Under the pieces are notes generated by a model. That model was not told the origin of the DNA. It did not search any database and worked only from the letters and a program-made list of their open reading frames with translations. Source: a virus. From it: a stretch of DNA of 64,000 nt. Shown piece by piece: positions 1 through 64,000 of the stretch (positions are counted from its first letter, which is position 1; every line of letters begins with the position of its first letter). The stretch covers positions 8,950-72,949 of IMG/VR virus record IMGVR_UViG_3300036884_000163; one strand, 5' to 3'. The position numbers were made by a program, and so were the translations under genes.

Positions 1-7
1 AGGCACC

Positions 8-529
8 TTGAAACTCTACGACATACCGATGGAATTCGCTGAACTGGAACAATCCCTGCTGGAGTCCGAGGGCGAACTGAGTGCCGAACTGGAACTTCGT
101 TTTGACAACTTTCTGCGCGGCGGAAAAGACAAGATCGAAGCTGCGGCGATGGTGGTCAGGACGCTGGAAAGCGAGGCCGACGCCTGCAAGGCTGAAGCCG
201 CTCGTCTGTCGCAACGCCGAACCTCACTCGACAATAACGCGGATCGGCTCAAGAAAATGGTGCTGATCGCTCTGGACTCCGCCTTCTCGGGCAAGATCAA
301 GACAACGCTGTTCACGATTTGGGGCCAGACGTCGGCAGCACGGGTGAGCATCGACTTGGTACCTGGCGCAAGCTTGGAGGAGCTAAGAACCAGAGCACCA
401 GAGTACGTCCGCACGAAGTACGAGCTTGATAAGGACGCCATTGGAGCAGCCCACAACGACGGCAAGGTTCTGCCGGAAGACCTGATTGTTTCGGATGTTC
501 CTGGCACGCGCTTTCTGCGAATAAAGTGA
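8..529 (+). CDS. Siphovirus Gp157-family protein
   Basis: N-terminal MKLYDI, acidic helix, KDKIEAAA and coiled coil KAEAARLSQRRTSLDN, C-terminal LRIK: typical Gp157 layout. Confidence 0.8.
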   Translation: MKLYDIPMEFAELEQSLLESEGELSAELELRFDNFLRGGKDKIEAAAMVVRTLESEADACKAEAARLSQRRTSLDNNADRLKKMVLIALDSAFSGKIKTTLFTIWGQTSAARVSIDLVPGASLEELRTRAPEYVRTKYELDKDAIGAAHNDGKVLPEDLIVSDVPGTRFLRIK

Positions 530-625
530 TCCGAGAGCACGCAGGGTGCGCCCTGCGTCCTGGCCGTGGGATTGTAGTTTTCCTTACCGCGCTTAGAACG
601 CGGGCGGCCAGAACGGAGGGCACAG

Positions 626-874
626 ATGGAAACCAGCGAAGAAACAAAACCGAAATCAAGTTCGATGTTTGCGTGCGAACCGCAATATGACCGGGCCACG
701 CAAACTCTCACCCTGACGTTCGCCAAGGGTGGGGCGTACACCTTTCCGAACTTCGACCCCGAGAACGCCGCGGAATTCATCGCAGCAGACTCGTGGGGCA
801 AGTGGTATCACGCCCACAAGGGACTGTTCACGAACGGTGTCAATCGACTTTCCTCCGGCCAAACCGCCTCCTAG
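626..874 (+). CDS. KTSC domain protein
   Basis: SS...YDRATQTLTLTF.KGG.Y.F...FIAADSWGKWY matches the KTSC pattern; GGAGG RBS upstream. Confidence 0.75.
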   Translation: METSEETKPKSSSMFACEPQYDRATQTLTLTFAKGGAYTFPNFDPENAAEFIAADSWGKWYHAHKGLFTNGVNRLSSGQTAS

Positions 875-981
875 CTAAGCCGGAGGGGCCGGGCGGGTGC
901 GACATGACGCTCTGAGAGGCATCGTGGGGCGCACCCACCCGGAATTGTAAGAGCAGGTCAAGCCACGAACAGGAGAGCACG

Positions 982-1371
982 GTGCATCTAAAACGTAATG
1001 AAAGATGCCCCATCCACAATGGGCGCCGAGACTGTTGCGGACGGTCCGAGTTTAACCGCTATCGGCAAGTATCCAAAGTGCCGCGCGGATGGACACAGAT
1101 TTCTCCTGGAGTCAGGCGGTTCGCTGACGGGAGAGAAAAGCGGTCTCCGGCCGCCATGCGGAAGCTGCTGATGATGAAGGTCAAAGAGCAAATGGCAGTT
1201 TGCCCGCTTTGCGAATTGCCCTTCACGGACATGTTTGAAATCGTGCCCGATCACCGCGAACCTCGCGGGATGGGCGGCTCCATGCGCGACGATTCGCCTA
1301 AGAATATCCAAGCCACGCACGCACTCTGCAATTTGATAAAGGCAAGTCGGAGGTTGCCTGTCGATGCCTAA
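982..1371 (+). CDS. HNH endonuclease
   Basis: CPLC...DHREPRGMGG...NIQATHALCN. Confidence 0.75.
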   Translation: MHLKRNERCPIHNGRRDCCGRSEFNRYRQVSKVPRGWTQISPGVRRFADGREKRSPAAMRKLLMMKVKEQMAVCPLCELPFTDMFEIVPDHREPRGMGGSMRDDSPKNIQATHALCNLIKASRRLPVDA

Positions 1372-1933
1372 AGGAAAGACGAATCATTGTTCGACGTGCG
1401 GATCACTTTGCGATTCCCGCGTGCAGAATTGTAGGCAGTGTAGCGATGTGCTTCGGGTTAAAGATCCAAAGGCCCGACTCATGGCGAAGATTTCAACCGA
1501 CCCGCTGTCGGGATGCTGGAACTTCACGGGGTTCAGATTGCCGAAAGGATACGGTCGAATTCTGGGATTGATCCAAGGGCGCGTAGAACTAGCGCACCGA
1601 GTATCGTGGGTGGTTCATCATGGGCCCATCCCCGAAGGAGTCTGCGTTTGCCATAAATGCGACAACCCGAAGTGCGTAAATCCCGAGCATTTGTTTCTTG
1701 GAACCAGCGCGGAGAATTTATCAGATATGGATAGAAAAGGCCGACGCGTGAACCATACCGCATCTCCACAGACGCGCAATGCAAACCATTGGAAAGCCTA
1801 CCTGAGTGTCGAACAAATTGCTGCGATACGCAGCCGCGCCAGTGAACCTCGCAAGAAACTCGCAGTTGAGTTTGGAACATCGCCTCCCTACATCAGTGCA
1901 ATCATCTGCGGAAGAAAGAGGAAATACGCATGA
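1364..1933 (+). CDS. HNH homing-type endonuclease
   Basis: CWNF..GYG..AHRVSW..HKCDNPKCVNPEHLFLGT..EN..DM, plus a C-terminal HTH. Confidence 0.9.
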   Translation: MPKGKTNHCSTCGSLCDSRVQNCRQCSDVLRVKDPKARLMAKISTDPLSGCWNFTGFRLPKGYGRILGLIQGRVELAHRVSWVVHHGPIPEGVCVCHKCDNPKCVNPEHLFLGTSAENLSDMDRKGRRVNHTASPQTRNANHWKAYLSVEQIAAIRSRASEPRKKLAVEFGTSPPYISAIICGRKRKYA

Positions 1934-2184
1934 TGCCAGACCCCCACAACGATCTCACGCCAGAAGAAGACGAACAGTGGACATTGGTAGCTGACGAAAA
2001 GCCGCCAAGTGGTAGGAATGTCCTGCTTGCCTTTGAGGAGCATTGGAATCCAGTCGTTGGATTTTACTGCTGCCTCAATGAATTTTTCGAGACAAGTGCC
2101 CATGATCACAATTCGCGCATTGTCGGAAAGGGGCCGAAATGGTGGATGAGTATTCCAAGAGTTCCGCACCACGGCAAAAGCTGA
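1930..2184 (+). CDS. DUF551-like small phage protein
   Basis: WTLVADEKPP..VLL...KWWMSIPRVP pattern; ATGA overlap with the upstream gene. Confidence 0.6.
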   Translation: MMPDPHNDLTPEEDEQWTLVADEKPPSGRNVLLAFEEHWNPVVGFYCCLNEFFETSAHDHNSRIVGKGPKWWMSIPRVPHHGKS

Positions 2185-2343
2185 CGGACGAGGACGCGAC
2201 CTTCTTCGCCCGAATGAAGCGCGACCGTGATCTGAAAGTGATGTCAACCATAGAAGACAGAGACATTTTGGTTAGGATTATTGAGGACATGATTCGATAG
2301 GGCAAGCTGTGAACTACTCACATACCCAGGGGGCAGGACAAAA

Positions 2344-2562
2344 ATGAAGAATCCGCCAGACTTCGTGATGTATGTCGTGATGGTCAAGGCGCCAGGTTCG
2401 GACAAGTTTGATCCGTGCTGGGGAGAATGGGCTGAATTCGGCCATGGCGTACATGCAAAGGGATTCGCTCGGAAGCTAGACGCTGTTAGTGAATGCAAGG
2501 TATTTCGCGTTCGGTACGGCAAAAAGAACGCTTACGTTCAGCAGTACGGCCCAATTTCTTGA
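2344..2562 (+). CDS. hypothetical phage protein
   Basis: ORF with AGGA RBS in the + strand early gene run. Confidence 0.55.
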   Translation: MKNPPDFVMYVVMVKAPGSDKFDPCWGEWAEFGHGVHAKGFARKLDAVSECKVFRVRYGKKNAYVQQYGPIS

Positions 2563-2635
2563 AGAGCTGATTCGATAAGTTCCCGGCTCTCGCCGGGCAA
2601 AGGAGCAAGGAGGTACACAGGAGAGGAGAACGGGA

Positions 2636-2836
2636 ATGGTTCAGATTCGCCTGCTTAAAATGATTCGAAGCGATTTTCCATTTGGGCGGATAGCGGTTGC
2701 CAAAGCCGGTATCTACGATGCAGAGATGAATCAGTATGGAGCATTGAGCGTTCGCGACTGCAACGGAGACTTGCTGGGAGTGAAGCCAGGAGAATTTGAA
2801 TTTATCGGAGAACCTCCCGAACAGTGGAAAACGTAG
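2636..2836 (+). CDS. hypothetical phage protein
   Basis: GAGGAG RBS; C-terminal LGVKPGEFEF. Confidence 0.6.
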   Translation: MVQIRLLKMIRSDFPFGRIAVAKAGIYDAEMNQYGALSVRDCNGDLLGVKPGEFEFIGEPPEQWKT

Positions 2837-2950
2837 TTCATGCCACAGGAGCGGGCTTGGCCCGGAAAGGAAGAAGGTATGGAAAGAAGTGAAGGGGTTG
2901 CTGTATTGTTTGTACTGAGAGAAATTTTATGAGAAGGGGTAGGAGGAAGT

Positions 2951-3139
2951 ATGGCGAAAAGCGAGAAACAGAAACAGTTCGATACGAACTGCCCGATTTC
3001 GGAGGTAACTGCGGACGGTACTCCCTGTGGCCGTTGCTGGTACTGGTGTCGTGATGGGATTTGTCCGCGACACGGTGACGTGAAAGAGGCCATTACAAAG
3101 CACCTAGAGACCGGAAAATTGACCTGGGAGGAAGCATGA
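2951..3139 (+). CDS. small Cys/His-rich hypothetical protein
   Basis: AGGAGG RBS; CGRC..C..CPRH. Confidence 0.6.
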   Translation: MAKSEKQKQFDTNCPISEVTADGTPCGRCWYWCRDGICPRHGDVKEAITKHLETGKLTWEEA

Positions 3140-3330
3140 CCAAAGATCTGGTCAAAAGGAAACCAGTACGCGGCGAGACGTGGGAAGGTAGTTACGAATC
3201 CGCCTTAAAAGTACAGATTATGGCCTGCGTGGATGGCTATGTGGTGGCGCGCTACAAGGATTACCAGCCGTCGGTACGGTCCATCGATGAGTTTATGCGA
3301 CATTTCACGTATAGCGAGCCATCCCGGTGA
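3136..3330 (+). CDS. hypothetical phage protein
   Basis: ATGA-coupled ORF. Confidence 0.55.
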   Translation: MTKDLVKRKPVRGETWEGSYESALKVQIMACVDGYVVARYKDYQPSVRSIDEFMRHFTYSEPSR

Positions 3331-3596
3331 CCAAAGATCGGCTCAAGGCGACAGGCGAAGCAGCATTCGGGGCATTCATGGCGAAGGAATACCCATTTAC
3401 GAGCTACGGCCGGACGCTGCAATTCAACACAATTTGGCAAGCCGCTTACTCAGCCGGACGCTCCGCCGAGTACGAGACCGCGATGGAGTGCTTGCGGGAT
3501 TTATTACAGGCTTACAAGTGTGATGCCGCCACAAGAGACGACTTTTACAGCGAACTTTGCAGTCGAGCCGAGAAGCTTCTGGAGGACAAGTCATGA
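3327..3596 (+). CDS. hypothetical phage protein (WQAA motif)
   Basis: GTGA-coupled ORF. Confidence 0.55.
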   Translation: MTKDRLKATGEAAFGAFMAKEYPFTSYGRTLQFNTIWQAAYSAGRSAEYETAMECLRDLLQAYKCDAATRDDFYSELCSRAEKLLEDKS

Positions 3597-3774
3597 CGGT
3601 TTGGAAAATTACAGGACGATTCCCCTCACATTGTGGAACGCCTGCACATAATGCGGAGAACCTGGTACTTACTGAGTCGATAAGCCAAGCGATTGCTGCC
3701 TATCGGAATCATTATGCCCATGCTGAAATAGTCAAGATTGAACAGTTAGGAAAGCTTCTGGAGGACAAGTCATG
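3573..3774 (+). repeat. 23-bp direct repeat AAGCTTCTGGAGGACAAGTCATG (3573-3595 and 3752-3774)
   Basis: Exact duplicate read from the sequence; contains an RBS and ATG. Confidence 0.9.
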
Positions 3775-3787
3775 GCAGACTGCTTAA
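3593..3787 (+). CDS. hypothetical phage protein flanked by direct repeats
   Basis: GGAGG RBS, ATGA coupling, start MTVWKITG. Confidence 0.55.
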   Translation: MTVWKITGRFPSHCGTPAHNAENLVLTESISQAIAAYRNHYAHAEIVKIEQLGKLLEDKSWQTA

Positions 3788-3891
3788 GTGTTGAGGCGGT
3801 GACGGAGGTGATTATGCATTTGACACAGACACTTAGTCGTTACACACTTGTAGCTGCCGTGACAGGGCTTTACAATGGTGTCTTAGTTTGC

Positions 3892-4800
3892 CTATTCTCT
3901 GTCGTTGTCTGCGCGCTGACCTCCGGTACACATAACCCATGTTTCATTCGCTCCCATGAGATAGCAAAAAGTGAACCAATGCGAATGATTGAAAACGTCA
4001 TAATAGGTCACTCGGCCATGGACGTAGATTGTTTGACTGCCGCTCGTGACCGCGTCGTATTCATCCTGAGTCAGAGGGCATATGAATTTAGCAAGAATTT
4101 GGCCAGTATTCGTGTTTACCTCGCTGCACATCGTGAGAATCGGACTGTTGTAGATTTCGACATTGGGAAGTATTATGCCGCTCGCCATTGCGACCTGTGC
4201 GTCCCTTTCAAGTCGAGGCTTCTGCCCCTTCAGACGAGGCTCAATGAAGATTCCGGTGTACGTATTTCTGGCTGGGGTCTTGCCGAGATTTTTGATACCT
4301 ACAGTCACGGTGAAGGGCTCGCCCACGGCGAATTTGCTGACGCTTTTTATAGAGCCGAGACTGATCCAAGCCCGTTGATCTACCCGCATTTGCGTCTTGA
4401 TGGCGTCCGCACTGTCTTGAGCCGCTTTCGCCTGTTGTCGAGCTATCGTCAATTGGCTGTCAACTTTTCTAGCCGATTCGACGGAATCAGACGCAGCCTG
4501 CTTGGCTTGGGAGTTAAGGATTTTCGTTTGAGCCTGCATTTCCTTGAACTGGCGATGGAAAATCTTGGCGGTGTAGACGCCTACAGCAAACAAAAAAAGG
4601 GTGATCCATACCATGTGCCAAGCAGGGTTCTTGAACCATGGATCGGGACGCTCTGGATCTGCATTGGCTTGGTTTTGGATTTCGTTGCTATGTGGCTGCT
4701 TTGGATCAGGAGCAATGCGAGCAAGAATGGGTGGGAGTGGTTTGCCTGCGTTGCTCTGGCGTTCTTGATTCTCGCGATCAGTCTTTTCCCTATCACCCAT
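3892..4800 (-). CDS. single-pass membrane protein with coiled coil (moron-like)
   Basis: TM segment WHMVWITLFLFAVGVYT, then Q/A-rich coil and QRAWISL; TGGTACAAT extended -10 on the minus strand near 4838-4846. Confidence 0.65.
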   Translation of the reverse strand: MGDREKTDRENQERQSNAGKPLPPILARIAPDPKQPHSNEIQNQANADPERPDPWFKNPAWHMVWITLFLFAVGVYTAKIFHRQFKEMQAQTKILNSQAKQAASDSVESARKVDSQLTIARQQAKAAQDSADAIKTQMRVDQRAWISLGSIKSVSKFAVGEPFTVTVGIKNLGKTPARNTYTGIFIEPRLKGQKPRLERDAQVAMASGIILPNVEIYNSPILTMCSEVNTNTGQILAKFICPLTQDEYDAVTSGSQTIYVHGRVTYYDVFNHSHWFTFCYLMGANETWVMCTGGQRADNDRE

Positions 4801-5083
4801 GGAACGGACCTCCTTGGAATCTAGGGGGAAGGCGAGGATTGTACCACCGGCGAAGGGGAAAGTGCCGCGGGTGCCGCGGGTCGGATTGGTTACCGACCGT
4901 CCCGTGAAATTCCCAGATTATTAGGGCCGCGCAGAGCGTGATGGTTATACGGCCTTATATCCCGGAACTCCCCTTCCCGCGTGGAAGAACGCCGCGCCCA
5001 GCGCGAATGTTATATGCCTCCCGTTTCGTTGGCTGGGGAGCGAGATTTTTGTTACGAAAACCGAACAGGGGAAAAGCGATTAT

Positions 5084-5419
5084 TTGGACTTGTGCGGGAC
5101 GGGTTCCGAGCGGATCAGTTTCCCCAGCACCTTATCGGTGACGGACCCAGCAGAACAGCGAGCGCGGCGTGAGTTTGAGAAGTACGCGATAGGCCGGGGT
5201 TGGAAGGTGCAGCTCGGAATAGACGGCTCTACTTATGCGAATGCCATGATTCGTCTTCGCTGGAAAGAATGGCAAGCGTGCTGGCAAGCCGCCTCCGCAG
5301 AGGCCGTCAAGTCGTGGAGAGAGTGCCTGCAACGATTTTTTGCAGTCAACTGCGACGAAGAATATCAGCTTTGGCGGGTCGAGGCCGAAGCGTTGCTGAA
5401 GTATGGAGGCGGACAATGA
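5084..5419 (+). CDS. hypothetical phage protein (EFEK...WQAA motif); start uncertain
   Basis: ORF coupled to the next gene. Confidence 0.5.
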   Translation: MDLCGTGSERISFPSTLSVTDPAEQRARREFEKYAIGRGWKVQLGIDGSTYANAMIRLRWKEWQACWQAASAEAVKSWRECLQRFFAVNCDEEYQLWRVEAEALLKYGGGQ

Positions 5420-5937
5420 CAGAAAAGAAACCTGATGCCGGGATGGTCGGAGAGACAGCGGAGCCAGTATCCGAATATACCAAGGCACTGCGAATACGCA
5501 TGGGCCAGTGCACGCAGTGCGGAGAGATGCCCGATGAATGCGGCTGTAAGCCAGCGGGGACGCCGGGGATGACAGCGCGGGAGTTGTTCGAGAAGTGGAT
5601 ACGAGAAGAAGCGCGCAGTTATTCTCTGATTCCTGCCGATCCTGAATGCGGAACATATAAAGCACGAGACACTGATGCGCTATGGAAAGCTTGGCAAGCG
5701 GCCTCTCAGTCAGCCGTCGATCCCCGGATAGCCGAGCAACTCCGCTCCGCCCGCCAGGAGAAAAATCAAAAAGAAGTAGAGTACGAAAAGTTGCGGAAAG
5801 CCTTCTATCTCATGGCAGACACAAAGGAAGCTAAACTAGCGGCATCCCAGAAAGAAGTGGCGCGACTCCAGCGTTTGCTCGGAGAAAAGTGTGATAGAGA
5901 GCAAGACTTATTAAACCGCATGAGGCCCTCACTGTGA
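5416..5937 (+). CDS. hypothetical phage protein with CxxC and coiled coil
   Basis: GGAGG RBS, ATGA coupling; CTQCG..ECGC; LFEKW...WKAWQAA. Confidence 0.6.
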   Translation: MTEKKPDAGMVGETAEPVSEYTKALRIRMGQCTQCGEMPDECGCKPAGTPGMTARELFEKWIREEARSYSLIPADPECGTYKARDTDALWKAWQAASQSAVDPRIAEQLRSARQEKNQKEVEYEKLRKAFYLMADTKEAKLAASQKEVARLQRLLGEKCDREQDLLNRMRPSL

Positions 5938-6200
5938 AGATAGATAATTCAATGATGTCCGCCTTCTTTGTCTGCCCGTGGTACTACTTCGAGAAGTACG
6001 AAGCGAAGATTGAGCGGATTAGAAAGACGGATGCGCTATCCTTCGGTAAGAGGATGCATAAACTCCTCGAAGCGCGGCTCCGCGAGATACAAACGACCGT
6101 GATTGTCGAAGACGGACAGAAAATGTCTGAGTTGGATGTGGTCGATGAGGCCATTAACGATCCCGGATCAGATCTTGTCGATTGGGATGTAACGCCATGA
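5934..6200 (+). pseudogene. truncated PD-(D/E)XK (RecB/Cas4-like) nuclease N-terminus
   Basis: IDNSMMSAFFVCPWYY...ALSFGKRMHKLLE is a typical N-terminus; no catalytic D..DxK motif in the 88 aa. Confidence 0.5.
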
Positions 6201-6339
6201 CCGAGCAAGCAAAGCAGGAGCGGTGTCCAAATCATTGCGACAACGACCGCGTTTATGGTGGGAAATTTGGATTCGCGGTGTGTACATGGCCAGAGCACGG
6301 AGCCAGAGGCAGGAACTCTGTAAGATTTCCTGACGATTT

Positions 6340-8040
6340 TTAGCGCCGCGACTTCTCCCATGCCTCGATTCTCCGTCTGGCAGCACTGCCTCCGCTGTAT
6401 GAGGATGGCCTGCCGCGCTGTTCTTCCTCTTCCTTAATTTTTCCCGCGTGGAACATGGCTGCAGTCGGATCGGTCTTCCACTGCTTTTCGATCCGCTCCT
6501 GAATTCTGACTTGCACCGGCGCCGTCACTCCCCGGTGGGTCTCGAACGAATAGTAGAGATACCTGACGCAATCGTAAATGTCGTCAATGGGGTCGCCGCT
6601 AATTTTTAGTACGTCGTTCTCTTTTTTCGGATCGTGGATCCTCGACTCGAACACTTCGATGGTTTGCTTGCAGTTCTCGCAGATAATCAGTTCTCCGGTT
6701 TCGAGACCGGTGTAGAGCTTCATGGCCCCGCCTTGGCGGTCGTTGCTGGCGGGACTGAAGTTGACTCCGTAAGGTCGGAGCACACTGTTCATCTGGCCGG
6801 CTAGAGTATCGGGATGGCCCTCCTCCGAGAAAGAGTCTGGCGAGAGATACCAGGGTTGCCAGCGGCGCTCGATAGGCTTCTTGTCTTCGTCCAGCACCCA
6901 GCGTTCGAGCAGCATCTTGGCAAAGTTTGCGGCGGTTTCCTGGCAGCCAAACTCGTCTACGACCGCGACCCGTCCCCGTGGCCATCCGGGAGATGGCGGA
7001 ATATGAACCGCTTCGTGAGCAGCCCCAATTGATATAGAAAATCCATAATCTGAGGCGCACCATCTCGGCCACCACCACTGCTCGTTCAGCACTCGCCGCG
7101 GGACCACCATCGGGCCGAAGCCCGGCGCGATCTTCATGGCTTCATCCCAGTCCATGCCCGGACGCATCCCACGCTGCGCGTCCCAGAGATCAAAATACTG
7201 ACCCTCAAATATCTTCCAGCAGCCAGCGAGCAAAGCCTTGGACGTGGCCGCCGACTGCATCTTGAGTTTGGCTAGGTAGGATGCGGGATAGAGTGAGTGA
7301 TCCCGGACGTTCGACAGGATGTAGGAGATTGACAGGCGTTCAATGCGTCCGTCTCCAAGGTCAATCGCAAGTTTCTGACCATCCGAAGGCCATTTTCCAT
7401 CGTAACGCAGCACTCCTTGCGGTGGAGCATTCTGCGGTTCGCAGTGCGGACACACTCCACCCAGGAACAACTTCATGTGCCAGGTGTGGCCTATGTTCCC
7501 AGGATTTGTGCCCAGCCGGATGCGCGTCTTGAGGTTGGGATCTGTCGAGCGGCTCCTGGTGACCAGGTACCTGACCATCTTCTCTGGCCAGTGTGTCGAT
7601 TCGTCGATCGCCAACGCACTCATGGCGTGGCCTTGGTAGGGATAGACGTTTTTTTCGTGCTGGGCGTGCCGGAAATAGAATTCTGCTCCGGAGGGCCACT
7701 TCCAGGTATGGGAACTGGAGTTGTACGTTGCCCCGGTCTGGGAGAATATCTTATGGCTCTGGTCAATGGCACCGTCGCCACCTTCCAGTTCTGCATAGGT
7801 GCGGCGGAAGAAGTACGAGCGCATGCTGGGGTAATCGCGCTCCTGGATGAGGTCTACAAGCATCGTGGAGGTCTTCAGCGAGCCTGCGGCACCGCCAAGT
7901 AGGAGAATGTCCGCCGGACAGTCCAGCGCGTCCTTCTGGGCCTTCGTAGCGGGCAGCCAGCGCCTTACTGGATCAGGTAGGACTTGGACATCGCTCGCGG
8001 GGAGGGGTGGAAGAATCTCTTGTTCGCGGGGACGGATCAT
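6340..8040 (-). CDS. terL: terminase large subunit
   Basis: Walker A-like GGAAGSLKT, Walker B LAIDE, coupling motif GTNPG, nuclease SDYG and DDIYDCVRY. Confidence 0.92.
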   Translation of the reverse strand: MIRPREQEILPPLPASDVQVLPDPVRRWLPATKAQKDALDCPADILLLGGAAGSLKTSTMLVDLIQERDYPSMRSYFFRRTYAELEGGDGAIDQSHKIFSQTGATYNSSSHTWKWPSGAEFYFRHAQHEKNVYPYQGHAMSALAIDESTHWPEKMVRYLVTRSRSTDPNLKTRIRLGTNPGNIGHTWHMKLFLGGVCPHCEPQNAPPQGVLRYDGKWPSDGQKLAIDLGDGRIERLSISYILSNVRDHSLYPASYLAKLKMQSAATSKALLAGCWKIFEGQYFDLWDAQRGMRPGMDWDEAMKIAPGFGPMVVPRRVLNEQWWWPRWCASDYGFSISIGAAHEAVHIPPSPGWPRGRVAVVDEFGCQETAANFAKMLLERWVLDEDKKPIERRWQPWYLSPDSFSEEGHPDTLAGQMNSVLRPYGVNFSPASNDRQGGAMKLYTGLETGELIICENCKQTIEVFESRIHDPKKENDVLKISGDPIDDIYDCVRYLYYSFETHRGVTAPVQVRIQERIEKQWKTDPTAAMFHAGKIKEEEEQRGRPSSYSGGSAARRRIEAWEKSRR

Positions 8041-8675
8041 TTGGCGGGTGCGCTCTTGAGGTATTTCTGCTCCAACTGTCCGGACATCTTCCGCTTGTTC
8101 TCAATCATCCACTGCGATTCGTAGACCTGTAGGGCGGTTACGGCCGGCTGTCCTGCCATGGCTGCCGCCTGAGCGCTGGCATTGATGACCGTGCCCTTGG
8201 GCTGTACCAGCCCAACCGCTTCCATGCCATCGCGCAGTAGGTTGCGGACGTCGGCATCGCCGCGGTGCTCATGGGTGGTCATGGTACTCATGCGGTGCCG
8301 GTATTCTCCGTGAACGAACAGGGCGAGGTCTTGGCCGAGATTATTCAGGACTTCCGTGCGCTCAGTTGCGGCCGCCGCGGTGCGTTGCAAGACGTCTGCC
8401 TTGAACTTCTCTTTCATTTCCTCAATCGTCTTGAGGACAAGTTCGCGGCGTTCGATGCCATAGCCCTGATGGATTGGCAGGCCAGCATAGCGGCAGGCGT
8501 CCGCGATGTACGCGCCTTGGGCGCGCCACGAGCAGTATTCAAGTTCTGGGATAGAGAGAGCGGTTTTTGGCTGTTTATCACCGCGCTTGAGGTGGGTAGG
8601 GTGTTTCTTGCGGACAAGATTCTGGGGATTGCCTTGACGCGGAGATTTGGCGGGCTGTTGGGTGGGTTCAGACAT
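8037..8675 (-). CDS. probable terminase small subunit
   Basis: Overlaps the TerL start; N-terminal HTH-like segment followed by helices. Confidence 0.55.
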   Translation of the reverse strand: MSEPTQQPAKSPRQGNPQNLVRKKHPTHLKRGDKQPKTALSIPELEYCSWRAQGAYIADACRYAGLPIHQGYGIERRELVLKTIEEMKEKFKADVLQRTAAAATERTEVLNNLGQDLALFVHGEYRHRMSTMTTHEHRGDADVRNLLRDGMEAVGLVQPKGTVINASAQAAAMAGQPAVTALQVYESQWMIENKRKMSGQLEQKYLKSAPAK

Positions 8676-8806
8676 TTCGTCGCCGCCGCTGGTTCGGGCG
8701 GTTACAGCTTACTTCCCGGTGATTCAGGTGCGATCAGAGGGAAGGTGCGGCAACGACTTTACTGAGTTTCTCCAACCTCTTCCGGCTCTTCAACCGGCCG
8801 AGCCCA

Positions 8807-10072
8807 TTATACAACAACTTGCTCGCGGGTCGGCCATCTCATTCCTTTTTCTTTGGCCGCATCCCCAAAACGATCAGGGAATCTGGGGCCGACCTTGCCG
8901 GGAGTTACCGAGTTGGCATCGGTACCACTGGAGGATTTCGCAACATTGCTGTTGAGATTCTCATTTGCCCCAGCTTTAGCTCCTGCGGTTCCGAGAGATG
9001 GCCGAACATCGGGGGCAGTCGATCCGCGATCTGTTCCAGTTCCAGCGTTTTCTCTTTGCGCTTCATTGCTTCCCTTCTCCAGATGCCGCAACGGCACCTT
9101 GTCAATCACTCGACCGTCGCTGAGGGTTACCCGTGCATTCGCTTGGTCTGCCCAGTTCACGCTGCCAGTTGCGCCCGCGGGAATGATGTGCGACTCTCCG
9201 TTACCCTTGGAGAGTTGCACCTTGTTCGGGAAGGTTACGGAGTCGCCTTTGGCAAAGGCTGCGCCGTTCCCAGCAGATGAAACATCTCCTGCATTCGCCG
9301 GTTCAGATACTCGTCCAGCGACGTTGGTGCCAGAGACTTCGGCGAGAGCACCATTGGAATGCTCATGTCCAACTGGTACGGTTCCTTCCCCTCTGGGAAC
9401 ACGTACAGTTTCTCCCCCGACTTTATCACGAACATTCCCGGCGGGAGGTGCGGATTCACTTCTAATTTCAGGTCCATTCTTTGATTCTACTCCCCCTGCC
9501 GCTGGCTGCGCATCTACAACTTCAAATTTTGGGGCAGGAGTTTTGCCGTCAACAACCTCATATTGCGGGGCGGCAAGGTCGGCTGCTTTCTGGCGCCCCG
9601 TTACGCGTGGTACCGCTGTTGATCGTGCTTCCGAAGCTTTCGCGGTTTCCTTGGCGTTATCGTCGGCGATCTTGTCGCGGCGAGACACTTCTTCATTGAT
9701 GACGCGTTGAGCGATGGTATCCGCCTGCTCTGGCGTTTTGACGATTTCCAGTTTGCCGCCGATTACAATCTTGCCTTGCTGCAGGATGGTTTTGGCCAGT
9801 TCTCCGTGAGTCTGAATCATGGCCTGCGACCTCTGGCCAGACGGAAGAGTCGCTAGATGGTCGCCAATTTCACTGATTTGCTGGTGGCCGACTTCGTGGA
9901 CTGGCGGAGGGGCTTGTAGGGGCGGCGGAGGGGGCGGCGGGTCAACTGGAGGCAACCCTTGCGCAATCCGGCCAGCTCGCTGCCGCACGATATCGTATTC
10001 TGCGATGAGAGTGGCCACGGGATCTGGTGGCATCGGCAGTCCGAATTGTGGAGTCATTGGTTGAGTTGACAT
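8807..10072 (-). CDS. Pro/Ala-rich hypothetical protein, possibly virion-associated
   Basis: 421-aa ORF with low-complexity linkers and an SH3-like beta segment (FAKGDSV...ARVTLSDGRV). Confidence 0.5.
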   Translation of the reverse strand: MSTQPMTPQFGLPMPPDPVATLIAEYDIVRQRAGRIAQGLPPVDPPPPPPPLQAPPPVHEVGHQQISEIGDHLATLPSGQRSQAMIQTHGELAKTILQQGKIVIGGKLEIVKTPEQADTIAQRVINEEVSRRDKIADDNAKETAKASEARSTAVPRVTGRQKAADLAAPQYEVVDGKTPAPKFEVVDAQPAAGGVESKNGPEIRSESAPPAGNVRDKVGGETVRVPRGEGTVPVGHEHSNGALAEVSGTNVAGRVSEPANAGDVSSAGNGAAFAKGDSVTFPNKVQLSKGNGESHIIPAGATGSVNWADQANARVTLSDGRVIDKVPLRHLEKGSNEAQRENAGTGTDRGSTAPDVRPSLGTAGAKAGANENLNSNVAKSSSGTDANSVTPGKVGPRFPDRFGDAAKEKGMRWPTREQVVV

Positions 10073-10073
10073 G

Positions 10074-10103
10074 AAAAGAACCAGGCCGGACTCTAATCCG
10101 GCC
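10074..10103 (-). terminator. probable intrinsic terminator
   Basis: GGCCGGA/TCCGGCC stem followed by TGGTTCTTTT on the minus strand. Confidence 0.55.
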
Positions 10104-10125
10104 CTTTCCTGCTCTGTAAAGCGAC

Positions 10126-10548
10126 TTACCTGATGACGTTGCCCCTGAATTTAGCGGTAGCGGGCACAGGAGCCGAGTCGGTGACATCCAACTCAACCGG
10201 CGCCGTGCTAGTGCCAGCGGCAGTCGGAGTGCCTGCCAAGGTGATGTTGCCATTGCCGTCTTCTGCAAAACTCACGCCAGCAGGCAGCGCGGCAGAATTC
10301 GGATCGGCAGAGTAGCTGTAAGGCGGAACGCCACCATTGACGGTGGCTACAGCCGTGCCATCGGCGGCAACGCCTTGGGTAAGCGTGATGGTTTCTGAGG
10401 CCGGGGTGACGGTGAGCGGTGCGACCGGCGGGTTGACATTGAAGACTACGGAGAGTGTGACTTCGGACATGTGAAATTCCTTTCGGTTGTGAAGTAGGTA
10501 CTCAAGGATGCGGAGAAGTTCCCCGGAATGTGTCTCATGATGGGACAT
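10126..10548 (-). CDS. Ig-like domain protein (putative decoration); alternative start 10470
   Basis: GGVPPYSYS..LPAGVSF..ITLAGTPTAAGT..VTDS, a He_PIG/cadherin-like pattern. Confidence 0.75.
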   Translation of the reverse strand: MSHHETHSGELLRILEYLLHNRKEFHMSEVTLSVVFNVNPPVAPLTVTPASETITLTQGVAADGTAVATVNGGVPPYSYSADPNSAALPAGVSFAEDGNGNITLAGTPTAAGTSTAPVELDVTDSAPVPATAKFRGNVIR

Positions 10549-10563
10549 GGAGCCTCGGTGGAA

Positions 10564-10974
10564 CTAGGATTTCCCGAAGGCAATTTTCTTCGGCTTATGG
10601 GCAGACGTTTTCGCGGCGGTTTCCTGTTCGTCCACGGCGACATCGAGATCGTCGGCAGAGGGCAGATCGTCGGCCGGTTCGTGGTCGGGGCGCACGTTCT
10701 CTTCGTGCGGAGCAATCCAGTAGAACGACTGTTTATCCACGTCGTCCTTGTGCGGAACAAACAGCGTCCGGTGGAGGGTGTCCGCCCAGTTAATGCCGTT
10801 TAGCGCGTGATGCGCGTCAGTGGCGTCGAAGTAGACGAGGTTGAGAGTGAGTTGGCCGTGGCCTTCGACGGTATTGGAGCCGATGACCAGGGCGTCGTAG
10901 CGTTCGTACTTGCCTTGACCGGGCTTCTTTTCGGCTTTGTAGGTGAACAGCAGAACGTGCTTGGGCACTTCCAT
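10564..10974 (-). CDS. hypothetical protein
   Basis: AAGGAG RBS, in the late operon. Confidence 0.6.
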   Translation of the reverse strand: MEVPKHVLLFTYKAEKKPGQGKYERYDALVIGSNTVEGHGQLTLNLVYFDATDAHHALNGINWADTLHRTLFVPHKDDVDKQSFYWIAPHEENVRPDHEPADDLPSADDLDVAVDEQETAAKTSAHKPKKIAFGKS

Positions 10975-11039
10975 TTGAGTCTCCTTTGAAATTGTTGGGG
11001 ATTGAGTTGCTGGCCTTGCGGGGCTTTATACTTTGCTAC

Positions 11040-14000
11040 CTACTTCGGCGGTCCCCACGCCAGTTTGCCGTTCGCATCCCGAACCGCGCGCGCATGGATT
11101 TGTTTTGTCCGTGGATCGCGCAGGATGCTGGTGTCGTTCTGGGGCTTGAATTTCTCCGCCCCTTGCGGTACGGCAAAGGGAGTTGTAGAATCGGGGGCAG
11201 AGGTGGTTATGGGCGTACCTGAGTGGGGCTGTGTGATATTTGTGCTTTGGTTTGCTGTGGAGCTAGTAGCAGAAACGAGACGGGACGTACCAGGCTGGCC
11301 TTGGCCTAAATCGCGATCTCGTAAATCACGATCTCGTTCCTGATCGCCAGTTATACCGCCAGCGATTGCAGCCGTGCCCACGCTTTTCTTGATGATAGCG
11401 CTTGCCGCGCGTGCCAACCCTGGTCGCGTTGCCAACTCCATCCAGAGCTTAGGTCCATAACTTATCGCCGCGCCGCCCGCAAAAGTGAGAGGACTAGCCG
11501 CGAGCGCACCTTTCGCCATGGTGACCAACCCAAAAAGCTGTCGAATGGCGAACATCCGCCCCATCATTCCAGCACCGCCGCCAATTCCCTTGCTCAATGC
11601 GTAGTCATTGAGACTCTGGGTGAAATCATCCATCGCCTTCAGGTTTTCCTCGGGTAGAATGCGTTCCAGCGAGGGGCGGACTTTCGAGAACTCGCTTTGA
11701 AATTTACCGACATCAAAGATACCGTCAGTTGATCCGAATGCGCCTTGCACCATGGCGTTATCGCTGGCGTTGCGGAAAATGCGCTGTCCGAGTTGCGCTC
11801 GCAGTTGTGTCGCTTGCGGGTGCTTGTCGATCACTTCGAGCAATTTATCGGTGTACTCTTGGCTGTTGCCTGCGCGCTCGACGAGTTTCGATGGTTCCAA
11901 TTCATTCGCCGCAGTGTCGGCAACTTTCTGTGTCCCTTTTTCAGTGACTGATGGAGTTTCCATGCGCTGTGAGGCAGATCTCGCGCCAGTTGCCCGCCGT
12001 TCCGCAGCCACCACAGCCGAATTTTTGGTCACGTCCACACCCGCCACCTTCGCGGCCTTTTCTGAGGTCTCAGCCTTGGCGATCTTTTGCAGTTGATCGT
12101 CGAGCGCCATTTCCTGCGGCGAACGCTGCGCCATGCGCTTGCTATCAAGGTCTTTTACGAACTTGGTATATTTTTCCTCGCCCAAAAGAGTCTTGAGCGC
12201 TGGCGAACTTTGCGCGTTGCGGTGCGCCAGATCGTAATCGATCGCCTCGGGGCGCACACTGGCTGGCAAATCTGAGGAACCGGACGTAACCTTGGTGCTT
12301 TTCCGCAACACATAGTCCATGGCCCCACGCTGCGCCGTAGCTAAGCCTTCTCCTGTCTTGTCGGCATCTAACGCTGTTCTCAAGTCGGCAATGTCCGCTT
12401 CGTTCCCAGAGCGCATAACGGCTCCAATGACTTTCGCGGGATCGTCGCTTAATACCATACGGCGGATAAATTTAGGATCGACGAACGTTGCCTTACGATC
12501 CACCGTCAGCGCGTTTGCCTCATTGAATTGCTTCGTGAGGTCCGGATGTGGTTCAAGCGATTTCTTCATCGCATCCGACATGCTCCCATACAGTTCTTGC
12601 TGAACGCGGACAGCGTTGCCACCCATCCCCGTTTGTTGGAAGTGTTTGCGAGCCCCCTGAAGTGATTCCCGGACCGCTGTACGTCCGGTCTTCATGATGT
12701 CGTAAGGCACTCCGGCCTCAAGTGGCTGAACGCCTTGCTTTGCTGCCTCAGTTTCGACTCGCTGCAGTGCATCTTTCCAGTTCGTGCCGCCAGCTCCTCT
12801 CGTTATTTCCTTCCCACTAGGAGGGGATTCTGCGAGAGACTTAAGTTCCACATAATTGTGCCCAGTCATGGCCTCTGCATACGGATCGAGGGGGCTGTTT
12901 GCAGCTTCACCTTCGGATGCGCGCTCAAGCATTTTTAGAACGCTTGCTGGAATCGAGGAAGTAATGAGATCGCGGGCCGGGCCTTCCAATTGCACAACGC
13001 TCTTCGCAACATCTTGCATCGGTTTTGTATCAACAACTATCCCGCGATCTTTTGCTGCCTTCGTGAGTTGATTGTGCGCCGCCGATTCTTCTCCCTTGGC
13101 GGCATCGTTCGCTCCTCGCAAGGAAGTAATGATCTGTCGGTCGGCTTCCGGCACTGGCAATTCATCCCGGCCCGAAATGTCTTTTGCGGTCTGTTTCCCG
13201 GATTGAATATCGGCGCTGCGGCGTGCGTCCAAATCTCGCGTTGCAGATGCCTGAGCTTCCCTGCCCGCTGTTTCTGTGGCGGCGACCCTAGTCGTTTCCG
13301 CTTCGTCTTGAGCGCGATTAGCTAAATCTTTGACCAATCCTTGCGCTTCGCCTTGGCGTTGTAATACATCGCGCGCCGCGCCTTGAACGGCGGCACCAGT
13401 TGTTTCTGGAGTTCCTGCTTCTGGGCTAACTTTCGCCGCTGCATCCGTCATGGCGGCGGTTCGATTACTCATCACATCTTGCATTCGGTTCTGAGACGTG
13501 CCCATGCGACTAAGCAGCTTTTCGGCACCCTGCTTTAGTCCGGCTCCCGCTGCTTCCCCAGAAGTCAAGGGAGCGCCTGGAATCGGCTCCCGCGCCGCCG
13601 GATGGATGCTTTTCATTAATCCTTCCCCAGCAACCGCAGTCAGTGCTTGACCTGCGCCTTGTGCCGCTGTATCCTCCGCGGCATTTAGATAGCTTCCAGT
13701 TGGATCGGATGACTGGTCAATATCGTGGATTGCTCCAACTATTTTGGTGGCATCGGCGGCGGAATGGCCGAGGCTCTGCAAGGTTCGGTGCAGGGGAAGG
13801 GCGGCCGGACTCATGGCGGCGATGCCGAGTTCGGTGTTATCTTTCGGTGCGGCGAACATATCCCACGCGCCTTTAAGAGCACCCTTGGTACCTTCCGCCA
13901 CTTTATTAAGACCATGGATGGTCGCTCCCGCTACTCCCGCTGGGCCGGTATAGCCGAGATATTCCTTGTCGGTCTTTTCCGTGGGCTGAGTCAGCGTGTC

Positions 14001-14180
14001 CCAGACTGAGGGTTGTGCTGGGGCTTGTGACGCTGGTGGCTTGGCAGGCACGGACGAAATAGCGCTGACCGGCTTGGCGATAGCCGCAAAAGGATCGGTA
14101 GCCGTCTGCATCGCTGGCGGCATGGCTCCGCTGGAAGCAATTGGGCTAGCGATGGCCGCGAAGGGGTCTTGATCTGGCAT
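11040..14180 (-). CDS. large internal virion (DNA ejection) protein
   Basis: 1046 aa, Ala-rich helical, DPFAAIA N-terminal repeats; third gene of the coupled ejection trio. Confidence 0.7.
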   Translation of the reverse strand: MPDQDPFAAIASPIASSGAMPPAMQTATDPFAAIAKPVSAISSVPAKPPASQAPAQPSVWDTLTQPTEKTDKEYLGYTGPAGVAGATIHGLNKVAEGTKGALKGAWDMFAAPKDNTELGIAAMSPAALPLHRTLQSLGHSAADATKIVGAIHDIDQSSDPTGSYLNAAEDTAAQGAGQALTAVAGEGLMKSIHPAAREPIPGAPLTSGEAAGAGLKQGAEKLLSRMGTSQNRMQDVMSNRTAAMTDAAAKVSPEAGTPETTGAAVQGAARDVLQRQGEAQGLVKDLANRAQDEAETTRVAATETAGREAQASATRDLDARRSADIQSGKQTAKDISGRDELPVPEADRQIITSLRGANDAAKGEESAAHNQLTKAAKDRGIVVDTKPMQDVAKSVVQLEGPARDLITSSIPASVLKMLERASEGEAANSPLDPYAEAMTGHNYVELKSLAESPPSGKEITRGAGGTNWKDALQRVETEAAKQGVQPLEAGVPYDIMKTGRTAVRESLQGARKHFQQTGMGGNAVRVQQELYGSMSDAMKKSLEPHPDLTKQFNEANALTVDRKATFVDPKFIRRMVLSDDPAKVIGAVMRSGNEADIADLRTALDADKTGEGLATAQRGAMDYVLRKSTKVTSGSSDLPASVRPEAIDYDLAHRNAQSSPALKTLLGEEKYTKFVKDLDSKRMAQRSPQEMALDDQLQKIAKAETSEKAAKVAGVDVTKNSAVVAAERRATGARSASQRMETPSVTEKGTQKVADTAANELEPSKLVERAGNSQEYTDKLLEVIDKHPQATQLRAQLGQRIFRNASDNAMVQGAFGSTDGIFDVGKFQSEFSKVRPSLERILPEENLKAMDDFTQSLNDYALSKGIGGGAGMMGRMFAIRQLFGLVTMAKGALAASPLTFAGGAAISYGPKLWMELATRPGLARAASAIIKKSVGTAAIAGGITGDQERDRDLRDRDLGQGQPGTSRLVSATSSTANQSTNITQPHSGTPITTSAPDSTTPFAVPQGAEKFKPQNDTSILRDPRTKQIHARAVRDANGKLAWGPPK

Positions 14181-15400
14181 TACGGGGTTACCTGGTGTCC
14201 GAATGATTGAATGGCTTGCTTGATTTCAGCGTCAGATTTCCCTTTGTACTGCGGAAGCTGGCGGGCGGCTGCCAGACTCACCCCTTTGCCGCTACTCGGC
14301 GCTCCTGCGCTCGGTGCCGCGCCCGACGCACTACGAACTGAGGTCAACCGCTGGTTAACCTCATCGTTGACGGTCTGGATTTCCTTGTTTTTGTTCCCCG
14401 TCAATTTATTCCAATAAGGATGCTCTTTCCAGTCGTTCTCGATGGAAGTGAGTCGTGCTTTCCTTTCGTCTTCTAGGGATTTCGCGTCCGTGCCGATGGA
14501 GAACTTCTGGCGATCGTTCTCATTTTTCTGTTCTCGTATTTGGTTAGCCATGTCTTGCATACGTCCCTGCTGCTCGATGGACATCTGTTTGAGATCCAAC
14601 CCTCGACTCTTGGATTCCAAGTCGTTCGAAATCTTCGCAAGAGCAGCGTCTTTCTGATCCGACTCCTTGATTTTCGCGGTATCGGCAATTTGCTGCCTGA
14701 GATCGTCAATGGACTTGTTTTGCTTTTCTGTTTCCGCTTCCTTTTTGGCGTTGATCTGGTTTGTTGCCCCTTCCTGCATAACTCGAGCGTAGTCCGAGGC
14801 AAGAGCGTTGCCGCGGCCCAGGTCTTCACCTTCGGTTTTCCACTGGCTTTCCTGCTGGCCGTAGGCGGTCTGGGCCCGGTCCCATGGGCCATACTTAAAA
14901 GCCTGTCCAGCTTTCGCGCCAGCTTCGTAGCCTCCCCCCCCTAATCCAGCCGCAGCCCCAATAAACGGCGAGACGATCTTCTTCCAGAGCGGCGGTTTGT
15001 AATCTTCGTAGTTCGGAGCGGTTGGCTTGCGTCCCTGCCAATCCGTCTCCGCCTGCTGGCGTTGCTTGATGAAGTCAAGACCAGATTGCGTAGCCTTGGC
15101 TTGCGGGTTTTGAGCCGGATCATCAGAGGGTGCGGGCGGTGGCGCGGATGAAGCGCCGGTGGCTTTACCCCAATCCATCGTTCCTGTTGGCGAAGGAGGC
15201 GTGTAAGTAGGCACCGGACCGCGCTGTTGCATGGGAACTTGCGGTGGTACGGCTGGAGGAGGAGCCACTGGCTGAACCTGCGGCATGGCCGCCGCGGGCT
15301 GCATCGGTTGCGGAGGCATACCGGGCGTGGGCGGTACAGCCCCTTTGGCGAGGGCGGCCTTTAAGAGATCGGGATTCATCGCTGGCATCCAGGAACTCAT
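14180..15400 (-). CDS. internal virion (ejection) protein
   Basis: Pro-rich N-terminus, Gly-rich hydrophobic patch, coiled coil; stop/start coupled. Confidence 0.65.
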   Translation of the reverse strand: MSSWMPAMNPDLLKAALAKGAVPPTPGMPPQPMQPAAAMPQVQPVAPPPAVPPQVPMQQRGPVPTYTPPSPTGTMDWGKATGASSAPPPAPSDDPAQNPQAKATQSGLDFIKQRQQAETDWQGRKPTAPNYEDYKPPLWKKIVSPFIGAAAGLGGGGYEAGAKAGQAFKYGPWDRAQTAYGQQESQWKTEGEDLGRGNALASDYARVMQEGATNQINAKKEAETEKQNKSIDDLRQQIADTAKIKESDQKDAALAKISNDLESKSRGLDLKQMSIEQQGRMQDMANQIREQKNENDRQKFSIGTDAKSLEDERKARLTSIENDWKEHPYWNKLTGNKNKEIQTVNDEVNQRLTSVRSASGAAPSAGAPSSGKGVSLAAARQLPQYKGKSDAEIKQAIQSFGHQVTP

Positions 15401-15969
15401 TAGGCTCCCCCTCCCGCTGCGCCTGCGGCTGCTTGCTTTGCGGAGCCTATGACATTGTTCCAGAACCCGTACTGCTGACCTGAGAGGTTGCTTAGATTAT
15501 TGAGTGCAGTCCCCTGCCCGCCGGTTGCCGTGCCGTACATGCCTTGCTCGGCTTGTGCCGCTCCGAGCGGCAAACCCGCAAGATACTGCTGATACTGGAG
15601 GTTCTTGCTGTAGTCCTGCGCTGCGCGCTGGGCGCTCAAGGTATCGGCTTCGCGGCCAGTTTGCAACGTCACATCCCGCTGCGCGAGCGGAACCTGAGAG
15701 GAATTCAGTCCCCCGGTTGCTTTCGACCAGCGTGCCATCTCCGCCTTGCCGGAATTGGCATTCGTGTTCAGGGCTTCCGACTGCAACTTGTTCTGATTGG
15801 AAAGGTATGCAGTGGACTTATAGGGGTCGGCACCAACATCCTGGCCAGAGTCCAGTTTGCCAATATTGGCGTTGTATTGGGCAACGTCGCCCTGCTCCTG
15901 GCCATAAGCGGTTTTGCTCTCCGTGCCGTAAGTGTCATTGGCAGCTTTTGCCGCACTATCCCGCGCCAT
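15400..15969 (-). CDS. small internal virion (ejection/pilot) protein
   Basis: Q/A/G-rich composition and position of a podovirus ejection protein. Confidence 0.6.
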   Translation of the reverse strand: MARDSAAKAANDTYGTESKTAYGQEQGDVAQYNANIGKLDSGQDVGADPYKSTAYLSNQNKLQSEALNTNANSGKAEMARWSKATGGLNSSQVPLAQRDVTLQTGREADTLSAQRAAQDYSKNLQYQQYLAGLPLGAAQAEQGMYGTATGGQGTALNNLSNLSGQQYGFWNNVIGSAKQAAAGAAGGGA

Positions 15970-15972
15970 CGG

Positions 15973-16401
15973 TTAGTCCTTTCCAATCCACTTGCTGTAC
16001 GGCGTGACTTCCGACTGATCTTCGCGCACGAATCCGAAATGCTTCAGGATGCGCTCGATGGCTGTAGGCTTCTTGGGACGGCTGCGAATCAAGGCCGCGT
16101 TCGGAATGAAAGCGTGGACGGAGCGGATGCGGTAGCCTTCGCAGACTGTCCGCATGGCCTTTGCTGCCTTATCCCACTCTTTCAGAGGAAGAGGTACTTC
16201 ACCAAGCAGTACAATCTCCGCCTGTGCTTCGAGTTGTGCTGCATTTGTCACTACACCATCGCGTTCGTAGACCAACCCTACAAGCGATGGCCGTTTGTCG
16301 AGTTCCGCTAATGGGAACTTCATTCCCAGCCGAGATTCCATCTGCGCGTGCATGGTGTCCACGGCTTCTTTATCGCTGGCTTCATAGCCGCGCCAGCCCA
16401 T
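15973..16401 (-). CDS. GNAT-like virion assembly protein
   Basis: Size and position between nozzle and ejection genes; RILKHFGFVRE motif. Confidence 0.5.
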   Translation of the reverse strand: MGWRGYEASDKEAVDTMHAQMESRLGMKFPLAELDKRPSLVGLVYERDGVVTNAAQLEAQAEIVLLGEVPLPLKEWDKAAKAMRTVCEGYRIRSVHAFIPNAALIRSRPKKPTAIERILKHFGFVREDQSEVTPYSKWIGKD

Positions 16402-16823
16402 TATGGAATCACCACCTGGCCGCTGCGGACTGGGCCTGTAAATGTCTTGCCGTCGAAACTGGAACGTACTTCAAAATGGAAGGTTCCAGATCCCAATTCC
16501 TTCGTGTCGATGTACGTCTGGTGCGTGATTCCAAAATCCGTCACGCTCTTGTTGAACTGTGGGAACGGACTGGCTCGTATCCAGTGACGAATCGGAGCGG
16601 CAATCGGATTGCCCCGGCTCGTTTGGAATTCTGGATTCACGATACGGATGAATGCGTGTCCGGGCGCGCTCGGATTTACAGTCACGTTCAAAATCGCTTT
16701 TGGGGGTGCCGGTGCTTTGCGGCCATTCTCGAAACTTTGCAGGTTCGCGGCTGCTTCGAGATTGTTCAGCCGCTCATAGATCCGGCGCACGAAGCTCTGC
16801 TGTGCATGATCGGGGAAGGCCAA
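16401..16823 (-). CDS. hypothetical structural protein with FN3-like C-terminus; start uncertain
   Basis: FHFEVRSSFDG beta pattern; coupled to the next gene. Confidence 0.5.
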   Translation of the reverse strand: MAFPDHAQQSFVRRIYERLNNLEAAANLQSFENGRKAPAPPKAILNVTVNPSAPGHAFIRIVNPEFQTSRGNPIAAPIRHWIRASPFPQFNKSVTDFGITHQTYIDTKELGSGTFHFEVRSSFDGKTFTGPVRSGQVVIP

Positions 16824-16896
16824 TATGCTCGGCGCTGGCGTCTTGTATGAGATACCATTCTCCTATGCTGAAACATGGTAAGGTATAGAAAACACT

Positions 16897-19800
16897 CTAT
16901 TTTGAGTACTCCAGCGGTTTGAACCAAAGAAACTCTTCGACCAACTGGAACCACGCGCCCGGCACTCCGCCGTTGGAAAATTCACACGAGAGAAGCTCGT
17001 TGTCGCCCATGATCCCTACAGCAAAATAGGTGACAGGAGCGCTTCCTGGCACTTGCGCCTGCCCTTCGTCCAGATTCACAATCTCGGGATCTTCCTCATA
17101 CGTCGGGTCATAGGTGCGCGGCGTAATTTCAACGTCGCCGCTCCCCAGCATGTGTCCTGTGCAAGCGCTGAACCGCAGATAGCGCCCGCCCGCCGGAAAC
17201 TGCTGGCTGGGTGGCTCCTTGGCATACGATGGCCAGTAACGCGACTCGTACCCGGCTCCCAAGTCGTCGTAGGCTCCGGGCTGCATATAGAGCACACTGA
17301 CGGAATTGGCGGTACTTGGGTATTGGCCAATCAGCAGTTGATGGTAATTGCATCGCTGATCGACGGGAGTTGCCAAAGTCCGCTTGACCATCGCCATCGA
17401 GCGCGTCGGAATGGGGTCAATGTTCCAGCGCCGCGACGTCCGGTTCGCCACCCACTCTCCGCTCAATGTCAGCATCAACGGATCTTGCCAGCCGTTGAAG
17501 TAGCTCATAGTCAGGATGTGCGACGGGGTTGTAGCGCCGTCAAGCGGAACCGCAATCTTGACTTCTTTCGCGATGTCATCCACCACAACTTGAATTTGCG
17601 CGCCCGCAGCCCGGTTCACCCGGTCCCATATCGCCATGCGCGATGCGTCTTGGTTGTTTGCTCCGCTCAGTTCCTTCGAGAGCCAGTCGAGTTCTCCCTG
17701 TCCGAGCGTTGGGGGCCATTTGTACAGGCCCGATTCCGGATCCACGAACATGGCGAAATCAAGTCCTGTGGTGCCATCGCGCCCGGTGGCGATATTGCGG
17801 CCCGACTGCGGGCCGTGGATTCCCCAGCGCCGGCTCTGTCCCCAGCGTGCGGGAGCGTCTGCCGTGGGAAGGATCTGGTAGCCGCCATTTTCTTTGAACG
17901 CGATAATGTCGCCGTTCAGCAGTTCCCGGACTCCAACCAGCCGCGAACCATTGGACGGCTCAATCGCTTGCACATCATTCAATCCATCCACTTCGCCCAT
18001 AAACGAATTCTCGGAAAACACTGCCGTGCTCGGCTCCGCGTCGGTCACATAGGCCATCCGCTGTACCGAGGGCAGATAGGCCAGATCAATACACTGCGGC
18101 AGAGCCACAAAGAGCAAGTTTCCAGTCACGTCAACGCCTTGCGGCAAGGTCGAATCGTCGAACTGCAAGAGAATTCCAACTTTCCCGGGCGCCACTTGCG
18201 TTGGCTCCGTCTGTACAACCGTCATGGTGACGCCGAGTATTGGGGCCGGATAGACACCTACCGGCATGGTATCGGGCAGGGTCACTACATTGTTCGATGT
18301 GCCGATGGTGGCAAGCACGCGTTGCCCGTTCATCTTGGTATGAGGAGCCGTCCAGCCCGCGATCAGCACGGTATCGCCCGCAGCGAGTCCAATGGTCGAG
18401 CCGACCGTCATAAACGCATTGCCGTTCCCGTCGGTGCTTTCGACCAGAATCGAGGTTGAGAACGGGTTGGCCGGGGTAGAGTCGGTCAGGTAATTGAACG
18501 GGCCATCGACGCCCAATCCGGCTACTGTGAAGGCGAGCACATCGTAAGAGTATCCCGGCCCTTCCTGAACGCCTGGCGGGATGACCGCGACCGGGCACGG
18601 GCCGGCGGCGAAGCTGACAATCGCCGAAGATGGAGTAGCGCTCGGGGTGAACCCCGCTGCGCTGTAGATCACCAACGTGCCTTGCGGGAACGAGACTGCC
18701 GCTTCTATAAAATTCCCGTCCCAGCCTACCGACATCGACGGGTAAATGGCGAAGATAGAGTAGTCTCCACTCCACTCCTGGTTCAGTTGAGACTGCACGT
18801 TGATGAGCATCCCCGGACTGTACTCGGTGACATCGTTCACCGCGAGATACATGTACTGTGGCAGCGGCGGACTCGCGGGAACGCCTGCGGTTATCACGTC
18901 ATAGGAGGTGAGGGTCTTGCCAATGCCAGTGATTTTGCTGGTTAAGTTGGTGGGAGAACTCCCGTAATATAGAGTCCAACTGTCTTCAAGGCTATCGCCC
19001 GGCAACTGCAACTCCATCGTCACCAGATAGGTATTGCTGTAGTAGTAGTAAGTTACGTTAAATGGACCTAACACCTGAGTCCAGGCCACTTCTACGCCGC
19101 TTACAACCTTGGCGATTTGCGCGTAGTATGTGCCGCCGGGAATCGTCGGACTGCTCGGATTCGTCAGCTTGACGGTAGCGATGTTGACGGTGAGTGGAAT
19201 GGATTGGGCTACGTCGGCAACAAACGCGCCTACACTAATTCCCGCCGGCCGGTAACTCGCACCGGCAAACTGCACTGGAAGAACTCCTTGCGGATCGACC
19301 GGGCTGAGGTCTCCCATCGTGTTCTGCCGCAGCAGAACGGCGTTCCGGACTCCGCCTTCGCCCATGAACTGCTCGGTTGAAATCGCCGCTGTGGGGATGG
19401 TCCGCGGCGTAAACAGCGTCCCCGATCCAGGAATGGACGTAACCACCAGCGGCCCATCGGCTGAAGCAGTGCCGTACAGGCGATATTGCGTGGGGGCGGC
19501 AGCGTTATGTGCAACTGACGCAACGTAGATGTTGATGCACTGCGAGGATGGCCAGTGCAGTCCATCGGTAGTCGTCCCAAGGTTCATCACCGACATCAGC
19601 CAAGTCGGCATCGGCGGTCCACTCGCCGCGCTCGGCCGATTGAATGTGTAAGTCAGCGTGGCCGCTGCCGAAGTATTTGTATATGCGAACGGTTGCGTCC
19701 AAATGCTTTCGCCAAGATCGTTGAAATAGCAAAAACACATGTAGACATCGAGGTTCGCCGCGATCGTTCCGCCACCCGTCTGCTGGATTAGACCTGCTGG

Positions 19801-20700
19801 GATTGGTGACGGCAGAACGTTTGGAAAGCCTGGTGTCCATTCCTGCCATACCCCAGTGACTCCATTATCGTCAGCCGTGATGTAATACGGTTGATAAGTT
19901 GGAGTGAAGTACCCAAGAACCATAAGTCCTTGAGCACCTCCGTTCGGTGTCGGCCATGTCGGCTCAGTCGCTCCACTGTACCCGGTGACTACCCTCCGAT
20001 ACCAGATTGCCGCAGTCGTGCTTGGGGTTACAATATCCCCTTCCTGATAGAACGTGTCCGCCTGCCAGATGGCTGCAATGGGATTCTGCTCGACTGGACT
20101 GATCCATCCTGTAGCCGCGTCCAAAGCGAGCACGGGAGCCTTTGACGCCAGCAAGTCGGTGAACGCCATGTAAATCCGGTTGTAGGCTTTCGCCGTCTGC
20201 ATCACCGCCCCTGCGGGCAACAAGGTCGCAATCGAGGCCGCTATGCGAGGGTTGGCTGCTGGCACTATGGGGACCGGAATCAGCGTTCCGCTCCCGGCGG
20301 GAAGCTCAAGGCATAGCTGACCTGCGTCCGTAAAGACGATTCCAACTTGCGTGTTCGCCGCGATTCCGTTGGAGGGGGGAAACCATCGCCTTCTCCTAAC
20401 GTCTCCGCCCACCTGTCCTCGGCTCGCGCCGCCTGCCTGTTGATTCGTCCCCTGTGCACTTGGAGTTACAGCGTTTCCCAGCACGGTCAGCACGTCCATG
20501 CCGGTGACGTTGCCAAACTCCGTCAAGAGTTGCATGGCGTAGCGCAACCCCCAGCGCGTCTTAACCGTCTCCGAAAGGAAGACCATGTTCTGGACGTCGA
20601 GCGCCAGCCCGTTCGGAACGGAAACCGCATCGTCCCACGCCACAAGGCCGCCCATGCGAACGACCTTGTGAGGGACAAGTGATTCTAAATTGACAGGCAT
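16897..20700 (-). CDS. tail nozzle / packaged-DNA stabilisation protein with inserted domains
   Basis: N-terminal GGL..D...P...ALDVQNM...VKTRWG and C-terminal IIAFKENG / WLSKEL / VKIAVPLDGATTPSHIL propeller-like motifs; position after the adaptor. Confidence 0.7.
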   Translation of the reverse strand: MPVNLESLVPHKVVRMGGLVAWDDAVSVPNGLALDVQNMVFLSETVKTRWGLRYAMQLLTEFGNVTGMDVLTVLGNAVTPSAQGTNQQAGGASRGQVGGDVRRRRWFPPSNGIAANTQVGIVFTDAGQLCLELPAGSGTLIPVPIVPAANPRIAASIATLLPAGAVMQTAKAYNRIYMAFTDLLASKAPVLALDAATGWISPVEQNPIAAIWQADTFYQEGDIVTPSTTAAIWYRRVVTGYSGATEPTWPTPNGGAQGLMVLGYFTPTYQPYYITADDNGVTGVWQEWTPGFPNVLPSPIPAGLIQQTGGGTIAANLDVYMCFCYFNDLGESIWTQPFAYTNTSAAATLTYTFNRPSAASGPPMPTWLMSVMNLGTTTDGLHWPSSQCINIYVASVAHNAAAPTQYRLYGTASADGPLVVTSIPGSGTLFTPRTIPTAAISTEQFMGEGGVRNAVLLRQNTMGDLSPVDPQGVLPVQFAGASYRPAGISVGAFVADVAQSIPLTVNIATVKLTNPSSPTIPGGTYYAQIAKVVSGVEVAWTQVLGPFNVTYYYYSNTYLVTMELQLPGDSLEDSWTLYYGSSPTNLTSKITGIGKTLTSYDVITAGVPASPPLPQYMYLAVNDVTEYSPGMLINVQSQLNQEWSGDYSIFAIYPSMSVGWDGNFIEAAVSFPQGTLVIYSAAGFTPSATPSSAIVSFAAGPCPVAVIPPGVQEGPGYSYDVLAFTVAGLGVDGPFNYLTDSTPANPFSTSILVESTDGNGNAFMTVGSTIGLAAGDTVLIAGWTAPHTKMNGQRVLATIGTSNNVVTLPDTMPVGVYPAPILGVTMTVVQTEPTQVAPGKVGILLQFDDSTLPQGVDVTGNLLFVALPQCIDLAYLPSVQRMAYVTDAEPSTAVFSENSFMGEVDGLNDVQAIEPSNGSRLVGVRELLNGDIIAFKENGGYQILPTADAPARWGQSRRWGIHGPQSGRNIATGRDGTTGLDFAMFVDPESGLYKWPPTLGQGELDWLSKELSGANNQDASRMAIWDRVNRAAGAQIQVVVDDIAKEVKIAVPLDGATTPSHILTMSYFNGWQDPLMLTLSGEWVANRTSRRWNIDPIPTRSMAMVKRTLATPVDQRCNYHQLLIGQYPSTANSVSVLYMQPGAYDDLGAGYESRYWPSYAKEPPSQQFPAGGRYLRFSACTGHMLGSGDVEITPRTYDPTYEEDPEIVNLDEGQAQVPGSAPVTYFAVGIMGDNELLSCEFSNGGVPGAWFQLVEEFLWFKPLEYSK

Positions 20701-20718
20701 GGGGAGTTAGAGAGATTC

Positions 20719-21150
20719 CTAGTTGTACCGTAATGGCGCTGCGACTTGAATGACGAAAGGTTCGAGGAGCTGAGGCGCCGTATAGGCAACAGTCCCCAAC
20801 TCGACTGGGATTGTTCCTCCGGAACCAGCCGCAAAGATACGCAGCACGAAATTAGACGCAGTGGGAGCCACGGCGTTCTGTTCCACTATCGCCGTATATC
20901 CAGCGACCACATTCTCTACCTTGATATCGGTGGCTTTCGGTAGGGCGCTTGTGGACCCGTTGATGACACTTGGAATCTTCGGACGTGCCAGTTTCTTCGG
21001 ATTTAAGGCGGCGTTGAAGTTCAGGGTCTCGCCCGCCGTACCGACAGCGCCACCGTTGGTGTAGTTTCCAGCGGTCGGCTGGAAAAGGAATTCCCAGATG
21101 ACCGCGTGAGGGAGGACGTATTTGTTGTTGAGAGTTAGTGTTCCCGCCAT
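20719..21150 (-). CDS. hypothetical structural protein
   Basis: AAGGAG RBS, beta-rich. Confidence 0.6.
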   Translation of the reverse strand: MAGTLTLNNKYVLPHAVIWEFLFQPTAGNYTNGGAVGTAGETLNFNAALNPKKLARPKIPSVINGSTSALPKATDIKVENVVAGYTAIVEQNAVAPTASNFVLRIFAAGSGGTIPVELGTVAYTAPQLLEPFVIQVAAPLRYN

Positions 21151-21162
21151 GATGTTGTCTCC

Positions 21163-21909
21163 TTAGTTATTGATGATCGGTGACGTAAATCCAGAATTCG
21201 CTGCCGAGCTGGCCGAACGCCGTCCGCCCAGCCGGAACCTCTTCGACTGCTCCGTCTTCATTGATAACCCTTCAAAATCGGCACAAGCGGTATTGAACCG
21301 CTTCTCGAATCCAGCAGCCAGCGTCGTCATGCCCGAGGCTCGCGCCATCACAATCACCTGGCAGCACTTGTACACATAGACGTTGGTCAGTCCGATGACT
21401 TGCTGGGTGGAATTCGTGTTCAGCGAAATTGCGGTGCCGACGAAGCGCACCCGGTAATCAACCGGCTCCATGCACGGACTTACTCGCAGGATGCCTTGTC
21501 GCCACTCGTAACTCTCAACCGTAGGATCGTCGGAAGCGACTGGCGCTTCCGTTTCTCCGGTGCCAGTATCGGTGTCAATCAATTTGTCCACCATCTTGAC
21601 GAAACTCCACTGCTCCTGCGTCTGGCCCACCAACCGCCACTCAATGCTCTTCGGCAATATCATCTGCGAGAGGACTTGGCCCGTTGCCTGAAACTGCGAC
21701 AGGTCCGTGGTGTTTGCCGCAACGTTCGGCAGAATCACTTCCTGAGTGGAATAGTTCAGGTCGAGAAGCTGGAGACGCACAGCGATGTCGTCGCCAATGG
21801 TCGCCAGCTTCCCGAGAATGTAATCCGCGTCAGTCCAGCCCCGGTTCGAGGAGCCGGTAGCATCCTGAAGTTCTTTCTGGACCCGCGAGATTATGTCCTG
21901 GACTGTCAC
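21163..21909 (-). CDS. head-tail adaptor (tail tubular protein A-like)
   Basis: TVQDIISRVQKELQD...WTDADYIL N-terminus typical of podovirus adaptors; GTG start inferred. Confidence 0.6.
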   Translation of the reverse strand: MTVQDIISRVQKELQDATGSSNRGWTDADYILGKLATIGDDIAVRLQLLDLNYSTQEVILPNVAANTTDLSQFQATGQVLSQMILPKSIEWRLVGQTQEQWSFVKMVDKLIDTDTGTGETEAPVASDDPTVESYEWRQGILRVSPCMEPVDYRVRFVGTAISLNTNSTQQVIGLTNVYVYKCCQVIVMARASGMTTLAAGFEKRFNTACADFEGLSMKTEQSKRFRLGGRRSASSAANSGFTSPIINN

Positions 21910-21911
21910 GT

Positions 21912-22376
21912 TTAATGCGCCCCGTGCCGCGTGTTTTCCGGCCACCACGATACAGAGCCCCATCTTGGTGTGAATTCATGGGGAATCGAATTGCCATCCA
22001 TGCACGCATTGGCAGCGAGATAGCCTGGGCGATTCGTGTGGTAACTGCGCTGGAGAGGTTGCGCACAGAGACCGCATACTTTCATGCCCGCTTTACGGAA
22101 GAGTTCGGCAGTAATCTCGCCCGGACTATCTCTCGGACCAAAGATCACGGTCGCCAGTTCCGTGCCTTCGGGATCGTCGAGACCGCAGATGAATAAGTCG
22201 GTAGGGATGACTCCGCCATTCTCTTCCTGAGTAAATAAGGTTCCGACCAGTAACCCGTCACGATACTTCTTAAGGCAAACAGACGACGGCAGCAGGAGCG
22301 CTTTTAGCATATTGTGTACTGCCTCAGCGGTCGTGCTGCCCAGCGATCCCAGTGCGGTTATTACATAACTTCCCAT
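21912..22376 (-). CDS. hypothetical protein
   Basis: GAGGA RBS, overlaps the upstream gene. Confidence 0.45.
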   Translation of the reverse strand: MGSYVITALGSLGSTTAEAVHNMLKALLLPSSVCLKKYRDGLLVGTLFTQEENGGVIPTDLFICGLDDPEGTELATVIFGPRDSPGEITAELFRKAGMKVCGLCAQPLQRSYHTNRPGYLAANACMDGNSIPHEFTPRWGSVSWWPENTRHGAH

Positions 22377-23137
22377 CTCGTGCGTCCTCCTCTAAGTTTT
22401 TTTCTTGCCCTCTGCCGCTTCGATTCGTTCGGAGAAACGTACTCTTGGCAGTAGAGCGGGAGGTTCTCCAGTTTTCCGATATTGAACAGATAGTGAGCAA
22501 TCCAACGGTGGTACTTGCCTTTGCCCGCCCGGTTCTTCCATGAGTCCGTACCCTTGGCCTGCCAGGCATCCAGATACTTCTCGTGTTCCGCTTGGTAGTA
22601 GAGAAGCAGTGCAGCATGCGCTTCGGCGAACTGGGTGAGTTCTTCCGCCGCAGTCGATCTCTCCGAGCCCGGCCGGTGCGCGCCTTCGTAGCAGAAGACT
22701 CCACCGCGGTCGCCACCAAACTTGTTCTGGCCAACCGCATCCCGCGCCTGGTCAATCGGCCAGATGTGTCCCGAGCCAGTAATCATCTCTGGGTCGGTCT
22801 GCTGGCCTTCGTAGTAGCGCCAAACCGTCGGCTTCCATTCCGTGAACACATGCTGCGTGTACGGCGCTTCAATTCCATTCGGCAGCAAGATTTTGGGAGC
22901 TACCAGCCAGTGCTCCTTGCTAATTGGGACGGCCTGAATGTTGACGTTTGCCGGGTAGGTTGGTCCAGTAACCGGCCAACTGAAGGCGTGCATACTGATT
23001 ACGGAAGCTGGTTGCCAGCCATTGCGCTCCGCTTCAGCTTTCAGCTTGGCGTATTGAGACATGGCCCGTTTCTGGCTGTCGGTCAGGAACGGGTCGGCGA
23101 AAGTGAATCCTTGATGCGCTTGCGCGACTACGGTCAT
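22361..23137 (-). CDS. hypothetical protein
   Basis: AAGGAG RBS, 258 aa. Confidence 0.65.
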   Translation of the reverse strand: MTVVAQAHQGFTFADPFLTDSQKRAMSQYAKLKAEAERNGWQPASVISMHAFSWPVTGPTYPANVNIQAVPISKEHWLVAPKILLPNGIEAPYTQHVFTEWKPTVWRYYEGQQTDPEMITGSGHIWPIDQARDAVGQNKFGGDRGGVFCYEGAHRPGSERSTAAEELTQFAEAHAALLLYYQAEHEKYLDAWQAKGTDSWKNRAGKGKYHRWIAHYLFNIGKLENLPLYCQEYVSPNESKRQRARKKLRGGRTRWEVM

Positions 23138-23203
23138 TGTGTTTCTCCTTTAGGATCGTCCGCTCCGTCTGATTCGCGGTGGGACGTTGGGTGGTGCATA
23201 AAC

Positions 23204-24070
23204 TCAGTTTCCGACGTGGCCTAAGACAATGCCCTTCATCCGGCACTTCGCGGCCAATTCTTCGCGGATGCGGCCCGATTCTAGGCTTGATCCAAAGACT
23301 GGTGAGATGTCGTCTTTCAGCATCGCCTCGGCATTCGCCTGCTCGCGGCGCTCATGAGCAACCCTCGCGGCTTGCAGTTCGGCGACATGCTTCAGGCTTC
23401 GCCAGGCCCGCTCGGTGTCGCTAACCGACACGTCGCCACGCTCAGTGATCGCACGTTCGTTGTGCTGGATCGCTAGCTCCATCCACGATTGTCCAGGGAT
23501 AGTGGGGAAGGTCTCTGCCAGATGCCATGACCCATCAAGCCTCTGTTCGTCATGCGTAAACTGCCGTTCATAGACGCCGTGCGCTGGGAACTCTCCAAGT
23601 AACGGAAGATCGGGCCTGCCTTCTACATGCACTTCGTAGTGCTCGCGCGCGTAGTAATTCGGCGGATACCAGACTTGCAGCAGCCAGCCTTTGATGTCCG
23701 AGTAGCGCGGAATCCAGCGCATCTCCTCGACTACCCGGATGGGACTGTTTTGCGATACTCCCACCATGGCCGGCACGTCCATCTCGACTTCGATCGTCTT
23801 GCTATGGTCGGAGGGGTCGCGCATGACGTTCTTGCTTTTGCGCGTGCCGCTAAATTCCAGACCGCCCTGATCCTGCAATACTGTGTTCGGTTTCCAGTCG
23901 TGCCACCTGGCCCCGACATACACCATCACCTTTTCCGCGATGACCAGGCGATAGCGGTTCTCGCCCCACGGGTTGACGCCACCCACATCGCGCAGCCACT
24001 TGCGGAGATGCTTGGGCGCTCTGCCGTCAGTTAATACGTCGTGGCGCTCGGGGAGAAGAGGGTGAATCAT
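23204..24070 (-). CDS. hypothetical protein (post-capsid gene)
   Basis: 288 aa with GGVNPWGENRYRLV motif, coupled start. Confidence 0.65.
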   Translation of the reverse strand: MIHPLLPERHDVLTDGRAPKHLRKWLRDVGGVNPWGENRYRLVIAEKVMVYVGARWHDWKPNTVLQDQGGLEFSGTRKSKNVMRDPSDHSKTIEVEMDVPAMVGVSQNSPIRVVEEMRWIPRYSDIKGWLLQVWYPPNYYAREHYEVHVEGRPDLPLLGEFPAHGVYERQFTHDEQRLDGSWHLAETFPTIPGQSWMELAIQHNERAITERGDVSVSDTERAWRSLKHVAELQAARVAHERREQANAEAMLKDDISPVFGSSLESGRIREELAAKCRMKGIVLGHVGN

Positions 24071-24267
24071 TGTGCCCTGCCTTTGGCGTTCGCTTGAGTT
24101 ATTAAGGACCGAAGAGTTTCAAGCGAATCGACAACGACATACTCGTTATGTGTTCCCGGAAGCATTCTCAGAACAGTGTTTGTCTTTAGAGATGGATTGA
24201 CGTAGACATTCATGCCGTCAATTTGAGTATCTATACATCGAACCATTGCTTCTTGCATCAACACCAC
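24067..24267 (-). CDS. small hypothetical protein
   Basis: ORF coupled to the downstream gene. Confidence 0.45.
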   Translation of the reverse strand: MVLMQEAMVRCIDTQIDGMNVYVNPSLKTNTVLRMLPGTHNEYVVVDSLETLRSLITQANAKGRAQ

Positions 24268-24335
24268 ATTGCCCCCTGCTTACTAAGAAGATTACCACTT
24301 GACATTTAGCACTTCACCTGATACGTATAGATATT

Positions 24336-24824
24336 ATGGCAAACAGGAAGTTCGGCGATAAAAACCTCTACGAGTGGGCGCGCGAACAGTGTCTCGCGCA
24401 TACGACAAACGACTGCTTGCTGTGGCCGTACAGCACAACTACTGAAGGTTACGGTCGGCTTGGATTGCCACCCGGCAAGAAACTTGTGCTCGTTCACCGG
24501 CTCGCCTTCTTTTTCAAGTACGGACGCTGGCCGAAGGACAAGTGCCTACACACATGCGATACACCGCATTGCTTCAACTGGCGGCATTTGTTCGACGGCA
24601 CGCAAGCGGAAAACGTTTCCGACATGATGAAGAAAGGGCGCGGCGTATTCCTTAAAGGCAGCGTACACGGCAATGCAAAGGTCAACGACAACCAGGTTCG
24701 TGCGATTCGTGCCCTTTATGCTGCTGGGATGTCTGAAGCAATCATCGCCGAGCAATTCGGCATGGCTCAGACAAACGTGAGCAGCATAGTTAGACGCAAA
24801 ACATGGAAGCACGTAACAGAATAA
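24336..24824 (+). CDS. HNH homing endonuclease, antisense to the late operon
   Basis: CLLW..GYG..VHRLA..HTCDTPHCFNWRHLFDGTQAENVSDM plus HTH; TTGACA at 24299. Confidence 0.88.
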   Translation: MANRKFGDKNLYEWAREQCLAHTTNDCLLWPYSTTTEGYGRLGLPPGKKLVLVHRLAFFFKYGRWPKDKCLHTCDTPHCFNWRHLFDGTQAENVSDMMKKGRGVFLKGSVHGNAKVNDNQVRAIRALYAAGMSEAIIAEQFGMAQTNVSSIVRRKTWKHVTE

Positions 24825-24843
24825 CTACTAGGTAGTATGAAAC

Positions 24844-24870
24844 TAGGCAGGAACCAGAGATTCCTGCCTA
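24844..24870. terminator. hairpin between convergent capsid and HNH genes
   Basis: Perfect 10-bp stem TAGGCAGGAA/TTCCTGCCTA. Confidence 0.6.
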
Positions 24871-24911
24871 TTCCAATTCTTAACTCTAAAGAACATCTAA
24901 GTCCTTTAGAA

Positions 24912-26204
24912 TCAATAACCCTGCAACGTGCCCGCGGGGACACCGCAGCCAGTGATAACTCCGTTTGCGAGTGCGTTATCGCAAAAGAACTGCTCGAAGT
25001 TAACATAACAACTTGCATATTGGAAATTTGGTGTACCCCCCTGGTTGTACGTGTTGTACACACGCGAACCGTTGACGGTCGGGAAGTACGGCTCTTTGAA
25101 CATCACCCGGCCAAAGGAAGACGGCGCCAGCAGATACCACGCTTGCTGATCGGCGTGCTGGCCCCAGGTAATGCGCTTGCCTTCGATCCCGATTTTGTCG
25201 GTGCCGAAGAAGGGGTCAAACCCACCAGCCTTTCCGCCTTCCAACGGAATGTACTGCAGGTCGTAGCCGATTTCCTTCAGGCTGTTAATTTGCGAATCGT
25301 GTGTATAAATGAAGTCTTCGCCGACCGCGCTTTCGTCAACACGCGCCCGCCGCTGCGACATCAGCAACTGGATAGCCGAGCGAGTGATTACCGAGCCGCC
25401 CATGTCGAAGCCGTTCGCCACAACTTGCGGAGTGCTTCGTGGAACGCCGTGGAGTTCGCCCGCGGTCGAGTAGCTGACCATGTAGCGAAGCCCGTTGATC
25501 CACTTCGGAACGCCGTCGGTCAATCCTCCGTAACGGACATAATCGCCCGTGGTCGGATTGCCGTTGCCAGTCGTGCCCACCAGCGCGTTCTGAGTGCAGG
25601 TGAAATACTGCTGCGCTCCGAGCAATGCGCCCTTGTTCGCGATGGTCAGCGAGGTTCGAGTGACGTTGCCAGTCGGGTTGACAATATCGACTGTCTGGCC
25701 GATTTCGATGTTGCGAGCACCAAACGGCGTAGCGGCCAGATTGACCGTGTTGGCATTGGGTGGAACTGCCGACAAGCTGGCGAGAAATCCGGTGCCATCG
25801 GTGTGTAGCCCGATGTCTTCCCAGTTCTTCATCATTGTGGTCAGATCGCCCAGAGCTTTGACCACGTAGTTCTCGATGGCGACGTCTTCCACTTTGACGC
25901 CGACTAGGGCCATCAATTCGGTCCAGTTGGTTGCGGTCGAGATCGCGCTGGGGGTCACGCCGCCAGCGATGTACTGCGCTGCACTGCCCAGCGGGAATGC
26001 GCCGCCGTCCGGGTACACCGCACGGGAGTCGCCGCCAGCCAGAGCAATTTGCTGCACGATGCGGTAATCGCGGTTAGAGACGCGCTCGGCCCGGCCATTC
26101 TTCATCTTGGAGGCGAGTTTGTCGGTGGTGATAAGAAGGACTGGAATCTTGGAAGCGACTCGTTCCAGTGTCAGGTTAATCAGACTAGATACGTCTGCAG
26201 CCAT
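24912..26204 (-). CDS. major capsid protein
   Basis: 430 aa directly after the scaffold; DGTGFLA and INGLRYMV...LHGVPRST motifs of HK97-fold podovirus capsids. Confidence 0.8.
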   Translation of the reverse strand: MAADVSSLINLTLERVASKIPVLLITTDKLASKMKNGRAERVSNRDYRIVQQIALAGGDSRAVYPDGGAFPLGSAAQYIAGGVTPSAISTATNWTELMALVGVKVEDVAIENYVVKALGDLTTMMKNWEDIGLHTDGTGFLASLSAVPPNANTVNLAATPFGARNIEIGQTVDIVNPTGNVTRTSLTIANKGALLGAQQYFTCTQNALVGTTGNGNPTTGDYVRYGGLTDGVPKWINGLRYMVSYSTAGELHGVPRSTPQVVANGFDMGGSVITRSAIQLLMSQRRARVDESAVGEDFIYTHDSQINSLKEIGYDLQYIPLEGGKAGGFDPFFGTDKIGIEGKRITWGQHADQQAWYLLAPSSFGRVMFKEPYFPTVNGSRVYNTYNQGGTPNFQYASCYVNFEQFFCDNALANGVITGCGVPAGTLQGY

Positions 26205-26283
26205 GGGAATTCTCCCGTTGAGTGGTTAGGCAGGACAAGGCTTGCAGTCCTAAGCCGTTGATTGTTCACGCGAGACAGAACAG

Positions 26284-27813
26284 TTAACGTTTCAGGGATG
26301 AGGCAAACACCTCGGCATCGGTCGGCATTCTACCGTTGGCCGCGAAGAAGTCGGTTTTGATCTTGCCGACCTCCTGCTCGGGAGTCATCACCGGAGCAGG
26401 TTTCGCCCCAGGAGTTGTGCCCGTTCCCTGATTCATCTTGTCGTTTTGGATCTGCGTGTCGAGTTTCTTTTGCTTCTGCTGCTGCTTGGAAATAACTTTG
26501 CCGCCGTAGGCTTCCACTTCGCGCTTCAAAATCTTAGTGACTGCCTGCGTAAAAGTTGTGGTGGCGAGCGTCGTAATCCGTTGCTGGATTTCCGGCGTTC
26601 GTCCTTGCGCCCACCATTGGTTGATCTGGCCGAGATAATGGCGGTTCGTGGCCATGCCGTCCAAGGCTTCCGCGACCGCGTCCTTAGCAATGGATCGCTT
26701 CTCGTTATCGTTCAGGCTGGTTCCCGCCAGTGTGCTTTCGACGAAAGCCAGACCTGCGGTTTCAAACTTGCTGTTGATTCCATCCTGAAAGATTTGCGCT
26801 TCTTTTTGGCCGGCTTCCGTTTTTGTCTTGGCCGCTTCCGCCCGATCCTTTGCGGCCTGGTCGATCAGTGCCTGATCTTCGGGACTGCGGGTTCCCGATG
26901 CCGCTTTCGCGCCGGAAAGTTTGCCGCCAGAATCGCGGAACTGCTGGCCGAGAATCAGTGCTTCTTTGACCCGCTCCGCTTCCGCCTGAAGACGCTCGCC
27001 TTCTTCTCCCGGAACCGCGGCATACGACTTAATCAGCCGTTCGACAGCGCCCATTGCCCCCAAAGTATCCCACTGCACGGCTGCTTGAGTGAATCTTGCG
27101 ATGGAACCGTCAGTCTGGAAGCTGCCGTCTGCGTTCTTCAGCGGTTGACCGTCCGGGCCGATTATCTGCGACAGCGGCAGCGCGACCTTGGTGATGAACT
27201 CGTCGAAGCTGCCAACGTCTTTTATGTTTGGGAAACTTTCTTCGATGTCGTAGAAGTGCTGGGCCGATTCGCCCGCAAACTTCGCCGCTTCTGGTGTCGG
27301 AAACACTTCCTGAAACTGGCCAGTAAGTGCGGCACTGCGCGCAGTCTCGTAGAGCGTGTCCACGTCGATGCCGGATTTTTCCAGTTCCGCCGCGAGCGCC
27401 GGGTTGGTTTCCAGCGCCTTTGCCAATGTCGTAACCGGTAAGGGGCCGAGCGAGTCAAGCGGGTTCGGTTCAACCTTGGTTTCTGCGGCCTTGGCATCCG
27501 CTGCCGCCTTGTCTGCTGCCGCCTTTACTTCGGCAGCCTTCTCTTCATCCGTCTTGGGCGCGATCGCTTCCGCGGCTTTCTTGTCCGCCTCAGCTTTTTC
27601 CGCCGCAAGCTGCTCGGGCGTCTTGGCCGCTGCCGCTTCTTTCGGCTTCGTGCCTTCGGCTACCGACTCATGCACTGCTTCCCGCAATGCTGCCATCGGA
27701 TCAGGCGCGGTGGTGGTAGTTTCGACGACGGGCGTAGCAGGAGTAGATTCCACCGTTGCTACTGGCGGATCGGCGACTGCGACTGCTCCAGAGTTTACGA
27801 TTTCATCGGCCAT
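26284..27813 (-). CDS. capsid scaffolding protein
   Basis: Acidic, Ala/Glu/Lys-rich helical protein between portal and capsid. Confidence 0.65.
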   Translation of the reverse strand: MADEIVNSGAVAVADPPVATVESTPATPVVETTTTAPDPMAALREAVHESVAEGTKPKEAAAAKTPEQLAAEKAEADKKAAEAIAPKTDEEKAAEVKAAADKAAADAKAAETKVEPNPLDSLGPLPVTTLAKALETNPALAAELEKSGIDVDTLYETARSAALTGQFQEVFPTPEAAKFAGESAQHFYDIEESFPNIKDVGSFDEFITKVALPLSQIIGPDGQPLKNADGSFQTDGSIARFTQAAVQWDTLGAMGAVERLIKSYAAVPGEEGERLQAEAERVKEALILGQQFRDSGGKLSGAKAASGTRSPEDQALIDQAAKDRAEAAKTKTEAGQKEAQIFQDGINSKFETAGLAFVESTLAGTSLNDNEKRSIAKDAVAEALDGMATNRHYLGQINQWWAQGRTPEIQQRITTLATTTFTQAVTKILKREVEAYGGKVISKQQQKQKKLDTQIQNDKMNQGTGTTPGAKPAPVMTPEQEVGKIKTDFFAANGRMPTDAEVFASSLKR

Positions 27814-28068
27814 TGCTTATCTCCTTCGAAATTCAGGCGTTGGGTTCAGGTTCGTCCCGCTGCCTGTGATGGTGGTGCGTGAGTTGTGAGGGGTAAGGCT
27901 TACTACATCTTGCCAACTGCTATGCCTTGGTCCGATCCGGTGTCATCGCCGAAAGTCGCAGTAGCGCTATCGTTACCGGCGACATCAACTCCCGTGTCGC
28001 CCGGTTCTGATCGTATTGGATAGCTTCCAGCCTTTTTGTGGTGTCTGGCGTGTTCTCTTTCACTGCCA

Positions 28069-28272
28069 TTACATCGCTCCCCTCTTCGGCATGGTGATCT
28101 TCGCTCTTACGTCAGCGATGGTTTCGACGCGCCATCGCTCGACGCTGAAATCGTCGAACCGTTCGATAGACTGCTGATACTTCTTGAATTCTTCCGCTGC
28201 CGATTTAGAGGAAAACACGCCGCGGAGCATATTGAACCCACATCCGTCCTGCATTACTGCGAAAACGACCAT
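28069..28272 (-). CDS. small hypothetical protein
   Basis: Start overlaps the portal stop; GVFSSKSAAEE motif. Confidence 0.55.
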   Translation of the reverse strand: MVVFAVMQDGCGFNMLRGVFSSKSAAEEFKKYQQSIERFDDFSVERWRVETIADVRAKITMPKRGAM

Positions 28273-30779
28273 TACATCGCTCCCCCGCCCGGCACTGGTG
28301 CGGATGGTCCGCCCTTGCCAGGAGGTGCCTGTCCTAACTTGCCGCCCCAACCAGGCGTTCCCGCATCGAGCAGCGCCGGTCCTGCCTGTCCGGCAATCTT
28401 CTCCATCTGCATGGACATCACCGCCAGTTTCAAGTAGCCGCGAATTTGCACGTCCGCGGGCGATCCTAGCGGCAATTCCTGCCAGTTCTTGATGCCGTAG
28501 CGGATCACCTGCGAAATGACTAAGTCCCACTTCCCAGAGAAGAACTCCTTGTCCGGTTCGACCGAGGGTTTCATCACCGGCATACCATCTGGCCCCGGCA
28601 CGTTCGACGGAATCGGCTGCGCGCCCGGCGCGATCAGTGCGGTAATGTCCGCCTTGATCTTGTCAATGAAGATTTGCTCGGGCAGCTCGAAATCGTAAGG
28701 AGCCAAATAGCGCATGGCGCAACGCCTGTTTTCCGGGGTGTCCAGAACTTCCATGACTAGCGGGTTCGGCTCCCGGCCGCTCGCCATCTGGATCAGTTCT
28801 TTGTAGAGTGCGCGTTGCGCCTCGAAGTCAATCGGGTAGTCCTGATCCGCCAACGGTCGGGCATCGGCCTTTCCGTCAAGGTCGGCCAGTCGAATCGGTT
28901 CATTAGAGAAGTCGGATGAACTATCGCTTTTCGTGACCTTGTACTCGTCGTCAGTCGCGTTCTCTGCGAAGCAATCGACGCTTAAGGTTGCAGCTCGTGT
29001 CCATTCCGCGCGCAAAGCGTTCCAGTAGGGTAAGAGCGTGCCTTTAGCCGTATCGAGCGCCTGCTCCTGCCCGCCCTTGGTCTTGATGTCCTTGTCCGAA
29101 CCTCCGAAGGTCATCGGCGTCAGGCCAAGCAGTAATTGGAAATACTTGAACAGTTGTTCAATCCACTGCGGAGCGGTCGCATCAAGATGGAATTCCGGCT
29201 GAAAGAAAACATCCTTCATGCTGCGGCCTACATCGCCGTTCACCGCCACGCCAATCATGGTAGCGGGCGGCAGAAAGACGCCGTTCATCCCCTCGCCGAT
29301 GATCGTCTCGTTAAACAGAATCGGCGGACAGCCTATACGGTCATGCGCATCGTCCACTGAATCTGTCCGGTCATTGATCCGATCCTGGAAGTCGAGGCCG
29401 AGTTTGACTGGAGCTGTTGGGTAGGCTCCTACACCTTTTTCCGCGCCGCACCAGGTCCACTGTTTCCGGAACACTGCAGGCTGGATGTCGATCAGTTTGT
29501 CTTGAAACCAGACCCCGACACATCCCTCGCCAACGTACTGCGCCAGTTCATCGGCGTCTTCCTTCTTATCAATAGCCGCGATCGCGTCTTGCGTGTACCA
29601 GACGCGGTGCAGCGAGTTCATCTTTTGCAGCGTGTTCGTCCCAAAAGACGAGCCACCAGACCGCGAGCCGCCAGGGGAGGCAACCCTCATCCTGGCCTGC
29701 CGGGCAATCTCGCCGTCGGTGATGCCGGAATCGGAGCCGCTGTTTTTTGCCAGATCCCAGTTGTCTGGATAGAGCCGACGGAATGCTCCTTTGGTGATTT
29801 CCGCCTGGTAATCGCCGAGCGGTGTATTGGCAATCACTCCACCACCGTTCGTGTTGGCTTGAGGCATCACTTCCATACTCAAGCCATGCACCACGTCCCA
29901 GCGAACTTGGCCGTTTGGAACTTCCCGCTGTCCGGTAATCACCGGCATCTTGATTCTGGCGCCGGGGTAGAAATTCTCTTGACCTAACGGCTTTCCACAC
30001 TGCGGGCAAGGCACGTTCTCTTGCAGGTTTTGACTGAGATCAACTGGAGCCTGACCGCCGCACTGCGGGCACTCGAAGCGATCGGGAGAGACTTGCCGCT
30101 CCTGCATCGACGTGATGTCTTCGTAATGCGTCCCGGTAATTCCGGGGTCCATCGACCAGCGGATGTGCCGGAAATAATGGCCGGTCAGGAACAGGAATTC
30201 CTTGCACTGCTCGAGGAAATTCCGGTCCTCGTTGTCCGAGGAAATCTTTCCGTAGGCGCGATCTCTGGCAACGGCCGCTCTCGCATCGAGATCGGAGTCG
30301 GAGTCTCCCGGCCACCACTCTACCCCTGGAACCGTGCCGAACATGGAGCTCCATACCCTGCAGGCCCAGCCGATGACGTTGACGTTTTTCTGCGGAGTGT
30401 AGTCGGTATGGCCTTGTTCGGTGCCCGCGTTCGTCCCCTGCGATCGCATGATGTCGTTGTAGCCGACATAGGCGCAGGTGAGCGGATCCCACCCGATGTG
30501 CTGGTTGCCCTTTTTGTACTCGATGGCGCGCGTAATGGAGCGAATGACTTCGCGCCGCTGCACCGACCAATCCTCGATGTGCTGCTTCCAGCAAGTCTTC
30601 AGGCCGGACTCGAACTTCGCTATCGCAGTTTTGTCCTGCGTTTTGAAGAACGCGGCAAGGCGGTCTTCCGGCTTGCCAGTGGCCGGCGTCGCCGCGGAAG
30701 TTTCGGGACGCTGATCGGGCTTCTGATCTTCTGGGGAAGGCTGCCGGCCGTCGCCGAGTTGGAGAGTTGGACTTGCCAC
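28272..30779 (-). CDS. portal protein
   Basis: 835 aa; YKKGNQH, NVIG, DFQDRIN, KTKGGQEQ motifs; Pro/Gly-rich tail; position before scaffold and capsid. Confidence 0.8.
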   Translation of the reverse strand: MASPTLQLGDGRQPSPEDQKPDQRPETSAATPATGKPEDRLAAFFKTQDKTAIAKFESGLKTCWKQHIEDWSVQRREVIRSITRAIEYKKGNQHIGWDPLTCAYVGYNDIMRSQGTNAGTEQGHTDYTPQKNVNVIGWACRVWSSMFGTVPGVEWWPGDSDSDLDARAAVARDRAYGKISSDNEDRNFLEQCKEFLFLTGHYFRHIRWSMDPGITGTHYEDITSMQERQVSPDRFECPQCGGQAPVDLSQNLQENVPCPQCGKPLGQENFYPGARIKMPVITGQREVPNGQVRWDVVHGLSMEVMPQANTNGGGVIANTPLGDYQAEITKGAFRRLYPDNWDLAKNSGSDSGITDGEIARQARMRVASPGGSRSGGSSFGTNTLQKMNSLHRVWYTQDAIAAIDKKEDADELAQYVGEGCVGVWFQDKLIDIQPAVFRKQWTWCGAEKGVGAYPTAPVKLGLDFQDRINDRTDSVDDAHDRIGCPPILFNETIIGEGMNGVFLPPATMIGVAVNGDVGRSMKDVFFQPEFHLDATAPQWIEQLFKYFQLLLGLTPMTFGGSDKDIKTKGGQEQALDTAKGTLLPYWNALRAEWTRAATLSVDCFAENATDDEYKVTKSDSSSDFSNEPIRLADLDGKADARPLADQDYPIDFEAQRALYKELIQMASGREPNPLVMEVLDTPENRRCAMRYLAPYDFELPEQIFIDKIKADITALIAPGAQPIPSNVPGPDGMPVMKPSVEPDKEFFSGKWDLVISQVIRYGIKNWQELPLGSPADVQIRGYLKLAVMSMQMEKIAGQAGPALLDAGTPGWGGKLGQAPPGKGGPSAPVPGGGAM

Positions 30780-30782
30780 GAG

Positions 30783-31538
30783 TTACCAGGGCCGGCCGAC
30801 ATGAACCATCCACAGATCGGTGTCAGGGGCTGCGATTACACTGAAAGGCATCCAGAAATAACCCCGCTGTCCCCAACCGTCTGACCAACTGTTCTGGATA
30901 AGCGCCAGTTGTTTCGGCAGGTCATATCCCAGACAAAGAACTTCGTGACCACCGTCTGATGCTTCACCAGGTTTCGGTGGCGACATGATGCCAGTCTCTC
31001 CGACAGGGCCGGTCATAAACGACATTGGTACAGAGAACGCAACCAGTACCGGCCATGGCGTCGGATCGGCGAGGCAGGTCAGCACATCGTTCAGCGTGGC
31101 CAGCCGGTGATAGGCTCCGGTTCTGTATTTGAATGCGTTCGCCATCTGTTCTGGGGTTAGGGCGACTATCTTGCGTGACGCATCTGGGTAAAGCGAATCC
31201 TCGCACGCTCCAAATTTCGTGAGCATCTGGCAAGCCGTGCGCGGCATCGCACCTTGTCCGTTCGGAAAAGTACCCTCAGCCTGCAATGCTTCCACGTACA
31301 GACTTAAGGGGCTAAGAACAGGCGACACCTTCTCGTAGCGGCGCGCAATCCATTCGCGCCCCGAAGTGAAGGCATGACCAATACAGGTCGGTTGATCGCC
31401 CTGATCCTTGATTGGGCCACCAAACTCGCGCAAGTCAACCTGTTGCGGAAGCACTGGGATGCCACGACCTAGAGCAACGCGGTACATTCGATCCCGCACG
31501 TCATGCACGTCGCGGACCGCTCCATTCTTGCGAATCAT
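30783..31538 (-). CDS. papain-like C1 cysteine peptidase
   Basis: VDLR..PIKDQG..TC (Gln, Cys), GGHEVLCLGYD (His), QNSW..WGQRGYFW (Asn). Confidence 0.92.
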   Translation of the reverse strand: MIRKNGAVRDVHDVRDRMYRVALGRGIPVLPQQVDLREFGGPIKDQGDQPTCIGHAFTSGREWIARRYEKVSPVLSPLSLYVEALQAEGTFPNGQGAMPRTACQMLTKFGACEDSLYPDASRKIVALTPEQMANAFKYRTGAYHRLATLNDVLTCLADPTPWPVLVAFSVPMSFMTGPVGETGIMSPPKPGEASDGGHEVLCLGYDLPKQLALIQNSWSDGWGQRGYFWMPFSVIAAPDTDLWMVHVGRPW

Positions 31539-31792
31539 CGCCCAAACGCCTTACTCATCGCTTCGGGGGGCATGGACGCGCCGGACTTCTTCGGCGCTTT
31601 GCCTTTGATCGCATTGTGAGCGGTCATCAGCCCTGCAATGTGATCGGCACCAGGACTGCCGTCAGGATGCATGGACTCCTCGCCGCCCATCATCGTGTTG
31701 CCTTCGTCGCCGTCCGGCTCGCGCTCCACGCGTAGTGTGTGGCCGCCGGCCATCGACTTGATGTGCATCGCCTTGACTTTCCCTTTTGCCAT
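31535..31792 (-). CDS. small basic hypothetical protein
   Basis: GGAG RBS; coupled to the peptidase. Confidence 0.55.
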   Translation of the reverse strand: MAKGKVKAMHIKSMAGGHTLRVEREPDGDEGNTMMGGEESMHPDGSPGADHIAGLMTAHNAIKGKAPKKSGASMPPEAMSKAFGR

Positions 31793-31796
31793 AGTT

Positions 31797-31985
31797 TTAG
31801 TCTCCCTCGTTGTCCGCTACGTCCTTCTTCGTTTCCGAATCAATGACTTGGTAGAGTTCCGGCTTATCATTCTTTGCTGCGGCGATCGCCTCTTCTGCAG
31901 TATCGAAGTCGCCCTCGAAATCCCCCCAGCCACCGCACGGATAATAGGCCGCAAAAGTAAACAACAAGAACCGCTTCAACGCCAT
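31797..31985 (-). CDS. small hypothetical phage protein
   Basis: YYPCGGWGDF.G.FDTAEEA motif common in phage small proteins. Confidence 0.6.
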   Translation of the reverse strand: MALKRFLLFTFAAYYPCGGWGDFEGDFDTAEEAIAAAKNDKPELYQVIDSETKKDVADNEGD

Positions 31986-31986
31986 C

Positions 31987-32424
31987 TCAGTCTCCCGCTG
32001 CCTTCTGGGCTTCTGTAATTGTGTCGTTCAACCTTGCCACAACTTCCGCCTGCTCTTTCGGCAGCGGACGCGAATGGCCTTGCATCTCTTCAAGCTTCTG
32101 TTGCTGCTGCACTTCAAACAGCGCCAGTTCGCGGCGGGCCTGCTTTGGGGCGCGCGCCGCATTCACCAGCGCCTTGCTCGCCTCTCCAGCTTGCTCGGGC
32201 GGCCTGCCTGCAATCGGCTTGTGCGGCTGGTACGCCTCTGGCAACAAGTCGGGATCGAATGCCACTCCTCCGCCAACTCGCCAGTTCAAAAAGTTCCAGA
32301 GCTTCTGATTGCGCGCTCGCTCGAAGTCAAGGTCATCCCGCAGACGGTTCAGGTCTACTCGCTGATCATCGAACCGTTCGCGGCTGACGAAGGGCAATTC
32401 CCACATTTTCAACGTCCCTTTCAT
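31987..32424 (-). CDS. hypothetical coiled-coil protein
   Basis: ORF in the operon. Confidence 0.55.
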   Translation of the reverse strand: MKGTLKMWELPFVSRERFDDQRVDLNRLRDDLDFERARNQKLWNFLNWRVGGGVAFDPDLLPEAYQPHKPIAGRPPEQAGEASKALVNAARAPKQARRELALFEVQQQQKLEEMQGHSRPLPKEQAEVVARLNDTITEAQKAAGD

Positions 32425-32445
32425 TGCTTTATCTATGCGCGAAGA

Positions 32446-33201
32446 TCAATACACCCTGCAGGACGATCCGCGATAAATCGTTACCAGATCGGCGACAGTC
32501 GGCGCTACAAGCTGAATGTTGAGCACAGTCCCGGAAGCGCTTGCACCCTCTACCGTTCCCCAGATATGAGCTGGCATCTGGGTTGCGGCACCGCCAAGCG
32601 TCCAAGCCACGCCAATCGCCTGCGATGATGTACTAGAAATCTGATCAACGATCGCGCCTGATTTTGAAGACCCCGTGGCCGTGCTCATGAGGTAGGAGGC
32701 GGTTATGTTGGTTGCTGCGTTAGTCGCCGTCTGTACGTCCCAATAGTTTGCGGTTGCCGCGGTAGCCTGCCCAACGATAAGATTGCAGTCAAAACTCCAA
32801 GTCGCAGCGACCAAGGGCAGAGTAAAACTTAGTGCGCCAATCGTCACCGGACTGGTGCAATCACTGACCGTCCCGGCCGTTCCGCACGTCCAGTCGGCCC
32901 CGGTAATTGTTTTCGTCTGCGGAAAGCTCCCGGCAAAGGCCGTCCACGCCGATCCACTGTATTGACAGGTAACAATGGTCGTTCCTGCCCCAGCGCCGCA
33001 GTCCGTGGCTGAGTTTCCGTTTGTGACCACGGCAATGGTGCCAGCCGTTTTTCCCGAAACACTGGCCAGTCCGGCAACGGTCGTAATCGGGATACCACCA
33101 CCGCCGCCACCTGGTTGAACCAAGGTCTGAGCAAAGACAGGGGCGGAGAACAGCAACGAGAGCACCAACAGCCTCAACGATTTCATGGGAAGTGTTCTCA
33201 T
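32446..33201 (-). CDS. signal-peptide-bearing beta-rich protein (fibre-tip-like)
   Basis: MKSLRLLVLSLLFSAPVFA-Q; Thr/Ala/Gly-rich; several close Cys pairs. Confidence 0.65.
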   Translation of the reverse strand: MRTLPMKSLRLLVLSLLFSAPVFAQTLVQPGGGGGGIPITTVAGLASVSGKTAGTIAVVTNGNSATDCGAGAGTTIVTCQYSGSAWTAFAGSFPQTKTITGADWTCGTAGTVSDCTSPVTIGALSFTLPLVAATWSFDCNLIVGQATAATANYWDVQTATNAATNITASYLMSTATGSSKSGAIVDQISSTSSQAIGVAWTLGGAATQMPAHIWGTVEGASASGTVLNIQLVAPTVADLVTIYRGSSCRVY

Positions 33202-33620
33202 CGGGATAGTTGCCGCCATTCGCGCATCTCAACATAAACCGCCGTCGCGCTCGCGCTTTTCACTTTCAAATACGGAGTTGCCGGACGAACGACTCCATCG
33301 GGATAAGTGAAACTGCCGAATCCGACATGCTCATTCTTTGCGATGGCGTCCCCGATCTGGATGATCTCGCCGGGAACCGCGGGATAGGTGTTAGCGTAGT
33401 TTTCGTCAGCTCGCTGGTATTCGAGTCCTTGCCCGGTAAAAGCTCCGCCAGTGTAGTTGCCGACGCCGCCTTGTGGACATTCCTGAACCTCGACATATCC
33501 GAATGATCCCTGCGAAGCGGAGAGCAGAACGAATGCGCCGGCACTTCCGTTGATAGTGACGATGGTGCGGATCGGGCTTGCCCGGTTCACCACACCTGCG
33601 GTATTGGTCGGATTGGCCAA
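33198..33620 (-). CDS. hypothetical structural protein
   Basis: GGAGG RBS, TTG start, beta-rich. Confidence 0.55.
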   Translation of the reverse strand: MANPTNTAGVVNRASPIRTIVTINGSAGAFVLLSASQGSFGYVEVQECPQGGVGNYTGGAFTGQGLEYQRADENYANTYPAVPGEIIQIGDAIAKNEHVGFGSFTYPDGVVRPATPYLKVKSASATAVYVEMREWRQLSR

Positions 33621-33621
33621 G

Positions 33622-33825
33622 TTATTTCCTCCCGGCGCCGGTCGCGGCTGCCCACTTCTTCTTCATTGGTGAGGCCTTGTACTCTTCGTCGCCAGCATCC
33701 GCTTTCTTCTTTTCGGAAAGCATGATCGCGATAGCTTGTTGACGGGTTTTTACGACCGGGCCGGCCGGACCTCCGGAGTGCAGGGTTCCTGCTTTCCATT
33801 TTCCCATCACCGCTGTATATGGCAT
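33622..33825 (-). CDS. DUF6496-like small basic protein
   Basis: VMGKWKAGTLHSG..VKTRQQAIAIMLSE. Confidence 0.7.
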   Translation of the reverse strand: MPYTAVMGKWKAGTLHSGGPAGPVVKTRQQAIAIMLSEKKKADAGDEEYKASPMKKKWAAATGAGRK

Positions 33826-34313
33826 TGTAGGTACTCTAAGGCGTTACGCAGGCCGTCAACACTGTCACCGAAACAACCAAGTCCAGTGTTGCAGGTGCTA
33901 CACAACAGGCCGCGTATCGTCCCTGTCTCATGATCATGGTCAACGGCCAGTTTTCGTGCTTGAGTCTTTCCGCAAATTTTGCAGTGCCCAGATTGCTTGG
34001 TAAACATCCGCTCATATCGGTCGGGCGTGCAACCCAATTTCCCAATTTGTCGTACCCAGTTCCGCGCCAACGTCTTGGTCTTGTGCTTGGCATAGTAACG
34101 ACGGTGCATTGCTTGCCACTTTTCTGGATCGGCTGCGTATCGCGCTTTGTCCTTTTGTCGTCTTACTTCTAATGAATCGCCGAACTCGTGGGTGCATGTT
34201 CGACACTCAAGATAAACTCTGTCCCCGCGTCGGCGTTCATAACAATTTTCCTTTGTCCGCAGATGTCCGCGTCCACAATGCGTCGAGCGGCGACCAAACG
34301 TTGACCTCTGCAT
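33807..34313 (-). CDS. endonuclease VII-like homing nuclease
   Basis: CKICG..LAVDHDHETGTIRGLLCSTCNTGLG; N-terminal THCGRGH...CRTC. Confidence 0.88.
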   Translation of the reverse strand: MQRSTFGRRSTHCGRGHLRTKENCYERRRGDRVYLECRTCTHEFGDSLEVRRQKDKARYAADPEKWQAMHRRYYAKHKTKTLARNWVRQIGKLGCTPDRYERMFTKQSGHCKICGKTQARKLAVDHDHETGTIRGLLCSTCNTGLGCFGDSVDGLRNALEYLQCHIQR

Positions 34314-34319
34314 CTCTAC

Positions 34320-34508
34320 TTACCGCCCTCCGGCGTTCTTTGCGAAGCGCGCTTCCTTACCTAACACTCCGGGAGCATGCGCTTCCTTTGCTGCGTAGGC
34401 TTGCGTGCTCATGCCGGCCCGCGCCGCCTTGCGCCCAAACAGACCCTTGGTTCCGTGCTTCGTCATGGCTGCGCGCGCCGCCTGCATCCAATGAGCTTTC
34501 TCGGCCAT
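34320..34508 (-). CDS. small basic Ala/Lys-rich phage protein
   Basis: GGAG RBS; W.Q.A....G...GVLGKEARFA. Confidence 0.6.
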   Translation of the reverse strand: MAEKAHWMQAARAAMTKHGTKGLFGRKAARAGMSTQAYAAKEAHAPGVLGKEARFAKNAGGR

Positions 34509-34748
34509 GTCTCTCCCTACTATCCCCAGATTCGCAGCGCCAAGTCTGCCGCCTCAATCCATAGAAACAAGAGCGCCAGTCCGATGAACCAGCACAGGAG
34601 TTTCGCCGGTTTCGTCATCGAAGTATCAGCCACCCAGCGCCCATGATGTTCCTCATTCAAAAAAGTTCTCCCAGCAACCCGGTTCAGCTCTTCACGGCGA
34701 CTCCGCTTTCCTTAGCGGTGATCGGGAAGCTGGGAGGAATGCGCAACA

Positions 34749-36467
34749 TCAGTTCAAGACTTTTACTGACAAATTCATCAACTTCGGTACTGCAGTCGAT
34801 GACGTGGTTTGCACCATAATCACCTGCAAACGTGCTGGCCCCGCCAAGTTCAGCGAGCCAACTGCTGCCACGGTCATATTCGGCCCCACCGCAGGAGTTG
34901 CGCACGTAGTCAATGCACATTCCGCCAAGTAGCCATGACCCGCCTGAATGCTTCCGCCAGTTGCCGTAGCCGAAGCTACGGTCGTGGTGAAATCCTGGCA
35001 GAAGTCAAACTGCCCGGTAGTTCCAGTCGTCAACGTATTGGTTACGGAAGGCCCGCCAATCAGAACCGGCAACCCGGTGGTGACGTCCGACCCCTGCGCA
35101 TCCCACTCGAAGGCGATCTGCACAACCGTGCTTGCGCCCTGCGTGGACGAATAGGCGTAGCCGCAGACCTCAATGCTGCGGCCGACGTAGTTCATGAAGC
35201 CAGCAGGAAGCTCAACCGATCCCAAAGGCTGAGGAACGGTCGAGGCCGCCGCAGTGGCAATCGTGTTAGCTGGCAGCACTTTCACGACACCCGGTATTCC
35301 AGGAGTCGCTGCCGGCGCATAGGTATACGCGGTTCGCGCCTCACTGTTTGCTTGGTAGTAGCTGGCCGTTGAGATCAGACCGAGCTGGACACCTTGCGGC
35401 GAAGTTACCACTGGATACGCAGTAACGACCGCACCGGAACCGGTCTGGCCGTAACTGGCGTTGGTAATCGCGCAAGCGTACTTGCCAATCGACAGCAGAA
35501 TGGGACTCAAAGTGCACACCCCACTCGATACCGGCGCGACGTTTACTACCGTCGGCTGAGTGTAGAGCTTCACTTGATATTCGTTCGTAGCCGCGCCGCT
35601 CATCAGCCCGATATACGGAATCCATCCGCACGCTCCTGTAATGGCGGCGGGCGCCGTGAACTGGATTGCCGTGGTAGCCGTAGCTGTGAAGGAGTAATCG
35701 GCGGATTCCGGTCCTTCGTTGCCCATGCAATCGACTGGAGTGTAAGCAACGTGGATGGTTGCGGCGGTGTACGACGCGGAACCGGCCACGGTGAGACTCG
35801 AAAACGCCGTAGCGGACGTCAGCGCACCCGGAGCCGCGAACAGGCCAGCCGCCGGAGCGGGATTCCAGTACTGCCACTGCGGGCCGCGCTTATCGATAAT
35901 CTGAACACTGGGATAAACCAATGTTCCTAGTGGATACGCCGAGGGCAGGCTAGCCGCAGAATCAATCGTGACGATGCCTACACCCAGCGACAGTGCATCA
36001 TTCATCGCTTCTGCCACTCCGCCATCGCCGGACGTGATGGTCACTCCCTGCGCGTGCGAGTTGGCAAAGGTTGCAGTGAACGAGCAGAAATACGGTTGCG
36101 GGTAAGACGGGGTAGTGGCAGCCACCGACGGGAACGATGCGGCGGTTTCCGAAGCCACTGCTTCCGAGCTTGCTCCGTCCTGCACCTGGATGGGAACATT
36201 CAGCGCCTGAGCGCCCTGCGCCCAGAAAGGAAAGATTTGACGGTTGCCAGTGCCCACGTGGATAAAGCACGGAGCGATCTGAACGTTGTTCGCGCCGACC
36301 GCGATCGGACTGAGCGTGGTCACCGCCCACTTGCCATACTCCGAGACGATGATCTCGCCCGCGACCTGGTTAGATTGTGAAGGGTTGCCGGATTGAGCCA
36401 GCGCTGGAACTGTGCCAGCCACCAGCCCGCCGAGTAGAGTTAATGCCAGCGCAAGCTTTCGGATCAT
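34749..36467 (-). CDS. signal-peptide-bearing beta-rich protein
   Basis: MIRKLALALTLLGGLVAGTVPALA-Q; AGGAG RBS; FN3-like DCMGNEGPES segment. Confidence 0.7.
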   Translation of the reverse strand: MIRKLALALTLLGGLVAGTVPALAQSGNPSQSNQVAGEIIVSEYGKWAVTTLSPIAVGANNVQIAPCFIHVGTGNRQIFPFWAQGAQALNVPIQVQDGASSEAVASETAASFPSVAATTPSYPQPYFCSFTATFANSHAQGVTITSGDGGVAEAMNDALSLGVGIVTIDSAASLPSAYPLGTLVYPSVQIIDKRGPQWQYWNPAPAAGLFAAPGALTSATAFSSLTVAGSASYTAATIHVAYTPVDCMGNEGPESADYSFTATATTAIQFTAPAAITGACGWIPYIGLMSGAATNEYQVKLYTQPTVVNVAPVSSGVCTLSPILLSIGKYACAITNASYGQTGSGAVVTAYPVVTSPQGVQLGLISTASYYQANSEARTAYTYAPAATPGIPGVVKVLPANTIATAAASTVPQPLGSVELPAGFMNYVGRSIEVCGYAYSSTQGASTVVQIAFEWDAQGSDVTTGLPVLIGGPSVTNTLTTGTTGQFDFCQDFTTTVASATATGGSIQAGHGYLAECALTTCATPAVGPNMTVAAVGSLNLAGPARLQVIMVQTTSSTAVPKLMNLSVKVLN

Positions 36468-36536
36468 TGTTTTTCTCCTGTTAGTGTGTGAAGCGTTTAC
36501 GCAAAGCCCGCGCGCGGCGGGCGACTTCCTTAGTAT

Positions 36537-36689
36537 CTACAGCCTCCCAAGCAGAAGCAAAATCAACAAGATGAGCAGAATCAGCCCTATACCGCCGCTT
36601 GGGAAATAACCCCAATCTTGGCTATGAGGCCAATTCGGGAGTGCTCCAACAAGCAACAGTACCAACACGATCACTAGAATCAGGTACAT
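36537..36689 (-). CDS. DUF3309-family small membrane protein (not in the ORF track)
   Basis: Manual translation MYLILVIVLVLLLVGALPNWPHSQDWGYFPSGGIGLILLILLILLLLGRL; AGGAG RBS. Confidence 0.85.
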   Translation of the reverse strand: MYLILVIVLVLLLVGALPNWPHSQDWGYFPSGGIGLILLILLILLLLGRL

Positions 36690-36717
36690 TCTCAGTCTCC
36701 TACTTGAACAGAATTGA

Positions 36718-36891
36718 CTACCTCACGGCAGGCCCAAAAACCCTCCAACCCAGGATGCCAACGAGCACCCAGAGGACGGTGTAACCTCCAGCGCGTCGGA
36801 ACCAGGCCGGTTGGCCGGGTTCATAGTAAGACCAGAACGCAGCCAGCAATGCGACGATATAAATCACCCAGAACAAGATGTTTAACGGCAT
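36718..36891 (-). CDS. small two-TM membrane protein
   Basis: MPLNILFWVIYIVALL...LVGILGWRVFGPAVR; AAGGAG RBS. Confidence 0.65.
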   Translation of the reverse strand: MPLNILFWVIYIVALLAAFWSYYEPGQPAWFRRAGGYTVLWVLVGILGWRVFGPAVR

Positions 36892-36908
36892 AGTTATTTC
36901 TCCTTTTC

Positions 36909-37346
36909 TTAAACACAGTGCCCGAAATACCAAGCGGCGACTTCGGCGCGCGTGGACATGCCGGTCTTATTCATCACTTCGCGCATGTAGTTTTTCACTA
37001 CCTGCTCGCTGGTGGAAAGCAACACGCCGATTTGCTTGTTGGTATTTCCGTGCGCCACTCCCTCCAAGACCATTCCTTCTTTCAGAGTGAAGGAGTGCGC
37101 CATTCCTAGAGGGCAAACGAACTTTCCTGAAACATTCGTAAACAGGTTAGCGAGTTTCACCCGCTTTCCGGATTCTTTGATGCCCGCGTGCCGGAACAGC
37201 GTGCGCAGGTGCTGTTTCACTATCCCCATGCTGATGTTCAGGTGGCTCGCGATTTCTTTGTTGCTGCATCCCTGCACCAGCAGACGCAGCACTTGCTGGT
37301 CACGGGCTGTGATCTTGAGCGCGGGTGTCATGACATTTTCGTGCAT
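36909..37346 (-). CDS. tandem LuxR/GerE-type HTH transcriptional regulator
   Basis: Two HTH repeats: ITARDQQVLRLLVQGCSNKEIASHLNIS..VKQHL and FTLKE..VL..VAHGNTNKQIG..L.TSEQVVKNY. Confidence 0.85.
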   Translation of the reverse strand: MHENVMTPALKITARDQQVLRLLVQGCSNKEIASHLNISMGIVKQHLRTLFRHAGIKESGKRVKLANLFTNVSGKFVCPLGMAHSFTLKEGMVLEGVAHGNTNKQIGVLLSTSEQVVKNYMREVMNKTGMSTRAEVAAWYFGHCV

Positions 37347-37567
37347 CTATTACTCTTCGGTTCGTGGCCCGTATCTGTACAATTTAAGTCGATTGGTTCG
37401 CACGGCAATGGCTCAAACTCCACTCCGCCAACCTTTGGAACGCAGAAGAAATTCTCCGGTGCCTTCGGCTTAGGCTTAGGCTTGTGATGGCGGTGAAATG
37501 GCCACCACATCAGCATAAGAATCCCGAGGGTGATGAGTTTGGGAATGGCGCCATCCTCTTAGGCTTC

Positions 37568-37780
37568 TTACTTCTTGCCAAGGGTAACGACATGCACCGT
37601 CGCCCGCGCCGTCTTCTGGGCTGCTTTCTTTGTCGCCTTCGCAATCGGGATAGCGACATAGTTTCGTGTGACGACCGATCCCGCCCCGATGCCCAGACCG
37701 ATGTAGAGGCTTTTGCTGTCCAAGGTGCCAGCGAAGGCCACCGAGGACAGCAGAAGAAGAATGGTCGCTAGGCGCTTCAT
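37568..37780 (-). CDS. small exported/membrane protein
   Basis: MKRLATILLLLSSVAFA signal peptide. Confidence 0.55.
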   Translation of the reverse strand: MKRLATILLLLSSVAFAGTLDSKSLYIGLGIGAGSVVTRNYVAIPIAKATKKAAQKTARATVHVVTLGKK

Positions 37781-38355
37781 TTCACCTCGTACTGCTTGCC
37801 GAAGACTCCTGCTTTCGAATTGAAATCAGCCCGGAAGTGCTTTGCAGATTTCAGATTGTTAAACAGAGCCTTAACTTCGTCATGGCCGGTGACCTTACCC
37901 TGGACGACTGGGAGCAACGCGAGTAGGGAAGTAAGCTCGGCAGCAACGGCGTCAAACACGGCGACAATCTTTACCTGCGTGCCGGCGTCGGTAACGTGCA
38001 ATTCTGGCAGTAGGGCCGCCAGGTTGGTATTGATGACACCAATCAGGGTCTGGATCTCGACCAGGATGCCAGGTTTGGCGCCCGCAGCGGCGGCATTGTA
38101 CTGATCGATCAGCCCCTTGACAGTGAGTAAATCGGCTTGCGCCGCGGTTGACCATGCCTGTATCGCTGTCAGGGCTGTGGGCGGTATACCAAGACCGAAG
38201 GCTGCCAGGATGGCTAGCGCCGAGGTAATGGCTGGTCCCAGCAAAATGATGATGTTGGAGGCTTCCGTGGTCCATGCGGTTGTGCAGGCCGTCGCGAACA
38301 AAAGCAAGTTGAGCAGAGCGAACAACAAAAAGAATCTGACAGCAAAGCGTTTCAT
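37777..38355 (-). CDS. putative lipoprotein in the lysis region
   Basis: AAGGAGG RBS; MKRFAVRFFLLFALLNLLLFATA-C lipobox-like. Confidence 0.6.
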   Translation of the reverse strand: MKRFAVRFFLLFALLNLLLFATACTTAWTTEASNIIILLGPAITSALAILAAFGLGIPPTALTAIQAWSTAAQADLLTVKGLIDQYNAAAAGAKPGILVEIQTLIGVINTNLAALLPELHVTDAGTQVKIVAVFDAVAAELTSLLALLPVVQGKVTGHDEVKALFNNLKSAKHFRADFNSKAGVFGKQYEVK

Positions 38356-38399
38356 GAAACATCCCTCCTTGGGATTGGTAATGAAAAGGCAGGTTGTAG

Positions 38400-38906
38400 T
38401 TAAGGATTTGGAAAGTACGGAGCGTGCCAGTCCATTACTTCCCAGCATTGAACGTCTTTCCCGTCCCACAGCCACACGTCGTTGCCGTTCAAGTCGTGGG
38501 TATGAATTTGCTGCGTGCCATCCTTGAAAGTAATTTGGAGGTAAGGCCAGGGCGACTTCAGACCATCCCAAAATCCGGGTTGACCGTTGAAATTGAGCTT
38601 CAGCTCTTGCGCCTGCACTTTGTTGAACCACCTGATGCAGTTGTTTACGTGCCTCGCGTCGTCCGGCATGAGCGGAAAGAAGATTTTCATGTCGAGCGGT
38701 TGACCGCCGCGGTCCATGTCCATAACGTGATACTCGACGCCAATCTGCGGGATGGTAAGCGGCGTCCCCGCAGGATCGGGATTGACGACTTGAAATGTCG
38801 AGAATTGGACTGTATCCACGTTTCCGGTCACGGTGAGCAGAACGCCTTGAGCGGCGCACGCGACAGAGCCTGCAAAGAGCAAGATGCTTAGAATTGCATG
38901 TTTCAT
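38400..38906 (-). CDS. exported hypothetical protein
   Basis: MKHAILSILLFAGSVACAA-Q signal peptide. Confidence 0.55.
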   Translation of the reverse strand: MKHAILSILLFAGSVACAAQGVLLTVTGNVDTVQFSTFQVVNPDPAGTPLTIPQIGVEYHVMDMDRGGQPLDMKIFFPLMPDDARHVNNCIRWFNKVQAQELKLNFNGQPGFWDGLKSPWPYLQITFKDGTQQIHTHDLNGNDVWLWDGKDVQCWEVMDWHAPYFPNP

Positions 38907-39427
38907 GTTGTAGATCCTGTGTCAAACAATCCGGCTTCGATCCAGAGGCAACTCATCCCGGCGTTCAAGAATACAGACCGCGCCTCGTCATTGGGCGAAA
39001 CTGGGAACGTGCCCGTGAGCTGAAAGTGGGGGTCATCTTTCGGGCAGTGAACGAATTCATCTCCCGAGTACATCCCTAGACTCTCGCCGAGGGCAATGAT
39101 GCGCCGCCACACCGGACCCCAGATCGGATCATCCAGCTTCCACTCCGGTTTCCCCTGCGCGTCGAACGGCGCTACGTCCACGGCCATCCCGAAGTTGTGC
39201 CAAGAATGACCTGGCGGTGCGTTGGTCACGATCTTCAATGGATCAATAACCTTCCCGGTTTGGTCTCGGCCTTGAAGCCATATTTTTTGCTGGTCGTTCC
39301 AAGAGGCCAACCCACGGGTGACTCGTATGTCGATCCCCTCGTCCGCAAGCAGCGTAGCCTCTGCGCGAATCTTTCTCGCCAGCTGCGGATTCACGAGAGA
39401 TAGCCGAGTTTCGGAAGAGGGGTCCAT
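38903..39427 (-). CDS. endolysin, M15-family L-Ala-D-Glu peptidase
   Basis: VTNAPPGHSWHNFGMAVD (SxHxxGxAxD) and DDPHFQL. Confidence 0.9.
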   Translation of the reverse strand: MDPSSETRLSLVNPQLARKIRAEATLLADEGIDIRVTRGLASWNDQQKIWLQGRDQTGKVIDPLKIVTNAPPGHSWHNFGMAVDVAPFDAQGKPEWKLDDPIWGPVWRRIIALGESLGMYSGDEFVHCPKDDPHFQLTGTFPVSPNDEARSVFLNAGMSCLWIEAGLFDTGSTT

Positions 39428-39726
39428 TACCAAAACCAGCAAACCAGTGCCACCGCAACAACCGCGACGCCTGCACACAGCGACCACCATGGGAAGCCTA
39501 CCTCGGGAAGACGTTTCGGCCCGGCGCTGTAGTCATTGAACTCCGATTCGAGCGGATCCGGAGGTACCGTACAGACTTGGGGATTAATGGAGGCAACGGT
39601 AGCCGCATAGAGCAGGGGATTGATGGAGGCAACGGGGACCGTTTGACAAGTTCTCGCTTGTCTCGATCTGATTGGCGTGACTTTCGCCACCTTCGCCTTC
39701 GCTTTTTTCTTCGCGTTTTTCTTCAT
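39427..39726 (-). CDS. membrane-anchored basic protein
   Basis: Lys-rich N-terminus, C-terminal TM; coupled to the endolysin. Confidence 0.5.
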   Translation of the reverse strand: MKKNAKKKAKAKVAKVTPIRSRQARTCQTVPVASINPLLYAATVASINPQVCTVPPDPLESEFNDYSAGPKRLPEVGFPWWSLCAGVAVVAVALVCWFW

Positions 39727-39729
39727 GTG

Positions 39730-40077
39730 TTACTTTCCCGCCGCCTCTACATTCGCGGCTTTTACCTCAACCTTGGCGGCTTCGACCAGCGCCGTGGCAT
39801 TGGGAATTCCCAGTGCCGTAGCCTGAGAAGCTGAAATTGTTTCGCCCTTAGCCAGCACTTGCGCCGGGCTGGAGTGGGTGTTGAAAGCCTTCGCGACAAT
39901 GCCCAGTCCAATCAGGCCAGTCGCCCCGATGATCAGCAATCCATGCGTCCATGCGGAAGGCAGAGTGAGTCCCAGGGCCGCGCAGGATTGCGTGACTAAT
40001 ACTGGGCCCCCAGCCAAGATGCCGAAGATTGTCGTTAAGTAACCTTGCAGAATTGTCGCACTCCAGAAAGATTTCAT
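39730..40077 (-). CDS. holin-like two-TM protein
   Basis: TTIFGILAG...IGLGIVAK; upstream of the endolysin; AAGGAG RBS. Confidence 0.55.
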   Translation of the reverse strand: MKSFWSATILQGYLTTIFGILAGGPVLVTQSCAALGLTLPSAWTHGLLIIGATGLIGLGIVAKAFNTHSSPAQVLAKGETISASQATALGIPNATALVEAAKVEVKAANVEAAGK

Positions 40078-40089
40078 TTTCGGACTCCT

Positions 40090-40431
40090 TTACTTTCCCG
40101 CGTGCACGATCATGCTCGCTGCCCGGTTCCGGGCATCCCGCTGTTCCGTTTCAATGCGTCTGTGATCTTCAATATTAGCGGCGGCCATCGCTTGCAACGA
40201 AGCGCTGATTTTTGTGAGTTCCTCTAATTGCCGATCGCGCTGGGCATCGTCTTCAGCCTGCTTTAATTTCCATGCTCCAGTCGATGCCACCAGGTCGAGC
40301 ACGGTACGCGCGCGCATTATCGAGTTCCGGTTTTGGCTGCTCAACCAGAGCACAGCTGCCGTAACATAGCCGACTAACATGACGATGCTTGGCCCCCACT
40401 CGTGAACCAAACCGTAGCTTAGAATCTGCAT
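40090..40431 (-). CDS. TM plus coiled-coil protein (lysis-associated)
   Basis: N-terminal TM then coiled coil. Confidence 0.5.
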   Translation of the reverse strand: MQILSYGLVHEWGPSIVMLVGYVTAAVLWLSSQNRNSIMRARTVLDLVASTGAWKLKQAEDDAQRDRQLEELTKISASLQAMAAANIEDHRRIETEQRDARNRAASMIVHAGK

Positions 40432-40503
40432 TGATGTCAGTTCCCTCTCGTAGTTGATGACTGATTTGGCATCGCGAACAGCAGCTTCACGGTTAGCTTC
40501 TTC

Positions 40504-40938
40504 TTACCAGTGCGGACTTTCGGCAGGGGCGCATTCAAACATCAGCGGCATAGTGGATGGATGAAGAGAAAACGTAGCCTTGGAATCTTCGTAACAGCGG
40601 CGGCACTTGCCGTCGATCAGCGACGGAAACACGCATGCTCTAGTCGAGCAGCGGCCTTCGAGGGCGCGGCTTAGCAAGCGGCCGTCCTCTGCTGTACGTT
40701 CTTGTTCTGAGAGGATGTAGGGGCCTTTGCTGCTGCCTCGGGTGGGCCAGCCGACGTGATACCGAATTCCAGCCGCGATTAAGGCCTTACTGACGCAGGT
40801 ACTACTGACGCCGACCCTCGCGGCAATCTCATACTGGGGCTTGTGCTGCTTGCCCATGGCAAGCACGATCTCCCGCACGTTGGCGGTGAGTTTTATTTTA
40901 TGTGGCATTTTGGGAATGGCTACGCAGGAATCACCCAA
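40504..40938 (-). CDS. HTH DNA-binding protein with Cys-rich C-terminus
   Basis: QYEIAARVGVSSTCVSKAL; C..C...CRRC. Confidence 0.55.
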   Translation of the reverse strand: MGDSCVAIPKMPHKIKLTANVREIVLAMGKQHKPQYEIAARVGVSSTCVSKALIAAGIRYHVGWPTRGSSKGPYILSEQERTAEDGRLLSRALEGRCSTRACVFPSLIDGKCRRCYEDSKATFSLHPSTMPLMFECAPAESPHW

Positions 40939-40942
40939 GATC

Positions 40943-41092
40943 GCCCTCAGTTTTGGTCAGGGAAGAGGCCCCCGCTCAGCTACCGGCTGAGAACTGTCCC
41001 CGTTGCCTTGGGCAGCACCGGGGACAAGCTTTGGAAATTGTTCACAGAGTTTCCCTATTTGACCATCTATTTACTAGAGAATCAAGGAGTTG
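40943..41092 (-). promoter_or_regulatory. structured leader copy 1 with TTGATT -35 and IHF-consensus site
   Basis: Three hairpins ending in CCTGACCAAAACTGAGGGC; AATCAAGGAGTTG at 41080-41092 fits WATCAANNNNTTR. Confidence 0.55.
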
Positions 41093-41334
41093 AGACGATT
41101 TTCTTGTGGAAATCATGCACTCAATCTTCCTGCTCCGCGTGCTTCTGTGCTTCCACTGGTTTCGTCGCCCGCGTCTCAGAATGAATCGAGCACGGTCCGA
41201 CGTGGTTGGGCGGCCGTACCTGGCAGTAGGTCGAGGCTCGCTGAATGTCTTTGTATCCAGGCAGCGGGATGACTTTATTGCAGCGCATACTGTCCCTTCA
41301 GTTTGCTGTGCATACACACAGTTTTTCAGTCTTG

Positions 41335-41736
41335 CTATTTAGGTACGGCTTGCAAGTTAGATGCTGGGTTCGGAGGCAGAAACGGAATGAGAGCCTTCGC
41401 CTCGTTTGACGTTGCGCTCACACCCCCAGGGCCAGTTGCCGCAACCACGTAGTAATAAGTGGCTCCCTCAGTCAGTACGTTTCCAGTTCCCGATGTGTCC
41501 ACGTAGGTGAACTGGGTCACCGGAGGACAGGTTGGCTGGCCAGTTCCGCCGCAGATCGTTGCATACGGGCCGCCAGTTACGGTACCGCGCTGAACGATAA
41601 AGCCAGTCGCCTGACCTCCGTTGCCTTGAGTCCACGTCCATGATAACGTAACGGTGTGTTGAGCAAGCGCGAAGGTAGGGCTTGCGATGAACAAAACGGT
41701 GATAAACAAAACGGTGAATAACAGTAGTTGTTTCAT
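41335..41736 (-). CDS. signal-peptide-bearing FN3 domain protein
   Basis: MKQLLLF...PTFALA-Q; VTLSW...YYYVVAA...S..SNE FN3 pattern. Confidence 0.8.
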   Translation of the reverse strand: MKQLLLFTVLFITVLFIASPTFALAQHTVTLSWTWTQGNGGQATGFIVQRGTVTGGPYATICGGTGQPTCPPVTQFTYVDTSGTGNVLTEGATYYYVVAATGPGGVSATSNEAKALIPFLPPNPASNLQAVPK

Positions 41737-42014
41737 AATCTCCTTGATTTGCCAGCACCATAACTTGGACCCGTAATGATGCAATCGCAGCAATCATCAC
41801 TACCATTCTCACAGAGTGGCTCCACGAGCGGCATGAAGTCCTGGGGATGGCGGGTGACAATGGGCAGGGCCACGCACCATCCTACATCTTCAATCTGTAT
41901 GGTTAGATCGCAAGGTTTCAACTCGCCATCAAGAGCAGGTCCGCCTTCTACTCCTACCGGCTGATCCTGCCCCCATGCCATCGTTGCCAGCAAAAGTACC
42001 AACGCGTATTTCAT
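41733..42014 (-). CDS. small Cys-rich exported protein
   Basis: MKYALVLLLATMAWG-Q; GAGGAG RBS. Confidence 0.55.
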   Translation of the reverse strand: MKYALVLLLATMAWGQDQPVGVEGGPALDGELKPCDLTIQIEDVGWCVALPIVTRHPQDFMPLVEPLCENGSDDCCDCIITGPSYGAGKSRRL

Positions 42015-42027
42015 TTATCTCCTCGGT

Positions 42028-45000
42028 TTAGTGGTCCGGGTAAGGACCATGAGTTCCACAGTATGCTCCAGCTGGGCATACATAGCCGTTTTGTGTCATC
42101 GCAGTGTTCATTTGGGTTGTATCGACTCCCTGCGTTTTGTATATGCTTGTTGCGTCATAAGCAAGGTTTGAGAGTGTGAGATTATTCGCCCAAGGTAACG
42201 CCATCAGTGGGCAATTAAACGGGGCATTCCCATTAGGGCACGCGCCTGTGGGGTAGGTAACTGTAGGACTGCTACCCATAAACCCGGAGTACCCAAGACA
42301 GGTTCCGTCTGCTGTCGAAGTCGCGCAGTTAACCGTAGTCGGAAAGTGGTTGGTGCAGTCAGTGACTCCAGCGGGACAACCTACCACACTCCAATTACTC
42401 CCCGTACCTTGGTTCTCTAAAACATTACGATAGAACTGGAAGCTCGCTAGATCCCATGATTGAAATGCAGTCGTTCCTTCGCCCGCCGGAGCCGTGCTAT
42501 AAACATCCGAACTGGCTCCCGTGTCGGTAGTCGCGAAAACATTGTCATGGAAGAAGTTGGAAATCGGCGAGTGCCATGCGCCGAAATTGGTAATTGCGAA
42601 GTTGTTTGGAGAAAGAAACGTGTTGTGCTGGAGTGTTATAAAACGTCCTAATCCGGCACCATTATTGACAAGGCAGTTAGTTATTCCCGGTGCAGGCGCT
42701 GATGTTAAATTGTACTTGACAATCAATCCAATCGTCGCGGTTTCACCAATCGCATAGTTAGCCGTAGTTGATCCCGTCGCATAACCGTTGTCGGCGCAGG
42801 TAGTGTCTCCACCACCTATGTTATGCGCATAAACTCCATCACCGCCGGCAATGGCAATCATCTTCCCCGCCAGCGAGGCAAACGTGAGCGTGCCAGAACC
42901 GATTGCTGTATTACAGGCGGCAAGAGTGCTGCAAACCGTTCCTGGGGTTGATGCTGGGTCGTTGTAAACGATTGTTTGCCCTCCCGTGCCGTCGCTATAG
43001 CCTGCCCATTGTCCACTGGTCCCAGTCATGGCGAACGAACCGGCAGACAGTGCACCGGTATTTGGGCTAGTTCCTACGATGCTACTACCGACTATGATCG
43101 GACACGTCGTCCACGAAGCGCCGCTCGTAATACAAGTGCCAGCCGCAGAAGTGGAGAGTGTCGGGTCAAGACGGATACTGGCGTGCAAGATGGTAACGTT
43201 GTGACTGCTATCGACGGTAATACTCTGGATGTGGGCGGGACTCTTAATGTCGGTCTGGAAGGGGGAACAGTTCGCCGTTACCGTGTATAGGCTGGGCGAG
43301 ACGGTGACGTAGGACATGGCGCAGGTATAGTTATTCCCGTTGCCAGAAGTCCACTGCCACATATGACCGGGCGTGTTGAACTGGTTAGTATCCCCAATAT
43401 TGGTGAACAGGTTGTTGATGAAGTCGTTATGCCCCACGGGCAACGTGGTGCCACCGCCGTTTCCAGTGTTCATGTCGCCACGCCCAATCATCTGCACTGG
43501 ATTCGGAGCATTGCGTATCCAGTTGTTGCTTAATCGCACATTATCAAGGTAAGAGGCAGGTCGTCCTGTAGCCGGATCGAATACTCCTGCCGCTTGTCCG
43601 CCAGAAGTGGCTTCAACAAGCAGTAGGACGGCGAATCCACTCTGCCCGTCCGACCATGTATTTTCTATGATATTTCCATCCACCAAATTACGGTGCCCCT
43701 CTTTCGCCTCAAAACTATTCTTGACGGACCACGGGAAAGGACAAGTGTTATGCGATGCGTACTTGCTTTCGAACGTTCCGCATCCCCAAGGAGGAGCTGG
43801 ACTGTTAGCTGCACCGCCTGTAAGGAGACGCCAATTCAGGTCTCGGCCAAGATAGTTTTTACGGATTTCGTTATCCGACCCCGGTCCGCCATTTTGATCT
43901 GCTGGAGCGCCTCCAGAGAAAAGAGTTTCCGACCCTCCCTCCATCCAGTTGTTCACAATCTTCGTTGGTCCGTTATCGAAGCCGTAGGTGGCAGCCTTTG
44001 TTTCACTAGACCAATGATGAATCTTTTCAATATAACCATTCATTAGCCAGCCATTGTCGATGTTGAACGTAACGCCGGCAGATGAATCGTCTCCGCAGCC
44101 GGGGGTATAGTTTGACGGTGGATTGATTTGAAGATATTGGACCCCTGTTTGCGTTCCTGGTTGGCCGTTGATCGTCAGGACTGTGTTTGAGGTCGTCGGA
44201 TCGAAATCGGAAATCGTGTAGTTGGCTCCGCCGCTGATCGAGCCTCCGGCTCCTGAGGGAAGATTAGACATCGTGCCGCCGATGTTGATTGTCGAAACGG
44301 GACTGACGGTGAACGTGGGGCCGAAAAACGTATTGCCGAACGCGAGGGTGGGAACCGTGCTCGTAAGCGTGACCGAACCATGCGTGCCGTCAGTGTTCGC
44401 CGTAGTGACCGTTCCGGAGTTGTACCATGATAAACAATTTCCGGTCGCATCCACGCTAGATCCAGTCGTTGGTTGGCCAGAATCGCCGGGATCCCATCCA
44501 TGTACGTAGAAGCGGTCGAGTCCAACATAGTTCACCGACAAAGGTGACGCGGGTCGCGTAGCAAGAGGGTTACTTTGTCCGTGGAACAAAACGGGAACAG
44601 TAGAACCGTTCTTGCTTGGAGCCGCCCCTGGCTTCGTTGTGATCTCCACGTCGCGGATGACAATGTGATTGGTAACGTTGGTGGACGTGACCGGATCTAC
44701 GCTCGCCTCAATGCCCGTGTCACCAGTAGCAGGAACAACATCAAGCATCACCGTCCACATGCTCGCTTTGTCGTTGGGAAGCACTCCAGGATTTGTGTGT
44801 CCATCGCATCCGGGGTTACGCGCGCCACCAAAACCTGGAAGTCCGCGACCGCAGGCCATCACGCCAGCAGTGAGAGGAGTTGTTGATTCGAGCGTTAGGC
44901 ATTGCGTGGGTTCTACGCCAGTGCTGGGGTTAGCTTTGCCAGGAAGGCTGATGCAATTACCGTTGTGCACCCCTGCAAAGTCGGATGACGTACAGTGCAA

Positions 45001-46662
45001 CACGGTTCCGGATGGAATCTTGATACGCCACGATTTGTCCAAGTAACCGCCCCCAATGGTGTTTCCACCATTGTCACGCCAGTTATAGCAGGCGTCGAGT
45101 AATCCAGCGGGCGTGAGAGCATAAGCCGCGCCAAGGGCTTCGCCTGCAACGTTTGGCCCATTGTTGACCGACGTTCCAAGAGTCAGGTCAACGTAGTAAG
45201 TTCCCCCAGGCGGATTGCAGACGGTATCGTCTACCCATTTGATTGGGAGCGCAGCGCAAGCGAGCGGGATCCCAAAGCAATCGCCCGAAGAAGGGGGAGG
45301 AGCAGGGCTGCCTACAACCGCTACTAAGTTAATGCCTCCGCTACCCGAAACTGCCGCGAAGCGACCTACTCTTGTGCGTCCAGGGTTTGGCGCGACCTGG
45401 CCGGTGCCGGTAAGGCTAACGGTCTGAGTGCTGCCCCCAACGCCCCCGGAATCGTCCGTCACGGTCAAGGTTCCGGTGCGCGTTCCTGTGGTAGTCGGAG
45501 TGAAGGTCACTGAGATTGTGCAAGAAGGATTAAGGCCTCCTGTCCCGGATAACACACTAGGACAAGTATTCGTCTGGGCAAAGTCACCTGTGATCGAAAT
45601 GGAAGCGATATTCAAATTTGTCGTGCCGCCGTTTGTCAATGTAACCGTTTGACTGAAACTGGTGGTCCCGGTTTGCTGCGCAGCGTAAGTTAATGTATTA
45701 GGTGAAATCGTCGCATAAGAAGTAGTGATTACATATGCAGCGGACGCGACCGCAGAATCTGCAAGGCTGGCGGTCCCAGCCACGGCGTAGAGCGTTTCAC
45801 TTACGTTTACAGTTACGCTTCCTCCGTTTGCAAGCGGTGTGCCCGTTGTGCAATTGATACCGTCCCCAGTGGTCTGCGGATTGGACATTAGGCCATAGCA
45901 AATCAAAGCACCCGTTGTTGAGCTGGTAATCGCAACGCTCAGAGCGCTGGAGGACGTGCCTCCGCCCGGATAAAATGTCGGCGTAGCGGCATTGGAGATT
46001 TCCGTAAAAGCAATCGCGCTCAGGGCGGCTTGCGCGGTGTCCTGCGTCCATGCCGGCGCCGTGCCGCTCGACGTGTTGATGCTCGTGGCAAATCCTGAAT
46101 TGCCGCTGAAATCTTGGTATGTGCTGTAGGGAGACGATACGGCGGTAGGAATACTCCCCCAGATAATTTGATAGATCGCATCGCTCGATCCCGCCAATGT
46201 CAACGTGACTCCGGCGGGACTCGTCGTGTTCGTGGTCTGAGCCCTGGTTGCCGGACTTCCTGTATCCACTATGGCAGAGACGCCAGTGAAAGAAAGTTCC
46301 GTAGCCTCCACCCTCCATGCGAATGTAGTGGTGTCAGTTCGTGTCACCGTGATCGTTGTGGCTCCGCTCGTGCTCGATAGGGTGTAAGCGCAATCCGAAC
46401 CATTGGTTGTGCTCTGGACGCCATAGCAACCGGCGGGGTGAGTGTAAGTGCCTCCGCCGCTGACGCTGACAATCTGTTCCGCGTTGCTTAAAATGCCGAA
46501 CCCTATAACAATGACGTGACCCGATCCTGTACTCGCTACGGTTATGTCGCACGTCGCAGAGGTCGTGACGCAGGTGCCAGAGACAGCATGTTGCACCACG
46601 GCCCACGAGGCCCACGCGGGCGAGCCTATCAGCAGTATCAGCGAAAGTAGAAGTCGTCTCAT
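42028..46662 (-). CDS. giant exported protein: Ig-like domains plus right-handed beta-helix (depolymerase-like)
   Basis: MRRLLLSLILLIGSPAWA; AATPTF.PGGG chitobiase-C-like domain; VTLTNGG..DFAQTNTC..VTFTPT ASH-like domain; KIVNNWMEG, KNSFEAK, DGNIIENTW beta-helix repeats. Confidence 0.75.
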   Translation of the reverse strand: MRRLLLSLILLIGSPAWASWAVVQHAVSGTCVTTSATCDITVASTGSGHVIVIGFGILSNAEQIVSVSGGGTYTHPAGCYGVQSTTNGSDCAYTLSSTSGATTITVTRTDTTTFAWRVEATELSFTGVSAIVDTGSPATRAQTTNTTSPAGVTLTLAGSSDAIYQIIWGSIPTAVSSPYSTYQDFSGNSGFATSINTSSGTAPAWTQDTAQAALSAIAFTEISNAATPTFYPGGGTSSSALSVAITSSTTGALICYGLMSNPQTTGDGINCTTGTPLANGGSVTVNVSETLYAVAGTASLADSAVASAAYVITTSYATISPNTLTYAAQQTGTTSFSQTVTLTNGGTTNLNIASISITGDFAQTNTCPSVLSGTGGLNPSCTISVTFTPTTTGTRTGTLTVTDDSGGVGGSTQTVSLTGTGQVAPNPGRTRVGRFAAVSGSGGINLVAVVGSPAPPPSSGDCFGIPLACAALPIKWVDDTVCNPPGGTYYVDLTLGTSVNNGPNVAGEALGAAYALTPAGLLDACYNWRDNGGNTIGGGYLDKSWRIKIPSGTVLHCTSSDFAGVHNGNCISLPGKANPSTGVEPTQCLTLESTTPLTAGVMACGRGLPGFGGARNPGCDGHTNPGVLPNDKASMWTVMLDVVPATGDTGIEASVDPVTSTNVTNHIVIRDVEITTKPGAAPSKNGSTVPVLFHGQSNPLATRPASPLSVNYVGLDRFYVHGWDPGDSGQPTTGSSVDATGNCLSWYNSGTVTTANTDGTHGSVTLTSTVPTLAFGNTFFGPTFTVSPVSTINIGGTMSNLPSGAGGSISGGANYTISDFDPTTSNTVLTINGQPGTQTGVQYLQINPPSNYTPGCGDDSSAGVTFNIDNGWLMNGYIEKIHHWSSETKAATYGFDNGPTKIVNNWMEGGSETLFSGGAPADQNGGPGSDNEIRKNYLGRDLNWRLLTGGAANSPAPPWGCGTFESKYASHNTCPFPWSVKNSFEAKEGHRNLVDGNIIENTWSDGQSGFAVLLLVEATSGGQAAGVFDPATGRPASYLDNVRLSNNWIRNAPNPVQMIGRGDMNTGNGGGTTLPVGHNDFINNLFTNIGDTNQFNTPGHMWQWTSGNGNNYTCAMSYVTVSPSLYTVTANCSPFQTDIKSPAHIQSITVDSSHNVTILHASIRLDPTLSTSAAGTCITSGASWTTCPIIVGSSIVGTSPNTGALSAGSFAMTGTSGQWAGYSDGTGGQTIVYNDPASTPGTVCSTLAACNTAIGSGTLTFASLAGKMIAIAGGDGVYAHNIGGGDTTCADNGYATGSTTANYAIGETATIGLIVKYNLTSAPAPGITNCLVNNGAGLGRFITLQHNTFLSPNNFAITNFGAWHSPISNFFHDNVFATTDTGASSDVYSTAPAGEGTTAFQSWDLASFQFYRNVLENQGTGSNWSVVGCPAGVTDCTNHFPTTVNCATSTADGTCLGYSGFMGSSPTVTYPTGACPNGNAPFNCPLMALPWANNLTLSNLAYDATSIYKTQGVDTTQMNTAMTQNGYVCPAGAYCGTHGPYPDH

Positions 46663-47354
46663 TATGGTTTCAACTCGATTGCGGCCGCTTTCCAAACGCC
46701 AGTAGTTTGAGTCGCCGTACAATCTATCGTGGCCGGCGAAGCGGACGTGTTATCGACGAGCACTCCGTTATTTGCGGTAGTGGTCACCGCCTGACGTGGA
46801 GTTCCAACCGTCACCGTCATTACGTGGGTCGCACCGTCACCCAGTCCGCAGACTATGTAATCGTTGCTATAGGATGTAGCCACGGCAATATCCGCCGTCG
46901 TGCTACTTCCATTGTTGACGCTTCCCGAACCCACCACGGCAGTAACCCCGGAATACCCTTCTTCCACTACAAAGCCGGTTCTCGCCGTAGTCCAGGATAA
47001 GATATAACTCGTGACTCCAGAAGGAACCGATGCTTGATAGAGGGACGCAAGAGGAGAGACTGCCGGACCCACGCTTAGAGCATTGCTCAGATTATCGACC
47101 CCACTCAGCGCGGTTATTGAGCTGCTGGTGTAAAGATAGATAATCGAAGTGCTTCCAGTGGCAGGCGACGGAGAGGGTGTGACTGTTACTGTTGAGTTTG
47201 AGGTAAACGTGGCCGCATATCCGTTGATCGCAGGCGTGATTGTTCCACCACCGCCCGCCACCGGTGGTTTAGAACCCACCACGCTTAGCCACTGAAAGCC
47301 AGATCCAATTGCAATCAGCACTGCCAACGAAATGATGATTCCAAGTTTTCTCAT
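46662..47354 (-). CDS. exported beta-sandwich protein
   Basis: MRKLGIIISLAVLIAIGSG; domain resembles the N-terminal domain of 42028-46662. Confidence 0.65.
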   Translation of the reverse strand: MRKLGIIISLAVLIAIGSGFQWLSVVGSKPPVAGGGGTITPAINGYAATFTSNSTVTVTPSPSPATGSTSIIYLYTSSSITALSGVDNLSNALSVGPAVSPLASLYQASVPSGVTSYILSWTTARTGFVVEEGYSGVTAVVGSGSVNNGSSTTADIAVATSYSNDYIVCGLGDGATHVMTVTVGTPRQAVTTTANNGVLVDNTSASPATIDCTATQTTGVWKAAAIELKP

Positions 47355-47355
47355 G

Positions 47356-50300
47356 TTAGCTGCTCGTCGATGTGCCGGCTAAGGTCGTACATTTCAGACT
47401 GTAGGCCGAAGCACCAGTCTGAAACGAGAAACAGGAGAATGAGTTCCCAATTCCTGGAGTGGCGAAGATGATATGAGTCACTCCGGATGCAGAACCATCG
47501 AGGTATATATTCGCTGCGGTCGTGCCATTTGTGACCGAATTATATTGCCAAGCATAAGCTCCGGGAGCCGTGCCGACGATCATAATAAAATTCATGCCCG
47601 CCGCTGGCGTCGGACCCGTGATCGCTACCGCAGCCGTCGTCTGACCATAGTTCCATGCCATCGCATTCGAAAGTTGCGCTGCGGTCGGACTGCAAGCCGT
47701 ATGACAGTCGATGGATTGTGGAGTGACAGATGCGGTAGTCAACGTAGGGGAGGTCGAAGGCGCTTTGGCGTTGAGTTGTGTTTGAATGCTAGATGTAGGA
47801 TCGACATAACCCATGACCGTCGAAGTCACGCCGTCCACCGTTTTGTTGGTTAAGACCTGTGTGTCAGTCGTTCCAACGATTGTTCCCGTGGGGGCCGCGA
47901 CGGACGAGGTAATCGTATTCGCTGTTGCCGCGACTGGGATCTGCGTTGCCGTCATTCCAGAGAGTCCGCTGCTGCCGGCCGCGCCGAATGGCCCCACGGT
48001 TCCACCATTGATTCGGGCATACATTCCAGCAGTAGTGGTCCATAAGTCTCCGTTTACTGGGCTAGTAGGTGCGGAACCATGCGGAACATTTAATCCAGTA
48101 GTCGTAGTAGTAGATGCAGCCGTTACAACTTCTGCGGTGTGGGTTTGCACCGCTGTCCAAGTCGCCGCCCGACCGAGAAACCCAGCACAACCAAAATTAT
48201 GCACTACAGCGGATCCATCGCTGTACTCGGCGCTAAAACAATGGTTCGTTGAATCAAACGTGGTTTCGTGCGTAAAAATTGGCAATGTCGTGTCTAGTGC
48301 GCCTTCGGTGGCCAAGTCGTAGGGAGGAGTTCCACCTGAATTTCCTGTGATTGGCGTACCCTCAGAAAACGAAGTCGTGGAGGCTAGGGTCGAGAAAAAG
48401 CCTGGCGCCGGAGTTGTTCCACCGATTGTTGGCGGCGCAGCGTAGCTTTGCGTTGCGAAGGTTCCAAACGCCACATTGTTGGTTTTGGTGCAGGTAGCGA
48501 CGCCCGTGCTGGCGAGCGTGCAGTCTTGGCTCAGGGCCGTTGGCGCATAAGCGGTTCCACCAGAATTTCCAACCGCCAGGTAGCCTGCCCCCGGCGCGGT
48601 GTTTGGCATGACTGCGGCCTTCGTCTGCGCGTCGTTGGTTACGCTGCTCAGGCCGACAGACGTTTTCGTAACCGAGATCGCGCCCGCCGTATTTAGGACG
48701 CTGGTGCCATCCGGCTTGACGCCGCCCAAAACAGATGCAGTGGCCGTCGGCAGCGAGTAGAGCGCCGCGAAGGCCCCTGTGTTCAAAGCTCCCGACGCTG
48801 ACGGTTTCTGGCCGTGCGTTCCGTCTGCAACCATTGGCACCTCTGCGGTTGTTCCCGGATCAGAGGAGGTCGCCGTGCCCGCTGCAGAACCAAACACCGT
48901 TAGCGTCGTTGCCCAGGCCGTGCAAGGCGTTCCTATACAAACTGGAACTCCTGGTGTGGTGGGCCACGTCATCGCGCTACCGGAGGATCCGCAGCCTGTT
49001 CCGGTGGATAAAATCACGCCTGAAGAAACATTGAGGCAACCATTCGACAAGCTGGCTAGCGTAACACTCTGATCGAACTTCGCCGGAACGTTGAACTCTT
49101 TCAGCGATGCGGTCAACCTTTCCAGCCAGTTTGCGGTTACGCCATCGCCAACCTGCGCGATGTAATTCGTAATTGACACCGGGGCTCCAAACGCAAGCTG
49201 CCCCGAACTCAGTCCCACTCCGGCGCTCGGCACATCCGTGCCAATCCACGTATCGTTCGCACTTGCTGGTGGACGATACCCCCACGTTGCTTGAGTCAGG
49301 GCAGGCTGGGAATCAATCAGTGTGATGATATGGTGTGGATTTAGGCCCGGGGTAAACAGGGAAAAATTCAGTCTTCCTTTTGCTAAGACCGAAAAGGAAT
49401 TATGGGGGTTATTGTCCTGCAAGAACGTGGCGGTGGCGTTAGGGATGCTATTATTCGTGGTATTGATACTCGACAAACAAACTGTAGCTCCTCCTGGCGA
49501 CGCTGCTCCGTAGACCGAGCACCGATTCGCAACCTGAATCGGATCTCCATACAATCCAATTCCTACGACGTTCCCTACTTCCACATCTACCTTAACAGTT
49601 TTGTTGACCGCTACTATTGAACCGGGCCAGAAGTTTAATTGTCCTGCATAATTCCCAGCCTTAATCGTGTATGCGGAAGTGGATGACGATCCTGTATCAG
49701 TGTAAGTACAAACCAACGTCCCCGAACAAGCCGTGGCTTGAGATAGGTTGTGCGCCACATATCCGCACGTCCCACCCGATCCACCGGGGCATCCGCCATT
49801 GTAGGGATAGACTGCACCGACTCCAACCGGAGTTGTCATGCGGATTACGTCATAGGTGATCGTGTCAGTTCCGTTTGCCACTCGCGGCCAACTAACCGGA
49901 ATTGAATCGCTTCCGGTAGAACTCCAATTGAGAATCTGCATCGGAGAGGTTTGCGTATTGGCAGTCGTATCATTGGCTACGATGTAATAGGTGTATGGCG
50001 TAGCGCCAGCTGCCGTTCCGAACACCGTCCCTGCGGTTAAAACAGAGCTTGTCGTCAACTGAAAAGTGCTGGAATTGCTTGCAGTGACTGACCAAGTACC
50101 GTTGTACCCTGATGGAGTCATTCCGGTTATGGCTACGTTGTTTGTTCCTGTGCCGGGATTCAGTGTTGACGTTATTGTGATCGTGTAAGTAGGGCCACCA
50201 CCAGATTCACTGGCTGCCGTGATCGCGGCACTGGAGACGCCAGCCTGAAACGCACCCTCAGGTGCCGGTCCGGCAATCTGAAAATTTGCATTTAGGGTCG

Positions 50301-52746
50301 ATTCTCCGGCAATCAAACCAGCAATTCCAAGACCAGGAAAGGGAGACTCGGCAGCGGAGCACGAGGATGGATAGCTACTACAAGGCGGATTGGCGGCAGC
50401 GCTGCTCTCGGAGTAGATGTTCTTAAGGTAGGCTCCCTGATAGTTTCCGGTGGAGTTCGATGAATACACTTGCCACAACGAGGTGGCCTGAATGACTGTG
50501 TTCTCGATGTACAACCCGTTCGAATTATAGACGGTTATTCCTAGTTGTTGAGAAGTGATGTTCGAGTCGCGCAGCGTGATGACCGAAGCGTGATTATGCG
50601 CTATGTTCATCTGGCCACCCGAGAAGACATAGGAACCGATCCACGTTGCACCACCGTTTAATCCCGCGCTATTGTTATTGAAGTGGTCAACGGTCGCGTT
50701 CTCGTCATCCCAGAAATCGAAGAAATTATTGAATGCACCGTTCTCTCCTACAAGGTCGCCAGAAATATCGTTAAAGTGTGTACCGTTTGCATTGTCCAAA
50801 ATCGCTTCATAAGCTAAGGCAACGACTCCGGGAGTATTCATGGAAACGGGCGCTCCGGGATGTGCGTAAGTATAGGTCACACTCGACGGCACGGACGTAA
50901 TAACGGCATCTCCCCAATAAGTTGAGCTGTCCGTAAACATCTGCGTAACTATGTCACCCGGACGAAATCCGTGGGCGGATGCCGTGGTGATTGTAGCAAT
51001 GCCGCCAGAGAAGGATGTGTTGGTAATGTTTACGCCAGCATATGCGGCGATAGATGAGTGATCGGTTGGAGTACGGAAACTGATGCCTTGAATGGTGTTA
51101 CTTACAAAATCATTGGCGTTTACGCGATCGCCGACCTGGATACAAGCTCCACGCCCAACGCAATTCAGGGAGGTTCCATATCCGCTCAGTGTAGACTGGT
51201 TAGCGTGGACGAAGATCGTGCCGTAAACGTTGTAGTTGTTTATTGAATGCGGATAGCCTGGACCGTTCGCAGGAATTGTTACATTGCATTGGGCGTTCTT
51301 GTAGTACGTTGGGTCGGTACCGCAAGCGACGTTGACCGTTTCCTGAATGCCAGAAGAGGCCGAACCGATTGTGTAGGCAGAGTGTGAGAAGAAGGGCGTG
51401 AAGAGAATGGTCCCTCCACTCCCCGCGGTATAAGTGCCACCCGTCACGTTCACTGCTTCGCTATTTGAACCATCCGTGATGTAGACCTGATAGCCAGCGC
51501 CCGAACTCACGTCAATGCCAACGATTCCCGAAGCAAGAGTCACAGTTGCCGCCGTATTCGCCGTGAGCGCCGTAGTCGAAGATTTCGACCAGTTCATCGC
51601 CGATGTCACGTAGGCGGTGGGGGGATTAGGACATTCCACACTGACATTCGGAGCCGACTGCTGAAACAGGCAGTTAAAATAGCCAGTCTGCGGTGCGGGC
51701 GTTGCAGCGTTCAGGTTGGCCGCCGACTGCGATACGCTGTTTACGCTGAAGGGGAAGCTACCAGGCGAAGGAACTGGGATCCATGTCTGGTTGCCAGCAA
51801 GAATCGTAGCCGAGTTCGCCGCGCCACTGCCTAGTTGAGCCGTGGGCACATACCCACCGACCAGGCTCGCCTTGGCGGCTAAACCGGTGTCCACATATCC
51901 CTTGTTGCTTGCGTGGTTAATCGCCGTAGGGTTCCCTGGCAGCGTGATCGGACCTGTGACCGTTCCCCCGACGAGCGATAGATAAGAGCCGCCCGAGCCA
52001 GGGGCGAACTGGCTAGCGAGATTCCCTACCGGGCACCCAAGCGAGATGTCGCCAGTCGTATCCGTAGCGAAGTTGCAGTTCAGAAATCCCGCGCCAAAGA
52101 GTGGCAGAACGTTGTTGAAGTTCGCCACCGGGACGGTGCTCCCAAGCGGGACGCTGTTCACGCTGATGTTCGCCGCCCCTACGACACCGACGCCCAATCC
52201 GATGACGGTCGCCTGCGAGAAGTCGAAGAGGCCTTTAAAGAATGCCGAGGTGCCGGTTGGCTGCGTCCAAGTCTGGCTGTTGATGGGATTGCCGAAGAGT
52301 TGATAGAAGCCGGGAGGCGGGGGAATCACGGTGCACGGCTGCGTCAGGGCAGGATTGAAGGTGTCGCCGCTCGTCAGGCAGTAATACTCCGGCTGTCCGC
52401 CGGCTTGGTTGCTCGCTTTGTACTCGGTTACGAGCCACTGGGTAGAGTTCACGTTCCCACAAAGGATTTGGTCTTGCCCGTAAACACTACCAGCGATTAG
52501 ACCTGTGGTCGGATTAGGACGCATATCGAACTGCTGCGCGACGATGGCAAAGGCATTTCCTTGTACCTGGGGGACGTTATTTCCACAGTTCCACAGTTCG
52601 AAGTGGAGATAACCGGTCTTTTGAATGTTGCCCTGGCCGTCGGTAAGCGTTGCTGTGACGGTGACGCCGGGAGCTTGAGCGTAGGCGCACACTCCAAGCG
52701 TTAGCAGGGTGATAGCCGATAACGCCTTGAGTAACAATGCACGCAT
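47356..52746 (-). CDS. tail fibre / tailspike-like protein with N-terminal signal peptide (ORF extends to 52899)
   Basis: Fibre motifs GGTVTGPITLPGNP...NKGYVD, LPTATASVLGGVK, VGLSSVTN, TQVLTNKT, SSIQTQLNAK; central beta-helix. Confidence 0.75.
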   Translation of the reverse strand: MRALLLKALSAITLLTLGVCAYAQAPGVTVTATLTDGQGNIQKTGYLHFELWNCGNNVPQVQGNAFAIVAQQFDMRPNPTTGLIAGSVYGQDQILCGNVNSTQWLVTEYKASNQAGGQPEYYCLTSGDTFNPALTQPCTVIPPPPGFYQLFGNPINSQTWTQPTGTSAFFKGLFDFSQATVIGLGVGVVGAANISVNSVPLGSTVPVANFNNVLPLFGAGFLNCNFATDTTGDISLGCPVGNLASQFAPGSGGSYLSLVGGTVTGPITLPGNPTAINHASNKGYVDTGLAAKASLVGGYVPTAQLGSGAANSATILAGNQTWIPVPSPGSFPFSVNSVSQSAANLNAATPAPQTGYFNCLFQQSAPNVSVECPNPPTAYVTSAMNWSKSSTTALTANTAATVTLASGIVGIDVSSGAGYQVYITDGSNSEAVNVTGGTYTAGSGGTILFTPFFSHSAYTIGSASSGIQETVNVACGTDPTYYKNAQCNVTIPANGPGYPHSINNYNVYGTIFVHANQSTLSGYGTSLNCVGRGACIQVGDRVNANDFVSNTIQGISFRTPTDHSSIAAYAGVNITNTSFSGGIATITTASAHGFRPGDIVTQMFTDSSTYWGDAVITSVPSSVTYTYAHPGAPVSMNTPGVVALAYEAILDNANGTHFNDISGDLVGENGAFNNFFDFWDDENATVDHFNNNSAGLNGGATWIGSYVFSGGQMNIAHNHASVITLRDSNITSQQLGITVYNSNGLYIENTVIQATSLWQVYSSNSTGNYQGAYLKNIYSESSAAANPPCSSYPSSCSAAESPFPGLGIAGLIAGESTLNANFQIAGPAPEGAFQAGVSSAAITAASESGGGPTYTITITSTLNPGTGTNNVAITGMTPSGYNGTWSVTASNSSTFQLTTSSVLTAGTVFGTAAGATPYTYYIVANDTTANTQTSPMQILNWSSTGSDSIPVSWPRVANGTDTITYDVIRMTTPVGVGAVYPYNGGCPGGSGGTCGYVAHNLSQATACSGTLVCTYTDTGSSSTSAYTIKAGNYAGQLNFWPGSIVAVNKTVKVDVEVGNVVGIGLYGDPIQVANRCSVYGAASPGGATVCLSSINTTNNSIPNATATFLQDNNPHNSFSVLAKGRLNFSLFTPGLNPHHIITLIDSQPALTQATWGYRPPASANDTWIGTDVPSAGVGLSSGQLAFGAPVSITNYIAQVGDGVTANWLERLTASLKEFNVPAKFDQSVTLASLSNGCLNVSSGVILSTGTGCGSSGSAMTWPTTPGVPVCIGTPCTAWATTLTVFGSAAGTATSSDPGTTAEVPMVADGTHGQKPSASGALNTGAFAALYSLPTATASVLGGVKPDGTSVLNTAGAISVTKTSVGLSSVTNDAQTKAAVMPNTAPGAGYLAVGNSGGTAYAPTALSQDCTLASTGVATCTKTNNVAFGTFATQSYAAPPTIGGTTPAPGFFSTLASTTSFSEGTPITGNSGGTPPYDLATEGALDTTLPIFTHETTFDSTNHCFSAEYSDGSAVVHNFGCAGFLGRAATWTAVQTHTAEVVTAASTTTTTGLNVPHGSAPTSPVNGDLWTTTAGMYARINGGTVGPFGAAGSSGLSGMTATQIPVAATANTITSSVAAPTGTIVGTTDTQVLTNKTVDGVTSTVMGYVDPTSSIQTQLNAKAPSTSPTLTTASVTPQSIDCHTACSPTAAQLSNAMAWNYGQTTAAVAITGPTPAAGMNFIMIVGTAPGAYAWQYNSVTNGTTAANIYLDGSASGVTHIIFATPGIGNSFSCFSFQTGASAYSLKCTTLAGTSTSS

Positions 52747-52898
52747 TCTAATGAGGCGCCCATGCGCCCGAGCTTCCACCGAACGACACCGCGCGCAGCA
52801 GAAGACACCAGTCGTTTGCCCTGGCGAGCCCTCTGTGTCCACGTGACCGAACAATCGGCACAACACAATGAGCGCTAACGCCTTGAGAGTAGGTCGCA

Positions 52899-53123
52899 TC
52901 AGTCTTCCGCGTGCTCGAGCACCACGACGTTCTCCGCCTTCAGGCCCTTCTCGCCTTTGGTAACATCAAACTCCACCACGTCACCCTCGGTGAGTTTGCG
53001 GTAGCCCTCGGCTTGGATGGCGCTAAAGTGAACAAAAGCTTCTCGGTTGCTGCCATCATCCAAAATCAGAAAGCCGTATCCCTTAGCGTTGTTAAACCAC
53101 TTGCAAATGCCTCGTTCTGCCAT
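52899..53123 (-). CDS. cold-shock protein (CspA family)
   Basis: KWFNNAKGYGF (RNP1), AFVHFSAIQ (RNP2). Confidence 0.93.
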   Translation of the reverse strand: MAERGICKWFNNAKGYGFLILDDGSNREAFVHFSAIQAEGYRKLTEGDVVEFDVTKGEKGLKAENVVVLEHAED

Positions 53124-53162
53124 AGCGATCTACTGCTCCTTTTCATCTGTGAATTCTTGCTT

Positions 53163-53480
53163 CTACTGGAAATCGCGGTGAAACGTATGCTCGCCCACCA
53201 CCACGGGTCTGGCTTCTTCTAACGCTCCAATCATCGCTGTCGAGATGGGCGGGATAGGCTCGAGGGTGGGGTTGGCGCAGTCGCGATGAACTGTCGCTAC
53301 TGGGTCGTTGGCACCTATATAAATCACCGTGCGCCACTTGTGATTGCGCAAAATTTGCTGCTGGCATTTCGCGCAGATGCGCTTCTGTCGCTGATTGCCT
53401 TTTTTGGCACGTTTCTTCGTCAACGGGTTACGACGATAGAACGCTACTCCCCATTTAATCCACTGCCTGAACGTCTTCAT
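53163..53480 (-). CDS. hypothetical Zn-binding protein
   Basis: CAKC...HRDC; start inferred. Confidence 0.45.
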   Translation of the reverse strand: MKTFRQWIKWGVAFYRRNPLTKKRAKKGNQRQKRICAKCQQQILRNHKWRTVIYIGANDPVATVHRDCANPTLEPIPPISTAMIGALEEARPVVVGEHTFHRDFQ

Positions 53481-53496
53481 AGCTTCACTCCACCTT

Positions 53497-53886
53497 CTAC
53501 CGCTCATTCGTGGCTCGCACACTCGTTTTGCGGTCTCGCGCACCATGCGCCCCTGCCCTAACTTTGAACTGACCAGCTCGGCCGCCAACGACGCCCTCAA
53601 CTAGCTGCATCGACTTCCCAACTGGACCGCCGAGTTCGCCGGAGATCCCTACGCCGCGCCAGATCACGGCGATCACCGGCGCCACTACCCAGCCATCAAT
53701 GAGCCACCGCCACCGCGCAATCCCTTCTGGCTTCTTGATTTCCGCTTGGGCCGCGGTGAGGTCGATGTGCATGTGATGCCCGCGCGTGGGATATTTACCC
53801 ATTTGACATGCGGGGTAGACTTGGTGAAATTCGAGACTTTCGGCCTCTCTCCGACTAAGAAGACAACACTGATAGCGCTTACTCAT
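53497..53886 (-). CDS. hypothetical protein
   Basis: ATGA-coupled to the HNH gene. Confidence 0.4.
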   Translation of the reverse strand: MSKRYQCCLLSRREAESLEFHQVYPACQMGKYPTRGHHMHIDLTAAQAEIKKPEGIARWRWLIDGWVVAPVIAVIWRGVGISGELGGPVGKSMQLVEGVVGGRAGQFKVRAGAHGARDRKTSVRATNER

Positions 53887-54371
53887 GCGGCCCTCTTTCT
53901 TTGCCGCTTGTTGCGATTCTGTTCAACGGCTGTGGCCCAGCGGCAGTTGCCCGGTTCGTAGTTGCCGTTGTTTTCGATCCGGTCAATGCTGTGTGCAGGA
54001 GAAGGGCGTGGCCCCATATCAGCGAAGAAGTTCTCGAACTTCCGCCAGCGCTCACAGATCGTGATTCCACGGCCACCGTAGTACTGGTAATTTGAAGCCT
54101 TTGGGTTACAAATCCGCTGGTTCATGCTTCTCCACGAGTTGTTCGTCAGGGACCCAGACATTCCGTGGAGGGTGTTTCGATGAAGCAACTTTTGGCGCAG
54201 GAGACATCCACAACTGTGAATGCCATCCCGACGCAAATTTCCCGACGTTACGACGCATAACTTGCCGCAGTCACAGGAGCACAACCATGCAGCCCAACGA
54301 CGGATTCTCCCTGCTGGCCAGCGGGCGATCAGGCGCCCAAAGCGGTGATTTGTTTTATCGTGGATTTGCAA
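53883..54371 (-). CDS. HNH homing-type endonuclease
   Basis: RFGRL..CSCDCG..SCGC..YGGRGITICERW..SIDRIENNGNYEPGNCRWAT. Confidence 0.88.
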   Translation of the reverse strand: MQIHDKTNHRFGRLIARWPAGRIRRWAAWLCSCDCGKLCVVTSGNLRRDGIHSCGCLLRQKLLHRNTLHGMSGSLTNNSWRSMNQRICNPKASNYQYYGGRGITICERWRKFENFFADMGPRPSPAHSIDRIENNGNYEPGNCRWATAVEQNRNKRQRKRAA

Positions 54372-54435
54372 TTTGAATTTGTGTGTGCGGAGAAGTGCTA
54401 TTGCTCAATCTCGGGGTGCGAGATCGCCGCGAGTA

Positions 54436-54595
54436 GCCCTCCAGTTTTGGTCAGGAAAGGAGGCCCCTGTCAGGAAGAAACCCGGTCAGCGGTTCCTGAA
54501 GTTTCCCGGCACCGCTCGCGATACGTTACCGGGGAACTGACAACAGTTTGCATGGATTTGCTTTTACGATAGCCGTATTCACAGAAATAAATCAA
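54436..54595 (-). promoter_or_regulatory. structured leader copy 2 with sigma70-like promoter
   Basis: TTGATT (54595-54590), 18 bp, TATCGT (54571-54566), then three hairpins ending CCTGACCAAAACTGGAGGGC. Confidence 0.6.
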
Positions 54596-54631
54596 TCTTA
54601 AAATCTCTCTATTCTGTGGATAACGCATGTG

Positions 54632-54927
54632 TTATAGGTAAGACGGCGAGGTAATCGCGAATTCTACTGGCATCCCGCCAGCAATCCGCCTTGCAAGCAT
54701 GCGGCACCCCACCTTGCACCGTAGGTCTTCCGACCATTCCTTTACGGTGCGCGTCTCTCCGAAAGCGGTCACGGTTGCCTTGGTTGATCCGCCCTTGTTG
54801 CGTCCCAGCCATCGACTGTTGCGCCGATTCTGGGCCTGCTCTTTTCGTGTGGCCCATTTGCAGTTCCCAGGTTCGTAGTTGCCGTCATTCTCGATCCGCT
54901 CGATGGTCAGGCCGGATGGCCTGCGCC
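54632..54927 (-). pseudogene. C-terminal part of an HNH endonuclease disrupted by IS1
   Basis: RRPSGLTIERIENDGNYEPGNCKWAT begins exactly at the IS end. Confidence 0.85.
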
Positions 54928-54987
54928 GGTAGTGGGCTACTTTGAATTTCATTGGTTTAGTTTCCCTTGCCATGGCATACTGAAACC

Positions 54988-55245
54988 ATGCCAAAGCGTA
55001 TAAGCAAACGACCAATTGACATAAACCAAGCGGCATTCCAGATGGTGCATCGTTCCACGGGCACCGAGACCAGCGAACCGCGTCTGCCGAAGGTCTCCGA
55101 GGCCGTCTCCCGCGTCATGGCTGCTATGGGCCGCCGTGGTGGGCGAATAGGCGGGAAGCGCCGACTAATCACCATGACCGCTGATGAGCGCCGCGTAGTA
55201 GCGCAAAAGGCTGCCCGAACGCGATGGGCGAAGAAATCGGAGTGA
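54988..55245 (+). CDS. small basic IS1 passenger protein
   Basis: RPIDINQAA...MGRRGGRIGG...ERRVVAQKAARTRW. Confidence 0.75.
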   Translation: MPKRISKRPIDINQAAFQMVHRSTGTETSEPRLPKVSEAVSRVMAAMGRRGGRIGGKRRLITMTADERRVVAQKAARTRWAKKSE

Positions 55246-55249
55246 CATT

Positions 55250-55465
55250 ATGCCAATGACCGAAAACGGGAAATGCCCGAAATGCGATGCCCGGTTAAAA
55301 CGTGTTGACGTTGAATACACAGAGATTCGTGGCTATAAAACCGCATACAAAGGCGTCAACTATGTTTGCCCCCACTGCTCCGCAGTTCTGAGCGTTTCGA
55401 TTGACCCACTCGCCGTGAAGAACCTGATTGTCTCGGAGGTTTTGAAGGCTTTGGGTAGGGGTTGA
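55250..55465 (+). CDS. Zn-ribbon passenger protein
   Basis: CPKC...CPHC. Confidence 0.65.
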   Translation: MPMTENGKCPKCDARLKRVDVEYTEIRGYKTAYKGVNYVCPHCSAVLSVSIDPLAVKNLIVSEVLKALGRG

Positions 55466-55553
55466 ACATCGTTTGCCCTCCCTTGTGCCGCACATCCACG
55501 CACAAGAATTGTTTTCTCATGGAAAATCTCTCTCCAGTGCTCTAACATTTCCC

Positions 55554-55582
55554 TTGACAATGCTAAAGCGGTTTAGTATACT
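55554..55582 (+). promoter_or_regulatory. near-consensus sigma70 promoter of the IS1 transposase with palindromic operator
   Basis: TTGACA, 17 bp, TATACT; CTAAA-GCGG-TTTAG palindrome in the spacer. Confidence 0.75.
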
Positions 55583-55591
55583 GTGCTCATT

Positions 55592-56452
55592 ATGAATCGC
55601 TTAGGAAGCGAAACGAGAGCACAAGTGATTAACTGCTTGATCGAAGGTTGCTCGATCAGGTCCACCGTCCGAATGACCGGCGTTGCCAAGAAAACCGTCA
55701 TGCGGCTGCTGGTGGAAGTTGGCGACGTTTGCGCCGACTACCAGGACAAGGCGTTCCACAATCTCAACTGCCGCCGTCTGCAACTTGATGAAATGTGGGG
55801 CTGGATCTACTGCAAAGCCAAAAACCGAACGGAAGAAATAGCCAAGAACAATCCCGACGCTGGCGACGTTTGGCTCTGGGTTGCCGTGGATGCCGATACC
55901 AAACTCGTTCCCTGTTGGACGCTTGGAAGCCGCGATGCTCACACAGCCAAGGATTTTGTCGATGACCTTGCAAGCCGCTTGAAGAATCGCGTCCAGATCA
56001 CCAGCGACGGGCATCGTCCCTACATTGAAGCGATTGAAAACGCCTTTGGCGATGACGTTGACTACTCGATATTGCAGAAAATCTACGGCGCGCCCTTGGA
56101 AACCGAGACGCGCTACTCTCCCGCTCGTTGCATCGGTATTGACGTGCGGCCCGTCACCGGCGATCCAGACCCCAAGCACATTTCGACAAGTTTTGTAGAG
56201 CGCCAGAACTGGACGGTTCGCGGAAGAATGCGCCGGTACACGCGCCTGTCTAACGGCTTTTCGCGCAAGATGCGGAACCACGCCGCGGCAACCGCCCTCA
56301 ATTACTTTGCCTACAACTTCATTCAGATTCACAGGACGATCCGTATGTCCCCCGCGATGGCAGCCGGAGTGACTGACAGGCTGTGGAGCGTCGAAGACTT
56401 GGTTGCATTGTGGGAGTCCTACGAAGCCAACCAAGCACCCATAGCGGCATAG
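55592..56452 (+). CDS. IS1-family DDE transposase
   Basis: N-terminal HTH; QLDEMW, WVAVDADTKL, ITSDG, STSFVERQN..R..RRYTRL..GFS. Confidence 0.92.
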   Translation: MNRLGSETRAQVINCLIEGCSIRSTVRMTGVAKKTVMRLLVEVGDVCADYQDKAFHNLNCRRLQLDEMWGWIYCKAKNRTEEIAKNNPDAGDVWLWVAVDADTKLVPCWTLGSRDAHTAKDFVDDLASRLKNRVQITSDGHRPYIEAIENAFGDDVDYSILQKIYGAPLETETRYSPARCIGIDVRPVTGDPDPKHISTSFVERQNWTVRGRMRRYTRLSNGFSRKMRNHAAATALNYFAYNFIQIHRTIRMSPAMAAGVTDRLWSVEDLVALWESYEANQAPIAA

Positions 56453-56471
56453 GGCTGATAAAATTTCAGCC

Positions 56472-57233
56472 ATGTCTGATGCCTTTGAGAGTTCCCGGCG
56501 CAAGATCGCAAGGGCTGAAAAACACTTTGCCGATCTTAAGCGGGAAATCGACGAGTTCGAGCAATCCGACCCATACATGAGAGTGATTGAGCCGGACCCA
56601 AAGCATCTGGACCATCAAGTTCACAAGATCAAGCTGACTCAGCCCCTTCCAGTGTCCGTCGCCGATATTACTGGCGATATCGTGATAAACCTTCGCAGTG
56701 CTCTCGACAACGCTGGGTACGAGGTGGCGGTCGCGTCCGGCGTCGTCAATCCGAAAAACTCCGCTTTCCCTTTCGCCGGGAGCGTTGACAAAATGGCAAA
56801 TGCTCTCGGGAGGTCCAAGGATATACCTCAGCAAATCCAGTCTCTCTTTTGCGGGTTCCAGCCTTACCCAGGAGGGGATGATCTTCTTTGGGCGCTCAAC
56901 GAAATATGTAACACCGACAAACACAAAATGCTGATTCCCGTTGGGCACGCAATCTTCCCCACCCACCAAGCTGCTCATTGCGTTGGGTACATGAGCATTC
57001 CCGAACCCCATGTTTGGGACAGCAGAAAAAACGAGATGGAGCTTATTACCATCGGACCCGGTACAAAGTTCGACTACGAGTTCAATTTCCGCATCTTCGT
57101 AGCGTTTGGCGAAATCAAGGTTGTGGAAGGCAAGGAAGTCCTTAGAATCCTGTACAGAATGGGCTGCAAAATCCAAAGCCTCTTGATGGCTATTGAACTT
57201 GAGTCTCGCCGTCTCGGGTTTATCAAGGGATAA
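56472..57233 (+). CDS. IS1 passenger protein, possibly HEPN-like
   Basis: KIARAEKHF..NLRSALD..FPF..LNEICNTDKH; stop overlaps the right IR. Confidence 0.65.
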   Translation: MSDAFESSRRKIARAEKHFADLKREIDEFEQSDPYMRVIEPDPKHLDHQVHKIKLTQPLPVSVADITGDIVINLRSALDNAGYEVAVASGVVNPKNSAFPFAGSVDKMANALGRSKDIPQQIQSLFCGFQPYPGGDDLLWALNEICNTDKHKMLIPVGHAIFPTHQAAHCVGYMSIPEPHVWDSRKNEMELITIGPGTKFDYEFNFRIFVAFGEIKVVEGKEVLRILYRMGCKIQSLLMAIELESRRLGFIKG

Positions 57234-57253
57234 ATTCAAAGTAGCCCACTACC

Positions 57254-57301
57254 GCATCGCTGGATCATCCCGTTCCAAGAACTGTACTCAGGTGATCTCA
57301 T
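57254..57301 (-). pseudogene. N-terminal part of the HNH gene split by IS1
   Basis: Manual translation MRSPEYSSWNGMIQRC abuts the IS end. Confidence 0.8.
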
Positions 57302-57412
57302 TTTCTTAACTAAACAGAAACTGCATCCCAAAGCAAGCCGGAACCTCAGAAACTTGTGGATAACTCACACTTTATGCTTGCGGTTATAATGCTCTAGTGC
57401 TATGTTGCTGAT

Positions 57413-57592
57413 ATGGTCGCCTGCGCGGAACAAATCGCGTTCGTCCCGAGCGTTTTTGACCTCGGCCATGACTGCGTTCCCATCCCGGTCTTCACCGAGG
57501 GACACGACCTCGAAGCCCTGATCCTGTTGGGCACTCGCTGCCGCTGGTGCGGACGCGAAGTGCTCGCCAATCTCTCGCAGCTCAAATCCTAA
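57413..57592 (+). CDS. small Zn-ribbon-like protein (not in the ORF track)
   Basis: MVACAEQ...HDC...CRWCG...LKS; TATAAT at 57385. Confidence 0.45.
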   Translation: MVACAEQIAFVPSVFDLGHDCVPIPVFTEGHDLEALILLGTRCRWCGREVLANLSQLKS

Positions 57593-57667
57593 TTTCCGTT
57601 CGATCAACTAGCTACTTTGGGCAACAATTTACTTGACACACAAAGGTAGTTGATACACAATAGGGGT

Positions 57668-58624
57668 ATGGAAAACGAAGCCAAAACCCCTAAAACCCTG
57701 CAAGAAGCCATTGTATTCTTCTCCGATCCTGACCGCGCTTTGGCCTTCGCCATGATTCTGCGCTGGCCCGATGGCAAGATCACCTGCCCGCGTTGCGGCT
57801 TCGATCAGCACTCGTTTATTTCCAGCCGTCGCATCTGGTTCTGCAAGGGATGTAAGAAGCAGTTCACTATCAAGGTCGGGACGATCTTCGAGGATTCCCC
57901 GCTAGGCATGGACAAGTGGATGACCGCCGTTTGGCTGGTTGCGAATTGTAAGAATGGCGTGAGCAGCTACGAGATCGCCCGCGATCTGGGGATCACGCAA
58001 AAGTCGGCTTGGTTTATGATGCACCGCGTCCGCAACGCAATGCAATCCGGCTCATTCGGTAAGCTGTCCGGGGAGATAGAAGCAGACGAAACTTTCATCG
58101 GAGGCAAGTCCCGCAACATGCACGTTGCCCAGCGCCAGCGCCGAATCACTGGCACCGGCGGCAAAGATAAAACTGCGGTCATGGGCATCTTGCAGCGTGG
58201 CGGAGAGGTTCGTACCAAGGTGATCTCAAGCCGGAAGAAGAAGGAACTGCAATCTGAGGTTCGGAAGCATGTCGAAGCGGGATCGGCGCTCTACACCGAT
58301 GCGCTTATGTCCTACGAGGGGCTGGCAACCGACTACGCGCATCAAGTCGTAGACCATGCCGTTCAATACGTGAATGGTCGCGTTCACACGAACGGTCTTG
58401 AGAATTTCTGGTCGCTGTTCAAGCGGGGGATCGGCGGAACCTACGTCTCAGTTGAGCCGTTCCACTTGTTCCGATACTTGGATGAGCAAATGTTCCGCTA
58501 CAACAACCGCAAAGAAATGAACGATGCGGATAGATTCCAAGCTGTCATGGGTAACGTCACTGGGCGTCGGCTCACTTGGAGGGAACTGACTGGCAAGATG
58601 GAGGGCGGGACATGTGTTAACTGA
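57668..58624 (+). CDS. IS1595-family transposase
   Basis: RWPDG..CPRCG..CKGC Zn ribbon; EADETFIGG, LYTD, VHTNGLENFWS, YLDE..FRYN. Confidence 0.95.
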   Translation: MENEAKTPKTLQEAIVFFSDPDRALAFAMILRWPDGKITCPRCGFDQHSFISSRRIWFCKGCKKQFTIKVGTIFEDSPLGMDKWMTAVWLVANCKNGVSSYEIARDLGITQKSAWFMMHRVRNAMQSGSFGKLSGEIEADETFIGGKSRNMHVAQRQRRITGTGGKDKTAVMGILQRGGEVRTKVISSRKKKELQSEVRKHVEAGSALYTDALMSYEGLATDYAHQVVDHAVQYVNGRVHTNGLENFWSLFKRGIGGTYVSVEPFHLFRYLDEQMFRYNNRKEMNDADRFQAVMGNVTGRRLTWRELTGKMEGGTCVN

Positions 58625-58663
58625 GAAGGAAAAGCAGAGGCAAAAACGTGGGAGCAGGCAGGG

Positions 58664-58825
58664 TTAAATTCCGGCTTTCTTAATTTTCCGGTGAGTCGGC
58701 TTCGAGTCTTGTGATTCCGACTTCGGAACGCGGAACAGTGCTTTCATTGTTCGCGTGAAATTGTCGAATGCTTTCTGGCCTTCCTCGATTTCCAGCTTAC
58801 GCCGCGTATGCGGTTCTGATTTCAT
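58664..58825 (-). CDS. small convergent IS-associated protein (not in the ORF track)
   Basis: MKSEPHTRRKLEIEEGQKAFDNFTRTMKALFRVPKSE... Confidence 0.55.
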   Translation of the reverse strand: MKSEPHTRRKLEIEEGQKAFDNFTRTMKALFRVPKSESQDSKPTHRKIKKAGI

Positions 58826-58954
58826 TTCGTTCACCGATGGCCTATAATCCTAGCCGGATCATCCTGTTCATTCTTGGCGGAAGGTCTAGAGTGATCCCCT
58901 ATCTGCGAGCCCTCAATATATGTGTGACTACAGGTTAATCCTAGGGTACCATGG

Positions 58955-59758
58955 GTGGCCAAAATGTCGCAGCCAATTTTTTTCCGCGTAGGAACTGAGC
59001 GCCAAATCGATCTCTCCACGTTCGTGGATTCTGTCCGAGATTTTCTATACATCCTCAAAGATGTGGACGCCACCCTCTCTGAAAAATCCCATGGAAGCGT
59101 GAAATGGATGGTCGAAGTGCTAGAGAAGCCCGATGCTGCAGTAGTTGGCGTTTTACCCATCCCTCGCAAACCATTATTTGATCGAAGTTCTGCGGTGAAA
59201 TCGCAGGTGATTGAGAACACCAGCCTATTGTCTACAAAAGGTGAAAGAAACAAATTCTTTTCTGATGGTGCACTTTCGCATGTAGGTAAGCTGGCGAACC
59301 GAACGCCGAAAATTGGTCCGATGGCGATTTGGACGCCGCAAAACGGACGGCCAAAACAGGAGAGTGAAATTTCTCAAGCCACGCTCCGAAATGTCGAGGA
59401 ATTGACTGGCCCAAAGTATTCTGGCTTTGGCTCTGTTACTGGAAGTTTAGATGCGATTTCTGTTCACCGAGGAGCTGAATTTCGCATTTGGGACAAGGAA
59501 AGTGGAAAGCCAGTTCGATGCTTCTTTAAGCCTGATTTCGAGGGGAAGGTGAAGGATTCTCTTCGCAAGGTCGTGGTTGTAACTGGGGAAATGCTGATGA
59601 ACAGTGCAGGCAACCCACTTTCAATAAAGGTAGACGATTTAGAAGAGGCTCCACCAAGAGCCGATCTGGTACCAATACAGAGTCTGTCAGGAATTATCAA
59701 GGATTTCACTGGCGGGGTGTCTTTGAAGAAATACCTAGAGGAATCTGCCGATGAGTGA
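58955..59758 (+). CDS. PIN-associated protein with OB-fold-like C-terminus (putative antitoxin/partner)
   Basis: Overlaps the PIN gene by 8 nt; GSVTGSL..FRIWD..VRCFF..VVVTG beta pattern. Confidence 0.6.
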   Translation: MAKMSQPIFFRVGTERQIDLSTFVDSVRDFLYILKDVDATLSEKSHGSVKWMVEVLEKPDAAVVGVLPIPRKPLFDRSSAVKSQVIENTSLLSTKGERNKFFSDGALSHVGKLANRTPKIGPMAIWTPQNGRPKQESEISQATLRNVEELTGPKYSGFGSVTGSLDAISVHRGAEFRIWDKESGKPVRCFFKPDFEGKVKDSLRKVVVVTGEMLMNSAGNPLSIKVDDLEEAPPRADLVPIQSLSGIIKDFTGGVSLKKYLEESADE

Positions 59759-60362
59759 TTTCCGTAAACTATATTGGGATACGACATGTTTTATTTGTTT
59801 TCTCAACGATAGCGACCATGAGAGGGAGCGGCACTATATCTGTGAAGATATACTCCAGCACTCCGCAAACGGTACTGCTGAAATTTGGACCTCATCCTTC
59901 ACCATCGCAGAAGTGATACGCCCACGAGACAAGTTCATCGCGAAGCCACTTCCAAGCTGGACCGATGCGGTATTGGAGAAATTCCCACAAGTGGAAATCC
60001 CTCTTCGGAATTTATGGAACTTCCACATCCAAAGGACGCGACCGACACGTCTGCTCACGAAAAAAGAGATGGATGGAATAAGCCAACTTCTACATCCTGA
60101 CCGAATACACACGATTAAACTTGATGATCGGATCGCTGCATCGGCAGTTGAGATTTCTCGCAATTATGGACTCAAACCTGCCGATGCGATTCATGCGGCC
60201 TCAGCCATAGACCTGCACAAGCGTAAGAAAGTTGAGGTGCTTCAGCACTGGGATAAGGACTACGACAAACTTAAGGATTTGATTCCGGTGGAATTTCCAA
60301 CCAGAATTTCACCACAACATGCCTTCAAGGAATTTATTAAACCGTTGGGTGAGTCTGGATAA
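59751..60362 (+). CDS. PIN-domain (VapC-like) ribonuclease
   Basis: Acidic tetrad YWDT, IAEV, PADAIHAASA, WDKD. Confidence 0.85.
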   Translation: MSDFRKLYWDTTCFICFLNDSDHERERHYICEDILQHSANGTAEIWTSSFTIAEVIRPRDKFIAKPLPSWTDAVLEKFPQVEIPLRNLWNFHIQRTRPTRLLTKKEMDGISQLLHPDRIHTIKLDDRIAASAVEISRNYGLKPADAIHAASAIDLHKRKKVEVLQHWDKDYDKLKDLIPVEFPTRISPQHAFKEFIKPLGESG

Positions 60363-60372
60363 TTTGGGGAAG

Positions 60373-60489
60373 TGGTCGGGATACCGGGAATTGAACCCGG
60401 ACGGGTTGCCCCAGCAGTTTGGCTAGCGGCCCTTCGCCTTATAAGGACAGCTAACAAACTGCCGCGTCTGCCAATTCCGCCATATCCCG
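60373..60489 (-). ncRNA. tRNA-Leu-like RNA with a 39-nt anticodon loop region (117 nt)
   Basis: Acceptor CGGGATA/TATCCCG-A-CCA, D-arm GCGGAATTGGCAGACGC, anticodon stem GCAGT/ACTGC, variable arm GGG-GCAA-CCC, T-arm CCGGG-TTCAATT-CCCGG; TAGAAT -10 at 60503-60498. Confidence 0.85.
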
Positions 60490-60575
60490 ATCTCTTAATT
60501 CTACCTCACTTGTTCTGGGGGAGGATAACTAACCTATTTTCGGTATCAGGGTTGTGCGTCAAGTAAGTTGTTGCC

Positions 60576-60727
60576 CTACTTTGGTGCTTTCTATCTTTTT
60601 GCTTGGCCCAGCGGACCTGGGCCGCATGGCGGGCACTCTCTTTGCGCTGTTTAGGCGTCAATTTCTTGTTCGTCGCTTCGGCGCCGCGCCGACCGATCTT
60701 CGCGAGATAATCTCGAACCGTTTCCAT
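60576..60727 (-). CDS. small basic protein hit by IS1595 in its last codons
   Basis: METVRDYLAKIGRRGAEATNKKLTPKQRKESARHAAQVRW; the original stop is restored at 57608-57610 when the IS is removed; now reads through to 60506. Confidence 0.65.
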
Positions 60728-60863
60728 CACCGTCAGTGTACACCCATCACTCATTAGATGCGCGGCGGGTGCGTTAAACCAATGATAAATAGGGGAATAT
60801 AGTCGCCGACCGGCTGCGAGCCGAGCGGAAAGCTGCCCGCGGCGCCAGAAAGTTTGGAAAGCG

Positions 60864-61127
60864 ATGAGCAAAAACGAAGCGATGAAACGCATGCTCCAAG
60901 GGCTAGTGGCGGCCAAGATTGATTCGCGTCCAGGCGCCCGGTCGCTGTTGCTGGGCAAGCCGCGCCCCGCGCCGCGCATGTGCATGGAAATGCAGCAAGA
61001 AGAGCCGCTCTGCGATTGCGGAAATGACGCCTGCTATCCAGAAGACAACCCGAAGCGCTGCCAGAATTGTTACGACGCTTGGCTTGAAGACCCTGACGAA
61101 CGAATCTACGAAGAAAGAGATTTATGA
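60864..61127 (+). CDS. small Cys-rich hypothetical protein
   Basis: CDCG...CQNC. Confidence 0.5.
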   Translation: MSKNEAMKRMLQGLVAAKIDSRPGARSLLLGKPRPAPRMCMEMQQEEPLCDCGNDACYPEDNPKRCQNCYDAWLEDPDERIYEERDL

Positions 61128-61363
61128 GTCACCTCTGCCGCATTCCTCCGTTACCGTGTCCTCCTGCCGAACTCCTGTCCCTGCTCGAAGACTTCGACGG
61201 CGACTGGGAAGCAGTCCGGGGCATCTGTCTCTGGAAAATCTGCGACGGGGAGAACGTCAAGCATTGGCTGCAGGTGCTCAATCTCGTCGGCCAGGGCTTT
61301 CTCGTCGGCAATCCCGCCGCATACCTGGTTCTGCCACAAGCGGGTGAGATCCACACCTGCTGA
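61124..61363 (+). CDS. hypothetical protein
   Basis: ATGA-coupled ORF. Confidence 0.5.
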   Translation: MSHLCRIPPLPCPPAELLSLLEDFDGDWEAVRGICLWKICDGENVKHWLQVLNLVGQGFLVGNPAAYLVLPQAGEIHTC

Positions 61364-61373
61364 TGGGCTGACG

Positions 61374-61843
61374 TCACTGCTTCCCCTTTCGATCCGCCAC
61401 TTCCGCGGCTTGACGTTTTAGCTTCGCTCTGGCATCTGGGTCCGCTTCTGGCATTCGTCGTGACTGGATCTTGGGTAGCGCACTGGCTCGATTCGCCGCT
61501 CGCGCTTCCTCGCGCTCAATGGCTTCCTCTCTCTGGCGTTTGGTTTCTAGTCGCTCGATGATCTCAATTTTCCGCCGGCGCACCAACGTCACAATCTCTG
61601 AGATGGCGGGGAAAAATTCAGACGTCTCTCGCCACTGCCGGAATGCCCACTGAATCACGTCAGGTCTCTCGCCCGCAAACCTACGACTGAACTCAGCCGT
61701 CAGTTCGCTTTCCGGTTCCGACTTCGAGTTCAGTGCCGACAAGTGCATTTCGACGGCGATTGTCTGCTGCGATGCCGTCAAGAATGTTCCGCTTGCTACG
61801 CTCAGACCGTGCGGCTGATGGGCTAACTGCTGGCTGTTTTCCA
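61374..61843 (-). CDS. putative helicase loader (lambda P-like position); start uncertain
   Basis: Follows the initiator; AF..W...SEFFPAISEI motif. Confidence 0.5.
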
Positions 61844-62559
61844 TTGTTTTTTGCCTTTCGATTCTCAGCGCGATAGAGCGCATCCTGAAAGAAGAAACGA
61901 TTAATTGGATAGCCTTCACACTTCGCTTGGAGCGTGCTCTCTAGAACGAACTTATAGGCCTCGGGGAGACTCTTCCCGGCGCGATGCTCGGCTTCGACAG
62001 CGGACCCGACGTAACCCAAACTGTCACGGGTTATAGGGAAGGCGATAGCTTCTAGGATTGCACCGGCGTATTGGTTTGGATGGAGATCATCAGGCACTTC
62101 GCCGTCAAGAATTCTAGACTCAATCTTTTCTTTAGAATCAGAATCTAAATCAGAGTCATAATAAGAATCAGAGTCAGAGTCAGACGTCTCTTCCTCATGC
62201 TTTGCATCTGCATTGTATGTGCTATACTCATGCTTTACAGGTGCCCAACGCTTCTGTCCGGCTCTAACTCTTTTATTATGTGATGCCACTACCCTGGCGA
62301 TTTCTTTATCGAGTCGCTCATTTCGATAGACCCCAGAGTTAAGAACGAAGAATTCACGCAATACTGCATCTACGTTGCTCCTACTTTGCTCATTTAATGC
62401 TCGTGCAATGCAATAGCATTGCTCAACTGCACCAGGTACCTCACCCTTCTGCCAGTAGTGCATGAGTAGAAGGAGGTAAGCTCCGTGCTGACCTTGGCTG
62501 AGATGCGACGTGTCGCCAAGGTAGTCTCCAACATAGAGCGGCATCCAGGCTTTACTCAT
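61693..62559 (-). CDS. DUF1376 (YdaU-like) phage replication initiator
   Basis: WMPLYVGDYLGDTSHLS..QHGAYLLLLMHYW...NERLDKE; SDSDSD linker. Confidence 0.88.
   Translation of the reverse strand: MSKAWMPLYVGDYLGDTSHLSQGQHGAYLLLLMHYWQKGEVPGAVEQCYCIARALNEQSRSNVDAVLREFFVLNSGVYRNERLDKEIARVVASHNKRVRAGQKRWAPVKHEYSTYNADAKHEEETSDSDSDSYYDSDLDSDSKEKIESRILDGEVPDDLHPNQYAGAILEAIAFPITRDSLGYVGSAVEAEHRAGKSLPEAYKFVLESTLQAKCEGYPINRFFFQDALYRAENRKAKNNGKQPAVSPSAARSERSKRNILDGIAADNRRRNALVGTELEVGTGKRTDG
62197..62424. repeat. two arrays of 11-bp-phased NTGCNN repeats (probable origin iterons)
   Basis: Units start at 62197/208/219/230/241 and 62364/375/386/397/408/419. Confidence 0.6.
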
Positions 62560-62942
62560 GCCGCACCGCCGACCTCGTGAATAAACCTCAGCAAGCCGAG
62601 AAAATGTTTAGTTTCACAGCTTTGGCAGAGGTCGTGATACTGGTTCCACGTCTTCCGGTGACAATCTAGGCACAGGTGTGATGGCAGATCTCGAAAGTCT
62701 GACCGTCCGAAGGTCTCGATATCGTGGCAACGCCGACATAGTGCCACAAGGTCTGACGCAAGTTCGCAGCCAAGATTGGCGTAGCTAAGATGGTGGACGT
62801 GCAGATCTTGATCGTAGGCTATATTGGCGAGCCAGCGAGGCATCTGGCACTCAGCACACCAGTTATGCGTGGCGAGGTATTCCCGGCGACGCTGCTGCCA
62901 AGGCTCGGAAGCGATGTAGGAGCGGTATTCGGTCTTCGACAA
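62556..62942 (-). CDS. HNH-like endonuclease
   Basis: YIASEPWQQRR..CAEC..LHVHHLSY..LVALCRRCH. Confidence 0.8.
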   Translation of the reverse strand: MSKTEYRSYIASEPWQQRRREYLATHNWCAECQMPRWLANIAYDQDLHVHHLSYANLGCELASDLVALCRRCHDIETFGRSDFRDLPSHLCLDCHRKTWNQYHDLCQSCETKHFLGLLRFIHEVGGAA

Positions 62943-62977
62943 ATCGAATCGTTTTCTGAAGGGTTACGGAGGACATT

Positions 62978-63060
62978 ACCCTAGCAGATTCCAAGGAAGG
63001 TTGTCAAGATGGAAAAATAATTTATTTTGTGCTTGACACTTCCCATAATGGGTATATATT
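62978..63060. promoter_or_regulatory. back-to-back divergent sigma70 promoters
   Basis: Minus: TTGACA (63007-63002)...TAGGGT. Plus: TTGACA (63033)...TATATT (63055) with a CCCATAATGGG palindrome; AT-rich spacer between them. Confidence 0.7.
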
Positions 63061-63067
63061 GGGTGCC

Positions 63068-63253
63068 ATGAAGGCAGAAGCAAAAGTCCGATTCGATCTA
63101 AAAGATTACGCACTGATCAAGAAAGCCGCCAAGGCCGAGCATCGCAGTCTCAGTCAATTCGTTGCTCTTTCTGCCGTAGATGCCGCGAAGGCGGCGTTGG
63201 CAGTTCAGAAGTTCCCTCCATCCTCGGCCTCTCCTCAGGAGGCCGTCTCGTGA
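63068..63253 (+). CDS. ribbon-helix-helix (DUF1778/Arc-like) regulator
   Basis: VRFDLKDYALIKKAAKAEHRSLSQFV. Confidence 0.7.
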   Translation: MKAEAKVRFDLKDYALIKKAAKAEHRSLSQFVALSAVDAAKAALAVQKFPPSSASPQEAVS

Positions 63254-63511
63254 ACTCCCTGCCAAAACTCAGCGGAAACATAGGCGTGGCCGATAACGCG
63301 CTGTGGGAAAACTATCCTCGTAAGTCGTTCATTCAACGGATATTATGTCGCCCGTTTGAAAGGGCCTTTCCTGCCCGTTTCAGTCATGTTTTACCGGGCG
63401 GCGTCCTAAACGTCAGATTATGTGAAGTTGGCGACGCGATAGTAAGCATCGGTTTCTGCCCAGTTGCGGCTATCCTGAATTCCCCCGCTCCCCAGAAAGC
63501 GCTGGTTCCCA

Positions 63512-63844
63512 GTGCTCACCCTGACAACCGAAGGAATTCTCGATTACCTCTCGTGGGCCAAATCTCAAGAGGAAGATCCATGGCTGCAGGACGACTTGCA
63601 GATTGCGTGGCTGACCGTCCTCTGGGCAAGCCGAGGGCATGCGCACCCGGACGTTCTGGCAACACAGCTGACTCTCGGACTTGCTCCCGACAAAGTATGG
63701 CCGGAAATCGTCGCGCGGCGCCGGGCGAAACTCGGGCCACTCTACGACCAATTCTATCCCGAAATGGCTTCCCTCCCCCCGAAGAAGCCAGTCGCGAGGC
63801 AATCCAATGAAGATGACAGCCGAAGAGTTAAAACAGGTTCTTGA
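63512..63844 (+). CDS. hypothetical protein
   Basis: Helical ORF ending LPPKKPV; start uncertain. Confidence 0.45.
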   Translation: MLTLTTEGILDYLSWAKSQEEDPWLQDDLQIAWLTVLWASRGHAHPDVLATQLTLGLAPDKVWPEIVARRRAKLGPLYDQFYPEMASLPPKKPVARQSNEDDSRRVKTGS

Positions 63845-64000
63845 CCTCCACGCCGCATGGCTCGGCAATAGTGAAAAGGGTAGCAGGGCCTATCTCAGCG
63901 AGGCCAATCTCAGGGGGGCCAATCTCAGGGGGGCCAATCTCAGCGAGGCCTATCTCAGGGGGGCCAATCTCAGCGAGGCCTATCTCGGCGGGGCCAATCT
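63807..64000 (+). CDS. pentapeptide repeat protein (runs off the window)
   Basis: MKMTAEELKQVLDLHAAWL..G.RAYLSEANLRGANL; 15-bp repeats. Confidence 0.9.
   Translation, partial: MKMTAEELKQVLDLHAAWLGNSEKGSRAYLSEANLRGANLRGANLSEAYLRGANLSEAYLGGAN

Follow-up and report, generated by a model that had tools for sequence, protein, structure and literature searches.

Sec-type export signals on the fibre-like proteins of a short-tailed Acidobacteriaceae phage, and a possible route to the particle after export

In the accepted picture, tailed phages assemble wholly in the cytoplasm, and none is known to add its fibres after export. The locus studied here raises the question of whether the host-recognition proteins of a tailed phage may instead be exported first. 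The window, that is, the whole 64-kb stretch of DNA that was analysed, is part of the complete 72.9-kb genome of a short-tailed soil phage whose relatives are found within Acidobacteriaceae genomes. It was compared with five related phages (G001, G002, G004, G005 and G007), and this lineage is one of podovirus-like phages of Acidobacteriaceae. The lineage is probably temperate, since a decayed relative is present in an Acidobacteriaceae MAG contig. The capsid protein found no match among 50,697 phage records (cultured phages, tblastn). All the genes described below lie on the minus strand.

An earlier note on this DNA had proposed that about ten late ORFs begin with signal peptides, many with Gln right after the predicted cleavage site, and that the head, tail and ejection proteins lack them. 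The ten starts it named are all real minus-strand ORF starts. They were evaluated with a strict heuristic of our own, not SignalP, which asks for a basic n-region, then some 8-16 hydrophobic residues free of charge (the h-region), and small side chains at positions -1 and -3. Eleven of the 49 curated minus-strand genes pass, including all ten named starts; the eleventh is a 62-aa ORF (31797-31985) that is probably a false positive. The 24 genes for packaging, head, tail and ejection (5984-31792) all fail, as do the non-gene ORFs of at least 60 aa with one exception in 189. Shuffled N-termini of the ten proteins give 1 to 57 passes per 300 trials each. The predicted cleavage sites (marked by a slash) are VFA/Q for the gene starting at 33201, ALA/Q at 36467, AFA/G at 37780, ACA/A at 38906, ALA/Q at 41736, AWG/Q at 42014, AWA/S at 46662 and AYA/Q at 52746, with a lipobox, FATA/C, at 38355. 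The site at 47354 is weak, and that segment is perhaps a signal anchor. Gln follows the predicted site in five of the ten leaders, and the observation as a whole was confirmed. In a host sample, some 375 kb of an Acidobacteriaceae MAG, Gln is likewise the residue seen most often at +1, in 13 of 50 leader-like ORFs. An ATG upstream of the largest gene, at 52899, was considered as its start and rejected; 52746 is preferred because the homologue alignments begin at residue 57-60 of the long form.

The signals are conserved in the five relatives and in two large families. Syntenic homologues in all five retain the leader although its sequence differs, and the homologue alignments start at the leader. 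The N-terminal domain of the largest fibre-like protein defines a family of 499 clusters (E<=1e-3), in which a loose version of the signal test is passed by 56 of the 76 listed members of at least 300 aa; those that do not pass are mostly truncated or mis-started, as judged by eye. In the family of the 572-aa protein, the strict test is passed by 103 of 120 sequences, the best 120 of 142 homologues. As far as the sequences tell, the Sec-type signals are a fixed trait of this podovirus-like Acidobacteriaceae lineage.

The earlier note also pointed to close Cys pairs in these proteins, and the five motifs that it quoted (CVTTSATC, CSTLAAC, CIGTPC, CHTAC and CALTTC) are all present. Cys makes up 1.98% of the residues in the signal-bearing proteins (100/5049) versus 0.95% in the others (93/9739). 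Over five genomes, 25 of 26 leader-bearing ORFs have an even number of Cys in the mature chain, versus 40 of 75 other ORFs (binomial 8e-7, Fisher 3e-5), the exception being a 1544-aa protein with an odd count of 37. The expectation of many close Cys pairs held for the 1796-aa protein, in which 15 of 16 sequential pairs are at most 20 residues apart (the mean for randomly placed Cys is 4.9 such pairs, and 15 is reached in 0 of 2000 placements), but not for the 1544-, 572- and 251-aa proteins, in which closeness is not significant relative to random placement (P 0.22-0.52). Since the leaders are conserved and host-like, including the Gln at +1, Cys is enriched and the mature Cys counts are even, the predicted Sec export and disulfide folding of the leader-bearing proteins are well supported. 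Parity alone cannot place this folding in the periplasm, because disulfides could form after release too.

Five of the leader-bearing proteins are of particular interest for host recognition. The largest (1796 aa, 47356..52746) has the signal AYA/Q, 32 mature Cys, a Thr/Ser/Gly-rich body and a conserved N-terminal domain at about residues 25-200. Among the five relatives this domain is conserved and the C-terminus is not, and in the 499 clusters the domain is always N-terminal, in proteins of 200-2296 aa. Residues 1552-1592 (41 aa) are 68% identical to the annotated, leaderless tail fibre of Stenotrophomonas phage StenR_269, and the fibre of Rhizobium phage Paso matches over 30 residues. The gene for a Thr/Ser-rich 230-aa protein (46662..47354), with an N-terminal hydrophobic segment that is either a signal peptide or a signal anchor, starts after the stop of the 1796-aa gene, and its own stop overlaps the start of the next gene; the protein has no family match. 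The 1544-aa protein (42028..46662; AWA/S, 37 Cys) contains an Ig-like segment at about residues 290-425, with weak Pfam matches to Cep192_D4/ASH and a match to phrog_18474 'hydrolase' at 7e-13. Partial homologues with signals, of 1492 and 1462 aa, are found in G001 and G002. The 572-aa protein (34749..36467; ALA/Q, 10 Cys) has homologues in G001, G002, G005 and G007 and 142 overall; the best 120 of these measure 325-616 aa, a constancy of length that makes the family unlike swapped receptor-binding proteins. Lastly, a 251-aa protein (32446..33201; VFA/Q, 6 Cys) resembles a 1464-aa signal-bearing G007 protein at the C-terminus, with 51% identity over its last 160 aa. Exported-type genes amount to about 4200-5650 aa per genome. 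The outlay is some 13 kb, or 18% of the genome.

Whether these proteins are fibres was asked of several databases. At E<=0.001 none of the five hits a tail-fibre family of PHROG or Pfam; the nearest was phrog_26941 'tail protein', with an E of 0.028 over 23 residues. Sequence and profile searches of the PDB gave nothing for the 1796- and 1544-aa proteins, for a 1267-aa nozzle-like protein or for the profiles A5 (the 572-aa family) and A3. Among cultured phages, tblastn found no match for the fibre N-terminus, the 1544-aa protein or the 572-aa protein, the last also having none among the 50,697 phage records and no usable match in the ESM Atlas. The proposal that the large proteins are fibres is supported by their modular build and the motif shared with a tail fibre, and not by a family model. 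Their sequences support the view that they are built like receptor-binding proteins (conserved N-domain, swapped C-termini, 41-residue fibre motif), four of the five being putative fibres.

The earlier note had seen no long fibre without a signal, which holds with one caveat. Among the long leaderless proteins, those of 1046, 421 and 406 aa resemble ejection proteins in being charged and lacking Cys. The caveat is the 1267-aa nozzle-like core tail protein (16897..20700), which is long, low-charge and leaderless, the only such protein found. It has collinear homologues in all relatives, and the ESM Atlas gave only viral clusters or look-alikes for it. It is the only other receptor-binding candidate and could bind the receptor by itself. 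An adaptor-like protein, also leaderless, is encoded at 21163..21963 (weak SU10_adaptor match). The prediction of a complex of the adaptor, nozzle residues 1-480 and the fibre N-domain scored 0.28 with the mark at 0.32, and counts neither way. In G002 the end of the nozzle gene is shared with an overlapping leader-bearing gene, and in G001 another such gene comes immediately ahead of the adaptor gene. In the phage studied here, the fibre-like cluster is separate from the tail genes, with a cold-shock gene ahead of it and a gap of 400 nt after it. A scan for promoters and terminators over 31000-50900 gave counts equal to those of shuffles (12 vs 11.0; 19 vs 19.4).

The region had been described as one late block of fibre and decoration proteins, a description that does not fit its contents: it also holds a lysis cassette, a LuxR-type regulator and an endonuclease VII gene. 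A 93-aa protein (41733..42014; AWG/Q, 6 Cys), whose gene has an AGGAG-like site upstream, and a 133-aa protein (41335..41736; ALA/Q, 2 Cys) both bear signals. A 115-aa protein with several hydrophobic segments and no family match (39730..40077) would be holin-like by its position. The endolysin (peptidase M15 / VanY type, 38903..39490) has no export signal, and its true start is probably Met22, as the homologue alignment begins at residue 22. Directly after it comes a signal-bearing protein of 168 aa (38400..38906), for which a search of G001, G002 and G007 found no homologue. Two genes after the endolysin is a 192-aa lipoprotein (37777..38355; LLLFATA/C) with a second hydrophobic stretch, whose lipobox is conserved in G001 (STVA/C), G002 (LSG/C) and G007 (LAG/C); it has no family match, and no clear i-spanin partner was identified. 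A signal-bearing protein of 70 aa (37568..37780; AFA/G) and a conserved leaderless one of 140 aa (33198..33620) complete the set. The gene of the latter overlaps the start of a variable signal-bearing gene in every relative. Phages do export lysis and exclusion proteins, such as the spanins Rz/Rz1, SAR endolysins, T5 Llp and Cor. Their Sec or lipoprotein signals and their place beside the endolysin fit the 168-, 192- and 70-aa ORFs, which look like ordinary lysis or envelope accessories, a simpler reading than decoration, for which no support was found. The lipoprotein is larger than the usual o-spanin. Nevertheless, the known exported proteins of this kind are small, and they leave the leaders on fibre-like proteins of 250 to 1800 residues unexplained.

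Several scenarios may account for those leaders. One of them, which deserves serious thought even though its probability is well under half, is that the exported proteins never join the particle and act instead as free proteins that stay in the periplasm, sit on the surface or are secreted. Their task might be to cut or bind the host exopolysaccharide or envelope, which would ease release and keep progeny from sticking to debris, or they might mask receptors (superinfection exclusion) or alter the surface of a lysogen. Any exported protein could show such signals and an even Cys count, but a conserved N-domain with swapped C-termini is the hallmark of receptor-binding proteins docked on the particle, even if the fixed length of the 572-aa family departs from it. 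The 'hydrolase' match of the 1544-aa protein suits an enzyme, yet no carbohydrate-active enzyme family was matched. The fibre-like cluster is apart from the tail genes here, whereas leader-bearing genes stand inside the tail modules of G001 and G002. Free proteins would accord with an apparently temperate lineage that has left a decayed relative in a MAG contig; nevertheless, full-length members of the fibre N-domain family were found only on viral contigs, and the three MAG loci inspected held only short leaderless pieces. There are precedents in prophages: one account of Porphyromonas gingivalis prophages reads five genes with Q-rule signal peptides and no assigned function as host-surface modifiers (PMC10367356), and a figure of 5% is given for soil prophage CAZymes with signal peptides (PMC13507307). 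The P. gingivalis proteins, like those of this phage, have host-style signal peptidase I leaders that expose Gln, but here the leaders are on all the fibre-like giants and the host belongs to the Acidobacteriaceae. The Q-rule paper (PMC5837995) has 0 mentions of Acidobacteria. Finally, some 13 kb is large for accessory genes, and free proteins would leave the nozzle-like protein as the sole receptor-binding protein of the phage.

Two further possibilities are very improbable. The N-termini may not be working export signals at all but mis-called starts or segments with some other purpose, in which case the proteins would fold in the cytoplasm and their Cys would be oxidised after release. No clear Shine-Dalgarno site precedes the starts at 33201 and 52746, disulfides can also arise extracellularly, and the signal calls come from our own heuristic. 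Yet hundreds of diverged homologues retain the leader even as its sequence changes, alignments begin at it, no conserved in-frame Met was found close behind the leaders, and shuffled N-termini pass in 1 to 57 of 300 trials each; the leaders copy the host style down to the Gln at +1, and one lipobox is kept in three relatives. The large proteins could also be polymorphic secreted toxins or bacteriocin-like weapons borne by the phage, with a trafficking N-domain, a variable payload and immunity genes downstream, a chance that seems just as slim. Their conserved N-terminus and variable C-terminus recall such toxins, as do the small membrane or exported ORFs after each giant gene, but enzyme toxin domains do not share the composition of these C-termini, which are rich in Thr, Ser and Gly and carry almost no charge (K+R+E 3-5%); no toxin family was matched, and the 1796-aa protein has a motif in common with a tail fibre. 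This reading was rejected on composition and the absence of toxin domains.

The proposal that the large proteins join the particle after export can be compared with known systems. The closest analogue is the cultured podovirus phi18:3 of Cellulophaga (Pachyviridae, NC_021794.1), in which three consecutive large genes (gp085, gp086 and gp087) lie just upstream of the lysis genes and have Sec-type leaders with Gln at +1, as in this phage. In the record their products are labelled structural proteins of the virion or tail proteins, 'based on experimental MS/MS proteomics analysis'. They differ in their Bacteroidota host and in having few cysteines (0, 1 and 3), and neither BLAST nor profile comparison detected homology between the capsid, adaptor and nozzle proteins of phi18:3 and those of this phage. 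MS/MS of purified particles may also pick up co-purifying secreted proteins. Podovirus tail fibres and tailspikes share with the large proteins an N-terminal docking domain and exchangeable distal parts, but T7 gp17 and P22 gp9 are leaderless and held to fold and attach in the cytoplasm; the StenR_269 fibre is leaderless as well, in spite of the shared motif. For the P22 tailspike, cytoplasmic folding and attachment are the expectation given in a preprint legend (10.64898/2026.09.13.751334). Other viruses do have virion parts that pass the cytoplasmic membrane or complete their maturation on its far side. The Acidianus two-tailed virus grows its tails extracellularly. The coat proteins pIII and pVIII of filamentous phages are Sec-dependent (PMC4823517). 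Nevertheless, the former is archaeal and the latter are non-tailed and assembled at the membrane, so that neither is a lysing tailed phage. A search of open-access PMC and bioRxiv turned up no paper that reports tail fibres exported by Sec in a tailed phage.

In the proposed route, the ten ORFs would encode host Sec substrates, nine with signal peptidase I sites or signal anchors and one, the lipoprotein, for signal peptidase II. The Thr/Ser/Gly-rich proteins of 1796, 1544, 572, 251 and 230 aa would be fibre- or spike-like host-recognition proteins that cross the inner membrane unfolded, lose their leader, often exposing Gln as host proteins do, and then fold and gain disulfides in the periplasm. 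They would meet the cytoplasm-built particle only once holin and endolysin breach the envelope, and would dock onto it by means of the conserved domains at their N-termini. Possible helpers of these large proteins are those of 93 and 133 aa, and the 168-, 192- and 70-aa proteins would be the lysis or envelope accessories. Cytoplasmic synthesis of the head, tail hub and ejection proteins would be the other half of this two-compartment reading. Because all the large fibre-like proteins carry export signals and paired cysteines, the parts that recognise the host probably fold elsewhere than in the cytoplasm, in which the remainder of the particle is made. Actual export and cleavage, periplasmic disulfides, and docking and its timing are what we infer from these features. 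Attachment of the large proteins after export, for which the case is evenly poised, rests on the lack of another receptor-binding candidate, the leaders in the tail modules of two relatives and the phi18:3 analogue. It is a more tentative suggestion, a little short of an even chance, that throughout the lineage the entire receptor-binding apparatus is Sec-exported, trimmed by signal peptidase and given its disulfides in the periplasm, and does not attach until lysis.

Even if the proteins never join the particle, the phage would spend about 18% of its genome on exported, disulfide-rich giants with an unstudied action on the envelope or exopolysaccharide. If they do, the phage would be using a way of assembly for which no tailed-phage precedent turned up in open-access PMC and bioRxiv. 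Export first would confine fibre attachment to the short interval of lysis or later, tie the fitness of the phage to the Sec, signal peptidase and disulfide machinery of its host, and allow fibres to bear periplasmic modifications. In that case, the annotation of soil phages would also change, as leader-bearing 'secreted proteins' may be the receptor-binding proteins that host prediction needs.

The window takes up bases 8950-72949 of a virus record of 72,949 bases that is rated complete, and its minus strand carries all of its late genes. On this strand lie the genes for the large terminase (6340-8040), a nozzle-like protein of 1267 aa (16897-20700), an adaptor-like protein that matches SU10_adaptor weakly (21163-21963), the capsid protein (24912-26204), a portal-sized protein (28272-30779) and endonuclease VII (33807-34313); a tRNA search of the window found none. 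Relatives of the capsid protein (61-70% identity) are present in four viral records (G001, G002, G004 and G005) and, as a decayed copy, in an Acidobacteriaceae MAG (G003). A fifth viral relative (G007), complete and with terminal repeats, was located through the fibre domain, that is, the conserved N-terminal domain that follows the leader (N-terminal signal peptide) of a 1796-aa protein. Fragments of this domain also occur in five further Terriglobia/Acidobacteriaceae MAG contigs and, together with the capsid relative in the Acidobacteriaceae MAG, they point to a member of the Acidobacteriaceae as the very probable host. The phage lineage is probably temperate. Neither the capsid protein nor the leader-bearing 572-aa protein has a match among cultured phages. 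On the G003 contig (C24:74998-81537), the sole remains of a related phage are the capsid, scaffold-like and portal genes and one small gene; the portal gene is split over three frames with one TGA, and the copy corresponds either to a decayed prophage or to long-read sequencing errors.

A papain-family gene (30783-31538, minus strand; Peptidase_C1, 9.8e-9; phrog_16701 'peptidase') lies directly upstream of the portal gene, a place and type unusual for a phage protease, and BLAST of G001, G002 and G007 returned no homologue of it. HNH_3 endonuclease genes occupy the opposite strand at 24336-24824 (+) and 1364-1933 (+); one is wedged between the capsid and head-completion genes, and similar opposite-strand ORFs are found at the same spot in G001 and G002. 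The relatives encode one giant leaderless protein of 2055-4155 aa, whose gene lies between those for the ejection-like proteins and that for the small terminase (G001 50176-56874, G002 9050-15217, G004 5987-17812, G005 22143-34610, G007 54673-64218). In the window its place is taken by two proteins, one of 421 aa that matches residues 278-600 of the giant and one of 1046 aa that is unrelated to it, Ala-rich and Cys-free (8807-10072 and 11040-14180, respectively, both minus). The early region includes an IS1595-family transposase (57650-58624 (+); DDE_Tnp_IS1595, 1.6e-41), a PIN-domain protein (59751-60362 (+)) and a TacA-like antitoxin (63029-63253 (+)).

The ten starts to which the earlier note attributed signal peptides (33201, 36467, 37780, 38355, 38906, 41736, 42014, 46662, 47354 and 52746, all minus) are indeed real ORF starts, and their first 15-25 residues run from a basic start through a hydrophobic core free of charges to a small-x-small site. 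Leaders were scored with our own strict, purely rule-based test. This test was passed by 11 of the 49 curated genes, namely these ten and an acidic 62-aa ORF that matches phrog_1411 (31797-31985, minus) and is probably a false positive. One of 189 non-gene ORFs of at least 60 aa passed, as did 1 to 57 per 300 trials with the shuffled N-termini of each of the ten proteins. The statement that core genes lack leaders also holds: all 24 packaging, head, tail and ejection genes in 5984-31792 failed the test. Start 38355 has a lipobox; start 47354, with a weak cleavage site only, possibly marks a signal anchor. An AGGAG-like site or an overlap with the preceding stop accompanies six of the ten; 33201 and 52746 have neither. 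ATG 52899 was rejected as a longer start of the first gene, since homologues align only from residue 57-60 of this longer form onward. The Gln reported after many cleavage sites is present in five of the ten. It matches the host's own style, as Gln is the commonest +1 residue (13 of 50) of the leader-like ORFs (50 of 340) in an Acidobacteriaceae MAG sample of about 375 kb.

In the relatives, too, the syntenic homologues open with leaders, although these differ in sequence. Among ORFs of at least 150 aa, the strict test recognizes 9 of 35 in G001, 8 of 34 in G002, 6 of 37 in G005, 7 of 34 in G007 and 7 of 44 in the genome under study (G000), where two, both from the early region, seem spurious; leader-like ORFs total about 4200-5650 residues per genome. 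The ORF caller does not cope with G004, a GC-rich fragment (1 of 22) in which the fibre leader is visible by eye. The fibre-domain profile matches 499 clusters at E<=0.001 (90 at 1e-30 or better) among 1.84 billion representatives. The domain is N-terminal in the 150 matches listed, from proteins of 60-2296 aa. A loose leader test is passed by 56 of the 76 listed matches of at least 300 aa, and most of the 20 failing members are, by eye, truncated or started upstream of an evident leader. At E<=0.001 the 572-aa protein (start 36467) has 142 homologues; lengths among the best 120 span 325-616 aa, and the strict test is passed by 103 of these 120.

Curated families (Pfam, PHROGs) explain none of the leader-bearing proteins, and PDB searches by sequence and by profile were empty. 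The 1544-aa protein (start 46662) has weak Ig-like Pfam matches and, over the same stretch, phrog_18474 'hydrolase'; searching the proteins in pieces added only phrog_26941 'tail protein' (E 0.028). Judged by their sequences, the leader-bearing proteins are built like receptor-binding proteins. In the 1796-aa protein (start 52746), the ~190 residues directly behind the leader are kept in all five relatives (36-42% identity) and the remainder differs, the homologues being 570-1499 aa long; residues 1552-1592 of the 1796-aa protein are 68% identical to part of a Stenotrophomonas phage StenR_269 protein that is annotated as a tail fibre and has no leader. The last 160 residues of the 251-aa protein (start 33201) are 51% identical to those of a 1464-aa leader-bearing protein of G007, which has a common N-terminus with an 850-aa protein of G001, and variable leader-bearing genes of the 251-aa type each overlap the end of a 140-aa gene that is conserved and leaderless. 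In G002 the end of the nozzle gene is overlapped by a leader-bearing gene of 590 aa, and in G001 one of 507 aa immediately precedes the adaptor gene; their products have common N-termini. Full-length fibre-domain members are found on viral contigs, and only short leaderless pieces in the three MAG loci inspected (of five). The fibre-like cluster opens with a cold-shock gene (52899-53123, minus; CSD, 6.4e-25); its stop and the fibre ORF's unused upstream ATG overlap, and the G003 MAG contig has, at another place, a copy of the gene with 58% identity.

All five Cys motifs quoted in the earlier note were located in window proteins. Leader-bearing proteins contain 100 Cys per 5049 residues (1.98%), compared to 93 per 9739 (0.95%) in the other 39 proteins, where zinc-binding proteins account for much of the Cys; the ejection-like proteins (1046, 421, 406 and 189 aa) lack it altogether. 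Of the 16 sequential Cys pairs in the 1796-aa protein, 15 are at most 20 residues apart (random placement: mean 4.9, 15 reached in 0 of 2000); the other three large proteins gave no significant result in this test. Of 26 low-charge ORFs of at least 250 aa with a leader (G000, G001, G002, G005, G007), 25 have an even Cys count after the leader, the exception being the 1544-aa protein with 37 Cys. In the same genomes the count is even in 40 of 75 other ORFs (binomial 8e-7, Fisher 3e-5), which come from a crude greedy caller and some of which are surely not genes.

A 168-aa protein, a 192-aa lipoprotein whose lipobox is kept in G001, G002 and G007, and a 70-aa protein directly follow the M15 endolysin (38903-39490, minus). 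Exported proteins such as spanins and exclusion lipoproteins are usual beside the endolysin in phages of diderm bacteria, and these three look like an ordinary exported set for this position, spanin candidates at most. The stretch that separates the lysis genes from the 572-aa gene (36537-37346, minus) encodes a LuxR/GerE regulator with two helix-turn-helix stretches (36909-37346), a DUF3309 membrane peptide and a small membrane protein, all of which look like host-derived cargo.

There is about an even chance that the exported proteins attach to the particle after export. This is favored by the fact that the sole other receptor-binding candidate in the phage is the nozzle-like protein, conserved at a collinear position in the relatives (33-45% identity), and because leader-bearing genes sit inside the relatives' tail modules and take a large share of the genome. 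A cultured analogue, Cellulophaga phage phi18:3 (NC_021794.1), also argues for attachment: just upstream of its lysis genes, gp085, gp086 and gp087 each open with a leader followed by Gln, and the record annotates them as virion structural/tail proteins 'based on experimental MS/MS proteomics analysis'. This argument is weakened in that phi18:3 has no detectable relationship to the window phage; the sole BLAST link between the two is the 62-aa ORF (51% identity over 37 aa to a small phi18:3 ORF). Attachment is also weakened because the 572-aa family is conserved in length, unlike swapped fibres, because disulfides could arise after release and because purified particles can carry along secreted proteins.

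Alternatively, the exported proteins could stay free and target the exopolysaccharide or the envelope, or else label the surface of lysogens. This is a real if lesser possibility, for which two papers (PMC10367356, PMC13507307) offer published precedent. It is very improbable that the leaders, which recur in syntenic homologues, are non-functional, and just as improbable that the large proteins are toxins. According to a preprint figure legend (10.64898/2026.09.13.751334), the P22 tailspike is expected to lack a signal peptide, export not being needed. The publication that describes the first Acidobacteriota phages in culture (PMC11924767) contains neither the term 'signal peptide' nor 'mass spectrometry'. 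Exported phage proteins and modular tail fibres are already known kinds, and the open-access papers and preprints searched yielded none that describes Sec export of tail fibres in tailed phages. Attachment after export, if true, would be a new assembly route.

Follow-up and report, generated by a model that had tools for sequence, protein, structure and literature searches.

An IS1595-family transposon carries a tRNA-Leu-derived gene without an anticodon loop next to a VapC-like PIN nuclease gene

Irregular tRNA genes located near toxin-antitoxin systems and transposons have been described in Acidobacteria, and some of these tRNAs are reported as charged and not used in translation in the parts of Mukai et al. 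2017 (PMC5389517) that deal with them. These toxin-antitoxin-associated irregular tRNAs (Mukai et al. 2017, PMC5389517; review PMC7609411) are the closest precedent for the gene analyzed here, and such genes of soil Acidobacteria have stood as an unexplained curiosity since 2017. VapC toxins are described as cleaving the anticodon loops of specific tRNAs, tRNA-Leu included (PMC5175351). Phage tRNAs with altered anticodon loops, in turn, are described as escaping host anticodon nucleases (van den Berg et al. 2023, PMC10264068), and PARIS and the T5 tRNA are cited together with them (PMC11464382).

In the window, that is, the whole stretch of 64,000 nucleotides that we analyzed, a tRNA-like gene is cargo of an IS1595-family transposon and adjoins a VapC-type PIN gene, a decisive context that an earlier, sequence-only reading of this DNA did not have. 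The cargo comprises three genes, namely orf267, the PIN nuclease gene and the tRNA-like gene, and the element is inserted in the DNA of a phage, or prophage, whose host is a peat Acidobacterium. The features of the locus are as follows:

57612..57619, left 8-bp target-site duplication, CTACTTTG
57619..57643, plus strand, left terminal inverted repeat of 25 nt, 92% complementary to 60552-60576 (repeat search)
57620..60575, complete IS1595-family element of 2,956 bp with the tRNA-like gene as cargo (near-identical copy, inverted repeats, target duplications)
57650..58624, plus strand, IS1595-family DDE transposase of 324 aa (Pfam, NCBIfam)
58955..59758, plus strand, orf267, a conserved partner protein of 267 aa with a predicted N-terminal alpha/beta domain and a C-terminal OB fold at residues ~152-234
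59751..60362, plus strand, VapC-type PIN-domain nuclease of 203 aa (Pfam PIN, 1.5e-10; structure matches)
60373..60489, minus strand, tRNA-Leu-derived gene of 117 nt with encoded CCA and without an anticodon loop (Rfam, ARAGORN, fold, host tRNA comparison)
60414..60462, minus strand, expanded anticodon arm, a near-continuous hairpin of 49 nt in place of the 17-nt stem-loop (-24.6 kcal/mol, z = -4.6)
60503-60498, minus strand, -10-like hexamer TAGAAT, read from the sequence, 8 nt upstream of the tRNA-like 5' end
60552..60576, minus strand, right terminal inverted repeat of 25 nt (repeat search)
60576..60583, right 8-bp target-site duplication, CTACTTTG

The tRNA-like gene runs from its 5' end at 60489 to its CCA at 60375-60373; the sequence-only reading had given the correct coordinates, 60373-60489, and had missed the minus strand. 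It is the sole Rfam match in the whole window, and likewise within the element, scoring 43.3 bits for the tRNA family (RF00005) against a gathering score of 29, in an alignment that covers model positions 1-71 and contains an anticodon-loop insertion of about 33 nt. In its default mode, ARAGORN called no tRNA in the window or in the whole 72,949-bp contig, while its intron mode modeled an 85-nt type-II cloverleaf plus a 32-nt 'intron', with the anticodon called as Gly(GCC), or as Asn(GUU) when the intron was forced to position 37/38. This cloverleaf model bears out the four intact stems (acceptor, 7 bp; T, 5 bp; anticodon, 5 bp; D, 3 bp) and the encoded CCA that had been read from the letters, and its acceptor/T configuration is 7/5. 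What the gene lacks is the 7-nt anticodon loop presenting a triplet that marks a decoding tRNA. A Leu anticodon (NAG or YAA) is impossible, as had been proposed, because any 32-nt excision yields only GCC, GUC or GUU.

The body of the gene has the characteristics of a bacterial tRNA-Leu (type II, a long variable arm, a Leu-type D-arm and A73), and comparison with host genes agrees with the Leu features noted beforehand. Specifically, the D-arm GCGGAAUUGGCAGACGC is identical in a genuine host tRNA-Leu(UAG), the host tRNA-Leu(CAG) genes have a D-arm one base off, and a 13-nt variable arm with a GCAA loop and A73-CCA is common to the tRNA-like gene and host tRNA-Leu. In the phage collection, relatives of the gene were limited to D-arm matches, over 24-25 nt, to annotated tRNA-Leu genes. 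The D-arm, variable-arm and A73 features are putative LeuRS determinants here, and the retained body fits the previous suggestion of a chargeable non-decoding mimic, with charging itself putative. The upstream TAGAAT was correctly recognized, and the RNA may be transcribed from it; the consensus scan called no full sigma-70 promoter for the gene, the -35 match being missing.

The 39 nt between the anticodon-stem strands were located at 60419-60457, where the sequence-only reading had placed them, which confirms its central observation of a tRNA-Leu body in which 39 nt replace the 7-nt anticodon loop. In the minimum-energy fold, U32, U33 and G34 pair across the loop to form an 8-bp stem (GCAGUUUG/CAAACUGC), which is followed, after a bulged C, by 5 pairs and, after a U.C mismatch, by the 6 pairs that close an 8-nt loop, for a hairpin of about 19 pairs. 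The further stem described earlier is therefore found, with an exact pairing that differs slightly by the inclusion of U32, U33 and G34. None of 200 shuffles was as stable as this arm, and the whole tRNA-like RNA has a folding z of -4.55. Since the anticodon loop is sealed into the hairpin, codon reading is impossible. The possibility that a displaced Leu anticodon loop survives in the 8-nt apical loop (A-U-AAG-G) was rejected, as a second variant of the cassette (L002) has a GAAA tetraloop there.

The transposase matches DDE_Tnp_IS1595 (1.6e-41) and Zn_ribbon_IS1595 in Pfam and transpos_IS1595 (4e-54) in NCBIfam, and the element combines this transposase with terminal inverted repeats and an 8-bp duplication, the target duplication length of the IS1595 family. 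A copy in an Acidobacteriaceae MAG (L001) shows 99.93% identity to the 2,965-bp block 57612-60576 between different flanks, and its target-site duplication is CTACCTAG instead of CTACTTTG; 8-bp target duplications are thus present in two element copies at different sites. In the peat contigs, the right end of the element is joined to both flanks, and no sequence variants of the tRNA-like gene were seen. The element has been recently mobile, its ends are exact, and its carriers are Bacteria.

Regarding the protein cargo, the first 8 nt of the PIN gene are also the last 8 nt of orf267, and in 57 of 65 loci orf267 precedes the PIN gene on its upstream side. The PIN nuclease is VapC-like with an intact predicted catalytic set, combining the PIN fold with conserved acidic residues: its AF2 model (pLDDT 90.9) matches VapC toxins at Z 11.2-13.8, and all 32 homologues compared keep D10, E54, D145 and D168. 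It carries an insert of ~60 residues, has no PADLOC or NCBIfam match, and gave only a weak VapC match in a sequence search of solved structures. An identification as HARP-type RNase P, whose marks would be a split PIN_5 domain with a spike-helix insert and a closest structural likeness to the Aquifex or Halorhodospira HARP, was set aside as less probable because VapC toxins match far better; the Aquifex HARP structure 7f3e reached Z 8.3 at rank 23, below 19 VapC-like rows, and was not among the top Foldseek rows for the model. For orf267, there was no match in Pfam, NCBIfam, PADLOC or the solved-structure sequence search, and in the Protein Atlas it falls only in unnamed hypothetical-protein clusters. 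Its AF2 model (pLDDT 89.9) shows OB-fold matches at Z 6-7.8, within the Z 6-8 that best matches usually reach when a model has no clear counterpart, and weak Foldseek matches to LysRS, SSB and TiaS chains. The OB fold is a nucleic-acid-binding fold. A more specific assignment of orf267 as an anticodon-binding domain was rejected, since the matches at Z 6-8 are numerous and generic to OB folds and include just a few LysRS, AsnRS and AspRS chains.

The second cassette variant provides a measure of sequence constraint. Between the window and L002, orf267, the PIN gene and the tRNA-like gene share 96% identity over 1,654 bp, while the transposases are only 34% identical; the similarity extends ~35 nt upstream of the tRNA-like RNA and then breaks, and L002 has a TAAAAT -10-like box at the same spacing from the gene as TAGAAT in the window. 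The tRNA body and proximal stem differ by 1 change in 95 nt, compared with 19 synonymous changes at 322 synonymous sites in the neighboring genes of the same pair (pS = 0.059; binomial P = 0.02, Fisher's test 0.036), a modest selection test, as only two Leu-type variants were found, which makes covariation statistics impossible. In contrast to this body, the hairpin tip has been replaced, the 8-nt loop of the window corresponding to a GAAA tetraloop in a tip 4 nt shorter in L002; pairing is kept, with a folding z of about -4.5 for either version. Every stem of the tRNA-like gene differs from host tRNA-Leu by paired changes, with no mismatch, and therefore the gene is old relative to any host gene and still folding. 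These results uphold the earlier view that the locus is not in simple decay, on account of the low change in the body, the remodeled yet paired distal hairpin, and the retention of the gene and its ~35 nt upstream with both protein genes beside such dissimilar transposases. The same view is strengthened by two unrelated tRNA bodies with expanded anticodon loops that likewise follow PIN homologues.

These analogues were found at two other loci. In a Sphingomonas MAG (L006, PIN 38% identical), a convergent type-I tRNA has a 25-nt anticodon loop, a 3:70 mismatch and a 6-nt T loop; its anticodon arm is not stably folded (z = +0.4), and therefore a sealed hairpin is not a universal feature. At the other locus (L071), a tRNA-like gene with a 27-nt anticodon loop, G3:U70, A73 and an upstream TATAAT is separated from the PIN gene by a clear hairpin followed by a U-run. 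Both tRNA bodies are unrelated to the Leu-type gene and occupy the same position after PIN, and the loops of all three analogues start with N-U-G-U. Counting non-redundant PIN loci with at least 300 nt downstream, a tRNA or tRNA-like gene follows PIN in 4 of 40, with L006, which has only 209 nt downstream, as an additional case. No tRNA-like gene was present after PIN in the other 36, and therefore the protein pair works without it. Weak candidates returned after other PIN genes by relaxed ARAGORN were rejected as noise with poor stems, as were 'tRNA-Cys' calls in L004 and L005, which are poor models located upstream of the cassette. Among viral contigs we found no relative by DNA pattern, PIN protein or alignment, and among plasmids no PIN relative. 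Only one of the 401 species genomes of the host phylum has the PIN gene (G001), and the closer PIN homologues, 66-79% identical (P0002-P0007), are available as protein sequences only.

The context of the tRNA-like gene suggests a partner RNA for the PIN nuclease rather than a decoding tRNA or a dead gene. Our preferred interpretation, adopted tentatively and with somewhat less than even confidence, is that the gene is functional and encodes a non-decoding, tRNA-Leu-derived mimic that forms the third component of the cassette and is most likely the partner of the PIN nuclease. The gene would produce a folded RNA derived from bacterial tRNA-Leu and incapable of decoding, and orf267, the VapC-type PIN protein and this RNA would make up a mobile cassette carried by IS1595-family transposons. 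The RNA would offer its acceptor, T and D body to a tRNA-cleaving VapC, with the cleavable anticodon loop missing. Binding the nuclease, or orf267, it could serve as a decoy, inhibitor or regulator of PIN in the manner of an RNA antitoxin, whichever direction its effect would take. The presence of orf267 in the place expected for a protein antitoxin counts against the RNA-antitoxin reading.

A fuller version of this proposal is rather doubtful when judged jointly with its claims of multiple origins and of a role for orf267 in reading the arm. It holds that the locus is a transposon-borne, three-part module resembling a toxin-antitoxin system, in which the sealed-arm, tRNA-shaped RNA would be the antidote or bait for a VapC-type tRNase. 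Such an RNA would represent a new class of RNA antitoxin working by substrate mimicry, and it may have arisen repeatedly, each time from a tRNA with an anticodon-indifferent synthetase (the Leu type here, the Ala type in L071 with its G3:U70 body). Recognition of the hairpin arm would fall to the OB-fold protein orf267. We know of no toxin-antitoxin system with a tRNA mimic as RNA antitoxin. Our literature search, which took in few subscription journals, returned no account of an IS1595 passenger of this kind, of a PIN plus tRNA-like RNA arrangement or of a tRNA-mimic toxin-antitoxin architecture.

It is unlikely that the gene is a hitch-hiking pseudogene, in which a host-type tRNA-Leu was captured with the cassette, was inactivated by a palindromic insertion into its anticodon loop and is too young to have decayed. 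Such an origin would agree with the inability to decode and with the absence of any tRNA from most PIN cassettes, and, with only two variants, recent origin may account for part of the apparent conservation; Mukai et al. (PMC5389517) also include a case in which an allo-tRNA pseudogene overlaps a transposon ORF. It is harder to reconcile with mismatch-free stems that differ from host tRNA-Leu by paired changes, with a body that has changed less than synonymous sites, with a tip altered while its pairing was retained, with the retained -10-like box and with independent analogues at the same position. A cis or antisense role, which we consider distinctly improbable, would have the promoter and a stable tRNA-shaped 5' domain drive or stabilize a transcript into the PIN 3' end and so tune PIN expression. 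The PIN stop codon and the tRNA-like 3' end lie 10 nt apart, the orientation of the genes is convergent, as in every case found, and no terminator was called between them. This geometry suits the proposal in the window, but the hairpin and U-run between the two genes in L071 do not, and the retained tRNA-Leu identity features, encoded CCA and expanded anticodon arms would be left unexplained.

Less credible again is a charged carrier acting off the ribosome, in which the RNA, leucylated by LeuRS, would be an aminoacyl donor or sink, with an aminoacyl-transferase as one conceivable user, or would titrate LeuRS or EF-Tu. Ala and Leu synthetases ignore the anticodon, and both the tRNA-Leu body with A73-CCA here and the G3:U70 and A73 of L071 are in keeping with charging, for which there is a documented parallel in irregular tRNAs charged yet unused in translation (PMC5389517). 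The element has no aminoacyl-transferase-like gene, its assigned ORFs being only the transposase, orf267 (OB fold) and PIN, and the 3:70 mismatch and 6-nt T loop of L006 fit efficient charging poorly. The smallest probability, a very slight one, goes to an intron-containing tRNA that, on losing 32 nt, would accept Leu but carry a GUU, GUC or GCC anticodon and would thereby be a toxic tRNA or a programmed mistranslator. ARAGORN's intron mode does yield such models, the analogues share their N-U-G-U loop start, a PIN nuclease adjoins, and missense-suppressor-like irregular tRNAs occur near toxin-antitoxin systems (PMC5389517). The folds nevertheless lack the bulge-helix-bulge (BHB) motif of two 3-nt bulges around a 4-bp helix, showing one bulged C and a U.C mismatch, and an alternative pairing of the arm places UU and CAA stretches opposite each other. 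The 32-nt insert is far below self-splicing size (a group I core has ~200 nt or more), and no Rfam intron family matched even at E <= 1. The splice point is undefined, with three anticodons equally possible, and U33 and G34 are base-paired in the predicted fold. The carriers are bacterial, and Bacteria, to our knowledge, have no tRNA splicing endonuclease. These findings speak against the spliced, mistranslating tRNA that the sequence-only reading had offered as an option, and its interpretation as a whole is partly supported.

The locus turns an obscure type of gene arrangement into a defined, testable unit of 3 kb, consisting of an OB-fold protein, a VapC-type nuclease and a non-decoding tRNA-Leu derivative. 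If an RNA mimic does control the nuclease, both this way of controlling a toxin and this use of the tRNA fold would be new, and insertion sequences would be able to spread such modules into phage genomes. If the RNA is inert, the locus still documents insertion sequences acquiring and moving tRNA-derived genes.

Several known systems resemble parts of this locus. The tRNA-like domain of tmRNA, the bacterial Y RNA (YrlA) and the B. cereus tRNA-Other, which PMC5389517 cites, are likewise tRNA-shaped, recognized by tRNA enzymes and non-decoding; unlike them, the RNA described here has full D, variable and T arms and a free CCA end, shows no sequence resemblance to them, and is assigned by Rfam only to tRNA. 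As in archaeal and eukaryal pre-tRNAs with BHB introns, extra anticodon-loop nucleotides lengthen the anticodon arm, and ARAGORN models an intron, but BHB geometry is absent, the carriers are bacterial and no splice point gives a cognate anticodon. With VapBC systems the cassette shares the PIN fold and acidic active site, and the two-gene operon with overlapping frames and the partner gene upstream. VapB antitoxins are small DNA-binding proteins, whereas the upstream partner here is a 267-aa OB-fold protein outside Pfam, NCBIfam and PADLOC families; the PIN insert and the attached tRNA-shaped RNA gene are further differences, and toxicity here is putative. The protein-only RNase P HARP (PIN_5 family) is also a ~200-aa PIN-like nuclease with an inserted helical segment, described as acting on tRNA-shaped substrates (PMC10941002), although, as noted, its structure is a much weaker match than VapC toxins.

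The nuclease-escaping phage tRNAs, in the cases described in PMC10264068, are similar in being mobile or viral tRNA genes with non-host anticodon loops in a context where nucleases such as VapC cleave tRNAs, but they keep a 7-nt loop and decode, while the gene here has no anticodon and would be no replacement for a depleted tRNA. The irregular tRNAs of Mukai et al. (PMC5389517) share with it the Acidobacteria, peat or forest soil and non-canonical tRNA genes beside toxin-antitoxin genes or transposon ORFs. They are set apart by 8/4 or 9/3 acceptor/T stems, the mark of allo-tRNAs, or by extra loops or odd anticodons, in place of the 7/5 tRNA-Leu body and long hairpin found here; the comparison covers forms other than the five-stem-junction ones of the supplementary figures (PMC5389517), with which some overlap is possible. 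Compared with these tRNAs, the present locus has a mobile element defined by its IS1595 type, its inverted repeats and its target duplication, and the partners, orf267 and the VapC-like PIN nuclease, are likewise defined.

Our analysis reveals a mobile cassette of three genes: a tRNA-Leu derivative that is constrained in sequence, folds perfectly and lacks an anticodon loop, a nuclease of the VapC type, and a protein with an OB fold. The cassette is carried by an IS1595-family transposon (the element, 57620-60575) within a virus record whose terminase large subunit is encoded at 6340-8040 of the window. The block 57612-60576 matches L001, an Acidobacteriaceae MAG contig, at 99.93% identity between unrelated flanks, and contigs from peat metagenomes join the right end of the element to both kinds of flank. 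The tRNA-like gene is thus foreign to the phage backbone and is cargo of the element, whose parts are as follows.

Features of the transposon
57619-57643 and 60552-60576: terminal inverted repeats, 25 nt, 92% complementary
57612-57619 and 60576-60583: 8-bp direct duplication CTACTTTG
L001 864-871 and 3827-3834 (approximate): duplication CTACCTAG, unlike that of the window
Gene 1: IS1595-family transposase
Gene 2, 58955-59758, plus strand: orf267, a 267-aa ORF matching no known family
Gene 3, 59751-60362, plus strand: 203-aa PIN-domain protein, its start overlapping the end of orf267
Gene 4, 60489-60373, minus strand: tRNA-like gene, converging on the PIN gene; 10 nt separate its 3' end from the stop codon of PIN

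A search with Rfam found no further RNA families inside the element. The two duplications come from independent insertions and both are compatible with CTACNTNG, a hint that the IS prefers certain target sites. At the insertion site, a phage ORF is found on the minus strand at 60506-60985 and 57365-57607; the 159-aa ORF now terminates within the element, and in-silico removal of the element and one duplication leaves a 153-codon open frame (stop to stop) across the junction, the IS appearing to have inserted into the 3' part of this ORF. Just left of the IS, the stretch 55583-57233 holds a second transposase-like gene (289 aa, weakly similar to IS1, IS240 and rve DDE domains) beside a 253-aa ORF without a family, and seems to gather mobile elements. 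A 937-nt contig from sequencing run X14 matches the right inverted-repeat region only (60546-60584, 4 differences) with unrelated sequence on both sides, which suggests that related IS ends occur elsewhere in the same community. The virus record also contains two very large ORFs of 1,564 and 1,847 aa, at 42028-46722 and 47356-52899 (minus strand) of the window.

The tRNA-Leu body that the sequence-only reading had placed at 60373-60489 is a real feature, lying on the minus strand: the Rfam tRNA model matches it end to end with 43.3 bits (gathering score 29) and about 33 extra nt inside the anticodon loop. All four stems are intact and the CCA is encoded, as that reading had proposed.

Anatomy of the tRNA-like gene
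Acceptor stem: 7 bp, starting C1-G72
D stem: 3 bp, closed by a G.A pair
Anticodon stem: 5 bp
Variable arm: 13 nt
T stem: 5 bp, with a UUCAAUU loop
3' end: A73 and encoded CCA

ARAGORN, which had been named as a check, reported no tRNA in default mode for the window, nor for the full 72,949-bp contig. Its intron mode returned a type-II cloverleaf of 85 nt with an 'intron' of 32 nt, read as Gly(GCC), or as Asn(GUU) when the cut was forced at position 37/38; no intron placement yields a Leu anticodon, in agreement with the earlier claim. The 39 nt at 60419-60457 do fold into a further stem, as had been described, and are not a loop but paired in the minimum-energy structure, where U32, U33 and G34 pair with the opposite C, A and A and lengthen the stem to 8 bp. 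Beyond it the arm continues through a bulged C, five pairs, a U.C mismatch and six pairs to an 8-nt loop. Over its 49 nt, the arm has a folding energy of -24.6 kcal/mol (z = -4.6; 0 of 200 shuffles folded as well), and the whole tRNA-like RNA with z = -4.55. The TAGAAT hexamer noticed earlier is present 8 nt 5' of the gene, though a consensus scan found no complete sigma-70 promoter for it.

When compared with the genuine tRNA-Leu genes of the two element-carrying bacterial genomes, the gene has the D-arm of the host tRNA-Leu(UAG), one base off from the tRNA-Leu(CAG) genes, and shares G26, the 13-nt variable arm with its GCAA loop and A73-CCA with all of these genes. Its acceptor, anticodon, variable-arm and T stems are unlike theirs, every difference being a paired change, so it did not arise by recent copying of a host tRNA-Leu gene. 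Judged from its sequence, it is a tRNA-Leu derivative that has kept a perfect cloverleaf.

Four residues of the PIN protein (D10, E54, D145 and D168) are invariant across 32 homologues. Its AlphaFold model (pLDDT 90.9) matches VapC toxins over the first 17 rows of the structural comparison (Z 11.2-13.8, with which Foldseek concurs), versus a Z of just 8.3, at rank 23, for the Aquifex protein-only RNase P (HARP). VapC toxins are described as tRNases in PMC5175351, where 11 of 12 tested M. tuberculosis VapCs cleave specific tRNAs and VapC11 cuts two tRNA-Leu species. The partner protein orf267 has no match in Pfam, NCBIfam, PADLOC or PDB sequences; in its model (pLDDT 89.9), the N-terminal alpha/beta domain has no structure match and residues 152-234 form a C-terminal OB fold similar to SSBs, MCM N-domains and AsnRS/AspRS N-terminal domains (Z 6-7.8), one of the latter bearing the title anticodon-binding domain. 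The best Foldseek matches of orf267 are weak ones to LysRS chains. We take the modelled OB fold to support nucleic-acid binding, but not any particular specificity.

The locus analysis comprised 65 loci with a PIN gene (7 by genome scan and 58 by metagenome scan), and closer PIN homologues, 66-79% identical, also exist. At 57 of them orf267 lies directly 5' of the PIN gene; in seven of the other eight the contig begins within the PIN gene, and the last, L065, has a truncated PIN (about the first 98 residues missing) beside a group II intron match (Rfam, 44.8 bits; 1755-1824, minus strand) and may be an interrupted cassette. An IS1595-type transposase was detected upstream at 27 of the 65 loci, and the carriers include Acidobacteriota, one Sphingomonas MAG and one SAR202 MAG. 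In L005, about 2 kb downstream of the cassette, the stretch 4445-4501 matches the Acido-Lenti-1 RNA motif with 31 bits, below the gathering score of 37.

At least 300 nt follow the PIN gene at 55 of the 65 loci, which form 40 non-redundant groups. A tRNA or tRNA-like gene occurs there in four groups (the window type, the L002 type, L027 and L071) and is absent in 36, where relaxed ARAGORN yielded noise only; L006, with 209 nt downstream only, is a fifth case outside the 40. With bacterial tRNA genes occurring roughly once per 100 kb, this frequency is far above chance, and anticodon-loop expansions are even rarer. At L006 (PIN 38% identical), a convergent tRNA of 43.1 bits lies 66 nt past the PIN stop codon; its body is of type I, its CCA is encoded, and its T loop and anticodon loop measure 6 and 25 nt. 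At L071, a convergent tRNA of 56.7 bits lies 83 nt beyond the end of the PIN match, with a type-I body, G3:U70, A73, a 27-nt anticodon loop similar to that of L006, and TATAAT 9 nt upstream. The L071 arm repeats the 8-bp stem via U32, U33 and G34 (z = -2.1), and that of L006 is unstable (z = +0.4). All three expanded loops start N-U-G-U, three cases being too few for a motif. L027 carries a normal-sized convergent tRNA (3501-3573, minus strand; 68.1 bits) some 200 nt beyond the PIN stop. This tRNA is preceded by a TATGAT box and has a type-I body and the loop CUACUAA, whose ACU anticodon is odd and non-standard for bacteria. It resembles an Arg(ACG)-type tRNA in which position 36 has changed, and is possibly a missense-type irregular tRNA tied to the same cassette family. 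Analogues of the window RNA number three or four.

Between the window and L002, a Terriglobales MAG locus, 1,654 bp comprising orf267, PIN and the tRNA-like gene are 96% identical, versus only 34% identity between the transposases. The similarity extends some 35 nt 5' of the RNA and then breaks off, with TAAAAT at the position of TAGAAT. L015-L019, of the L002 type, align with L002 from end to end (97-100% identity) and so have the same context and do not count as independent cases; the Leu-type RNA is known in two sequence variants only, and these were compared. The coding genes differ by 19 synonymous changes at 322 synonymous sites (pS = 0.059) and 6 non-synonymous ones, and the tRNA body with the proximal stem by 1 change in 95 nt, fewer than at synonymous sites (binomial P = 0.022, Fisher P = 0.036). 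Otherwise the variants differ only at the hairpin tip, 22 nt in the window and 18 nt in L002, where a GAAA tetraloop replaces the 8-nt loop; the two arms are equally well folded (z = -4.6 and -4.5). From two variants, the conserved body and the remodelled but still paired tip uphold the earlier argument against simple decay, and we regard a young pseudogene travelling as a passenger of the transposon as unlikely.

We tentatively favour, at somewhat less than an even chance, a tRNA-shaped partner of the PIN nuclease, with substrate mimicry as the simplest model. The RNA would be transcribed from its own -10-like box and matured as a tRNA, possibly leucylated; its body would offer what a tRNA-cleaving PIN recognises, but the place of the cut would be shut up in a helix, and the nuclease would thereby be titrated or regulated, while contacts to the arm may come from the OB-fold protein. 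The convergent gene order could also accommodate an antisense or stabilising element acting on PIN expression, which we consider improbable. The body features shared with host tRNA-Leu correspond to the textbook determinants of LeuRS, an enzyme that ignores the anticodon, and a charged carrier or sink working off the ribosome could draw on them; we rate this lower still. The weakest reading, and a very improbable one, is the spliced, mistranslating tRNA that had been raised as an alternative: ARAGORN can excise an 'intron', but the fold shows no bulge-helix-bulge motif, self-splicing would need a longer insert, the element is carried by bacteria and no splice point is defined.

The nearest precedent for this RNA is the work of Mukai et al. 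2017 (PMC5389517), which describes allo-tRNA genes from soil and sediment metagenomes, mostly acidobacterial and often near toxin-antitoxin systems, together with an allo-tRNA pseudogene of one Edaphobacter strain that overlaps a transposon ORF, polycistrons of irregular tRNAs in metatranscriptomes from peat and forest, and some irregular tRNAs that are charged yet unused in translation; the review PMC7609411 gives the same account. An assignment of the window RNA to the allo-tRNAs was rejected because its acceptor/T configuration is 7/5, not 8/4 or 9/3, and the consulted text of PMC5389517 mentions no anticodon loop that has given way to a long hairpin. Certain phage tRNAs carry point changes in the anticodon loop and are believed to escape VapC, PrrC or colicins in this way (PMC10264068); these still decode, whereas the window RNA has no anticodon loop. 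Given this precedent and these differences from allo-tRNAs and phage tRNAs, as those sources present them, the window RNA is best regarded as a variation on the known irregular tRNAs.
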